The notes under the pieces are model-generated. The model had not been told where the DNA came from. It saw only the letters and a program-made list of their open reading frames with translations, and searched no databases. From the NCBI GenBank assembly GCA_001949185.1, contig BDGG01000009.1, positions 981,624 through 1,045,623 of the forward strand: 64,000 nucleotides of DNA. The letters are read 5' to 3'. Both the position numbers and the translations under genes were made by a program. Below, in pieces: positions 1-64,000 of this stretch (positions are counted from its first letter, which is position 1; each line of letters starts with the position of its first letter). Source of the DNA: Ramazzottius varieornatus (taxonomy: Eukaryota > Animalia > Tardigrada).

Positions 1-2857
1 ACCAAGTTTGTCCCAGGCCTAGTATCGGCAGAGGAAGCTCTCCTCGGTGTTTTAATTTTTTTCTAAACAGATGGTTGGTATGTATCGCGAGCAAAGACAT
101 GGAACCTAAAATACCCCCGAAACTGCCAGAAATCGTAAGGATTTTTTCGAGACTGCGGAAGTTGTACTGACCAGTGGTCATCAGCTGCGTTTCGGTGATA
201 ATACCGCAGACCAGGCAATGAAAAAAGTTTGATTCAAACCGGGCAAAATGGAAATTATGGGGAGCAAAAAAGTATCGTATTGTACTCACAGTGAGTACGG
301 TGGTAATCAAGGTGTTGAGTACGTCTCGCGCATGGCAAGGTTTGGCGGTACTGGTTGCTCACTCAGGCTTGTTGTCTATGGACGACATGCGCACCAAAAT
401 CGCACAGAATTGTTAATCTTTATCCTGAGAATTCGAAAAGCTTTTGTGACGAACAAACATAGATAGAATAATCCTCCAGCAACATTTTAGGACATTTTAA
501 GAATTTTTCTGACAGTCGCCGAATATACTTCGAATTATTGTCAATGTTTGGCAATGACCGCCAAACTGAGCCAGCACTGCATGCGGCCTACTGTAGCTCG
601 GTCTGCGTGGCCCACAGTGTAGGCGCTCTGCATAGCAGGCTCAGTTAGCCTGCATCAGTTAGTTCGCCCTGTCTTCTCTTGCATCCCTCCCTCTACTCAA
701 AACTTATTACAATCAACTCGATTTATCTCCCGCAACCGCCAAACTTTGCCAATCGCTTTATGATCATAACGCTTACCACATCGGGCAAGTGACGTAAAGA
801 AGTAGACAGAGCCCCATATTGGGAGAGTCGGTACCAAGCATAGCCCCATATATCTTGACAAGACTAATGACCAATCTTTCCATTTCCTCCCGTATTCGGT
901 AACGTGACAGACTGCGACGCAGGGAGGCTAGACAGGCGAATCAGACCGTGAGGTCAGCAGTGTAAGCTCGCCCAACTGGATTGTAACACCTTAGGGCTCA
1001 ACAAACCGAAACAACAAGCTGATTATCGAGCCGACGACTGTCCGTACTATCAGACGTAGACAATGGGCGGAGACGCCGTGTCTTCGATGCCATTTGAGAT
1101 CTTTTGTCAGCCAGATTTGGCCAGGTGTCAAACCCGCCTTCCGTTTGGCGTCCGATGTCGTCACTTTCCACTCTTGGTTTTCCTGGCCATCTTCTGCAAC
1201 AGCCCTCTTGTTCCCGGGTATCCCTCTTCCGTGTTTATCCTGCATTGTGTTGAACTCAAGAAAAATTCCTAGTAAGGTAAGCATATTCGTTGCAGGTGGT
1301 TTAGAGATGGAGGGAGATAGAGATGGCGTCAGTGCGTTACATGCAAAGGTTCTGAAATTTCATATGCTTGTTTCATAGTTAATCCGACAGCGTCGTCCTT
1401 TGGAACTCCGACCCAAAGTACCTGCTACAACAAGCTAAACAATTGTTTACGTGCGGAACGATGCTGCTCTAAATTCTGGTGAGTGACTAAGTGGGACTGA
1501 GAAGAATGCCGATGGAAATGGAATTGAAAGTGACCGAACAGATTTTGCGCTGCGCTACTCGATCCTTCCTGAAGGATATCCTTGCTTGCACTGTGTTTTA
1601 GTCCGATGATTGAAACCCCGCAGTCGAGACGGACATTATTAGACATTCCGGACCATCTGGCGTGTGTCGAAATTTAAATCCCTATTGAAATAGACTGACC
1701 ACAGTCGGCTATCGACAAGCTTCCTCTGTGCTTTGTCACCATCAGCCGGTTACGCTGCCTAAGCCTTCTCAATGAATTATTAACCCTCATCGTTTTTCTT
1801 CGTAGTTTCCATCCGACGATCCAGCCCTTTTGTCCCTGAAGAGAATACCTCTGCGGGACGGAAGCATTACAGAAATCATGGTAATCTCTCACCAGACTGA
1901 TGATATAAACTGAAGGTCGGCCCGTCGGGAGACAAACACGACGAGAATTTTCTCTCAACTGACGCACATTCCCATTGGACTTGGGCGAAAGACCGCGCTA
2001 CTTGGGAAAACGATCTCGTCGAGATCGATTGCTGTCCCGAGTGGCGCATGTTTTTGGTGTTTTTAGCTGAAGCGTGCGCCATCAGGAAAAACAAGCTTGT
2101 CTAGTTTATTTGGATGGAGCCCAGATATTGTTTTGGTGTCACCACATTTGTTGTACCGTTAAACTTCACCCCCTGACACGCTCACAAGGTTTGGGTGTCT
2201 GTCAGACTTTCCGATACCGGAAGATCGAGGAAGAAGGAGCAAGCTGGAATTTAGGGAGGATTTACTCGAAGCAATTCTTCGACTTCCGCTTGTGGCGACG
2301 ACTTTTAACTGGGCAAAGTTATTCAGGCCGAAGCTCAAAGTTCTTGCATAGATTTGGGTAGATGGCCAGAGCCATGAATTATGTGGTCAGATCGAAGTCC
2401 GCGTACGTTGTGAACTTGGCTGTTTAACGTAATCTAAAGCGTCAAGTTTTGATGTCTCTCATCGTAATCTGGTTGTGCTTTCAGAGAACACAGCAACCAC
2501 CTCGTTTCGCGCGCCCTGTAAGCCATAGATGGATGGCAACACGGCAATGAATGCTGGTAGTAGTCGCTGAAGGCATGAGCGATATTTGGCGGCGACGTCT
2601 AGAGCTCTTGTTGACATGAATTATACCGGCTAAAGTCCATCCAACCACTTTGATGGTGCCTCTTCACCGTCTGCTCATAAAACGCAAAGTACAGTATACC
2701 GTTCAAAGTGTCTCTCACTCTTTCTCTGAGCATTTTCCCCCAAGCCTTGTGTCGTTTTCACTATTCGATGGCAACATTCCGTGTCAAAAATCGCTAAATA
2801 TCACGTCTTTAGGTCTATCGTACGTTGAATGTTTACTCTCGTTGTCTCCACTTGCAG

Positions 2858-2950
2858 ATTCCACAGTCAAACTCCAGTCCGCGGATAAAACACTCGGAAG
2901 AACCTTTCCGATTAGGTGAGGATCTCGAAGCAAGAACGTTTGCGCTACAG
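2858..2950 (+). other. Candidate non-coding 5'UTR exon, probably of schnurri
   Basis: Pyrimidine tract plus TTGCAG acceptor ending at 2857 and CAG|GTAAGG donor at 2951. An upstream donor AAG|GTAAGC lies at 1277. Confidence 0.35.
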
Positions 2951-5900
2951 GTAAGGGTTAAGTCGAATTCCGCGTAATGCAGATTCAAATTTGTCGGGTC
3001 TCAGTAAGCAACCTCGACAATTTCGTTTTCCGAAGTGGCGCAGGGTTACAGCCAACAACATCCTAAACATGCGTGTCTTTGGACAACAACCAAGCTCGGC
3101 AAGATCGTTTTCCAAGTGGCGCACGCCTGCAGCCAGTAACAGAGAAAGTGTGCGCCACTTGGGGAAAACAACTTGTCGAGTTTGTTTGCCAAGATCGCAT
3201 GCTTATTGATAGTTTTCTATGATCGACCGGAAGGCGTAACACTACCTGCATCGGTTGATCTAGGCAGGTTTTCAGTCCTTTTGCGTCTGACGCTTTGATG
3301 TCTTTGTGGTTGCAGATACGTTTCACAGAAGGTACGAGACTAATTCGATTGGAGGACAAGTGGGACGGGATACACAAAGAAGCCAAGTGATTCACGACGT
3401 TACGGTAAGTTGCAACAACTGGCAGATGCGTCGAGTGATAGTGATTGATGGTTTGGATTGATGCGTAATGTTATGAAAGTGAGTTCGTCAACTCTCTAGT
3501 CTCGTCTGGTGAGGCTCGCTTAAAATGTTGTGGGCTATGAATAAGCTCATGAATCGTTCAATCGATTTACAATTGCGCGCGATGAAACCAGCTTTGGCAT
3601 GCGGGGTACTTGCACTTTTAATGTTGTGGGTTCCTTGTTTGTCTTGCATGTGAATCTCTTGTCTGTTGAAGGTCGGCCTGCTTTTCGGGACTGTTCTATC
3701 GAGAATGATCGATGACTTCCGGTTAGCCGACATTCCCCTCTGATGTTTCCTACGTGTCTTGCAAGAGGGTACCTTGACCGAGGTAGCGGAAGACTTCGGC
3801 TTGTAGCTGTTTGAATGGACCGTCAACGAATAGCAACATTTGAGGGGATGTTCTGGCCTAAGTATTTCTTCTCTCTTCTTCTGTTTGATAAGGCTTTGTG
3901 TCGTAATGTGGGAGTGTGGTTGTGTAAGCGAGAAAGTCTCGCTGAAGTCTGCTGTAGAAAGAGCGTGTTTTCTAGACGTCATGGTTTTAATTAGTGTCGA
4001 AGGTGGGCGAGTTTTTGTTTCGCCCGGTTTTGCGTGTCCAATTACTCATGGGTTTTAATCAGTGTTGAACAGGCTTCGGGTAGCGGGTGTCTATCAGGGA
4101 CAGAGGAGAAGAAAGCGTCTTGGCTCTGCAGTAGTCTATGTGGAGGAAGCGTCTGCCTAGAGGGTTGGATAAGTCGACCAAGATTGATATAGACATTTTC
4201 CAAGCTCAAGAATGCGTCTAAACGGATCCGAGAGAACATACATTAGCCGTGGCGATTGCTGCTCGTTGTCAGTGTGTTGCGTAATCGACTGCAAAGTCTG
4301 GCCTGGTTTGTGACTTTGTGTTGTGGTATTTATATGGTTGATGGACTGTACACAGTCACAAGGCCATCGTTGAAAGGCGATCGCTCGTCTTTTGCCTTCA
4401 ATTGCTCTGATTAACGTTTCCGGCTGAAAGACGCGCTGCTGCTTCTCACGTACACGACTTAATTTCCACCCAGGTCTTCTTATATTTTTTTAATGCGGCG
4501 TAGAACTCGTCCTTTGCGTGTTGACACGAAGGGTTCGTTAGAGAGGGTAATCGTGCGCTATTTGGAGGACGTTGGTTCTTTGAAGGGTTCTCAGAAGAAC
4601 ATCAGGTGACTCTAATCAAAACAAGCCGCGCGGCGGGAAAAGTGTTTACCACAACTGTACGAGTATCGGCTGACTACTTCATGATGAGCTATAATGGTCG
4701 ATGAGTCTCGAGGTAGTGCGTGTATTATTTATGGGTCTTCGCTTCGACGCTGTCTTCCAGCTATCTCTTAAACTTTTCCCTCCAATTGGATGAGAAGGAT
4801 GAACTGGCTTACGTTTCCAAAAAGGCTTGGGGATGTTTTCCTTGTTGCTCTTCTCTCTGGGAGCTCCACCAGGTCGTTCTTGCAAGTGGCGCATGCTACC
4901 AGCTAGTAAGACCGAAAAGGTGCGCCACTGGGGAAAACGATCTGGTCGAGTAAGGTTTCTTTGTATTTTCTTGCTCTCGATGGTGCACTGTAAACCACGT
5001 TGGGTTCGTTGCAATGGCACCAGCTTGCAGTCTTGCACAATCGAAACTTACCTTTGAAAGGGGCGATAAGCGAACAGGGCGTGGTCCAATACCGCAGGTA
5101 TGCTAATCGCGTGAACCATGTTTGAATGTCTGCTCGATGGAAATGCGGGCGTATGCATGTGGGAATATGTGAGGTGGTGCTACTTTCGCTCTGGTCGACA
5201 GCTAACGAGGAATATTTAGGGAGAAATTTCTCTATTTGGAAATTTAATATACTAGATGGGAAGGAGAGGCATGTATCTGTCTGTATGACGGCGACGTCTG
5301 GTTAGTTTTGGCCGCGAATAGCTGCGGGCTATCACGTTGTCTCCTTCCGAGCTTGTTCGACTTTATCGTACACCGAGAGACTTGACTGGTATTCCGGCCC
5401 AGGCAGCTTTGAACGAGTGTAGTGATTCGCATTGGCAACCGTGATAATCTCCGGCAGTAATTCACTTTGCCCTCTCGCTCTCTCCACTGTGAGCCAGTTG
5501 TTACTCATCCACTCGTCTTTCGCTCAAACAAGCGTGGCCTTCTTTGTTGTTCTTCCAGCGCATAAAGGACCTCGGGGAATCACCTGGAATCCCCTTCAAA
5601 CATCGCGCGACTTTTATTTTAGCTCGCACACGCGGTAAGTTCCCAGAGGGCTTTTGAAAGGTTCCTGGTAGTCCCGTAGATTTGGTCAAGAACGCCGGCA
5701 AATTTCGGTATGATCGTTTTTCCCAAGTGACGCATGTCTCCACCCAACAACGCCGAAAAAATGCGCCACTTGGGGAAAACAAGCTCGATTTGATCGTTTT
5801 TCCAAGTGGCGCACGAGTCCAGACAAGGCAAACTGCGCCGCTTGGGAGAATTTTGCTGGTTATGGTACTTTCTTGGTATGACGTGGTGTTTCGCGGTATG

Positions 5901-6443
5901 ATTTCTGTTGTTGAGGTTTTTTCCAAAGAAGCAGGTTGCTCGATGTTATGTTCGAGTTTTGGCGAACTCCGATGGCGATGTCGAAATAGCGACTTGAGAC
6001 GTGGTTCGTGTATAGGCTTTTGAGAAGGAAGTCCATCGTACATATGTCGTTAGTGCATTCACTGGTGATGGCTATTTTTACGGTTTGGTAAACGGACACA
6101 GCAAGCAGCTGCATCTGCAGAAGCTAAATACAGTCGTGCGATGTGATGTGCGATGTGATGATGCGAGTGTCAAGGAGGAGAGGCAGGTTTATTCCGGGAA
6201 GGAGGCCATGAGAACATGTGGCTGCCGCCGTGGCGCATTTGTATCCATTAATATCGTCGTGTAGCTAGGGATCGCTGGCTGCAATATCGGGTTAAGTTTA
6301 TGCACCCTATGTAGACTTTGAACGCTGCTCCTCATTGACTTGTCTTTGTTTACAACGAACGTGCTGGCAAGAAAAGACGTCATATTTTATCATAACGCGT
6401 AAAAAGAAACGTCGGTGAAAAAGAAAATGGCAGATATCTCGGG

Positions 6444-6641
6444 CACCTGCATACGGGGTACGAGGAGCTGGTCCTACCTGTGTCCAGTGCTAAAACTGTG
6501 TACGCATACGTCACTGATACGTCACAGGCCTAAAGAGCCTTCAAGTAACTCGTGACGTGTGGATACAAAGTTTTAGCCTGGACCAAGTTGGGATCAGCTC
6601 CTCGTATCCACGAGGCAACCTGGAGAGAGAGTATGCAGGTG
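6444..6641. mobile_element. Foldback/MITE-like element bounded by family B arms
   Basis: CACCTGCATAC...GTATGCAGGTG termini enclose a ~58-bp imperfect inverted repeat (GTACGAGGAGCTGGTCC...GCTAAAACT...CGTCAC / GTGACG...AGTTTTAGC...GGATCAGCTCCTCGTA). Confidence 0.7.
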
Positions 6642-8021
6642 GGTGAAGTAACGTCCATTTTGTTTGCCGGTCTTTGATTTTGGGTCTTCGATCGAATATA
6701 GTTTTGCGTAGAATATTTCTGATGGTTTGCTGAAAGCGTTGAGCGATGAGGAGAGGGTTCGTTGGTGATGCGAGATCAAGCGTGTAATGGCGGGGTTGTG
6801 GCGAGAAGGCACTAGTTGGCCAACTTGTATTTCCGGCCAGCGGATGTATCGACAGTCTAGTGAGCTCTTGCTCTCTCTTGGTGACGCAGAGGTCGTCAGG
6901 AGAAATGTCTTGACTGTTTGCTCGGGCTTGATAATGCCGACTCTTGGTTTGGCTATGCACTTGAAGTGCCAGGGGAAGTTTACTGTACATATTCTTAGAA
7001 ATAAAATGATAACAGATGGAGCGATCAGGCGGCAGCTGCTTGTCCCCTAATCACTAATCAGTCCTCAAGAATGTCCCATAGCGATCTATGGGACCAAGCC
7101 CGAGCTACTCATGGCACGGCGAGCCTCTAAAGCTGCATTAGCCTCTAACTTTTGTGACCAATGCTCGAGACTCTTTTTCTAAACGAACGAAGAGCTCGGC
7201 GAGCAAAATCGGCTTCCCAGATTATTCTCCCAAGTGGCGCACCCTTCCAGCCATTACCACTGACACCGTGCGTGAACTGGGTGAACGGCGATGTTTTGTA
7301 CTGGGCAGACTAGGCGAACAAGGAACTGCATGTTACAAGGCGTCCTCTTTTAGTTTGTGGTACAAGCTGTAGTTTTGAGCTTGCTTTGAGCCTTGGTTTA
7401 GGTTGTCTGAGAAGGGACCGGTGGTCGGCGGAGATAATTACCACGGTATGGCGGCCAAATAAAAGAGACGAGGAGTGTATAGACAGTGAATGGTGGTTGA
7501 GTGGTTCTGGCGCCACAATGTCTGCATTTGTCGCCTGATGGCTTGTGATCACTATGCGCGTTTTAACGAGAATTGTGTTTGATCGTTTGGTCTTCGTTGC
7601 CTTCACTGGGACATCCTGCTTGGGTGGAAGGAGACGCTGGAAATCTGTCACGACCGTGCCTTGTGGTCATCTGACGCTCTTTGTTGGCGCTGTCTAGTTC
7701 GAATTCTTTTGCTGGCTTCACTCTCGCTGCTAACAATGTCTTTTCTCGCAGTTTGAGATGAGGCCGCTTGACTAGCTGGCCGCAAGTTTATAATGACGGA
7801 TGGACCATATGCATTTCAAAGTTACAGTAGCTAAGTTAAGTTAGCATGCACGGACGAACAAGGAAAGAATGTGAATTTACGCGTGGGTAACGTGACGTCA
7901 AAGTAGGTCTCTGATTCATGGAAATCCGGTTTTCATCTGAATGGGTTGAAGGCTACTTTACCACTAACCATGCAATATAACATAGCAAATATCCAAACTG
8001 CCTGTTGAAATGAAACTTATA

Positions 8022-8220
8022 GTTAACGAACTGAACGAGACCGTTTTTCCTAAGTGGCGCACGCGTCTTGCCAATATCACCGAGAATGTGCGCCACTTGG
8101 GGGGAAAACCAGCCGGTCGAGTTTGGCTGTTCTTCCAAGTGGCGCACCTTTTCAGTGTTGTTGGCTGCAAGCATGCGCCACTTGGGAAAACGGTTTTATC
8201 GAGCTTGTCTGCTGAGCTTC
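8022..8220. repeat. Family A dimer with oppositely oriented spacers
   Basis: Arms at 8052 and 8137 (period 85). Spacer 1 is CGCGTCTTGCCAATATCACCGAGAATG (forward) and spacer 2 is CCTTTTCAGTGTTGTTGGCTGCAAGCA (reverse); both are 27 nt. Confidence 0.9.
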
Positions 8221-10265
8221 TAGATATTTCGTTGATGGGGGGAATATGGAGGAAGGTCATTGTGTGCTCAGAATGGAAGGGATCAGTACGATAATGTGGT
8301 AAAGTAATTTAATTTGTTGGAGGAGAATATGTGTGTTTGATTACAAGTTAGGCATGAAGTGGGGCGTGGTAAGCGTGAGAGTTGCGTGTGATTTCCTGCA
8401 GTCCGCACTGCGCAACTCGAAAATGAGGGGAGTAAATCCGCAGTGAAGCTGAAGGTGAAATATAGGCTCTCTAGGTGAGAGCACCGGTTTTGTAATGGTC
8501 GTATATATAGACTACATTGATCTTTTACAGATTCAAGCTAACGGGGATACCTTTGGGTCGACCTTTGGCTTGGGCCATGCGTGACGCTATCAGGGTATAA
8601 AATGCGCGGTTGAATAGGAATGTGGTCGTAAGAGCTGTAATGCGCCTGTTTAGACTCTGGAGATCGATATGATAGAAAGTTGATTGGCGGACGTGTTAGG
8701 TTGGGTCTGTAGACAGGCTAGATTAGATAAGGGTGAGAGGGTCTTTAAAATCGGAAGGAAGTGCGGAACGGAAGGCGGGAAAGGTTCGCCAGACGAACCC
8801 ATCGAGGGAGACCTTCTTTTCAGGTTACGTCGTCATGAGACTTGACTGGGTTGGCTGATTGCCCACTTAGCCTCTTTAACCAGTGGTGTACAGGCTTCTT
8901 TTTAGCATTTGTGTACGGGTACATCATTCGAAAGAAGAAGCTATTTTTGAAGACGCGAGGTCGATTGGAATGTCGTGGCAAGTCTTAGTTGGGGTGTGTA
9001 ACGTTAACGACGGAGTGCGCGAATGAAATGGGGCAGTGTGTGGGCTGCTGCTTGTTTGACTTTCGCCGTACTCGTACGTGTTTTCATTTCTCATCAGTCA
9101 TCACGAGTCTTGTACGAAGTATGGAGAGACTGTCAAGTAGAGTCAGTAGACTTTAGCTGGCTTTGGTGGCGTCAAAGGTGGTGTCTTGTCGATGGATGCG
9201 AGCGAGCGTATAAATCAAGCATCGATGGCCCGAGCTGCCTTGGTGGTGTGTGGTGTGTGTCGTGTCGTTGAAATGCATAAACAGCAGCGCAAGTAGTTTA
9301 TTTTCCTGGTGGATATTTTTAGAGCGACAACGTGGTTATTTCTGGCCACATTCCATGTGGGACCGTGCCGCCATTTGCTAAGGCTGCTGTGTGTTTTTTC
9401 CAGGCTTGCTCTGGTTTTTTTCACCTCAATCACGCCGTTCGATCTCGACACTCACTGGAAGTACTTGAAATATCGTAAGTGACTTTATATTATATGTTTC
9501 CTGCTTTTCGCCCGATCGATTACGCTTCCATCTTGATCAGGTTAACCTGCACGAGCTCCTTGCTTAATTTGAACTTCAAAGGCCGGCAGACGAAATATGA
9601 AGTGGCGTACGCTTCCAGCCAGCAATTCCGGAAACGTGTGCCACTTGGGAAAACAACCAAACTGGGCAAGATCGTTTTTCCCCAAGTGGCGCACGTTTTC
9701 AGCCATTAACGCCGAAAATATGCGCCACTTGGCATTGCGTATTGCCGAGCTGCCGATAGATGTTTCCTGATGAGAAACTTGAGAAAGGAAGTTTTTGTGT
9801 AAGGTGTATGTGAGATAAGGAGAAAAGACCTCATCAGATTTCGATAGTTAACGAGAGCTTGTTTTCCAATGAGATGAATTTTCCTGGAAGGAGATTTGGA
9901 CATGTGTGTCTTTGAGGCAGGAATATTTATAGCTCGCGCTATATAGGCTATTTCGTCATCCAAGAGATATGCGCGGCTTCCGAGGATGTATGTTTTCATT
10001 TGGTGGCTGCAACATATGTGCTAATTGAGGCTTTATGAGGCGAGGCAAGGCATAGTTTGGCTGGTTGTGTCGGCGGCGGACGAATTGCGCTCTTGTTGTA
10101 AAAACTTGTCAAGTCGGTGTCGTGCATAGTAACTCGAGTAAGGAGCCTGAGCTAATACTCTACTGGTGAAGCTACTTTTTTGTGGCCGAGTTGTTTTTCC
10201 GTGACAGCCATCGAGCTGTTCCCTTGTAAGAAGATTATCTCGTCGTATTCGTTGGACCTTTGATG

Positions 10266-10516
10266 CAAGCGCGCGTCAGCCAGTCTTCTTGTGGACCCGC
10301 GGTCCATGAGATTTTCCGGCCCGCAATGGTAAAAGCGAGTCTTGGTCCACGAGATTTCAGGGGAATTTAATACAGGGGTCCAGATTCATAGTGGGGGTCC
10401 AGCTTTGGGGGACCCCTTTTTTGAGGGGGTCTCCATGCTGGTCCATCAGACTTTTTTCAATTTTCCCTGGCCACATGGTCTGGTCCGTCATATTTTCAGG
10501 CCGTGACGCGCGTTCG
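10266..10516. mobile_element. Non-autonomous hAT-type MITE (251 bp)
   Basis: Perfect 8-bp TSD CTTTGATG (10258-10265 and 10517-10524), TIR CAAGCGCGCGTCA / TGACGCGCGTTCG, and internal GGTCCA repeats. Confidence 0.85.
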
Positions 10517-13359
10517 CTTTGATGTATATTATGAACGAGCTCGTGATCGCGGAAGGAAGTACCTCATACTGAAAGGGTAATTTTGTTTTCTTCTGGGTTG
10601 TTCGTGCTTGAGCGGATAGAGGGTATCTGTGATCGTGAGAGACAGTATGTATGTCAAGTGCGCAGACAATCGATTTTCGATTAGAATATGGTCAATAGTC
10701 TATCACTCATCTTCACTGAGAAATGTGTTTTAGGGCATGGACACTGGAAAATGCAAATTTGAATATCGCGAAGATTTCGAAATTATGACGAGATTTACAG
10801 ACAAAATTTGGGAGCTGGGCAAATAGGATAGACGAAAATCATTTTTTCCCAAATTGTCTACAACAGTGAAGCTGTGCGCCACTTGGGAAACAACCTTGTG
10901 GTGAGATGCTGAGGCAGACGGAAGAAATAGCGGTTGCGTAAAATTTGTTGCGATAATCTGCTATGTTTTTTCTTGACGAACATGTTGACCGGGCATATTA
11001 CAAGTGCGAGGTAAACACGCAGTCAGACATGCGGAGGAATGGCGCAGCGGTGGTCTTCGCCGAAGTACCCAGCCCATATGGAAGAAATATTAATCAAAAC
11101 GCGGCGCCAGGTTGATAAATGGTCTGGCCAAATGGGTTCATCGATATAGCTACATAATAACACGCGGGTTTTTATAGTTGCGTTCGTGTTTGCACGATCA
11201 AGGCTTTTTGCTGACAGTTGGCTTGGAGGATCCGCCTGAACAAAGTCATTTTGCGATGAAGGTGTCACACGACGTAACTTCAACTTTGCTGCTGTCTTTC
11301 TTTAAAACTGAGCTCAAGACGAGACAGTGTCTGTTAATGTTATGGGTGTATCTTGCAAGGTTTGCGAAATGTCTTTGTACTTTTTGTCGTCCTTCTCTCT
11401 CGTTGAACTGCTGGAAGCTTTGATAGTGGCAGCTGACACCGGCGCATGATGCTCGCTTCTTTGTGTCAATCTGTCTGCCAGAATTCGCTGACAAATTTTA
11501 ATGCTGACGATGGCATCGTGCGAGTTTGTACATGTGGCCAAAGAGCTGCATCATTACACACCATACCCGTTTCCGCCTCGTTCACAAATCCAACTGGGAC
11601 ATTCTTACATGCAAATCTGTGGCTTACCGAAGTGCCTGTTTTCATTCGCATATGAGTCAGGGATCATTTTGATTATTGTAGCAAATCCTGAGTTTCTCTG
11701 TGGGATGTCGAAAGGATACTCTGAAGTACGTGTGGTAGCATGGTTTCTCCAAGTGACGCACGCATCCAGCCAGCTACGCTGTGAACGTGCGCCACTTTGA
11801 AAGAGCATCCTGCCGAGTCTTCCGAGTGCCGCACGCTGCCAGCCAGTTTGCCGAATAGATGCGCCATTACGTAGGGAATACGATCTGGTCGAGTTTATTT
11901 CCCCAAGTGGCGCGCGCTCCTAGCTAGGATACCTGGTAAGGTGCGTCACTTGGGAAAATGATTTCGCCTGGTCTGTTTGCTGATTTCCCACATATTATCG
12001 ATGAAGGGTTAAACCGATGGCCGATCAAATGAGATGAGGAACATGTGTGTGTGCGTGTAATGTCTGCGAGTGGAGTGCCAAGGCTACTTTGGAGTCTGAG
12101 CCTCTCATATAATTCGCGTCAGATGACGAGAGGTGAACTATGGAAGCTTTACACGGTAGTCGGGTACGATGGAGCCTGTCGCCGTTGGGTCGATTGACGA
12201 TGGTGTAGTACACTGTACGAACAGACCTTTGGGGCAGCATGTGAGGTGCACTTCTGATGGATGGCTTCTTCCCAGATGGGTTCGCAGTGGTATGGACATT
12301 AGTCAGTGTGTCGATGACGGTAATCACTCGACTGATCTTTGTTGTCGGCAGTACGGGAACAGTGAGGTTTACATTTACAACGTACTGCAGTCTAGTTTGT
12401 CCCGCGCCAGCGTTGTTCGATGTCTTGGTGAATGTCTAAAGGTTGGCCAACGTTTCTCGCGGGCAAACTCCAACAGAATAATAATGCACCCGGTTTAAGG
12501 TATAGTGCGTGGCACTCGAAGCATGCGATATGGCTACGTTAACGTTCAGGGTCTTAATGTTGTTGTGAAAACATCGTCATATCGAAAACCTTCAACTTTC
12601 TCTCGACAAAGCCATCGAACGGAATATCGCGCTTCATTTCTGTTTGCTGTTGGCTTGGCGGTCGGGGAATTGGATAGACGTTGAATGTTGAATGCTCATG
12701 GTGCCTAACCAGTTGTGAATTGATCGGGATACGTTTCCAGGCCAGACAGGGAATATTTGTGGAGGTAATTAAGGGCGTTTTACAGCTGGAATACTCTGGC
12801 CCACGTTTTATCCGCCGCGACCGATATCGAGTGACTGCTTTCCTTCTTTGTGTATTTCTGGAATTTGTGAATGGGATTGGTCTTGGTGAGGGATGGATAA
12901 TTATGGAGTGTGAAGAATATCGAGCGTGACGCTCATGTGTGGTGATTTTTCTGACCTGATTACGTCGATGAGACTTTCGCAGCTCTCAGATGTGTAATAT
13001 GTGCTTATTGTGGTGCGGTCGAGCGCATCGTCTTTATCGCGGACTAGCATCTCTAAAACGTCTAGATTTTTTAGTACAAGCTGGTGCGGAGGGTGTCCGT
13101 ATTTCGTTACCTAATGTGGCTCTGCTGTTTGTTCAAGGTTTTTGGACTGTCAAAAAGCCTAACCGGACCAAAGGTTACTACTGAAGCTCGTGACGCTCGG
13201 CCAAAGGAGTTTCGAACCTATCGAACTGACGGAATGCTCTATGGACATTTAACAGGTAAAATCCACTGAATAAACTTCTCAAAACTGTGTCGAAGTTTTC
13301 GTAGAAAATTTGCATTGATGGTTTTCGTATTATTCAATGGAAAATACCACGCTACATGT

Positions 13360-16300
13360 ACCTGCATACATCATGCTGGACGTTTAGTGTGGGTTGTCGT
13401 ATGCAGGGGCTTGAGGTGTATATGTTTACCTCGCTTCTTTTGGAGATGTTGTTGTAATGGAGACTCTTCCTGCTTTTACAGCTGAATAGGACGTGATACT
13501 AAGAGGAAGAAACATGGCAGCCAAAAGAGGTGGGCGTGGTCGTCCGCGAAAGTCTTCCCGATCGGCAACGGGGTTCGCAACAACCCGGAAGAAAAAGTTC
13601 TCGCCCACTAAAGAGAAGTCACCTGGGTCCTCTACTACCGAAGGTCCTTCAGCCTTTGAAGCCTTATGCCAAGTGACCAGTGCCGAGTACGAAAGGCTTA
13701 GCAGTAGCCGCGTCCACGCTCAGCAATGTGATAACCAAAGTGATGCCTCGTCCAAGTCGACGGAAGAGAACCGTCTGGTGTACAGCACGCCCTTGTCCAG
13801 TCCCTCCGATGTGGCTCTGCCGGCCTGGTACGGGGCTGCCCAAGTAGCCCCCAAGCCTTTCAAGAATGAGCTGATCCTGCCGCCCAAGAAGAAAAAGTAC
13901 CTCCATTACCTGATCGAAGCCGATGACGAGAACCAAATCATCAACGACCCCTTTCAACCACAGACGACGGAAGTCAGCCGTCCGTGGACCTCGAGTCTCG
14001 GAGGTGGCCAGACACCTTTCTCCTCCTCCTCCACTTCAGCAACGGTAAATGCCGCCGCCGTGCTGTCGACTACAGCCTCGGCGGTGGTTCCTGAGGTACG
14101 TGAGAAGGTTTGTTGGTTCAGTGCTTAACTGCATTCTTAATCGTATTGATTTTATCCATCGTGATGATGCGGCAGCTGACACATCCTCTTTCAAGTCACT
14201 CACCCGAACCAATTTCGAATACAAATATTCGCACTACTTCAACTGGAGTCTGAAATATTTACAAAAGTTTCCTAATTCATCTTCAAAAATTCAATGCCGA
14301 AATGAATTTCATATACCTTAAGAAATAGTACTACATAGTGTTACACCGGCAAATAAAATTCGCCCGATCGGTTTATCAGGCGGCGCACCTTGTCATTGCT
14401 ATTGTCTGGGTGCGTGCGCCGTTCAAAAAACGATCTGGCTGAATTCATCGTTTTTCCAAGTGGCGTACCCTCTCAGCCGTTCACAATGAAAGCATGCGCC
14501 ACGCGATAAGACGGTTTGACCGAAATTATTTACGGACGCTTCATATGAGGCCAAGTACCGACAGGTTTCTGACGTTGTCTGTTTTGTAGTTGTCGCATCC
14601 TTCCACAAGTCACTCGCCCGAGCAATTAGCCCCCTTAAGATTCAACCCGACTCCTTCAGCGCCCACGGTCACACCAGGTCCCGACGGGAAGACCTTCTCC
14701 GACGTCCTGGATGAACACATTTCCAGACTGATCACTCAGAATGACGTGATCATGGCAAAACAGCCCGCAGTGGCCATGAGCAAGCGAGGTAGATCCAGGG
14801 ACTCTGCCACCGAAGTCGAGACAGCTCCCAGACCACAAGCAGCACACCCGCACAACGAAAGCATGGTCAAGACTCTTCTTTCTTCCAAGCTAACCAGAAA
14901 GTCCATGCTGGCTGCAGCTACTAAAGAAAGCCAGTCTGTTCGACCGCAGGTGAGAATTCTGATTACTTTTACGCTTTGTTACCCATGTGACACTCATTTC
15001 ACAAGAACCTGCATACTTTCTCACCATGTCAAGTATGACTCGGGTGTATGCGGGCCGTTGAAAAGCATGAATGGTTCACCGCCCTGCACCCACCTGCATA
15101 CATGCCTGCTGTAGTACATATACGGGTCGCTGTATGCAAGTGACTGAAATCATGCATCATTGTTTTTGGTGACATTTGACATTCATGTTTTCTTCTCATT
15201 GACAGCCGTCATTCAGTTACCTGAACCCAGAGAAGTCTGCCATCAAAGATCTACTGATCAAGACATACGAAGACAAGGGTATGGTGGGCTCGGCTGTAGC
15301 CGTGTCAGGAGCTCAAGTTACCGAAGGCTACACTGCTAAAGACACTCACGATTTCCGCAGTCAGCGATACTTCACTTCGCCAAGCGATGCTATGACTGGT
15401 AAAACCTGTCTGTCGAGTGGCATAGTCTACCAGATATCCTCCGATCATCACACCGGAGCACTCGTAATGCCCGACTCGCGTGTTGCTGACATGAACAATT
15501 ACAACAGTGCGGGATGGATCGTCTCGCCTAACAATGAGTGGGTCTCCATTGACGAGCGTGGACGCAAAAGAGTTCGACCTGAAGTCACCGTCTACCCCGA
15601 AACTGCATCCTACCAAGGTATAATATCCTGCAGAACCCGGTTTGGCTAATCTCAGTGCCAGACAGATCAATACACAGTCAGTCAGTAATTAAATCAAAAT
15701 AACGGAGAATATCAGATCTTTTTCCCAAGTGACGCAGTAACGCTGGAAGAGTGCGCCACTTTAGCAAACAATGAAACCGCACTCGTTTTTCCAAGTGGTG
15801 CATTCTTCTAACCAATTTCAAATGAAATATGCGCCACAAAGGAAAAACATCTTCTTGGTTCGATGTCGAAACACGCGAAATGTTATTTTAAAATTTATGT
15901 TTTTGATTTCTGCTTTCTAGGAATTGCGCCAAGTCCAGCACGGTCACTTCGCTCGCCGTCCATCGACTCTGCGATTTCGTCCGAGTCCTGTCCTTCCTCG
16001 GCCGGCATGTGTGACTCGCGGCGAGTCATTCAGACAAGTGGCACGTTCCAGCCTTTCCGTAACATTGGAGACCTACTCGAGACCAAGATGCCTCCACCGC
16101 CGAATAGTTATGCCCAGTTGAGCACGGTCCGAACAGCCGGCACCTTCCTGCCTGGCTCGAACGGCACAGTAAAGAAGCCAAAAGGTGTGGACGAAGTCGA
16201 GAATGTCAGCTCGGAAAGTCACGAAAAGACCCTCAGCGCCTTACGTGGACACTTGACAGGTCGACGGTTCGCGGAAGACCTCGACGTGACACAGGTGGCT

Positions 16301-17954
16301 CCGGTAACGGAAAATTCCATGCTACCTCCCAAGAAACGCAAAGGGGCATTCCAACTTCTTCCGGTAAGCGTGATCATTCTTCAAACTAAATTTCTCGAAT
16401 CCAACATACAGTATGATTAGCCGGCAAAAAAGTCATTGCACTTACCTGCATACATACTTGTCATGATGGAAGTAGGCATCAGTGTATGCAGGTGGACAGG
16501 CACAACTTAGTACGCACCTGCATACATACCGCAGTGTAGGTGGGGATTGGTATACGCAGGTTAACGAGGATGAACGATCTCGTTTGCCGACCCTCCAAAT
16601 ATACAAAGAAATTATGAAAGAAGCTGGTAGATTAGATTCTCGTCTTTTCCAGGTTGTGCCGAGCGAAACAGCGGATAACGAGAACACGGCGCCGCTGATA
16701 GAGCCAATCAGTCCGCCGCCGGAAGACGAGCCTCCGCAAAGCACTTCCGCAAGGTCTCTGCAGTCCTCCTCCCAAGAATCAGCCTTTTCCGGCTACGCCA
16801 ATTACGTCAACGGCACGCATCCCAGTCATTTAAACTTCTACTCTGATTTATCGCGTCAGTATTCCACGAACGTGGCCTTCGCACAAACGCTCCTCCAGCA
16901 GGGACACTACTACCCCAGCTTCCGGTACTCCTGTGTGACCACCAGCTCAACGCGAGCTGGTCGTCCTATGCATGTGCCAAATGGCGAGCAGGTAATATTG
17001 AGAGTTTTCAGTTCGCTTAAATTTCTTTCTCATCAATTTCAGTGCGAAATTCCACGAAGAAAAATCTATCAGCTACCTGCATACTTCTTTCTGTGATGTA
17101 TGTACCGCCTAATGTATATGGGCACGTGAAGGACGAATTCTGTCAGCCATTAGAGTACTTTTCTCTGTGATAACTGCTCAGCTTTGTGTATGCAGGTATC
17201 TGAAAGATGAATGATCATCGAATATTCTTCTGTATTTTGGGTTTTCTCACAGGTTTCCATGTACGCTAACTGGAGCCCGATGCCATCGATAGTTAACCCG
17301 AACATTCACGTAGATTCTTCCATCTACGGGAAGAAAAAGTCGGAAGGGTTGTACTACTCTTCGGCGGTCAGGAAATCAGCCACTGTCGGCGCGACGAGTG
17401 TGGAGACGTACACGAGGAAGAGGCAGTTGATCCTCAATGGCATGAATTCCTTCCTGCCCAGTGAAGCTAGCAAGCTGTGCATGCCCGAAGTCTCGGTGAT
17501 GAATAGAGATCCCTACGGTGAGATCGGGTCGAAAGTGAATGCGAACGAGCCTTCGACGTCGACCTCTGCAAGGAGTAGAGTGCAGTATGGAGGAGAAGGG
17601 AAGAATGAGCACGCTAGTGAGGAAGAAAGCATGGAAGAATCGCTGTGTAGTGACTGCGGCAAGCGCTTTGCCAAACCTAAACAGCGATGGCCCGACAAGG
17701 AAAGCAAGTACACGTGCGCGCACTGCCTCACCACCGGACGATCCCGATGTAAGAACCAGTAAAAAATGAATAAATGTGGAATTTTTTTATGAAGCGGACC
17801 GACTGACGACGGAATCAGGCTACTACCATACGCTAGTATCATGCCAAACGTATGGCTTAGTGTATGGAGGAGGAAAAACGCCTGACGTAAGGTCAGAATC
17901 AAGCACCTGCATACATTGGTATCATACTGGACATATGGTCCGGTGTATGCAGGT
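13360..17954. repeat. Family B hairpin repeats, ACCTGCATAC-N29/30-GTATGCAGGT. Units at 13360-13408, 15007-15055, 15092-15141, 16444-16493, 16516-16561, 17075-17197 (two degenerate units), 17822-17871, 17905-17954
   Basis: Ten-bp inverted arms read directly. Spacers are 29-30 nt in most units. They occur just upstream of the first schnurri coding exon and in schnurri introns 2, 4, 5 and 6. Confidence 0.85.
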
Positions 17955-19216
17955 GATGTAATCTGTCCACCGGCCCTCCTCTATCGTTTCACGTTGGTAG
18001 TTTGCCAGTTTTATCAAGTATATTCTATGCTTCAGGTGAAACGATGCCGAAGCAGTCAAGACCTTCAGCTTCCCGACGCTTCTCCGAAGCGACCAAGAGA
18101 CTGTCCGAGACAAACGGCCATCACGCACCGACTCCGTCAGCTGGCCCGATCGAGAAGCCCCTCATCACACAACTCAAGCAGAAGATTGCCGAACACCAGC
18201 AGCATCACAGCGAGGTGCCTTACGAAGGCAGTTACACCCAGCAGAAGCCTACAGTTGATCGTTCGGACCATGACATCATGGACCTGTCGGTGCGCAAAGC
18301 CCCCATTGTTGAAGGGACCTCCGACTGGCTTCGTAGTGTCGACGGAGCGTCGAACCGTTTTCCCTGCCTCCACTGTGGAAAGATCTTCAGCAGGGAAAGT
18401 CAGCTGTATCTGCATAGTAGGGTGCACGAGATGGAGACACCGACCAAGAGTGACAAGAAGAAAGCCAAAGCTGATCGGGCAGTCTCTCCCTCCGGCTCAA
18501 GTGGCAATATGGCAGCCACCAGTGACAACCCCAGACCCTTCTTCTGTGCCGAATGTAACGTTGGCTTTCGCATCCACGGTAAAAACTAGGGAAAACGTGG
18601 TTCAATAGTGAAGTAAAATTATTGCAGAAACTAAACGGTAGCTCGGCAAGATGGTTTTACTAATTGGCAAACGTTTGCCATACAATTTGGCGCAAGTTTT
18701 CACTGTTGTGGGCTGAACGCATGCGCCACTTGAAAAATGATCTTTGAGTGTTCTTCCAAGTGGCGCATATTGCCAGTATTATTGGCTAGAAGAGTGGGCC
18801 ACTGGGATGAACAACCTTGTGGAAATTTGTTTGTCAAGCTCCCGTACGGTTTAATATCGATCAAAGCGAAAGGTAATTCGATTGAAAAGGAAAATTGTGT
18901 GGCAGACGTTTGCTGATATCGTTTTCTGGTTGCAGGTCATCTGCAGAAACATTTGCGGAGTAAGGGCCACATTACTCAGCTAGAATGCCTGAATCGTCTA
19001 CCGTGCGGGTTTTACGCTGAGTTAGAGCGTCAAAACATGATTACCAAACTGCATACGATGATTGATACGGCGGACTGTTCCAAGGCATTCACTTGCTTGT
19101 CGCAGCTCGCCAAGACAGTCAACGTTGGTGTGCAGGTTGCTGCTCCGCAGTCACCGCCGTCCGCTCCTGCTGCACCAGCTGTGATGACACCGTCGCCACA
19201 AATAAACGGTGCCTAA
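13514..19216 (+). CDS. shn: Schnurri/HIVEP-family zinc-finger transcription factor, reduced form (~1151 aa). Exons 13514-14095, 14590-14949, 15206-15617, 15921-16363, 16653-16991, 17253-17748, 18036-18578, 18936-19216
   Basis: Eight ORF segments join through GT-AG sites with consistent phases (3456 nt). The C-terminal NPRPFFCAECNVGFRIHG|HLQKHLRSKGHITQLECLNRLPCGFYAELER matches the Schnurri terminal finger. Other Shn-like motifs: CLHCGKIFSRESQLYLHSRVHEME, SAIKDLLIK, RPMHVP..SMYANW, MDLS (CtBP-type). An N-terminal RGRPRK AT-hook is present. Confidence 0.88.
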
Positions 19217-22200
19217 ATGATGATGTTTTTTGCTGATAATTTTTTCTCTGCGGGCTTTCCACTTTGTTGCGCGCGCCTCTTTATGCGGGGATCTGTATTC
19301 TTTTTGCCTCTTAACTCTTTGTCCTGTTGCATTCGTCCGGAAAGATGTAGCCTTTTTCTACATGCTATCTTACGCCTTCTTTTACCTTATATTAGAATGA
19401 ATAACGTTTGTAGATTTGTGGTATGACGCTCAATTGGGTCTCAGCTTGGTTTATCTCGTACAACCCTGTCCCAGCCAACTTGCTACCACCTCGAACTTCG
19501 ACGTCGAAAAACTCAGATTACTGTTTTTCTTCTGCTTAGTCCGCACTGTTCGTACAACTTTTTGGGCTCTACCGAATGAGCCGCAATTCGATACGAAACA
19601 GCAAGAAACAGCCTTGAACATTCGAATGATATGACTTCCGGTGGGGAAGACATGTCGCCGTGACTAAAACGCAGTCTACAGAATTCTGCGCTTGAGTTGC
19701 GATCCGCGATCTGATGTAGATAGACCTACAGCTATTTGAAAAGTCTGGAAAGATCGAAAAAGGCCATACGAACACCGAACTGGCTCGGCAAATGAATTAA
19801 AACTGGTAAATTTGGCCATTTTGCCGGGAAAACGGTTTTATGCCGAAAACTCTAGCTATGGTTCTGAACGGCAGATTCACGTTTCCGACCGCTTCTTGGG
19901 TAGTTCAGATCCAGTTCTGATCATTATCAACAACAAAACTCCAGGAGCTCAGTCACACACCGAAAAAATAATTTTTGAAAATGATGGTGAAAACTCCGAA
20001 AGTTGTGAGTTTTTTCACCTCGCCCCTTTTCCACTTTCGCGTCGATTCCGACTTCCTGTGACCAGATTTCCGGCCAATTGTTTTTGTGAGATAGCAAATA
20101 GGATAGTGAACCAAGGAAATACAGTATGGAAGTTGGACAACAATCGAGTCGAGAACAACTCAATATTATGAGTGGTAGCAAGTTGGCTGGGATAGGGTGT
20201 ATATTTGCCACCTTTTGTGCATTAGACGTCAAGTCTGTTGTTTTATTCCTTTTTCTTGTTATCCATTAGTTGTAAATACAGCATGTCTGCCTGTTGATCA
20301 TGCGACCCGAAAGAAAAAGGAGCCCGCTTTCACTAGGTATGGTCTTCCAAACGATCAGTTCAAATCATGGAAGGTCGGCAAGCAAGCTGGGTAGGATCCT
20401 TTTCACAGTGGCGCACGCCTTCAGCCAGTAACACCGGATACGTGCCCCACTTGGAAAACACAAATTCGACCAGTTTGCTTTCCGAAGCGGCGCATGTTTC
20501 CAGTTCTGTCAGCTGGGATAGTGCGCCATTTGAAGAACCGATTTGGTCGAGTTTGTTTGCGGGGCTCTCATAGTCTCGTCCGAGTCTCCATTACAGCCAA
20601 CGAAGGGTTGCTTATTATGCAAATGATGAGTCCATTACAGTGAGTTTGGTCACATGTGTTTGATTACGGCGTTTGTTGGTGCAAAAGCCATTCCACACAG
20701 GAAATGAACGTCTGGCTGAAGAGCGCAAGATGTCTGGCGACGCTTCCGGAGTGGCCGACCATGCCTCTGTAGACATGCCGGAAATTGACCCTCACTTGCT
20801 TTCCCTGAAGCGTCCACATTGGCACTACATAGTTCTCAGTGCCCGTCAACAAGAATGTTCAGAATTTGCCAAAAGCAAAAGCGGCGCACTGTGCCATCTT
20901 GTCAAGTGTAAAAATGCGCCACTGCGAGGATAAAACGAGCTTTCCCTGGTATAGTCGTACGAAGCCGCAGCGACAGAACCGCTGACAAAGCGCGAGTTTT
21001 CTTGTCGGGTTTTGAGGGTTGATTAAAGGGACAAGACGAACCTGGTGGAGCGCTCCGAGGCCGGCACGACTAACACATTTAAACCCTTGTTTTGATTTCT
21101 GGAGGGAAGTTTCATCGTTTCGTAATTACTTCCAGCGGAGTAGTGATACTGCATGGTCGGTTCTATTTGATACATCGAGTTATTGGATAGGTCGTCGAAT
21201 GGGATGTGTTGTCAACAGTTTTTATTGGCAGAAAATTCCCCTTTGGGGAAATGGTATTGAGGCCGTCTCTGTCCACTGGTCAACCGCACCATACAGACGA
21301 CGAACAAGACCGCATATTGTAAGCCGGATAATTTTCCGCCCTCTTCACTCCTCACTGCCACTGTAACGAAGTCTGGAGTCTGGATATGTGAGGCGGGAAG
21401 CCTGCAGCATGGATCGACTGACCCGAAGGTTATTATGGTCTTTTGCAAGTCAAATTGGATCATCAGGCGGGGTATTGCCAACAATAAAAGAATGAAATTG
21501 TCCTCTCGCTTCTATCCTGTAGACCAGAATTCGATATACATACTCCTGCAAGGCGGAACAAGGAAGCGACGACCTGGATGGACCAGGTTTTACAGTATAT
21601 AGTCTTAATTGAATGAGTAAACAGGACGAGATTAAGGGAAGAATTGTTGAAATCATGGTATCAATGACAAACGGTAAGGACAGATGCTACCTCTCGATAA
21701 TTCATTGGCTACTTCACATGTTTGCTGAGGCATAATGTATGAAGTAATCAAGCCTTCGTCTAGCCACCATTTTACGCCCTTCACTATAGACACCGATGAA
21801 TGCTGTTCGGTTGACGATATTCGATGAATTCGATCTCGAGGAATCTTCCTGGTCCCCACACACTGGCTTCAGCGCATTGCGAAGCCGCCTTTCCGGTGTG
21901 TGATGCGTCACAATGGCCAGTTACGAGACGGTAATTGCCAGCCGGCTTTCGTTAGCGCATCCGGCAGACATGGATCCAGAAGTCTGCGGACGACTAAACT
22001 AAAACACATACCCGCTTAACAACACTTCCTCAATCGACGTAAGGAGCTCAGTGGGCCTCGTGGTCTAAACAGCACGGTATGGTGCTAACGAGGTATGCTC
22101 TCCGCAGGAGGTGGCTGTTCAACTTCCGGCTGGTCAACCGCAACCTGGTCTTCGCGCTCTACGCACGTTAGACTTTTCTACAAAATCTCTTGGGCTTTAC

Positions 22201-22838
22201 TTGAATTCGAAAGCAAGTTGTGTAAGTTGACTGATGAGGACTTATTAGTGTCGACAGGGCGACGTCATTTCCTACGCATTCCAAAGGACCTTTTCTCACG
22301 GAGTTCACCGCCGGGTTATTACGCAACACAGTTCGTTCGTTTACATTTTCTTGAAAGATAATTCATGAATGACAGTTATGGTCTAAAGAAAAGACGGCGT
22401 CGATTGTAAATGTATGGCGTGCGCGGGAAAGCGGATGCCATCAGTTGAATAAAGTCATCTTGCGGTGCGCCAATCATCTGAAATGAAGGCTCGCTCCGTC
22501 AAGCACATATTTCCATCTGGAAGCCGATCGGAACTAGCTGAACTTAACGTTTCAAGTCAGCGAGCTGCACAGCAATGCATGGCTAAACCATCGATCTGTT
22601 GTGTCAGCCATCGCCAGACGAGCATAGAAGATGTTGGATTTACGGCTTAACTCGTCTCTGTCCGTGTTGGCACACTTTTGCCCTGTCTGTACAACTCGAA
22701 AGATGACCAGTCAACAATAAGCTCTTTTCCCACTGTCAATGGGCTATACATATTTCCAAAATATTTAGATGCTGCCAGCTTTTGGTTCTCCACAGTTTTT
22801 CTAACCTTATTACTATATATTTTCAGTAAGTATGATTT

Positions 22839-22958
22839 GGGAGCTCGACAAATAAACTCCGCCAGATCGCTCTGCCAAGTGGCGCACGCTTCCAGCTAAT
22901 ATTACTTATAAATTGCGCCACTTGGGAAAGCGATTTGGTTGAGTTTGTTTGGCGAGCT
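22839..22958. repeat. Family A monomer
   Basis: GGGAGCTCGACAAATAAACTC...AAGTGGCGCA-27 nt-TGCGCCACTTGGG...GAGTTTGTTTGGCGAGCT. Confidence 0.9.
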
Positions 22959-25900
22959 GTGATTTCTTTCCTCCCAACAATTATTTTGCCCAGATTTCCA
23001 GTAGGAAGCCCCGTTAGACGTTTGCACAGTAGATTCAGGAGTATCACGTAAAAGAAACTGGGTGGTTCTTGAACAAGGAAGAAGAAAGGTGCGGTTCGCC
23101 GATGTTTTAGTGGATGGGTGGGTGTTTTCCATTATCCGGGACTTATGTAAACGAGAGTCGTTGCTGAGTCGGGATTGTCGGTATTTGTCACATTTGTGAG
23201 GCGGCGAAAAAACACTTTTGGAATTGAGATTAATTATTGATATCGATCAACCATCGATCATTCATGCCTTCAAGTGCTTTTCCTTACGTCTGGATCCCGG
23301 CTGCTCACTAGTACGTACTCCGAACAGCTCACAGCAGCAAGCCGCAAACGAACCACCAGCATATAAACAAGCTGGCTGGGCAAGACACTTCCTAAATCCT
23401 TCAGTTTTCCCACCAATCGAAACAGCTTCCTGGCAGGCAGTTTACTCGGAAGACTAAAACTGACCACTTTGCCAATAATGGTTTCGCACTCGCCGAATTC
23501 TATAATTTCGGAGGCCAATAAACGAAACGTACATGATTGCCATCTCAAGTGGTGCACTTTGTGACTGACACTGGCTGGATGCGTGCGCCACTCATTTTCG
23601 ATAAGGCGCCGGTCCAGGTGGGCAGGACTTGCTTCACTATTGGTCAGCAGTGACGTCACCACGATACAGCATGGTTAAGTGGACCAGGTACTTCGTCGCA
23701 GTACTCTTCAGGTAGCCAGCTAAATTTAATCTGCAACTTGGTCGAAGGAATGTTCCGTCGACTGCACCTAAATTTACCATTGCGGAAAGTCGCTGACCAT
23801 TACAGCCATCATCTTGATTAGACTAATTTGAATTTAAACTGGTAATTATACTGCAGTCGGACCTTACTATGCAAAATTCGTCAAGAAGTGCCCATCAAAG
23901 CTGATTTTACGAGGTCAATCAACCTTTGTTACAGTAGTGAATCATTGGTGGTGTAAACTTGACGCCTTCCTTGGCACTACTTGTACGAGCCAAGGAGGTG
24001 GAGCGAGTGGCTGAAGCAGGCGGAAGTGAAGACATCCCGTCGATTTTCCGACGATCCCGTACGCCATCATTCGCGCACTCGTACCGTACAACGTCGTTAG
24101 CGATGAAGCAGGAAAATATGCAGCCTGTGGGAATTGCAGCTAGCTCCCTTGGATGATCACTCAGGACTCTCGCTCACATCCTGGTGGAATACTGATAGAT
24201 CACCCTCCAAGAGTCCCAGCGCTCTTGATAAGCCTTGACGACTCCTTACCACATCTTGTCGAGCTGCACCATCATTTCTCTTGATCACTCTTCTAATCAA
24301 CGCCCGATCCCATTTCTCGCAAAACGTCCACCGCCGCTGTTCTTCCCACACCGCGCATTCATCCTCTTCAGCGGCCCATCTCACTGATCCCATCATTTTC
24401 ATTACTTCCCCTCGACAGATCGTTCTTGAGGTAAGACCGGCAGTTTTTGAGCTATTTATTTATTTAATTTAAGTATGTGATTATCTCCGTCGAACCAGAT
24501 TGAGTTCGCTGTTATGGAAAGTGGGAGTTCGGTGAACAAACTCGACCACCACATTTTCTCAAGCGGCGCATGTTTCTGAAGATATTGAGTGGAAACGTGC
24601 GCCACTTGGGAAAAACCATCTGGTCCGGTTTGGTTGTCTTGTTAAGTGGCGCACATCTACAGTGGTAATAGCTTGGAGGGTGCACCGGTTGACCAAACTA
24701 TCTGGTCAAATTTGGCGGGCTCCCAAATAGTGTACTTAAGAGTTTTAACAGTCCGATGAAAAAAGCCTCCCGGAGAGAGCGATGATGGGGATAGTTGGGA
24801 GGGAGAGTGGGAGATACTTAAGCGCCGGAAGGAAATGCAGAAGTTCGTGCTTGATTCCTTTGTGTGTTTTTCGGCATGTGAATCATTAGGGCTAACGAGC
24901 TCTTATACCCATCAGGAGATTCTTCCATGGAGTCCCGAAGTGTGCGGCCTCAGTGTTTCACGTAATGGCGTGTCGTACCGCGCCGTAAGTTCTAGCGGGA
25001 GAAGTTTTGACTAGTGTCGATGACAATGTCGGCTATGTTTGCTAACATGGAAGCGAACCTCACTGGAGTGGTTTTCTACTGTTGATTTTAGAGGTGCCGT
25101 ATATCGTTTCTCCTATAAGTACTCGATAACAAGTTGCGTGATACTTCCTTCTTTGGAGCAGCTGTTGGCGGACCTTACTGCGCTGTGTCAAGCTACTTTC
25201 CTGTATCGTATTTCAAACTAAACTTGCCGGCTTGTCTGCATGTTTTTATGTAATGAGAGTCTCTTGTTAAGGTACCCCACTTTTCCGGAAAAGTAAAAAA
25301 AAACGTTTAAAAAAAATTTCTAGAAACACTGTTACAAAAATATTTAAAAGTAGTGGATATTTAAGGAGTTTGCAGAACAAATAACTTCTCTCAGATAGTC
25401 CTTGGACACTGAATATTAAATTTTGAAATGAGGTTAAAAGTTTGCGGAAATTAATTGCCTATATTTTGGAGGTTCACGCCAGCCATTCAATCAAATTCCA
25501 TCATCTTGAAGGCTTGAGGCAAGCGAGTCAATTGCTGTGGTTGCGTTCGTATATGCACGAACCATGTGTGCTTTTGCGATTGTTTAGGAAAAGAGGGTGG
25601 AAAATATTGATTATTTTCCCAAGCTACCAAGCGCGTTGAATGACCCAATAAGAGAAGCATGGAGAGAACAACCTACTACTGTATATTGCATATGAACAGA
25701 GAGACTAAAGAAATGGAAAAATCTAATAAAAATGCACAAAATGAGGGACATCGCCATTCAACTTCCCCAACGGTGAAGAGTGTCCTTTTGTCGGGCGCGG
25801 TTGTGCATGCCTTCACATGGGAGGAAGCGGACCGTAGTATTTTTCTCCACTTGAGCAGTGATTCTTCTTCCTTTCACACGAATTATGGTATACTTTGATA

Positions 25901-26683
25901 ACTGTGTATGTCGGGTTTGTAAAGCGGCAATTTCTGTGACACTGGGCAATTATTTTGGCTAGTCAGGATTTAAGTACACTTCGATGTTTTATGTCACTAT
26001 ATGTCTTCACATGTTTTCGCTCACAGAAAAACACAACACTATACCGTGAGGCACTTCGCGGCGAACAGCGACCTTTTCCGTGAGGATTTCATATTTATGG
26101 TGTGTCTTTTATTACGTCGCAATGAAAATCTGCAGACACGCATGGCTGATATATTCCACGTCTAGCGTAGCTCATCGATCGTTAACAAGTTTGATTAATG
26201 GGTCGCATGCGACGTCTTCCGAGACATGCCATGGCTTCGGCCTGCCAGAGATTTCTCTTCCTCATACCGCAGAAAATCGGTCCATCAAACAAAATAACGA
26301 TGTAAAATCCTCATAGCGTTTTTCGACACAAAACCGATAAAACTGACGTTCAGTACCAATTTCATAGTCAGTTTGCTCAACAGAGCCCACCGATTCGATC
26401 AAGCCAGATGTTCCTTTACACTCGAGAAAAAAACTGATCCTCAGATAAAAGTGGCGCACGTCACCGTTGTTGGTGGCTGGAGGATGCGCCACTTGGGAAT
26501 GATCTTATCGAGTTTGATTATTTTCCGAAAAGGTGCACGTTGTCAGTGTTATCGGCTGGACGACTGCGTCACTTGATAAAACTGAATTCAACTACCGACG
26601 ACCCATATAGCGAGAGTCTTTAGTGGTTTGTCCGTAGAGGAGTATGTAACGGAATATGGATGCATGTTTGTGACCGGCGCCGG

Positions 26684-27258
26684 TAGAGATGGGATAAGTG
26701 TGATTAAGTTCGGTGTGGTATTTTCCGATTTGGTAAACTTTCACACCGAATCGGATATTTCAGTATGAAGTCCACACCGATATTTTTGATTTGGTAAATT
26801 TCTGCACCGAAATTTCGATTTATCACACCAAATCAAACCGAAGATTCGGTAAACCGGAAAATATAAAGTTTCTCTTATTAACGGGAAAAACCAGGTAAAA
26901 CTGGCGCAAAACGGAGCGAGCCGCAAGCGTACAACGCTTGGCGTGTCTCGAGATGTTGGGAGGTTTTCCTCCACCGGATGACTGTCTATCAAGCTAGCAG
27001 AGATACAGTCTGTAAGCCGAAAACTTTCTCGGGATCGCTCAGAAATCGGTCAAACTCTCATCTTTCTGGGCCTTTCGGTATGTTTCAATTTACTGAAAAA
27101 TTTCGATTTGGTATCGGTTTGGTGCGAACGCACACCGAAATCGGTTTTCGGTGCGAGACTCAAACCGATAATTTCGGTTTCGGTAATTTCTCATACCAAA
27201 TCGATAAGTTCGATTTAGTTTCGGTAAATTTCGGTAAATCACACTTATCCCATCTCTA
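26684..27258. mobile_element. Non-autonomous hAT-type element (575 bp)
   Basis: 22-bp TIR TAGAGATGGGATAAGTGTGATT / AATCACACTTATCCCATCTCTA, many subterminal ACCGA/TCGGT motifs, and an imperfect TSD (ACCGGCGCCGG left, ACCGGCGG right). Confidence 0.85.
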
Positions 27259-30200
27259 ACCGGCGGTCCTTTACTGCTTACCCTTTCGCGTTTTGCGATC
27301 AGTTTGCCTTTCGATACAATAGAGGCGCCACTTCAGCTTCCTTTCACACTTTGAAGACTGCTGCAGCCATTTTCATACCCGAATATTACAGTACTTTAAC
27401 CCATTGTAGCGACGACATTTCAAATCTCTTTCAATCCACCACCAAAGCAAGCAAGGTGCGGCTAGCCAGAGACTTGGTCAATGAGGAAAATGGCCATTAC
27501 GACACGCTTGAGCATCTTGCCGATCGATGTTTCTCCATAAACGCGAAGAGAGTACTGTAAACTAACCCACTGACCGGTACTGTAAACTGCGTGGCCACTT
27601 CTGGCTGCTTCCGTAGATAGATTAAAATGTAATCGGGCAACTTGAAGCTCTGAGCAAATATTAATGTATGAAGATATGTATGGATGGCTGGCGTTTGTCT
27701 ATTTTGGCCTTTTTGTTGGTCAAGGGCTCTCTAACCGTGGTCAGCCATCGGGGCTTTCTTTTCATCAAACCTCGTGCCAACAACCTTTCGACAAAACCTT
27801 CCTTCCGTATTTCAGAGTTCTCAAACGATATTCATTGCGTACTGGCGACATCAAAACAGAAACCATGCTTTCCTCGTGTCCATTTGTACGTCAAGAACCC
27901 TGATTTCTGTTTCAGAACTTCGTTTACTTTCAGAGATGTGGAAGTTGAGAGAACGAAACGGGAGGCCGGCAAACAAAACGCACAGGATCGCCATCCTAAG
28001 TGGCGCACACTGTCGGTGTCATTAGCTGGAAGCGGGCGTCGCTTGGGAAAATACCAAAGCTCGACATAATCGTTTTCCCCCGCTAACAGCTAAAGCAAGA
28101 ACAGTGTGCGCCACTTGGGAAAAAATCTCGTACGTTACGTTTGCCGACCTCGAAATTCTTTTCAAAGTCTTCAGCGTGAGAATTCAGTCGTCAGTTTACT
28201 AATGGTGCTCCAAAATGACTTCCGGTACACCGCTCGGAATTTTCGGGCCTTTGCCAAATTATCTTCTGCGTGGTCAGAATTCTTTGACTACCACCGCTGT
28301 GTCGGCTTCCGTGCGCAGTGTGAAGAGACCCAAGCTGTCATCGCACAAACAAAACTTGACATGTTATTGCGCTGAAAAGGTTAATTGAAACAAATGTTGC
28401 ACTGTGGGCGAAAATGTCAGTCATTGAACAGTTGAGGAGGCCATCATTACGGCAAACTGGTCATTAAATTTATCAAACTAATTTTATACTGGCCGACGCC
28501 AATGCACTGTTTATTGCAGATGAATGACAGCTACACCCATAATTGTCCTATTTTTCAAACTTTGCGGGGTCCTCATTACTTGTTTCAAGTTGTCTGGTTC
28601 ACTGAAAAGCTTCGAGTCCATTGAGCATGAAAATAATGGGTGTTTAACTTGGAGGTTCTCTCCCTGTGACGGTGGAACCGAAAGTGGTTCTTCACCACAC
28701 AGTGGCGCCCTCTGGCCCGGACTTAGTGGCGCAACATCTCTCTGAAACTGGCCGAGCTTTTTCACTTACGGAAAGAACCCGAAAGCTTTGTGAGCCATCG
28801 CGAAAAGACATATGGGGGAAACCGGCGAACGAAACGTACGCATCGTTCACTCAAGTGGCGCATGCTTCTCGCCGATAACACTGCAGGCATGCGCCACTTC
28901 GGGAAACAATCTTGTGCGTCTCGTTTACCGACTTTCCACTCCATCCAAACACAAAGATGACTACGTTATTGCATTCTGTACGCGTAGTTTGGGGCCTTGG
29001 GAAGATTCGTCAGCCAAACACTCAGTGTAATTAGGGAAAACAAGCCGGAAGATATATCCAGCTGGGATTGCGGGGACATGGAGAGGGTCCTTGTGGACAG
29101 CTGAAAGCTTCTTGTCAAATAAGGCAACTAAGTGATGCCATGAATAAATGACGGTAGCTAATGCACACACATCTACCGCCTATCTCTTGCAGCGTTTCCG
29201 TTTGAACCATCTTATGGCCAGTGAATATATCATCATCAGAGTGGCGCATTGTAATAAAGATGGAGTGATCCCAGCCGGTGCAGAATTGACGTAATATCAT
29301 CTGCATTGTATCTGCAACCACAGCGAGAGAGGTCCCTCGCTCAATCAGCATATTATACAGTGGAAATTTGTCCCAATGCCCAATATTTAGTATTCCTGTC
29401 GTGCGTCTAATTGATGGATGAAGCGGTGAGGAGAGCAACACCAGCAGCTCAATGCTCTTTAATCACGTTATTTATGGGCAGGCATGTGCAAGGGTATGGT
29501 AAATGTCCGGCGGTTGACATGCTGTTATTTATTTATGATGGTCATGAAGGGTCATAATGAAATTGTTGTAGAAAGTGCAATTGCGACCATGTTTGCCCTT
29601 TTTGACCCCATCTGTAATTTCATGACACTGTTGTCCGTCGCTGATTGATCCGTACGCGACCTCAGTTGCGCCTCGTGAGGTACTTCGAGTCTTTCTATGG
29701 ACGATAAGATGAAGCGAACCCGTGCAGCGATTTCTTCAAACATCATGATTTTTCCCACATGTCTGATACTGAAAAATGGCAGATTTAGATTTGCTTGTGT
29801 GGATATTGTGCGCAATCTGGACACCGAATTTGATGTTATAGGAAACAAAAACGGAAATAATACTCTTAGTAGATAGAATAGAACGTGGTCACCCTCTAGA
29901 CGTATGTAGAAACATCGAGTTTCTGAAAGGAAATTTTGCACAGGACAAATTTGACTGGGAGAGGTATGAAGGTTTTTACATTTGGGGAAGTGAAACGTGG
30001 TGGCGCACGTTTGCATTATTTTTCGGCTGGAAAGGGGCACCACTTGGAAAGACGATCCTGTCGAGTCTGATTACTTTTCCAAGTTGCGCACGTCGCTTCT
30101 GTGATTGGCTGGAAGCATGCGGCACTTTGGATGACAATCTTGCACCGTACTTGCATTCGTTTGCCGGTCTTCCATTTGTGATCTCTTCCTACTTGTAAGG

Positions 30201-31469
30201 TCAACAGGAAACACCTGCTTGACACAACAGTAAGTAACGGCGCTCACGCAATGAAGATATAATATTTTTTAGCGCGAGCATGTTGTTGCATTTATGGTCG
30301 GGTAATTTTAGTCACGAGCTGGCAGGATTTTGAGTATTTGACCAGCCAGTTTGAGTTCATGCTTGATCAGTTTGATTGTTAATTTTGTCTTTTCTGTTCA
30401 ACGAGCCGTTACAGCTCGTGGGTGTGCTCTACTGTTCGAACGGAGCGGAGGAGATTTTATTAATCTTGACCGTTTTGAGGTCCTAATGAAAACGCGGAAA
30501 AGGCCTTGCGATTGTTGCGCTTGATCGAACCAGCATGCGCATAATCTTGCAGCGAGCGTCGAAGACAAAGTAGCGCCGACGACGTTACTTCACGGACATC
30601 TTCGATCGTTTAATCTGAATTGCAAGGTGCGACCATTATATATATCCTTCCCTATGAGGTCGTCGATGATTGAATTGTCAGTCTTCAGTCAACCTATAAG
30701 CTTGTTACCCACAGCTTATTCTCCAGTAACATTTCTGATTTATCATACCAACATCGTCTACCAGTTTAGGGAACCATAACGAAATCGTCTGAGAGACCTT
30801 CAACCGCAACGTACGTAATTGTCATCTCCAGTCGAGCACCTTTTCTCTATTACTGGATGGAAGCGTGCGCCACTTAATATAGTCGCGCACGCTTCCAGCC
30901 AGTCACAATGTAAACGTGCGCCACTCGAGACGGCCACGCAGTCCGTTGTGTTCACTAAATAGTTTGCCACCGTAGGTTCGGAGTTCGGCCCGGGGTTATA
31001 TTCGCTTGTAAATTAGGTAGTTTTACGGGCTTGGTAAGACTAAGCCATCTCCACAAAATTTTTCCCAAAAGTGCGATGGATAGAACAGCGCGCGGGAGCT
31101 TGTTGTCCAAACGTTCTTATAGGTTGTGTATACACCAATCGATGATTAGGTTGAGATGAGTTCCGTTATACTTATTAAGTTTGCCTTGGGTTCTCTTTTT
31201 AGATTGCTTTTATCGATGAGAGACGTCGCAGCTTCCTCTCGCATCGCCGGTATCCTACGCCACACATTGTGCTGGGAGCCAAATCCATTCTGACAAAGAG
31301 GCAGCAAAGCTAGGACAAGCATCCAGCTGACATTAAGGCGCCTCGACAAAGAAGAGAAGGAGGAAGGTGGTACTCGGCTTTGTGTAGAAACAGGGAAGAG
31401 GGAAGGACCTTCGGGTTGCTCTTTCCTCAAATCACTTGCTCCGTCTCTACACACTTTGTCCCAGCCAAC

Positions 31470-33667
31470 ATGAAGCTCAAGCACTGGATGGAAAGCCTCA
31501 GTCGTGGTCGCAAGCGTTCCAAGACCGACAACAGCACTAGTAACAGTAGCAACATGTCAAACGCCAACCTCCCCAGTGTCAAGGAAAAGTCCCGCAGCAA
31601 AAAGTTATCTGTCAAGGAACTGATGATGCCTCACGGTCCGCCCCGCGAACAACAGCGCAAGCATGTTCGGGATAACTATCCGGCCGTGGCGGCCTACCTG
31701 GATCATCGCAATCCCCTCTCCGACCTCTCGCAGAACCTCCAGTCGTTCCGTTCATCAACACGCGCACCGGCCTCTCGGGAAACCGGCGCAATCGCCAACC
31801 CGGGCAAACAACGCTCGGAAAACATTTACGTCAACGTCAATTCGCTTCAGATGAATACTAATGGAATTTATGCGCTTCCTGACAAGTCTATCCCGCTGGA
31901 CAGTGCTCAATGTGCTTGTTATCGGCATCAAAAGGAGCGTCAGACTGCGATGGATAACTCTGAGAATAGTTCATCCATTTACACGACGGATGGCGCAACC
32001 TCGGGGTCGGGAACTTTTAACCCACGACGGGCCTCTAATGTCAACATTAGAACCAATCCATGGATTCGCCCCAATCAGTACTCCGTCATGACGGACAGTA
32101 CGGGTTCTTCCTCGGTCTCTTTACGCGACGAACCTGCGCGACCTGTACCGCCGCCAAAGCCTCAACGGAAGCGACCACCACCTGCTCACTATTATCCACC
32201 GGTCGAACGATTTTGCTCCGAGGACGACGACGACACGGAAATGATTGTTTGCTCTGATAAAAGCGTCGGAACGGATGGAGATGAATACTTGCTCGATGAT
32301 GGTTCGAGCACCTACTGCGATTGCGATGAATGTTGCTCCAGCTCTTGCCATTCCTTCAGCTCACTCAAACGCTCCTCTGCCATATTGTAAGTGTATATTC
32401 TATATCTGAAAAAAATTATCGATAGATTCGTCGAACACTTTCAAAACAATCAATTATTTCTTCATAGTGTTTGCTCGTTTTTGAGACATAAAAATATCGA
32501 GTTACATTGTCATCGATCCTGTAAAAAACAATATCGATTACAATCAGACCAGTGTTATTATTATAGTCGAACTAATGTTTTTCTTTCTGCCTATCGATTT
32601 ATTTTGTTTGGATATCTGTCTGGTCGGCAAGCGAAGCGCACAGGATCTTAAGTGGCGCACCTTTTGGTTGTGAAGAGCTGAGAGTGTGCGCCAATTGGAA
32701 AAGCGGCCTTTGATCGTTTTCAAACTGGCGCAAGTTTTCATTGTTGATGGCTGGAAGCGTGCGTTACTAGAGTGAAGGTCGTGCCGAGGTTTTATTTATC
32801 GGCCTTCCATCTAACGATTTAGTTCCCTGGTTCTAAAATATTTGTTCTTGCAGTTGCAGCAACGAGACGATTCAGCCGGATTGTGATTCTGACGGCTGTA
32901 GTACCACGAGTACTCCGACGATTCTCAACGACTTTATTGATGCGGATGGGGAGACCAGTTGTTCGGAACGCGACAGTGCGGTGGATTCGCCCGCCAGCTT
33001 GAAAGCAAGCTGCGGCGCTTTCATGTCCTCCTCAATCTCCTCCTCACGCAGCGCCAATCGCCCTCACTATTCACCTGCTGATTCCCACACTTCTTGGAAG
33101 TACTTTGACGACGATGACGAAGTGGATTCGGGCCATGGACAAACAGCCAGCAGTCTGGGTAGTCCCGGCAGTGCCGAGGATTACCGGCATCGCATTTCCC
33201 ACAGCAGTAGCGCACAAAGCGCGCAAAGTGCACAAAGCGCCCACAGCCGTCAGCCGCTCATTGGGGACGACACTAGGGAAAACTTTGTGGATATCGACAC
33301 CAACATTGAGATGATTCGGACGCGGCTACAAAAGCAAGTTTACCAATTGAAACACGAGCAGACGGCCCTGGACCGTCAGATGTTCCGATCTCGCCATGGA
33401 GGACACTATTACGGCCAAGAGGACAACATCGATATGATTGATGAGGATTTCATGCTACAAAAGAAGGCCATCCTGGTAGATACACTAAACCTCCTCAAGA
33501 GACAGTTGGATGAACAAAATGTCAGATTACAAACGAGCTACTCGGCCTTGCAGAATTTGAACAAGCACCAGGGTCAACGCGAAGCTGTTTATCAACCACC
33601 ACGTAATCGCGACCATCGCGCCCTCAGTGCCCTGTACAACGAATCAATCAGGGAAACATTTTGTTGA
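31470..33667 (+). CDS. Uncharacterised Ser/Asp-rich, largely disordered protein with C-terminal coiled coil (~576 aa). Exons 31470-32386 and 32854-33667
   Basis: Two long ORFs (336 and 228 aa tracks) join through a phase-2 intron (TT|GTAAGT ... TTGCAG|T). Composition is coding-like. It has a Pro-rich PVPPPKP motif, a heptad-like C-terminus, and ends -RETFC. Confidence 0.8.
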
Positions 33668-35314
33668 TTGACGGGTGTGGCCGTGGGAACCCAACCTTTA
33701 CACTTTGCGCCTTCAGGAAAATGACGCCGGAAATATCCGTGAAAGTGGAGTGATGGTCAAAAAAGTAAAGCTGCGATTTATTGTTGTGTAATATGGCGCC
33801 TGAAGGGTGGCCAGAGATGATTGATTCGGAGAAAGCAAAATTCTCCTAGTCTTGTTGTGAAGCATCCCTGTGAGAATTGACTCTACCACGTATAATTGGT
33901 TCCCACATATTACGTAATATTCTTTTCCCCAACTGACTTTTCAGTATTTGGCTGTATTTTCAACTTGATGGGAAACCTCTTCGAGTTATTTTTTTCTGAC
34001 GTTGTGCAAATATTCGTCGACGAGTTTGCTTTGAGCTGTTTTCTACCAGTAATCAATACCACTTTGTCGGGGTTCAAACTGTGCTTTCACGATTCAGAAG
34101 GGTCCCAAAGCAAAGCAGCGCAAAGTCATCAGAGCTAAAAGAAAGGGGATCGTCTCTTTTCTTGGCTCAACTGCAGACTTCCTTCCTATCGATTGTTTCC
34201 GTTGGCCGTTATGAAATCGTCTAGGGTCCATAAATCTAAATAGCTCTCGTGTCAGTGCTCTGGAGATGGGCAAGTCACTTGACAGTTTATTACCAGGAAA
34301 GGATGAGAGATACTGACATCGCACGGGGAGATGGATCAGAGCACCACTACCAGCCGAGTCCCCAGATCAGATCAGAAGGAGGACTCATCTGACTCAGTTC
34401 TCATCTCCATGTCTACACAACGCCCCATCTTGGCCCAACGAACCCATAATTTGGAAAAATAGTCCCGGGCTTGATTATGGGGTTGCGTGATTGTTCGATG
34501 AGAGTAATCAAACTTGACTGGGCCTGTCAAGCGCAAGGGAATACTTAACGACGGGTTTCGGCGGAGGGGCCACAAATGGTTGGGCCACATTGAAGACCTT
34601 ATCTGCACAACTCTTCATGCCTACTTGAATACCACGACTGGTAGCAAAGGCATTTGTTAGAGAAAAGACCCAATTGATGTAGGCGTAATAGCATGTTTTG
34701 TTGGTAATGATGAGTTTCCCTGCGTGAGTCAATTCTGGGAGCAAGGAAAAGTTGTAGACAATGAAAAAGTGTCAAATCAGGCTGTCCAACATCGTTACTC
34801 TCACATTAAACATCAACTGCGAACTTCCAAAGAAATAACTTTGGCTGAACTCGACGAACCGAATCTATAACAATCTTTTCCCAAGTGGCGCATGTTTGTA
34901 GTGTTACTGGATGAAAGTGAGCGCCACTTGAACAAATAATCTTGTCAAGTTTGTTAGCTTAGGTCTTCATCCACCCCCTTTGTCGAATTACGCCCAAATA
35001 TTACACAACCAAGCAATTTCGATTGATGACTGGCGTTTTACACCAAAGAAATCTTGCACTGACCAAAGGCAGTATCCGTAGGTATCCAAACCACAGAAAT
35101 CGCAGAGTTTCCGTTCGTTAACAGAAAACTTCCGCCGTTAAAGAGTGGCTGTTTGTTTGTGCGCATGGGCAACGGGAAAAGCGGAAAGAAAGGTTTCCAT
35201 AAAATTTAACCAGCCCAAGATGAAGCTTTGGTCACCAAGTTTGGAGTGAAATCGAAAGAGACGGTCTACGGTACCTGCGGTGGACAATCTTGGGTAGTTG
35301 AGCCGGCAATACGG

Positions 35315-37295
35315 TCAAATCGTAGTCGGGGACTGCTTCACAATCTCCACATCGTCCTGACTTTGATACTGAGGTTCCTCGGCTAGCCTCCGCCGTTTCT
35401 TGGAATTCAGAGGTTTTTTTTGGCCTTTCTCCACTTCTTCCTTGGACAAGAGGACAGCGATCTCGCCAAGCATCGGTAACACCGCAGAGGAGCCTTTCCC
35501 GTACGCATACCGTTGCAGTGCGCTCAGCGCCTGAAATATGCACTGTTAGGTCAGTCTGGTACTGTACTAGTGATATCCCTACCATATTTTAACATTCAGA
35601 GCTCGCCAAACTAACTCGATCAGATTGCTGTATTATTGACTGAAAGCGTGCGCCACTTGACGAAATAATCAAACTCGACAAGACCAGTTTCCCCGGTGGC
35701 CCACGTTCTCGATTTTATTGGCTGGAAGAGTGGGCCACTTGGGAAAAAAAGACCTTGCCCGGTCTGTTTGCCGGCCGAGCCCTCATTGGTTGATCTCGAT
35801 CTAAGCAGAATGGGACACATACTTCCTTCTGCACGAGACTTGCCAACTCTCTTTTTAAAGCAGTTGGTACCTGGATAGCTTGGGCGTAACTGCGAATTTT
35901 CAGGTTGCCCGATGACGATCTTTTGGCGGAAGGTCTACCAAGGTTCGTACCGTCAGGGGCTGGACGTGGAGTGAAAGTATGATGTGGGATCAGCTCAACG
36001 GTACCCAGAGGTTCGAAGGCGACGTTCAGGACCGGTGCAGGCTCGACATTTGCATCCGGAAGGGACTGAGGTGCCGGGATCGGAACATTAACGGTCTGGG
36101 GAAATACATCACTCTTGAAACTGTCGTTGTTTCTGATGATATCGTTCACGATAACGTTGACCATGCTCTGCTGATGGTCTGTCAGCATGCGTTTTCTCCG
36201 CTCTTCTTTCTTCTCTCCACGTTTGGCGAAGGAGGTGATGCGGTTACGGTGGAGAAAAGCCGCAGCCCAGCCGTTACTCCCGGTGAAGGAATCCATCCCT
36301 ATCGCGGTGGCGAACTGTCGCGAAACAGTCTAAAAGCAACGACCACGTTTCAGTACTAAAACCATGCCAATCACACGCAGAAAGATGAAGACCGCTCAAG
36401 AATACCTGCAATAAAGGACTCGCCACACTGCAAAAGCAGAAAGTACGGTTAATCACAACTGCGGCGTCACTGCGCACGATACTTGGAAGCTCGGCAAACA
36501 AACTCGACCAGATTGTTTCCTTAAGTGGCGCAGTTTGTTGGCTAAAAAAATGCGAAAGTGCGCCACTTCCAAGAACGATCTTGTCGAGTTTGGTCGTTTT
36601 CCACAGTAACGCATGCTTGCGGTGTTATCTGCTGGGAGTGTGCGCCACTCGAACAAACGAACTCCTCGAGTTTGTGTGCCCAGCGCCGATTTCTTGACCA
36701 CTTCAGACGCGAATACTTACGGGATGAGTACTGCTTGACATCGATTGTAGAACTCCAGCATCATATTGTTGATGTGTTGGTATTTGGTCGTACGAACCAA
36801 GCGTTTCCGGCCTGCATAAAATGCCACTGGGTTAACCTGGTCCTGCTACATTACAATCAGCAAGTCCGACAGACTGTACGAAAGATGCATCCTTACCCTC
36901 GTTTAGTTCTGCAGCTTCTTCTATTTTCTTCCGTTTCTTCAGTATGTAGCTGATGGTGGAAACACTAACGTTGAACTTCCGGGCGACCAGCTTGTGACTA
37001 ACCTGCACAACAGCAAGGTGAGTTGTACTGATGTAGCGTTTGTAAGACATTACCGGAAGTACGAAACACTAATCGAGTAACTGCACGGAGCCATTGCATC
37101 TGTCCAGCTCAAATTACTGTTCTTCATGAAATCATGATCATGATTAGTTTGCATACTGTGGCACAATCCAATGAGAAAACCACTCACGTTGTTGTCAATG
37201 TCCTCCAACATCTGCAATTTCGTAGCAATAGGAACTTCTGCTTTCCCCGTTCGCGACACAGCGCGTTCTGGTCCTTGCGGTTGTGGCCCCTCCAT
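35315..37295 (-). CDS. Domesticated pogo/Tigger-derived CENP-B-like DNA-binding protein without DDE domain (~333 aa). Exons 37295-37188, 37002-36897, 36811-36721, 36427-36406, 36329-35871, 35530-35315
   Basis: The spliced product has HTH-psq/CENP-B_N (TKLQMLEDIDNN|VSHKLVARKFNVSVSTISYILKKRKKI) and the CENP-B HTH (RKRLVRTTKYQHINNMMLEFY...IP|VASPLLQ|TVSRQFATAIGMDSFTGSNGWAAAFLHRNRI). A C-terminal SYAQAIQ|ALSALQRYA helix resembles the CENP-B dimerisation helix. All phases are consistent (1002 nt). Confidence 0.82.
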
Positions 37296-37734
37296 TCTCG
37301 GCTGTACAGGAACCGCAACAGGATCAGCCAACAGGCAGACCAAGACTTCAAGGCTCCGAAGTAACGTAAGATCCGACAGCAATCGATAGCAAACTGGAAA
37401 GTGGCAACTGGAAAGGATCCAACTCAACTTTAAAAACGCAGACATTGGCGCATGTTCGACTACCGTCAGTTGATTGCTGATTAACCAAGTATGCAGAAGG
37501 GGCGGGAACGAAAAGACATAGGGCTGGGCGAACAAAATGTACGAGGTCGCTGATTCAACTGGCGCACATTTTCATTGTCCCTGGCCAGAAGGATGCGCCA
37601 TTCAAGATAAGAATCTTCTACGTTTTGTTTACCCGGCCCCCTTCGCCGCCGGAACATAGCTCATTGATAGTAGCCAGATTCAGACAAAAGCCACTTCGAA
37701 TTCTTTATGATGCGGGAGACTAATCGAACCGGAA

Positions 37735-37799
37735 GAAGAAAGAGGAAACCAAGATAGGAAGAAAGAGGAAACCAAGAAAGAGGAAACCAAGATAGGAAT
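37735..37799. repeat. Short purine-rich tandem repeat (AAGAGGAAACCAAGA x3)
   Basis: GAAGAAAGAGGAAACCAAGATAG repeated with a partial unit. Confidence 0.8.
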
Positions 37800-37945
37800 C
37801 TCCATAATTAAGCAGGACCGGAAACTGCATAGACCTCCTGGCTGACGAGGAGTCGAGGATCAACATTGACAATCTGTCAGACAACATATTATTCCATGAA
37901 GAGAAATAAAAGAGACACTAAAGGCCACCGTCTGTCGGGGACGCA

Positions 37946-40900
37946 TTAATTACTGTCTTCGGAAATGGAGAGCTCGGATTCTTCATTATCGGAGCTGCTG
38001 TCGCTGAGGCGGTCATCGGCGCCGGCGGAAGTCCCAAGTCCACGACCAATGGCCAGCGTCTTTGAAACACCTTCCTTCGCAGCAGCCGATTTCCTGGTAC
38101 ATAGTTTCTTGCTGATCTTTTCCAGCTCCTTTTGAATTCGTTTCTTCTTTTCAGCTGCTTCGGTACTGGTCCGCAGTGTAACACTGCCCTTCTTGCGACC
38201 CCTTCTATGCAGAATGCCATTCACGTAAGCTTCAAGTTCTCGTAGTGTTGTAGCGTGTAGCGTATCGAAGTCAATCTCAACTTCGTCCGGATTCAAATCG
38301 CTAAACTCGAGTTCCTTCCTGCTAACGTACCGAACTTTTGATACAGTAAACTATGCGACGGCGACAAACACACGTACAAGACCATTTGCTTAAGTATCAA
38401 ATAGTACACTCGAAGCCCATAACACTGGAATCGTGCGCCACTTCAGCCGACAAACTCGACCAGATCATTTCAATTTATTCTGTGGCGCACGCTTTCGGCC
38501 AGTAACACTGAGAACGTGCGCCACTTGAAAAATGATCTGGTCGGATTTGTTTGTCGAGCTTCCATTTACGATAGGAAAATTCGAGCAACCTCTTACGCTT
38601 GAATGATACTGACGACCTTGCAGAGCTTGTCTGCAGGAAGACGGTTGATATCCAAGCTTAAACGACGTTTCTCATCGTACGACATAACCTGCGGCCCATG
38701 CTCGTCGTCGCTATCAAAGTCCGCGACGACCTGGGACTTGGCTTGCGAAGTAGAAGGCTGCTGTTGGTCCTTCGGAACAACGGAAAGTGGATCCGAAACC
38801 ATCGGCGGGCTCCTGCGAACAGAAAACTTCACATCTAGCATCATTTCGCATTGAAAATATTCGGTTTAACTTACTGGGTAGGAGCAACGGCGCTTTCGGG
38901 GGTGACGCTTCTCTCTTTCAAGATGGCAGACGCCTTTGGTTCTTCACTCTGCTCCTCAGTTTCACCTGCTTTAGGTAACAAGACCTCGTTGCGCACTTCG
39001 TTCTGAAAGGCCGACTGAGGAACTGCAGTCTGCGCAACACGGTCATCTGCTGCTGGCTCTTCCTGGGTCTGCTTTGCAGTTCCTTTCGCAGCCTTCTTCG
39101 ACGGCGAGCGGACCCGAGCCGGTTTATCGGGGGAAGCGGAAGTCGAAGGTTTCGCGCGCTTGTCAGCTTTGTCTCCGGCAAGTGCGGTGATTTGCTTTTG
39201 GACCTGTGAGTAATAGGATTTTTCGCGGCTCATCAGATACTGTGTTACACTACACACAAGCAACAAAACAAAAAACCAGGTGGAAACTTGGCCACTTCTG
39301 GTTTAACGTAAACGCTTTGCTATTCAACAGTTTAACGTCACCTGCCTGCATCTTACCGTCATCAGTTCCATCTGTAATTTATTGATCATGTCTTCCTTCT
39401 GCAGATGGTGTTCCTGATCAACAAGCTCATTAGAAACATGTACGTTCTTGTACGATTTTCTTTTACGGCCGGACGACGAACGAGTTGTGGGCACGCCCTT
39501 GCGCACGACCACCGGCGCGCATTCGTAACCCTCTTCAGGAAACCTTGCGAAACGGAACTCGAAGGCCTTCTGCAAGACCAAGAAATGTCCGTTGAGTCAA
39601 TGATAAAAAATTAGAATAGAAGCTCTGTGCACCTGTAACTTCTTCGCTTGCTCGACAACGGGATCCATAGAAGGGTTGAATCGATAACAGTTGCTGAACA
39701 TCAGCCTAAAATCCGCGGCAAACTCCGCAGCATTCAAGTACTGCTTACTATCCAGTTTCTCCTTGATAGTTGACAGATCCATCGGGGACTTGATCACGTC
39801 GTAGTAGTTATCCAGTTTCAGCCCGATCACGTCCACGGGTTTGTAAAAGGGACTGGCATAGTCACTGTCTGCCGGACCTAACAGTTCGTCCAAGAGGCTC
39901 TTGCAGCAAACCAAGGGGTCTGCTTTGATCGCTTTTGCCGAAGACTTGGTCGCTTTGGATAAAGAGGAAGCCCGTTTCTTCTTTGAACTTTTGAGAGTCA
40001 CAGCTTTAGCCCTCTTCCTCGTTCGAGAAGCGGAAGTATCGTCAAGCTTCGAGTCAGTTGAGGAACCGGGTTCGTTCGAAACCGAAGGCTTCCTTTTCTT
40101 GTTGGTGGACTTCCTTGAGGGGCTGGCTTCTGCCATCTTGATAATTGTTTCAGGCTTCGGAGCATTTACTGCAATATGCGAACACGATGAAAGAAGATAC
40201 TCGTCCTTCACAGTTAGATGTTTTTATGAAAGGGCTGCCAACAAACTCGACGAAACTGCTTTCCCATGTGGCGCATGACTTCAGCCAACGGCGCCGTAAA
40301 CATGCGCCACCTGGGAAAACCCGAAAACTCCACAAGATAATCTTCTCAAGTGGCGCACACTTCTCACCGGAAACACAGAAAAAGTGCGCTGCTTGGGGAA
40401 ACGACCTTGTAGAGTGTGTTTGCCCATCGAGCTCCTACGAAACATACCCATTCGGTTCTCGAAATCTTTTTCCATTTTCTGCGCCGCTTGGTAGATCAAG
40501 CTGTTGGGACTGTTGTAGGTGTAGCAGTTGTTGAAGACCAACTTGAAGTCTTCCGCGCTGTCCGCTGCGTTCTTGTACCAGCCTTGCTGAAGGCGTTTGC
40601 GGATGGTCGAAAGGTCCATGGGAGACTTGACGATGCGCGGATAGTCCGGAATGCCCAGAGCGACGGAATCGACCGGACTACGGAAAGGCATGGAATGTGC
40701 TTGCTTAAAGAAGGCCTTGACGATGGTTCGTAGAATGTACTGAAGCTGATTGGTGGTCTTCAGGGCACAGGACGCAGGGCGTGGTAGCATGTCGGTGGCA
40801 GGGAACACTGCGCCTCCGACCACGACAGGCTTCTGAAGACGCGACTGACTGTACCATTCTATCTCTTCGGGCGTGAATGATGGCGCTTCGGGTGAAGGAA

Positions 40901-41051
40901 ACGAGCTGCATGCCTTGTTCGGAGAGTGGGAAGAAACATCGTGGGCGAGTGTGGGAAGTGGAGAAAGGGGTTGCTGGTCTTTGATGCTTTCAGTTGCCTC
41001 TTCTGGAGTTGCTTGAAGTGGCGCAGCAGTGTCTTCCGAGATGCTCTCCAT
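37946..41051 (-). CDS. BET-family protein (two bromodomains + ET domain, short form, ~756 aa). Exons 41051-40448, 40168-39633, 39569-39357, 39203-38875, 38812-38597, 38318-37946
   Basis: BD1 (TNQLQYI...[10 protein letters not shown]...[20 protein letters not shown]...NCYTYN), BD2 ([10 protein letters not shown]...[18 protein letters not shown]...[12 protein letters not shown]) and ET domain ([21 protein letters not shown]...[24 protein letters not shown]). Phases are consistent (2271 nt). Confidence 0.92.
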
Positions 41052-41815
41052 TTTCTGCTTCCTGAAAATAAAAACAAAACATTCAAGGAAGAGGGTCTGG
41101 GGATTGAAACGGAAACTGATGGAAATATTAAAAGGATGAGGATGCTAGATCCACGTTCGAATCTGAGCGTTCGAAATTCGAAACGGTCTTAAGTTTCCAC
41201 GGCTCCGAACTGAGCGGTTCTCCCTCGGTCTCTTAATTCGCTTGCTTCAATCTGCTGATCGAGCACTTTCAAGTAAGCTTGACGATGACGTCAGGATCCA
41301 CCAGGACATAAGACTTACGCCGCTCCGCAAAGCTGTAGATCAATCAAAATTAATGATGTCATCGACTCCTTCATAGCAAGAGGTCAGAATAACTTGCGCA
41401 CTCAAGTTTTTCAGGCTTTCTCTCTTGCTTGTTGTTGTTCCCTGTCCCAGAGGGTTCGAGTTCAATTCTTCATTTCATCCTTGCGAAAAGGGAAAAAGGT
41501 TTTGCACAGAAGGTCCTTCTTTTTTCCAAATTTCTTCCTGCCTTATTTGTTTGTCGTTGTCTTCCTTCTTGCCTGGCTGTAGATGCTGCTTTACGATGGT
41601 TATCCTACATCCTTCGATGCTCAGGTTTGCTGCTTGATTTCTTTGTTTCTCGCCGGTGTTGTCGAAAGGTAACGCCACCGATTACCGCGAGACGGTATTA
41701 ACATCGTCATGGAAATGCTAGTTAAAACTACAATTTGGCGCTTCCGTATGTTCCTGATTGCCTTGTACTAAAAGTGGTTTAAGGGCTTCACATCATAACG
41801 ATCGAAGATTCAACC
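41052..41815. promoter_or_regulatory. Shared (bidirectional) promoter/5'UTR region between the divergent BET and RSPH3 genes
   Basis: The start codons are 765 bp apart, head to head. A BET 5'UTR intron is suggested by a donor at 41318 and an acceptor at ~41064 on the minus strand. Confidence 0.55.
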
Positions 41816-43898
41816 ATGTCTGTACCGGAGCTGACACCGAACCTTGCAACTGGGGAGCGAGCTTCGCTGAAAAGAAACGCTTCCGTGACGGGAGGAACCA
41901 CGCATAAACGGCTCTCGCAGACTATCGGGTTAATAACTGGTTGCTAGAGTTGGTTGCTAGAAATTGTACGAGTTCCCGGAGACCGATTGCATGTGTATTG
42001 TGTGACGAGAAATGCTTTATAGAGGTGTCGGGAATGTCCAATTGAACATCATGGCCGATCCGCGGGTTTGGCGGGGACCTACTCACAACATTTACCAGAA
42101 GCCGGATCGAAATGTGCAAGGAGGACTTCGCCGCAAAGACACAGTGGGCATTCTTTGAGTGCTCCCACACTCAGTCGGCAAACGATATATCGCCCAGATT
42201 GTTTTCGCAAGTGGCACACGCTTCATGATAATTGGCTAATTATCGTGCGCCACTTGGATAACCGATCTGGCTGAGTTTGCCTGGCGCACGCTATCATGGT
42301 TAATGGCTGAAAGCGTGCGCCACTTGGGAAAACAGTCTGGACGAATTGCCTGCCGACATCCAATTATGGCTTCAATTTTCAAGGTAACCGGATCACGGAT
42401 TCCGAAGCCGGAAGAAGCTGAGGCGCGAAGAAGCTCGATGAAGGGAAAAACCGCGAATTCGATAGACCATATCGGAGGTCGCGGCGACCACCAGTGTTCA
42501 ACGAAGACGCTGAATATTGTTTTGGAAGAAATCACGGACCGACCCATACAGACAGGTGAAAAGGCGGGAGATGCCGGTGATCAGTACGAGCCTCTGCCCT
42601 TCGTTGCAGCCACGACTTTTGTTGAGACTGCCACCATGATCTATCACAATGACCTGCTCGATTTCGACCGGGAAGTGGAACCGCTCTTAGAAGTTCTGAT
42701 AGGACAAAGTCTCGAACAGGTATATAGCTCACTTTAAAGTTCTTCGGTCATTTTATGGATGATAATTTGTGAGTAGATCGATGTAGGCCCTGTTGGAAGT
42801 TTCTCAAGAAGAGGACGAACTTCAAAGAAAGGACGAGGTGCGCATGTATCAAGAGTACCGCAACGCACAGTTGGCGGAAGTCCAGCGACTGGATGCACGG
42901 AAGGTTCGCCATGACCAGGAAAAGGTACACCATGGCAATGCCATGTCGGCAAATGAATTCACCCAGATTGTTTGCAACTGGCGTGTGCACTCAGCCAATA
43001 TCAGTGAAAGCGTGCGCCACTTGAGAGAATGATTTGGGTAGAATTGTCTTCCGGCGTCCCAAATGGTGCTGTTTATTTTCTGCACGTACACCGTTTATGT
43101 CTGATCAGAAACGGCGGATCCAAGAGAAGGAACTTGCAGCGATACGGGCGAAGAAGAAGCGCGAACAACAGGAGATGGCGCTGTACGCCAAACAGTACAT
43201 GGCCTCTCTTTTGCCCGAAGTTCATTGTCGAATGAAACGAGAGGGTTACTTTGGTAACCAAGTCCGGCAAGGTTAGTCGGCTCGTTCTGCGGTCGAAAAA
43301 TTGGTTCGCTTTGACCTTCCTCTAATACGTTAATTTCGGCCTTTGGTGTAATGCAGAATTGAGTGTCAATTTTCTTCCGTGGATGGGTGAGAACGTCGGC
43401 AAGGAACTGGACGATTATCAAGCCGTGGACCTCGTGCTGCAAAGTAAGGAGCGCATAAATGACATGATCGACGTACATGCGGTAATAACCTTGGTTCGGT
43501 TAAACTTAGTAATGATCCGGAAGATCCTTCACGAGAACGAGAAGACTCTGGCCAACGACTGGCATGATTTCTTCGATCCACCGATACCACCAACTACCCC
43601 CATAACGCTCCGTCCTTCGCAGTACCACATCAAGGTAATCCCTAGGATTGTTGTCTCGCCACCGCCAGCAAAAGAAACACCAGAAGGAGAAGCGATAGCG
43701 CCCTCGGCGGAAGAACCAGCGCCTCAAGAGGGCGAAGACTCCGACGTCACTGCGACAAACAATTCAGCTCCAACACCGGACCAAGACACGACGGACACAT
43801 CTTCCGAAGACAATCTGCCGTCATTGACCATTCCGCCAAGAGGAATGAACTTGGATGCTTCGAAGTCTCCACTGCAAGCTGGATCGCCAGCACGATAA
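41816..43898 (+). CDS. RSPH3: Radial spoke head protein 3 (RSPH3/RSP3) homolog (~448 aa). Exons 41816-41928, 42023-42143, 42384-42719, 42787-42924, 43109-43271, 43357-43443, 43510-43898
   Basis: RSP3-type motifs NIMADPRVWRGPTH, LEEITDRP, DLLDFDREVEPLLEVLIGQSLEQ|ALLEVSQEEDEL, EVQRL and FLPW. Phases are consistent (1347 nt). The first two donors are weak, so the 5' part of the model is less certain. Confidence 0.85.
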
Positions 43899-44250
43899 AC
43901 ATTCTGTTTAGCTTCCGCGCTATTTTATGTAGGAAACGCTTCCAGAAAATGCTACCGAAGCCAGAACGTAAGAACAGAAAAGAAAGTAAAAAACTAAAGT
44001 TTAGCGTGACAACGGTATACGAATGACCGGCGGATACTCCACTGGTTGAAACATTCTGATTTCAGCTGAATCTTTCAGGTATATTCGACAAACAACAGAA
44101 TGGTAACAGATAACAAAGCACTGATTGAAAGAGCTTTTATGGTATGATTACGGCTAATCTTAGGAAAAGGGATCTTAGGATCTTAGGAAAAGAGTACACT
44201 GCACAGAAGGAACCGCATTACTTCCTGTCTGCCACGCGACTGCGTCTCTT

Positions 44251-45972
44251 CTAGTCTAGGGCCAACAGCCAGCCTGCGGGAACCGATGTGTCGCTAGCTG
44301 CAGGTTTTCGTTCGGCGTTCTGCTTCACAGCGACAGTTTCTTCCACCAAAGTAACACTCTTCCTAGTCTTTGACTTCTCTAATCCGGGCGTTCCTGCCTC
44401 CCCTTTCAGAATGCGGTGAAATCCGCTTGTAATTGCAACAGGCTCGTTCGACAGACTTCCTTCTGCAGAACAAAGCTCTTCGAACCATCCGAATAAATCG
44501 CAGATCCCGGTAAACAAACCCGACAAGATGATGTTCCCAAGTGGCGCAAGTTTTCACGGATATTGGCTGGAAGAGTGCGCCACTTGGACAAGCTATCGGC
44601 GTTTGCCAGGTTTCAGCTTAGTACAACCCACTTTCACAATTCACAATTAAACAGACGGCTTTCATCAGCTGTGACCTACCGGTAGCAACGACACCTCCCG
44701 AAGCCAGGACACCTCCATGAGCGTACATCGAGAACTCACTTCCGTCGCTGACGTGACGATCAATGTAGGCACGAGTTTGATTGTCGTCGCTCCTCATGCA
44801 CTTCATCATGGCTTGCTTTGGATACATGCTGCTGCAATGAGAAGGAAATGCCAAGAAATCCCATTAAAGTACCCTTTGAATCGGAAGGAGGATCTATCAC
44901 GTACGGCATATCTGCCTCATCGTCGATCAAGTCCAAAGGCTTCTGACGACCAGGCTTGAGATTCCCAACTTTGTCCAACATGTTGGTGTTGTGGGTATAT
45001 TTCCTCGGCTTGCCTTTGAAAGTTCTACAAGAGAAAGCCTATGTTACGACAGAATCGAGAAACAATAAATCATTCAAATTACCCAGAAGGCTTTTCATCA
45101 GGATCCACTTCGAACATTCGACAAGTCATCGTGGGTGTATCCGTGTTCTTCAGGCAAGCTAGAAGTGGCGGTTAGAAGGACCAGTAGCGAATGACCTCTA
45201 CTTCCGATACTTTGCAACCAACAGAACATCAGCTGGGACGTCGACAAATGGTTTCACCCAGGACATTATTTCAAGCGGCGCACGTTTTCATTGTTGGCTG
45301 AGAATATGCGCCACATGAAAAACACGTCAGGCTGGATTCATTTGCCGATGTCCGAACTGCTCTTACCGTACGTACCTCGGAATAATCGACTTTTGGACAC
45401 GTGCTCCGCCGAAACACCAGCTCCTCGTTGGTCGGGGTCGATCATACGGTGGTCGGGGCAGCCCGTGACGTGCTCGGAGAAGAATAGGGTTGGCAGAACG
45501 TGGGTGGCGTTGAAGGGACAAGTAGCCACCGTCACGTCGGGATGTTGCTGCAACACAAGAACATGAATGGCGATATTCAAACTGAACGAAGATAACCCTA
45601 TGGGAGTATGGGAGACCGGCAAACGAAACGTACAACGTCGTTCTTTCAAGTGGCGCACATTTCCAGCCAACAACGACAACAACGTGCGCCGCTTGGGATA
45701 ACGATCTGTACGCTGTCGTTCGCCGATCATCTTGTAGAGGGTAAACAGATTCACAGACCGTCTTACAGTCGAAGTGACTTTCCGTAGAGTGTGTTGCTTA
45801 CCTTCTGGCACTTCAGAAGATGACTTTCCATTCGGTAATGGCGAATTTTGTGCTCCATGTCGTACGGGCAAGTCAACAAGTGGTCATCGCCACTCAGCCA
45901 GTAGTTTGACACACTGTAGGCGTTCGCAGCCTCGTCTGTGTAGGCATTCTGGATTCGCATTATCTCCTCCAT
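44251..45972 (-). CDS. GTSF1/Asterix-like protein with two CHHC (U11-48K-like) zinc fingers (~303 aa). Exons 45972-45802, 45547-45367, 45158-45083, 45024-44905, 44831-44680, 44462-44251
   Basis: CPYDMEHKIRHYRMESHLLKC and CPFNATHVLPTLFFSEHVTGCPD are tandem CHHC fingers typical of GTSF1. The downstream exons are joined on phase consistency only (912 nt) and are less certain. Confidence 0.8.
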
Positions 45973-46410
45973 GATGCTGCGTTCTCAGGAGTCCGGACAC
46001 CTGAAAGATCTCCGCACTGGAACGAAAAGTCAAATGCCCAGCCCTTGCCCAGGGGAAATGGTGAGGAAAGGATGTTGATGTCAATTTGGATGAGTGAAAG
46101 ACTCAACAATCTTCAAACCTGAGTTGCGGCCGAACTCCGACCTGGAACGAACAAGACTAGCTAAGCAGCCTACACGCAGCTTCCTGTCAACAGAAGAAAC
46201 TTTATCCAGCGGATGAGGGAAGACAGCTTTCAAAACAAAAGAAAACCACAACTTCAGAACGCAGAAGTCTGAATTCAGGAATCAGAATTCCGACCGCTGA
46301 TATGGAGCGAACGGCTCGCTAACCGTAACGCCAGTGACGGGGCCCCAGTGGTATTAAGACCTACCCTGTTATGGTTTGGGGCGCCAACGGGAACACTTCA
46401 CAGTTTACAC

Positions 46411-47026
46411 CAGACCTGCGGAGCCATTGATTTTTGCCTCGAAGTTCAGCTAAAGCTGAGCTTTCTCCGGACGATCTGAGCTAGAAGCTGAGCTAGGAGC
46501 TGAGCTAAATTTTCCGGACGAGTTTTGAGCAGAGTTGAGCTGAGCTAAACAAATTTTTCTACAGCAGAAAGCTGTATATGAACAGCGGATTCCGCATCCA
46601 TTTATTACTGCCGAGACCAAGGGTTCGTCGGCTAAACAAAACTTCCAGCAGATCAGAATTGATATTACAAAATAAGAGCATCTCAAAATTCTGATCACTA
46701 GTCGAAAGTCGACGATCTCGTAAATTTGCCCTGAAATACTAAATATTCTTTCTATACCGGCCGTAGTAGCCGGTGCAGAGAAGACTTGTTTCACGATACC
46801 ACACAAACGTTTTAACAGATCCTTGGTTTTTTTTCGACGGTAACACTCCAGAGGGTTCTCGGTATCCCAGCTGGAGTCCGGGTACAGCTGGAGTTCTGTT
46901 TCGACGGCGACTGCGGAGATTCTAGAGCTTTCGGAGCGGAATCCGCCCGAAGGGGATGGTTCGTCCATGAAGCTCAGCAAGTTGGGTCGTTTCAGTTTCG
47001 GACCAGAGGTGGCTGCAGAACTCTTT
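46411..47026 (-). pseudogene. hAT transposase 3' relic (C-terminal dimerisation domain) with subterminal GCTGAGCT repeats
   Basis: ETELQLY...NPLECYRRKK..LKRLCGIVKQVFSAPATTAGIERIFSISGQI resembles the hAT dimerisation motif (PA.SA..ER.FS). AGCTGAGCT repeats lie at 46448-46546 and a CAG-start putative end at 46411. The other end was not found. Confidence 0.75.
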
Positions 47027-47390
47027 TCGCGTGAACTCGTCAGGTCAACGCGTCGTATCATCTTTAGGATTATAGAAGGCTCGGCGAAGCTGAAATAAGC
47101 CGTTTTAGCCTTTCTTAGCCGTGGTTAAAAATAGTTTAGCAGCGGCTAAAGCAGCTAAAATACTTTTAGCCACGGCTAGAATGTTTTGTGCGTTCAACTG
47201 ATTTATTGATGCCAAAACTATTTTAGCCGACTCAACATCAATAAATCAATCGAACGCACGATACATTTTAGCCGTGGCTAAAATATTTTTAGCCACGGCT
47301 AAGAACTGCTAAAGCGGCTTATTTTAGCTTCGCCGAGCCTTCTATAATCCTAAAGATGATACGACGCGTTGACCTGACGAGTTCACGCGA
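47027..47390. mobile_element. 364-bp foldback palindrome
   Basis: The outer 65 bp (47027-47091) are perfectly complementary to 47326-47390. The inner arms are imperfect, with TTTAGCCACGGCTAAA sub-palindromes. Confidence 0.85.
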
Positions 47391-50300
47391 TGCTGCATGA
47401 GGATTTGGCTTCCCGGAAGTCTTCGGCATTTCCTTCGGCCATTGTCAAAGCCAAGCAGGATCGCGGAGAGACTTGACTGTTCTAAGAACCCGCCGGCTCT
47501 GAAGTTCTTTATTGAAACTTTTGGTCTTTCTCTCTGCTGCCGTTCTTGTCCTGAATTTGGTGTGTGGTTTTCAGGTCCATCTCGATGTATTGAAATTGCA
47601 CCACAACATCTGTTCTCCGATCGGAGAAGGTACGCGCGGGTCCATGAGGGATTCAAGTACGAGTACAGTAACTTCTCTGCGCAAGACGAGGCAGGGACAA
47701 CTGACTGGGATCGTCATCGATCATCCGGTAAGTGCAAATCGGCTGGAAGCGCGACAGACTCGATCTCTCGCTACGTTGATGGAATTTTTTCGTTTGGTGG
47801 TCAAATTTAAAGTTGTGGGGAACTAATGGATGTGCGCAGCAGGCGTAAGGCAAACAAATGGTGAGCAAATTCCTGAGCCGCAAGTATGTGACAGGACTGT
47901 CACTACCTTTTGATGCGCATCCCATTGGGAAACCTGCTGACTTTAAGTTCCCGCCATGCTGAACTTAAATTGTTGTGGGGAGTCACCCCACCAGGAGATT
48001 CCGATGGCTCGTTCCGCCTAGTCAAACGCAGGAAGCACTTTCGCGAAATCCGTTAAGCTCTTCTTTGAGCCACAAAACTGCAGTAGAGCTAACAAGCAGA
48101 AAAAAAATTAACAACAAAATTGACAGCTTATAATCAGTCTCAGCCAAATCACCTTCCCAAGTGACGCACCAGGTGCGTGATCTAAGGCGGAAGCGTGCGC
48201 CACTTGGACAAACTGATTTTGTCGAGTTACATTGTTTTCTCAAGTGGCGCACGTTGTCTGTGTTATTGACTGGAAGGATAGGCCATCTTGTTGAGTTTGT
48301 TAGCTGAGCTTCCCATTATTTCCAAAAAAAATTAAATAAAATACAGAAGCACTATTAAAATTTAGTTGAGCTTCTGCACAATGGTCAAAGCAAAGTATCC
48401 AGCCCCTTTTCTTTCTGGATGGGACATGCAGCCCAAAGTCGTCTCGTAACATCCCATCTCTTTGTTCGTGAAGACACTGTCGTGAGCTTGGTCGTTTTGT
48501 CTTGATGAACCTTGAACGCCCTTTAGGTCCGAGCAGGTCGTCCATATTGTCTCATCAATCACCTCAGCGATCTGGATAGTGATTTATTTTGTCTGTGGCC
48601 AAGTAATATCGAAATTAATGAAGTTCCAGCAGGCCGAAATGAACTTGGTGAACAATGGGTACTTGGGTAGTCCGTCTACGCTGCCCCGTAAGACCTATAA
48701 TTAGCCAGCCATCATTAACGACGAGGTTGTGCTACCGTTGATCAGCAAAAAGCCCCCACGATTTTCTGGACTGTGAAGCTGCAGGACGTCTTTGTGGGCG
48801 ACTCAGCTGCTGCACCTTTTTCCTACAATGATGGTGCTAACGAGGTACGTGCGACCAAACGTGAAATGCGGTAATCATACGGTCGGACCAATATCGGAAT
48901 TTTCTGTCTGTTTCATGCATATTGCGCAAGAGATTCTTTTCGTCTTCAAAGAACGAAGTCTTTCCAGCACGTTCCAGCTGCATCATAGACAGTATTAACC
49001 AGAAGAGAGAAAACAGCAAAAGTCACAGGGCGTGATCAAGTGGGAGCGTTGTATGTGATCGATTGGTTTTTCGACTGATTTTAATTGTGTTTTTAAGTTT
49101 GTGGTGACAGAAAGCGGGATTGTTGACGGGAAAGGCGTAGTACGACGAAGAGTGATCCCGCATCATTTGGCTGTCCCATCAGCCAAGGTCCTGTAGGGCA
49201 CGTCAGCGCGGTTGTCATTCTAAAAGATGTCAGTGGGAATTATGGAATATGATGGAAGACGTTCGATGACGAGGTCGACCGAGAAACAATTATAGGCAAT
49301 CATGAATCAGTGCACGGTGGCGTGGAAGTGGCCCAGTGCATTTATGCAGGCTAGAATGACAAGTCGAAAATTATGCTTTTGATTGCCATCGAAGCTTCAG
49401 GAAGATGCGTGCGGCAATGCGTCAGCTAACGTGCGATGCGCTAAGTATGCATGTCCCAGCACTATAGTCGCATTTATGATTGATGATAAGAACAGCAGGT
49501 TGCAGTTAATAACATTGTGATAACGATCCAACAGTAGCTGACCATATATCCAACATTAAAAATTGATCGTCGTGTGCGAGGTTATTAAGCCGCGAATTCT
49601 TGCATATCAAGTTGCAACATCGATATATCGATAGACCCTCAGCTGAACTCGTAATGCCGAACAAACAGCTCTCCAAACTTGCCTTTGGGGTCTGCCAAGT
49701 AGAAAAGACTCTTTTTGTTTTTAGGAGAATATTGAGAGCTCGGCAAAAATACTCGGCGAGATGGTTTTCCCATGTAACGCACCCATGTTACTGGAAGGGT
49801 GCGCCACTTGGGACAACAGCCCTACTCCAAAGTCACGCATGCGTCCATCTCATGTAACTGAAAAGCTGCGCCATTTGGGGAAATACTCTCGCTGACAGGT
49901 GGCTCCCTGTTTCAGCTTGTGGAATAGGAAGGTGCGTCACTTGGGAAAGAATTCAATCGAGTTTGTTTGCCGAGATCGTATTCATTTTCCCGATCAAGAG
50001 TCCGCGGAGACGCGTAAGGAACCTTTGTCGGCGTTCCGTCTGTCATGTGAATTTTGTCTGGAAAAACGAAAGAACACCGGGAGGTCGCTAATTTTGACGA
50101 TGCGTAAGGGAGCCTTCAGTGGACGGGGAGCCACTTTGAGGCACCTTTTCGACTGGGCGATCCAGCCAAGTGGCTCGTTCAGCTTTGGCTGGATAGTTGT
50201 CAAGTAGGAAGTGTCCGACTGCGGCCGTTTGATCGATTTGCAACAAGGACATGCTTGTCCAAGCAGGGAGTGTGGTTGAGCTGGCTGCTTGGTGGATCGG

Positions 50301-52781
50301 GACATGACTGGCTCACCTACAACTCCCCGTAGCTGCAATGCTATCTTGTCCGATGGTGGTAAATGACATTTACCTTAGACGAACTGTGACGGACTTCCAA
50401 CTGTTCTGTCCACTCGATCACCAGCCATTATTTTCTCCAATCATGTCTCGATCAAATTAAATGAAGTTGGGAGACGAGAAGGGCAGATCTAGAGGACATT
50501 GTCTGGCTTGAGATATCGGAAATGTGTCGATTCATTTGTGGGGACAAGAGTTGACGCGACGCATTGAAAGCAGTGTGAGGTGGTTGATTATCTCTTCCAT
50601 TGTTGCAATATCTTCAACACAGACACACTCGTTATGAAGATGAACAAAGACAAAAGGTCATGAGGAGTCTGCCATTAGAATGGGAGAAGAGGACTGAAGG
50701 TGGTAATTGAGTTTCGGGCTCATGGACAGATCGCACTGAAATGCAAACGACACCATATGGACCGAATAACGAACACCCAATATGGTTCCTTCACATAGAA
50801 ATCGAGGCACTATTTGGTTGAAGGTTACGGTAAGCTAGCCTGGTTTCTATCTTGAAGCTATCCTGCGATATGGGCCGTCAGAACAGAAACCAATGGGGAG
50901 CCAGAAGGCCTGTGTGGTGTAAGAACTATGGTTTCTATTTTTAGGGGGATTTCTGAACATGGACAGATGATGGTGCTACTGTTGGTGAAAATTAATGAAT
51001 TCGCGAGAGGTTGGCCGCAGCAGGGTGGACGAGACGGCATGGGGTGCTAAACGACTGGTCCACCTGGTGAGTGCGAATTTCTTGCGCTGATTTGGATTAG
51101 CCGGAACCCAGCGGTGCTCTACGGACCTCTACCTCAACTGCTCCTCATTTTCTCCTTCTGGCTTCTCTGTCTTCAAACAAATTGTCATGGATATTCTTGT
51201 AAGCAGTCTTCGCACCAAGCCCTTTTTCTCAATGAACCCCGCGTCGTTTCTAATCGCACCCCGCGTTTAGAAAATCCATTCTCCAGCCGTCTGCCGTACG
51301 CGTATCCATAAGACGCTGGTCTGAGGTTCGCTGAGGCCGCCTCGTTATCAGGGAAGTTGTTGACGAGGGAAGATCTTCTAGCTCGTTTCAGAGCATAAAA
51401 GATGCCAAACGCCAAACGAAGTCGACCAGATCGCGCTTTTCCTAGTGACGCACGCTTCCAGCCGAAAATCACTGTCAAAGTGCGTCACTTAGAGAAACGA
51501 TCATGCCAAATTTGTTTTGCCGAGTAGCGCACGTTCTCATTGTTATTGGCTGGAAGTCTGCGTCACATTAGGGAACCCTCTGGTCGACTTCGTTTGCCGA
51601 GTTCCCAGACACATTTCACTCCCCGTGTTGTAAAACTTGAAACTTGTGTGTGTCCTTTTATAGCCCATATGAAGACAACGGGGTGTCGTGAACTGTACGA
51701 ACCATCTTGTGGTGGGTTTATTATCTTTGTGAACAACAAAGTTCACGGCATTTTATCGTTTCCATATTTACTCTGACCTCTTGAGAAAGGAAGATATTCT
51801 CCAAGTCTATTTCGACCGTGAGGAACAACCACTGAAATTTAGATGGATACGTTTTTCATTAGACGCAGATGTCAATGGTCGAAGATTCAAGCCAAGCTGA
51901 GAGCGGGATGGTTATGAAAGAACGGCACGGGGTCTCCTGCCGTTTCATTAAGGCGGAATTTATATAAAGCTGGGACAGTATCACATTTAATTTTCTTACT
52001 AATGGCTTTCCGGGATAGCATATCGCTTGTATACATTGGGAATACTGGTTGGAAGTGAAGCATGCGAAAGAGAAAGGGTGCAGCAGCTGTATACGTGAAT
52101 GAATTCCAAGCGTCGGTTCCGTCGCGCAGCATGGTGTGTTTTCTTTTGAATGAACCGAGGGGATTTCTTCGGCCGGGATGATTGTAGTGTAGCATCCTAA
52201 AGGTCTTGCTTACTCAAATCTGCTAAGCGGTAATGACAGGAGTTTACAGAAGGTGTCGAGCCTCTGGTAATAACGGGGTTCCTTGCTTCGTGGCCTGCTT
52301 TCTCTCGATGGGATTTTTTGACTAATATCCAGGTGTGAGAATAGGTTCCAGCTTATCACATTGGTTCACTGCGATTTCTATCATAATCTTCCCCCCGTAA
52401 TGCGAAACTCAATCCCCCAGTTCCTCGAACAGATGCCATCCATGGCCAGATCGTTAACGATATCTTATCCTCTCTTTGAACAATCTTAATTGCTTCTGTA
52501 TTGTCAGCACCAGTTCTCTTAATGGGCTTTTTGCAATCGCCTGTCAAATCTAACCAGTAACATATGAGATATTGTGCAGGCTATACTTTGCCCCACACGT
52601 TCGCACCGATCGCGCCCAGGCATTCACAAGTAATTAGAGAAGCATTCAATCAAGACATATCTGCCCCATTATCAACGGATATGTCTCACTCGTTAACCTA
52701 CCGGTATCCATCACGGCGGGTTTTTTTCATGTGATTGATTTCCTCAAAATTTTTTGTAACGTCAACTGCGAACGCGGAAGT

Positions 52782-53027
52782 GTTCGGCAAACAAACTCGA
52801 CCAGATCGTCTTCCCAAGTGGCGCACCCTCCAACCTTTTATAACTAGGAATGTGCGCCACTTGAAGACTCTATTTTTTCCAGTTCGCAATTTTCCAGTTA
52901 GACGGGCTGAGAGCGTGCACGACTAGAAAAACAATTGATCGACTTTGTTTAGCGAAGTGGCGCATGCTTTCAGCCAATAACACCGGCAACGTGCGTCACT
53001 TGGGAGAATGGCCTGGACTGAGCTCCC
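52782..53027. repeat. Family A trimer (three hairpin units)
   Basis: Three units (the middle one degenerate) between TTCGGCAAACAAACTCGACC and GAGCTCCC. Confidence 0.8.
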
Positions 53028-56000
53028 ATTCACTGCTAATATCTAAAACTCTCCGCAAAATAAAAGCTCAAGTTGGATAAAAATTATGATAGCACGTGGG
53101 AGATTGTTTGTCTTAGGGACCCAACAAAGGCCCGAGAGGATAATACACTGGCGAAGCGTGGAACTGGGTTCATTATTTCATTTCTTTTCATGTGCAAGGG
53201 CATGGAATTGCTCGTTGTCAAACAAGGAAATGGTATTATGATGGAGATGGTTTGTATAGGCTCGAGGACAATGAAACTACCTGCAATGGTGAGCAATGGT
53301 TCCTCCTCGGTAAAGTGAAATAAGAATGGGCAGTTATGGCTTTGTTCTCCCTCGTAAAATGTCCTTCCTTTACCTGTTTCGATCGCGCAGTCAAGTGTTG
53401 TGGCGCATCGGACCATCCTATGAAATTTCTCACGAGAGGCCTTTCTTAAGCGTTTTATTTCGGATTCATTCCACCATATTATAAAAATATAAAGAAAACT
53501 GCGGCCTGCCAGTCAAAGGCCAGAAAATCAATTACCGGCACTTGATGTTCCATATTTAATTGCACGACTGTTTTATGAGGGTGTCATTATGTTGAAAGAT
53601 GAGAGATTGGGTGGCGGAGTAATTAAATATCTCTCACAGGTTTTTCTTCCTTTCTGTTTTCTCTCTTCAGGTTAACAATTGACACCCCGCCATCCGAATT
53701 TGACCGGACTGTCTTCCGAAGTGGCGCACATTTTTACTGTTATGGGCGCCACTTGAGAAAACGAGCTTGTCGAGCTCAGCCGTTTTTCCAAGTGGCGCAC
53801 GTCTCTAGCCGAAATAACCGGTAACGTGCGCCACTTGGGAAAGCGACTTGGTTTGGTTCATTTGACCTGCGAAGGACCTTATGTATCATCAGGTGGAATG
53901 ATGCGCCCAGGGAAGATGGATGGTAGGGTGGAAGAAGGAAGAGACGGTCTTTGGGTGGCCGGGGAGAAAAATTCTGCATATTTGTCCCGTGAAGAGAGAT
54001 AAGGTTGATGAGGGGAAGTATGACAGTGAATGTCCGAGCGAAGGAAGAGACCACGGCAGCAATTTTGATAAATGCTGGGAGGGCTGGAAGGTTGATTTGA
54101 GAAATTGTCAAGAGGACAAGAATAATGACGGTTATTATGCTGCTAGCTAGCTGCTGTAAGGATGAGCTAGCTTCCCTGTTCCGTAAGGTGGACATCTAGA
54201 CAGGTCAGGAATGGCAGCTCGAGTTCTTCTTCCATTTAGAGAGGGAATACCTTTTCCTTGTCCGTTAAGGTGGCAAAATACTCTCGTGGCTGGAATGAAA
54301 TGACCGACCGACCCGCGGAATGGAATGGGGACTGCCTCTCATCAAACGCAGTCATTACGCTGACAAACCATCCTGAATAAGGTGAAACAATACTGTGCAT
54401 ACTTTCATTGTCTGTGATTGTCCAGGCAATTGTACTGTTAGCAGTCCGCGACATATTAAGAAAATCTCGTCAAGTGTACTGTCTACTTACTCCTCCTTTT
54501 TGTCTGCCGTAAAACATATTCTTGTGAGGGAGACTCTCTGTAAAGGGCGCAGAGTTTCCTTATGGCTTTATGGTTGATATTAATTGCGGTATGGATTTCA
54601 GGTAGTGAAGCAGCCATCGACCGGCGCCCGGAGGAAGAAACAAATTAACGGTGAACGCTCTAACAGATTTGCAGAGACGATAGCAGCTCTAAAGTGTGAG
54701 GAATGCCGCATCTCGTTAGCGTTCGAGTCTCTTGAGTCTTGACAAGGAGAAGTTTGCGCGATGATCGTCGTGTCAGCGCCGTTATTTGCCCTGAGGGCGT
54801 AATGAAGAAGAAGATCCGATATGGCAAAACAGTTTCGAGACAAGCCTTTTCAGTTTTCATACAGTACGAAATGAACGCACGGCAAACGAACTCGGCTACA
54901 TCGTTTTCCCAAGTGGCGCACGCTGCCAGTCAGTATAGCCGACACCGCAAGCCACTGGGGAAGATGATCTGGTCGAAGTTATTTCCCGCGCTCCCCTATA
55001 TTTTTGTACTGGGGCTGTGTTCACAGTGTTCTGATCAGGTCGAGTAGCTTCGATGGTAGCAAGAAAATCGGTGTTTCTCAGCACACATTTTTGTGGTGTT
55101 GAAAGCTCGGTTACATGTCCACATCCTGTATTGTGACAAGTGTGCATCAGAGCCTCGTATATCAAGGACAAATCACTAGTTAACGCTTCCTTGTCACTGT
55201 TGTTTTATTTGTGCTGGTTGATGATTCTTCTCACGAGCTAATTGACCGGTGTTTGGTTTCCTTCGACTGTAACATAAGTTCGGAACACGGCAGACAAGGT
55301 CGTTCGGATCGTCGTTCCAAGTGGTGCACCTTGTCGGTGATTTTGGCCGGAAGCGTGCGTCGCTCAGAGGAGGATCTGGCTAACAGTTTTTACTGCGTTC
55401 TCAGTCATCTACTCTGACATCGCAGAAGTCTTCATTGAATAAGATGATTGTCCGGGAAGTTTAAATTCATAATTCAGAACTGGTCTTAGAATGCAAGGAG
55501 AGCAACACGGTGTACTTCCTTGTCGAAGAACGGGAATGCTATACGGGAGACCCGTACAGTACGACGGGCGCAGCTTGATGTGGGCGAATGGGCGCGTCCG
55601 AGGGCATTATATGACGGAAGAAAGCTTAAAGTATTGAGCAGTGACTTGTAAACGTATATATGACGGAGATTAGCTCGACACCTATTGTCAATAGGCAATA
55701 GCAGAGTAAATTTTGCAAGCCTAAACCGGGATTAGGATTGACGGACGCAAGTCAATCCTGGCAAGCGGCATTATTGACTGCCGACTATAGTCATTGAAGA
55801 TCGTGGCATCAAAATGCCTTACCGAATCAAGCGACGCGACGTCTTTTGATGAGCAGCAGTCAGGAATGGAATTGGATCAAAATATCAATCCTTCACCTTT
55901 CCTCCCGCGTTCTGACAGCAACTCGCTTTTACGTGACACCAAACTGCCCAGAACTTTTACGCACAGGCGTGTTAGGAACATCGGCAAACAAGCTTAACTA

Positions 56001-58180
56001 AACCGTTTTCCAAGTGGCGCACGTTCTTCGCGGAGAACACAGAACTTGCGCCACTTAGGAAAACACTGAGAACTCGACAAGACCGGGTTCTCAAGTGGCT
56101 TACGAAACCAGCAAGGAGCACTAAAGACGTGCGGCACTTCATGAAAACAATTTTGTCAGGTTTTGCGTATGTTTTCGTGAAGAGAAATGCCGGTGAAACA
56201 CTCCCGCGATTTTAATAAATATTTATCGCTGTTTACAATAGAAAGAAATCTGATGTTTTGTCATTATGTCTGCTGACTCATTATGAGTTCAGATTGTTTG
56301 GTTATTGGATATGTGAAACGGTCTAATTGAGCTCAGCTTGTCGGGACATTATTGCCGCATGTAATGACGCCAGGCTTCAACAGGGCTCAAAACTTTTGAT
56401 ATAGCGTAATTGCGACTTCCTGTTGTGCTTGACTTTCTTGCTTGTTTTCCCACTGCTGTGAATGTCTGATTGCACTGATGGCTCCTACAATGCGACTCGG
56501 GTATTTTGGCAACCTTCACTGTGACTATGCGCTGATTTACGATGTGGGCGTCACAAAAAACGACAAGCAACGTCGGTTGCTGCCGTAATTGATATTCAAT
56601 GAAAAAACGGCACACTTTTTTTATGACAGCATATTTCATATCAAGACACTTCCGTTCTATGCTAAGATAGCTCGAGAAATTCCGCATTCGGAAAACAGTT
56701 TTCGACGATCGAAATCATGCTGTCTTTATTGGGTCTTATTTATTAGGCCAATATTGAGCTGCAAGTTACAGAAAACAATTGGACACGATCGTTTTCAAGC
56801 TGCGCATTTTACAAGTGTTACTGGCTGAAACGGTGCGCCAATTGAAAAATCGATCTGGTCGAGTTCGAGTGTTTTCCCAAGTAGCGCGCGTTTGCGGTGT
56901 TTTTGGCTGGTTGCGTGCGCCGCTTGGGAAAAACGAGCTTGCCGAGTTTGCTTGCCGTGCTCCCAAATACTGCAGAAATCTGGTCGATCCTGGCAAAGCT
57001 CGTGTGATGGAATGCCAGCATGCAAAGTTCCTCTGCCGAGAAGGGCTGGATGTATCCTGCAGTTCTTGCAGCCACAATGAAAATGGAAAACGATTGGATG
57101 CTTCCGGTTGAAGGGCGTTTACTAGCTGCTGTTCCTGCATCACGGAATGTTGAATTCAGAGTAGAGCAAATGGCGAGCTCCTGCTGCGACATGAAGTCTT
57201 GCGGGGCCGAGGCAGGACCATAAAGTACCCGCTGTAAAATCTATATATACTGGGGATGTAAACTGAACCTCGATCAAAGACACATGTACCGTAAAAGATC
57301 AAACCATCGAACCATAAAGAACGAGAAACTTTTGATCAGTACAAGGTTTCCAGACGAACGTCAGGCTTTCTCGTTATGGGCGTGGTGGGACTTGTGGGTT
57401 CTTCGGTTTTCGGAGAATCCGGGTGACCTTTACCTAGCTAGATTTATGTTCTCAAGGCTAGAACAATTTGTAGAGAATATTTTTTATCCATGAAATTTCA
57501 AAAAACTTCAAACATGACTCGCACTTGTTTTAGTTTTATGGCTTAGGGCATAACGGTGGCGCTGTTTATACGTGCTGTGAAAACGTTAAGTGTACAGTCT
57601 ATGGTTAGCTTCAAGCGGTGTAATGGAAGGCAATACCATGCTACCGGAAGGAGTTGCCTTGTGCTTGGTTTGAACGAATGAAAAGGGCGGAATGGGTGCA
57701 TGTCGTTGATAGAGGCTCAGCGAGCCGTCCTCTCAGGGTTGGATCTGCTACTTGCGGCGCACAGTAGGTCCAAAAGCTGCGGTTGACGAGCGCACAGTTA
57801 GGCATCCCTCCGAGTGAGCTTCACAGTCAAACAGTGTGGCTCTTTGGTCTCTCCTCCAAGCGGGATTATTTTGTTACTTGCTCCCTTACGTTCCGTGTTG
57901 TGGTTAACCCACGCTAAGCGCCGATCCCCTGGTCGCCCGATCACGGCTATACAGACAAGTGGAATACTCACGGCTTCAAGTTGGCAGTTGGTCCAGTTGG
58001 GCATCTCTTACTTCCCGTAAGCTTCAGCAGTGGTGACACACCAGGCATCATGTTCGCTTCTTTTATCATAGTCGACTAGCCCATGCCGTTCATCCTGCAG
58101 CGCGACCCCGTGAAGTATCCTTGAGCTATCCTAAAGTTCCCGCCGATCACCAACTCAATCTTCCTGGTCTCCATCTGACC

Positions 58181-61100
58181 ATGAATATCAACGCTTATTC
58201 TTCCCACTCGCAGTACAGTCCCTATGATACCACGCACGCTAACCCGTATGCGGCGGCGGCTGCCGGGTTTCCCTTTACGCGACGCGATCACACTTTCCCA
58301 CATCACGCCATCGACCCCACCATCAACCATGCTAACTCCGCACTACATTTTCAACCGGCCTCAACCTTTGTTCCTTCGCACTGCGCCGACAGCTTCTTGC
58401 CAAAGTTTAGCGACTATGAATTACAAAATTCCAGGTGAGAAAGAATGCTTCGCCTTATTTGGGACGTTGGCAAACAGACTCACCAAGATCTGTCTTCCAA
58501 GTGGCACACCCGTTCAGTCAAAAACACCGAAGACATGCGCCACTTCGGATTTTAGCAATATCGTTCGTCCAAGTGACGCATACTTCCAGCCCATAACAAC
58601 GGAGATGTGCGCCACTTGAATTACTGATATCATTTGCCGACGCTCGATTTTGTTTTGTTGGTTCTGGTTCAGATGCATAAATTTTAAGAAAAAATTTTAG
58701 TTATTATCTTTTTTAAGTTGGTAACCTGAGATTTTGCTTGAAGGTTTTCCAGTTTTCCGACTGGACATGGCGACATGTACGGCCGTGATCCGTTTATGCA
58801 TCCCTACTCGGGGTTCGCCCGTTTCATTCGGCCCGGTCAGCACCTGAAGCAGGAGGTGCGCTGTTTATGGATCGATCCGGAGCAGCCCAACCCGAAAAAA
58901 CCCTGCAATCGGCTGTTTCAGTCGATGAACGAAGCGGTCAATCATATCAATCACGAACATGTCCCCGGACCGGATAGTGGCATCCACGCTTGCCTCTGGC
59001 AAGATTGTCCACGGGGTGGAAAAGCATTTAAGGCCAAGTACAAACTTGTCAATCATATCCGTGTCCATACTGGAGAGAAGCCATTCCAGTGCAATTTTGC
59101 CGGCTGCGGTAAACTCTTCGCCAGGAGTGAGAACCTGAAAATCCACAAACGGACACATACAGGTAAAAATTCACGACAGTTCAAATTTCAACTTTACAAA
59201 CTGATCGGCCGGTCTCAAAAGCTTTTTGTGAACTTAGATGAATATCCGGGTCGCTGATGACCTTTCGGCCAGGATTACTACATAGTAATATACATTTGGT
59301 AAAATAGGTCTGAATCAGTGTTATTTTAATCATTATAATAGGAAATCGACTTTGATAATTAAATTCGTTTTAATTGTGCGGGTTGGCGTTCTTGATTGAT
59401 TGATCCATAATAGGAAATCGAATTTTAATTTTAATAATGGAAATTCGTCAGCGATAATTAATTTTACTTGCAGTCAGCTGATCACTTAGATTCAACATTA
59501 GCACGTGACTTTTAATAATTTCAATTGCATAGTAAAATAACACTGGTCTGAATTCAGGCACTGCAATAACAGTGGCGCATGAATATTATTATTAGGAAAA
59601 TAATCTTTGCAGTCTATTAGCCGGGAATTGTCCGGAGTTAGTCTATTAAAACGGATTTACCTGAAGTACTCGATTCATCTGAATGGTGAGCCCATTATAC
59701 TACCCAACAAAACGCAGACAAAACCCTCTTTTGAAATACCATTCAAGTATTCACGGCTGATGATCTTAGGAAGAACTTTTGTAATAATAGCTAAAAGAGG
59801 CAGTTGAGTGTATATCCGCGCCAAATCGCATAGAACAGTTAGCCAGCAAGACAAAATGCTTATCGATATTGGGCGACACGACAAGGCATAAAAATAGTCT
59901 TGTTGAAAACAAGATGTAATTTGACGCTAAATTACAGCCTCTTATCTTGACCATCCGATCGTCGAGAATCAACCGCTTCGACGAGCATGTTGACTCGACA
60001 ACCAGCATCATTCACTTGATCTCGTCACATTAATTGCTGAATTATCAATATATTCTCCTACCATCATTTCTACCCATTTAAGCTTTGCTCGAATCTGAGA
60101 AGTCACAATATTGGACCGAAACTTCAAGTTTCAAAAGTCTGTCTATTTTACATCGCTTCGAAGACCCGAGCGAATACTTCATGGTCTAGTCGAGAAGAAA
60201 CGAGGGTTCTCGATACTCGTACAACTTGATTTCTGTTTTTTCAACCATGAATTCACTCATACGCGTGTTGCGCTGGATGAAAAAGTCACGCAGTATTAAT
60301 GGTTTTTGCCGTGAATTTCTGATTTGGGTAGGACGAAGAAGAGAAGAATATTCCCAGTGGATTATCAAGCTAGTTTAATGCTGCATGATATTGCGCTGTC
60401 GGAATCTGGGAGCTCGGCAAGGCAACTCGACCAAGTCGTTTACCAAAGTGGCGCACTCTTCCCGCCAATATGAGCCAAAAGATGCGCCACGTCGGCGAAC
60501 GAACTCAGCAAGATTGTTTAGCGAAGTGGTGAACGTGCGTAGTGATAAAGCCTAGAAGTGTGCGTCACTTGGGAAAACGGTGTGGTCGGCTCTGTTTCCC
60601 TTGCTCCCAAATAGATTCAAGAGGAAGAAGATATTTGATGCCTTTTGGGACGTTGGGCAATAGCTGGAGGTTTGATGGGACTTTGATTGTATCAGTTAAG
60701 GGATAAATTTAGCGTGATAAACGATTGTTGGTACAGATTCAATGAAGCACTTAATCGATCTATCAGGATCTGTAGACTGTGCGCCGTCGCCCATCATCCA
60801 ACTCTAACCAGCACCCACATTGTTTCAATTAATTAAGTCTCGATCTATCTTCTCTTGAGCTGGGCCACTTCTTCACTTCGTACAATTTATGGCACCTCGA
60901 TGCAAGAATGGCCTAGCGGGCAGGAAAGGCAGCCAAACGAACGTTTGACTTCGATTAGCACTGCACTACCATGTCGCCAAACGTAATAACGAACCAGCCA
61001 TTAAAACAATGCTAGAAACGTGTCCGCCACTTGCTAAAGACATTAGGCTGGACAAGTGCAAACTTCCATAAAATCCATCAGCGTTATATTGCCCACATAT

Positions 61101-61909
61101 CGATACGCTTCTTGATGAGAAACCACGCCTCAAAGGTCACACAGATCTGTTTCCACTAAAGCACGGTAAAATCCATCAGGCGTAAAAACCTGAAATGTTT
61201 CGGCATATTATTCAACTTTACAATCAAAAACATGACCAAAATATTATTCACGACATGGATAAATTTTCCCCTGTTAAAACTGTTTCAAAAAGAACCCAAT
61301 TCGTAATAAGACCCATTTCTAAAATTGGACTGTCAGAAAATTTACAGAGCTTTTTTTCTTATAGGTGAAAAGCCATTCAAGTGCGAGTTTCTGAACTGTG
61401 ACCGGAAGTTTGCCAATTCCTCTGATCGCAAGAAGCACATGCATGTCCACACCAGCGACAAGCCATACACCTGCAAGGCCAGTGGTTGTGACAAATCCTA
61501 CACCCATCCCAGCTCCCTACGGAAGCACATGAAGAGTCACGGCAAGTCACCGTCGCCCACTCCCGACAACTGCCACGACGGCCCCAGCCGAGGTGCCAGC
61601 CCCATTTCCGCCGGTTCTTTCCAAACCAATTCCTCAAAGTCCAACCAAAGTCCGACACACCAGACTCAACAACAGTCACATCAACCCATCCAACAGCAAC
61701 AACAACCGCCATCACAACCGCATGTCCATCAGGCTTCCTCGCACCTCCTTCCGCCCAGTATGCAGCATCATCATCATCAACAGTCCCTTCTCCCTTCACA
61801 CCATCAGCCACACAGCCAGTTGATGAGCCACCATCATCAATGGTACGCGGCTAGTTTGGGAGCGGCCGGCCAACCAGCCGGCTCCATGTACTCTTCCACG
61901 CACTATTGA
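58181..61909 (+). CDS. Zic: Zic/odd-paired C2H2 zinc-finger transcription factor (~402 aa). Exons 58181-58434, 58753-59162, 61365-61909
   Basis: ZF-NC region [22 protein letters not shown] and five Zic fingers ([36 protein letters not shown]|[38 protein letters not shown]). The phase-1 intron between ZF3 and ZF4 sits at the position conserved in bilaterian Zic genes. Confidence 0.95.
59316..59545. mobile_element. AT-rich hAT-type MITE (230 bp) in Zic intron 2
   Basis: 13-bp TIR CAGTGTTATTTTA / TAAAATAACACTG and a perfect 8-bp TSD GTCTGAAT (59308-59315, 59546-59553). Confidence 0.85.
60408..60608. repeat. Family A dimer (two hairpins, ~200 bp) in Zic intron 2
   Basis: GGGAGCTCGGCAA ... TTGCTCCC ends enclose two GTGGCGCA/TGCGCCAC-type units. 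Confidence 0.88.
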
Positions 61910-63548
61910 TTCCATGCGTGAAGAGCACGGGGCCCAACAGGAAGAAGCCTGCGTGTGGATACACACCAAAAATATACTCCAGTTTTCATGCGTGCGGAAT
62001 TTCGCGCCCGTCGTTCCTGTACCGTTGACTGTGTTGAGAGTGCGCCGCTGCCCCGTTTGAGCGGCGCACGGTTCGCGTGACATGTTGGCCGTGTGTGCCA
62101 CGGGGACAAATGGGCGCCTAAATGAAAGTCATTTCCGGCCGGCACTAGCTGTAATAGCCAGACGTGTCCTCTTTACATACTTTAGTCCCTTTGAATTGGA
62201 AATTGTACTATACACGACGACTGTGTAATGAATATAATGAAAATCACATCCTCTCATTTTCTGGTTCAAGCCTCCCGTTTGACTTTGCGCGCGCTGAATA
62301 CTCAACTGCGCCACAAGTGAATATGCATTCCTTTCTCTTAATTTTGCCTGCGACTGTTCTTACTGGCTCTTCATTGAATGATGCTTGCCGAACATTAAAA
62401 TATGCGTGATGAATACGGCTGACAGTTTAACAGTGTTGATAGCAGGGTATTTCGATGGCGGCTCCTTGCATGTCGTACAAGGAAGTTTATGGCAGCCAAA
62501 GGCTTTGGGTAGCCATCGATATTATAAACTGTGTATATTGACGTGGCCAAATTGATCAGTGTTTAGTAAGATGAGGCGGCTTCTTGTGCATCTGGCGATG
62601 ACCATCGTCAAGGGATAATCGTTTCATCAGGCTGATCATTGCCAGAGGAAGATATTTCATAATTACACTCAACCGAAAGGCGGCGACTTGTGATCGGGTT
62701 TCTCTTTCGCGAAAGCTATCTTGTATCAACTGGTTACAAGAATGCTTTTGATAATTTGCGAGCTAGGTAAATCAGCTCGACCAGATAGCTTTCCCAAGTG
62801 GCGCATGTTTACAGTGTTACTGGCTGGAAACGTGCGGTACTTGCGAGAACAATTTTGCGAGTTTGAATTTCGTCCCAAGTGGCGCATTTTACATTGTTAT
62901 CGGCTGGAAACGTGCGCCACCTGAAAAAAGGACCTGGTTGCGTCTGTGTAAGTCCCATGTATGGATCGGACGCCGAAATTTCTGCACTCTTTGACGTGTG
63001 TCGGTTGGTCTTGAAAGGAATTCAATCGTTGGTCAATTAAGAAATTTAATAAAACCGCTGGTGGGTATTGATATATCTTTCGAGTCCTCTGCACGATTAA
63101 CGCTTACAATCTTGCTTATTAACGAGATCCAGCTTGCCACGATTGACGAAGCAAGCCGTATCTCATAGCTTTGATGTATGATACTAAATAAATAGTGAAG
63201 TGAATCAAAATGCAGTTGGGTACTGTACTACTTGGTGAACTCACCAGACAAGTCTGTTGCATGCTGATGTTGCTGCAAACACGCCACTTGGTCCTTGTCA
63301 TGTCAAGGTTTCTCGTTGTGCTCATACTGTGAAAAGCTGATATCTGCTGATTCTGAACGCCTAGTTTTTCTTATTAATATGTATTTGCTTACAATCTATA
63401 AGCCAGTTTTTGTTTGCTTTGTGAAAAACCTCCCCGGAAATATTTATAAAATTTGCATTTGACGTAACATCCCTACCTTGGCGATCCTATAAGCACAGCT
63501 GTCTTTCAAACTGCCGAGAAGCCAATTTATTGCAGAAGAAAATCAGAT

Positions 63549-63667
63549 GGGAACCCGAAAAACTCGGCCAAATCGTTTTCCGAAGTGGCGCAGGCTTCTA
63601 GTGAATATTTTCGAGAGCGTGCGCCACTTGGGGAAACAGTCTGGTCGACTTCGTCTGCCGAGCTCCC
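63549..63667. repeat. Family A monomer (one hairpin), complete ends
   Basis: GGGAACCC...AAGTGGCGCA(63583-63592)-27 nt-TGCGCCACTT...GAGCTCCC. Confidence 0.9.
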
Positions 63668-64000
63668 ATGCTATGAGGTTTCCAGAAGTATGCATGTGGA
63701 TACTCGGAACCAAGAAGTCTGGCTTGTGCTAGGCTTCGTTTTCTTTGCTTCACAGTTTTCCATACTTGAAAGAAAACACCGCAAGAATTTGTGATGCAGT
63801 TATGGCCTTTCGTTCTCCAGTCACTCGTTTTGATTGTGAACTTGTGCAGAAGTATCAAATGTCAAAGCACATTCAGCTGGTCATCAGCGATCATTCAGAG
63901 TTATGTGGTAGTTATGCAGTTGTGATATTGACCGGTCAACTGCTTGACTGCGCTGAGCATTTTCCAGTAAGCTGCATAACACTTCTTGGTTCCATTGTAT

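Follow-up and report, generated by a model that had tools for sequence, protein, structure and literature searches.

Slow decay of an inverted 10-base motif in an abundant palindromic repeat family of the tardigrade Ramazzottius varieornatus

Elements of a palindromic family cover 11% of the window, by which we mean the whole 64,000-nt stretch of the Ramazzottius varieornatus genome analyzed here (assembly GCA_001949185.1, contig BDGG01000009.1, positions 981,624-1,045,623 of the forward strand). All derive, in decayed form, from a single small palindromic mobile element, and the family is an otherwise ordinary transposon relic whose unusual point is the slow decay of a 10-base inverted motif, the arms of its hairpins. 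Our preferred reading, to which we give a probability of roughly 55%, is that of an old, inactive Sola-type MITE in which the arms are a putative transposase-binding motif, conserved while the family spread.

Anatomy and abundance of the family

A profile HMM recovered 78 units in the window, grouping into exactly 47 elements (18 single, 27 double, and 2 triple; Table 1), in agreement with the first-pass annotation, which had counted about 47 elements of 1-3 units. The elements are built from a fold-back unit of about 123 bp that reads GGGAGCTCGGCAAACAAACTCGAC, linker, AAGTGGCGCA, 27 nt, TGCGCCACTT, linker, and inverted terminus. Exact AAGTGGCGCA-N(20-35)-TGCGCCACTT pairs occur 13 times in the window and never in 100 shuffles; with at most one mismatch allowed per arm the number of pairs is 39, of which 30 have N = 27, and 62 of the 63 exact arm 10-mers in the window lie inside elements. 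The motif of the arms is GTGGCGCAC, while the element termini read GGGAGCTCGG... The terminal GGGAGCTCGGCAAACAAACTCGAC inverted repeats that had been reported do exist, though strongly decayed, both ends carrying GGGAGCTCGGCAAAC... in inverted orientation as in a MITE. The spacer had been described as exactly 27 nt long in nearly all intact units and heavily different between copies. Its length is indeed 27 in 77-88% of units, a share that varies with sampling, with the remainder mostly at 26, but it has a consensus of its own (CGCTTCCAG-CCAATAACA-CTGAAAACG, about 71% per-site identity) and consists of a 9-bp stem extension and a 9-nt loop.

Most common is a dimer of about 195 bp, in which an internal segment of about 80 bp has been duplicated in tandem. 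The two units of the element at 8025..8222 have oppositely oriented loops, and loop orientation along the window is random (runs test z = 0), which rules out an orientation bias along genes. Different roles for inner and outer dimer arms were likewise rejected (divergence 0.11 versus 0.15). About 6 of the 47 elements form subfamily B, in which the inner terminus and linker are changed on both sides in mirror image, with arms and loop unchanged.

With a length of 123-260 bp, no coding capacity, and a high copy number, the elements resemble MITEs. Arbitrarily chosen, evenly spaced loci of other contigs, 200 kb in all, contained 48 units and therefore imply about 10^4 units genome-wide (estimated range roughly 8,000-13,000), the family making up about 2% of the R. 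varieornatus genome; exact hairpins number 1387. A literature search for the hairpin motif returned nothing relevant, and a hairpin scan of metagenomes matched 98 contigs, in 0 of which the family was found by the arm-blind HMM described below. Seventy-two of these 98 contigs, mostly from gut metagenomes, carry one unrelated hairpin with a 25-nt spacer.

Within a bromodomain (BET-like) gene, one dimer (40231..40426) occupies most of an intron. The splice signals of this intron are outside the dimer, the donor GTATGT (40447-40442, minus strand) by 6 nt at one end and the branch point with the acceptor region by about 20-30 nt at the other, so that in this one intron examined the element neither supplies nor abuts the splice sites in the manner of an introner. 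When a bromodomain exon was compared with representative proteins, the matches were all multi-bromodomain proteins; a homologue search with the exons taken singly returned no close tardigrade relative. METTL15 orthologues were identified in Hypsibius exemplaris and Paramacrobiotus metropolitanus.

Table 1. Elements of the palindromic family in the window, with the way in which each was found.
Feature	Position	Strand	Found by
Element, 2 units	1926..2113		HMM
Element, 2 units, exact hairpin 3114-3160	2998..3193		exact motif search + HMM
Element, 1 unit	4861..4962		HMM
Element, 2 units	5707..5858		HMM
Element, 1 partial unit	7203..7272		HMM
Element, 2 units, exact hairpins 8052-8098 and 8137-8183	8025..8222		exact motif search + HMM
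Element, 2 units	9599..9744		exact motif search + HMM
Unit fragment	10858..10894		HMM
Element, 3 units	11731..11987		HMM
Element, 2 units	14346..14531		HMM
Element, 2 units	15701..15860		HMM
Element, 2 units	18688..18833		HMM
Element, 2 units	20372..20567		HMM
Best-preserved monomer, 123 bp, arms 22877-22886 and 22914-22923	22839..22961	+	exact motif search + HMM
Element, 1 unit, subfamily B	23511..23592		HMM
Element, 2 units	24525..24717		HMM
Element, 2 units	26449..26584		exact motif search + HMM
Element, 1 unit, subfamily B	27963..28052		HMM
Right-half unit fragment, separate element in HMM grouping	28100..28150		HMM
Element, 1 unit, subfamily B, ACGTAC mirrored on both sides	28815..28937		HMM
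Element, 2 units	30000..30150		HMM
Element, 2 units, subfamily B	30796..30956		HMM
Element, 2 units	32641..32784		HMM
Element, 1 unit	34847..34963		HMM
Element, 2 units	35625..35774		HMM
Dimer, 204 bp, both termini	36485..36688		HMM
Element, 1 unit, subfamily B	37525..37637		HMM
Element, 2 units, between bromodomain-gene ORFs	38406..38561		HMM
Dimer in bromodomain (BET-like) gene intron	40231..40426		HMM
Element, 2 units	42180..42355		HMM
Element, 1 unit	42945..43055		HMM
Element, 1 unit	44505..44606		exact motif search + HMM
Element, 1 unit	45239..45352		HMM
Monomer, subfamily B	45609..45731		HMM
Element, 2 units	48128..48313		HMM
Element, 3 units, both termini	49734..49979		HMM
Element, 2 units	51411..51606		HMM
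Element, 2 units	52778..53022		exact motif search + HMM
Element, 2 units	53689..53866		exact motif search + HMM
Element, 1 unit	54873..54995		HMM
Element, 1 unit	55283..55388		HMM
Element, 2 units	55978..56164		exact motif search + HMM
Element, 2 units	56772..56964		HMM
Element, 2 units	58461..58634		HMM
Dimer, both termini	60408..60608		HMM
Element, 2 units	62761..62950		HMM
Element, 1 unit, exact hairpin 63583-63629	63545..63667		exact motif search + HMM

Conservation of the arms, and the case for structure

The first-pass annotation had picked its copies by eye through the arms, which invites the objection that the arms look more conserved only because of the way in which copies were found. 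We give this explanation practically no weight. When an HMM with randomized arm columns was trained on the window and run on 200 kb of other contigs, per-site conservation was still higher in the arms (0.85-0.87) than elsewhere (0.70-0.71), and with detection blind to the arms their divergence was 0.125 compared with 0.318 in the rest of the unit, a difference of about 2.5-fold that rises to about 3-fold after multiple-hit correction. Consistent with this, 188 loop-anchored units collected genome-wide contain the exact left arm 65 times, the exact right arm 51 times, and an exact linker 10-mer 4 times, so that the latter is 13-16 times rarer, and monomers selected by their termini also show the excess (n = 43; arms 10.1% diverged). 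The claim that the arms are better conserved than spacer and linker was thus borne out, also under the proposed control of finding copies without the arm motif, where divergence is not uniform; their description as nearly invariant went too far, since they are conserved at 87-90% per site.

Because the arms are more conserved even under arm-blind detection, it is reasonable to read them as a putative sequence-specific protein site. Conservation declines smoothly outward from the GCGC core, as in a binding-site profile, and the extreme termini are among the worst-conserved parts of the element. Hypermutation or deamination was ruled out, the transition/transversion ratio being 1.1-1.2 in arms and non-arm parts alike. 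Mismatch counts per arm are near-binomial and not all-or-none. Arm decay and non-arm decay show r = -0.07, a value that is uninformative if all copies are equidistant from the root, and changes outside the arms are not mirrored between the halves of a unit.

The element could also have been selected as a structure, that is, as a DNA cruciform or hairpin or as an intronic RNA hairpin acting in replication, recombination, splicing, or small-RNA production. The ancestral unit is a near-perfect hairpin of about 55 bp, and the best copy, the monomer at 22839..22961, still folds into one (-39.5 kcal/mol, z = -9.8); the changes in subfamily B are mirrored, so that its symmetry was kept, and one dimer fills most of the bromodomain-gene intron. 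However, bases in the arms, linker, and stem extension form Watson-Crick pairs just as often as independent columns would, with compensatory changes at or below expectation throughout (observed versus expected, arms 3 versus 5.8; linker 43 versus 43.6; stem extension 19 versus 20.6). For many copies the fold is no more stable than that of shuffles (z between -3.7 and -0.65), loop orientation is random, and Rfam 15 gave 0 matches above the gathering score in the window. Structural selection is largely refuted by the absent covariation, and we regard it as very improbable.

These results bear on further proposals of the first-pass annotation. A selected fixed spacing finds no support in the indel rates, which are alike in the spacer (0.004 per site) and the linkers (0.006-0.013), and a structure-dependent signal is unlikely for the reasons just given. 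A dimeric protein site is also unlikely, as left and right arms decay without correlation and, where one is damaged, the other remains intact. The lack of a special spacing constraint, of compensation, and of joint arm decay disfavors a selected stem or dimeric site. What stands of that interpretation as a whole is the higher conservation of the arms; the selected spacing, the structure, the dimer, the missing target duplication, and the REP parallel (both treated below) do not.

Target sites, age, and possible selection on the arms

The flanks at both ends read A(59%)-W(77%)-W(77%)-T(68%), and a perfect 4-bp duplication is present in 10 of the 43 termini-selected monomers and, in the DNA analyzed here, in 2 of 18 against a null rate of 0.016. 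Since the perfectly duplicated words include non-AWWT ones (ACAG, ATTC, AACT twice, ATCT, and ACAT), target preference alone is insufficient as an explanation. The monomer at 22839..22961, for example, is flanked by ATTT at 22835-22838 and 22962-22965. The family thus has the fixed-length target-site duplication of a MITE, where no clear one had been seen before. Duplications of 4 bp at AWWT are a reported hallmark of Sola1 (PMC3845634) and also occur in Sola2-type elements (PMC3627910); from the duplication alone we infer a Sola-type DDD transposase as the probable mobilizer. Counting against a Sola-type MITE, no autonomous partner with matching termini was found in the 290 kb of DNA examined. 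A hAT partner was rejected, the open reading frame at 46453-47061 being only a weak C-terminal fragment and the duplication not 8 bp.

Under the Sola-type reading, the element would have inserted by cut-and-paste into A-W-W-T sites, leaving 4-bp duplications, and the inverted GTGGCGCAC core would be the subterminal binding site of the transposase. The arms would have stayed intact over a long spread, we propose because mobilization required good arms, with the remaining sequence free to drift in each lineage. Once the transposase was lost, all parts would have decayed alike, by about 10-12%, and the 27-nt spacing, inherited from the palindromic ancestor, may have survived because indels are rare. 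The earlier expectation of uniform erosion in an old MITE overlooks such selection on the element itself during its spread.

We judge the family to be old and inactive because three copies, when compared genome-wide, have nearest relatives of just 73-81% identity; nearest relatives are no closer than chance expectation under a star model. The family is nearly star-like in our sample, variable sites being almost unlinked, and the only significant linkage (right-flank columns 98-108) is read as the dimer junction plus subfamily B. The duplications can serve as a clock on the same 43 copies, with ambiguous results. With a homogeneous decay rate, the divergence of the host flank is 0.33 (0.23-0.45) versus 0.10 in the arms, similar to the non-arm parts and three times the arms, a reading that implies constraint after insertion. 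A mixture model fits better (p = 0.047), in which 57% of copies keep the duplication with 11% decay per copy, similar to the 10.1% of the arms, which favors selection at the level of the element.

Such constraint would mean that, after one old burst, most arms were kept by selection or another sequence-specific process, with a resident protein binding each GTGGCGCAC site; the putative binder could have an architectural or regulatory role in the host or could derive from a transposase by domestication, and the roughly 10^4 elements would be a genome-wide array of sites. We consider this possible but doubtful. It accommodates the low divergence of the arms at an equal transition/transversion ratio, the star-like family without close relatives, the unmirrored changes outside the arms, the binding-site-like profile, and the homogeneous clock. 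On the other hand, it requires selection to act at about 2 x 10^4 separate sites, which is asking a lot, the mismatches per arm are not all-or-none, the better-fitting clock makes flank decay equal to arm decay, and subfamily B indicates conservation of the arms as early as the time when the element was still evolving. That an architectural factor or a domesticated Sola-type transposase holds the arms, and that the copies act as a working array of paired sites, we would call unlikely.

Selection on the element during its spread is supported by subfamily B, whose linker and terminus changed in mirror image with the same arms and loop, and the near-binomial mismatches and independent arms are what a shorter-running neutral clock would give. 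Against it stand the need for shared ancestry in a family that looks almost star-like, the homogeneous clock, and the poor conservation of the extreme termini, which are normally essential for transposition.

Comparison with known systems and significance

Bacterial REP/BIME/REPIN elements, to which the family had been likened, are abundant, non-coding, short imperfect palindromes found as singlets and doublets, with a motif conserved above its surroundings. Unlike them, the tardigrade family has an animal host, terminal inverted repeats, and target duplications, and it lacks a Y1 transposase and structure-preserving covariation. A eukaryotic analogue, with hairpins moved as single-stranded DNA by a Y1 (HUH) RAYT or IS200-IS605-type transposase, is barely credible despite this superficial likeness: Y1_Tnp (PF01797) gave 0 matches in the R. 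varieornatus genome in a search that was positive in 6 of 14 control genomes, so that the element is not REP-like. Moreover, terminal inverted repeats and target-site duplications are expected of DDE/DDD cut-and-paste and not of Y1/HUH single-strand transposition.

Drosophila Foldback (FB) elements and fold-back MITEs share with the family a makeup of nearly all inverted repeat, internal tandem sub-repeats, and the capacity for long hairpins, but FB elements are kilobases long with 9-bp duplications, whereas the tardigrade unit measures 123 bp with a 4-bp duplication. Rodent B2 SINEs, which carry CTCF sites, and Made1/miR-548, palindromic MITE-derived hairpins, are further cases of a single motif, protein-binding or hairpin, multiplied into thousands of copies by a mobile element; they differ in that the tardigrade motif is a putative site, recognized from sequence only. 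The 3' half of CTCF motifs from insects and vertebrates may be similar to the GTGGCGC core of this motif.

The Sola1_NA MITEs of Bombyx mori and Rhodnius prolixus (PMC3845634) are likewise short and non-coding, with long terminal inverted repeats and 4-bp AWWT duplications, and the insect repeat also opens with GG and contains ...TTTTGAAAGTGGTG..., reminiscent by eye of TTTTCCCAAGTGGCG here. In contrast to them, the tardigrade element consists of a single fold-back over its entire length, closed by a 9-nt loop and often doubled in tandem, and its best-conserved part is the internal 10-mer and not the termini.

The 4-bp AWWT (Sola-type) signature is now assigned to the most abundant small repeat met in this genome, and tardigrade genome annotators should mask and name the family, as the genome is very compact and at least some copies are intronic. 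Its unusual point is an internal 10-mer that changes slowly while the outer termini rank with the least conserved parts, with almost no subfamily structure visible. If the arms are not constrained after insertion, the family would be a clean example of transposon selection imitating host constraint; if they are, it would amount to a large natural collection of protein-binding sites carried by repeats, in an animal without chromatin maps.

Abundance, anatomy and age of the fold-back family

Exact matches to AAGTGGCGCA-N(20-35)-TGCGCCACTT occur 13 times in the window and in none of 100 shuffles, and with up to one mismatch allowed per arm there are 39 such pairs, 30 of which have N = 27. A profile hidden Markov model (HMM) for units, built from the window's arm pairs, detected 78 units that group into 47 elements (18 single, 27 double and 2 triple), exactly the figure that the first-pass annotation had given as approximate; fold-back elements make up 11% of the window. 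Of the window's 63 exact arm 10-mers, 62 lie inside elements. A solitary exact AAGTGGCGCA at 41016-41025, outside the elements and within the first bromodomain-gene ORF, is probably a chance match.

Across the assembly (55,842,812 bases, 200 contigs) 1387 exact hairpins were found. Genome DNA was sampled as 200 kb, at preset and regularly spaced positions on nine contigs, and as eight 3-kb loci; the 200 kb contained 48 units, which extrapolates to roughly 8,000-13,000 units or about 2% of the genome. The window, with 1.2 units per kb, is about five times as dense as the sampled 200-kb loci. Exact-loop copies are also unevenly spread along contig C1 of the assembly, with 16 in 7.2-9.1 Mb and only 3 in 3.1-7.2 Mb, a megabase-scale patchiness that suggests repeat-rich and repeat-poor chromosome domains.

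Each unit, a fold-back of about 123 bp, has the layout GGGAGCTCGGCAAACAAACTCGAC-CAGATCGTTTTCCC-AAGTGGCGCA-(27 nt)-TGCGCCACTT-GGGAAAACGATCTG-GTCGAGTTTGTTTGCCGAGCTCCC. The 27 nt of the spacer are not free and have their own consensus, CGCTTCCAG-CCAATAACA-CTGAAAACG, a 9-bp stem extension around a 9-nt loop. This loop is the sole strongly asymmetric part of the unit, and along the window its two orientations follow each other at random (24 plus and 22 minus; z = 0 in a runs test). Dimers share a single junction type, which corresponds to tandem duplication of a segment at roughly columns 15-93 and accounts for their 79-85-bp period. The hairpin folding of the best-preserved copy (see table) is largely lost in most other copies tested (z from -0.65 to -3.7).

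The nearest genome-wide relatives of three query copies are only 73-81% identical, and the family has no young copies. These identities, together with the counts of shared non-consensus bases, are as expected by chance if 13,000 copies form a star-shaped family. Variable sites show little linkage in 81 units (z = 2.6), and significant linked column pairs are found only within right-flank columns 98-108, which we interpret as reflecting the dimer junction and subfamily B. The latter, the one true subfamily (about 6 of the 47 elements in the window), carries the inner terminus ACGTAC for CTCGAC and the linker GCCATC, mirrored on both sides, with the same arms and loop as the rest of the family.

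One dimer is intronic, in a BET-like gene whose exons were compared one at a time, not as a joined protein. A canonical GTATGT donor stands 6 nt beyond one end of this dimer, and about 20-30 nt past the other lies a CTAAC...AG region; as both are outside it, the dimer fills most of the intron without providing its splice sites. Without it, the distance from donor to branch/acceptor region would be only about 45 nt. A second, unrelated small hairpin family, ACCTGCATACAT...GTGTATGCAGGTG, of about 51 nt and four copies, sits at 15092-17955, within a zinc-finger (Schnurri-like) gene region.

Coordinates of individual features (window positions unless a locus is named)
Feature	Position	Strand	Remarks
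Best-preserved copy	22839-22961		folds as ~55-bp hairpin, -39.5 kcal/mol, z = -9.8
BET-like gene intron, mostly dimer	40206-40447	-	at least about 240 nt
Intronic dimer	40231-40426		196 bp; between two bromodomain-encoding ORFs of BET-like gene
203-aa ORF	46453-47061	-	weak hAT C-terminal dimerisation domain match, E = 5e-4, below Pfam cut-off
308-aa open ORF	locus L015:2971-3894 (assembly G000, contig C7, about 203 kb)	-	piggyBac transposase domain (DDE_Tnp_1_7), strong match, E = 2e-49

Conservation, pairing and spacing of the arms

When copies were collected with an arm-blind HMM, in which the arm columns were randomised, identity to consensus in the window was 0.88 for arms, 0.71 for the spacer and 0.64-0.67 for flanks; in 200 kb of other contigs, outside the training set, the values were 0.85-0.87, 0.71 and 0.70. 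Over 81 pooled units, arms had diverged by 0.125 versus 0.318 for non-arm positions. A genome-wide count anchored on the exact 13-nt loop (188 occurrences; reversed-pattern control, 1) showed at the correct distance an exact left arm in 65 and an exact right arm in 51 copies, and the exact consensus linker 10-mer in only 4. A third sample, 43 monomers chosen by their outer 8-mers alone and counted by eye, gave an arm divergence of 10.1% (87/860). The claim that arms are better kept than spacer and linker therefore holds in three arm-independent samples, and arms stay the best conserved part once ascertainment is controlled. Their divergence rises smoothly outward, from 5-9% in the GCGC core to 15-23% at outer arm positions, and is similar whether an arm belongs to a monomer or is an inner or outer one of a dimer. 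Arm and non-arm positions alike show an ordinary spectrum of substitutions (transition/transversion ratio 1.1-1.2).

The first-pass annotation had proposed a structure-dependent signal or a dimeric protein-binding site. The Watson-Crick pair fraction in every stem part equals the value for independent columns, and double compensatory changes are not enriched (observed versus expected: arms 3 versus 5.8, linker 43 versus 43.6, stem extension 19 versus 20.6), which makes structural selection on the stem unlikely. Decay of the two arms within a unit is uncorrelated (Spearman -0.006), and where one arm has at least 3 changes the other averages fewer than one; such independent decay is not what selection on the pair would give, be it for a stem or for a dimeric site. 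The fixed 27-nt spacing stands as a description, N being 27 in 71-74 of the 81 units found with the arm-blind HMM and, among the exact hairpins listed for contig 1, in 57 of 69, but not as special retention, since the indel rate per site is alike in spacer (0.004) and linkers (0.006-0.013).

Identical 10-bp inverted arms also occur in 98 metagenome contigs. In 72 of these, mostly human-gut assemblies, they flank a single fixed, unrelated 25-nt spacer, which reads as one 25-mer in 37 contigs and as the reverse complement in the other 35. The arm-blind HMM detected no kinship to the tardigrade family in the 98 contigs, and the hairpin with the 25-nt spacer is presumably a conserved feature of bacteria or phages.

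Transposon hallmarks

The fold-back family is a transposon and has a target-site duplication. At each terminus the four adjoining bases are preferentially A (59%), A/T (77%), A/T (77%) and T (68%), with no base preference beyond these four flanking positions. Although no clear duplication had been noticed at first, a perfect 4-bp direct repeat flanks 10 of the 43 termini-selected monomers, and target preference alone is insufficient as an explanation because six of the ten are non-AWWT words (ACAT, AACT twice, ATTC, ACAG, ATCT). In a second set, from the DNA examined, 2 of 18 copies had perfect 4-bp duplications versus a null rate of 0.016. Duplications of 4 bp at AWWT have been described as "a hallmark of the Sola1 transposons" (PMC3845634) and are likewise reported for Sola2-type elements (PMC3627910), a feature common to both and the tardigrade family. 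About 40% of copies have no recognisable duplication; possible causes are chimeras via recombination, flank indels or decay. Some well-preserved monomers, such as those at C4:1742856 and C17:172498, have mirror-image flanks (AAAT...ATTT or ATTT...AAAT) in place of a direct repeat.

No transposase with the family's ends was found in the 290 kb examined. The window has a single transposase-like piece, a weak C-terminal hAT fragment that probably remains from a hAT transposase; it is not linked to the family. A piggyBac domain was found elsewhere in the genome (see table). As a genome search returned no Y1 (RAYT / IS200) transposase, the parallel once drawn with REP/REPIN elements is one of appearance only.

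Origin of arm conservation

The arms may have been kept by selection on the element, or they may have been constrained after insertion by a putative resident protein. The star-like family and the non-arm changes, which are unmirrored between the halves, speak for constraint by a resident protein, while subfamily B and the near-binomial, uncoupled arm decay were counted for selection on the element, as was general experience with MITEs. The duplications can serve as a clock, being host DNA that was identical when insertion occurred. Considering the two inner positions only, which are unconditioned by the search, 20, 14 and 9 of the 43 monomers agree at 2, 1 and 0 positions. Under a homogeneous decay model the flanks have diverged by 0.33 (0.23-0.45), and such a single-rate clock would favour constraint after insertion. 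A mixture model fits better (p = 0.047), with 57% of elements retaining a duplication with 0.11 decay and 43% having unrelated flanks; this decay is level with arm divergence, which favours selection on the element.

Weighing the clock with the other evidence, we consider constraint by a resident protein rather unlikely and give selection on the element a probability of about 0.55. Under selection on the element, the arms would be binding sites of the transposase; over a long spread any intact copy could have been a source, and descendants would have come only from lineages with good arms. The transposase would then have been lost, after which all parts would have decayed by about 10-12%.
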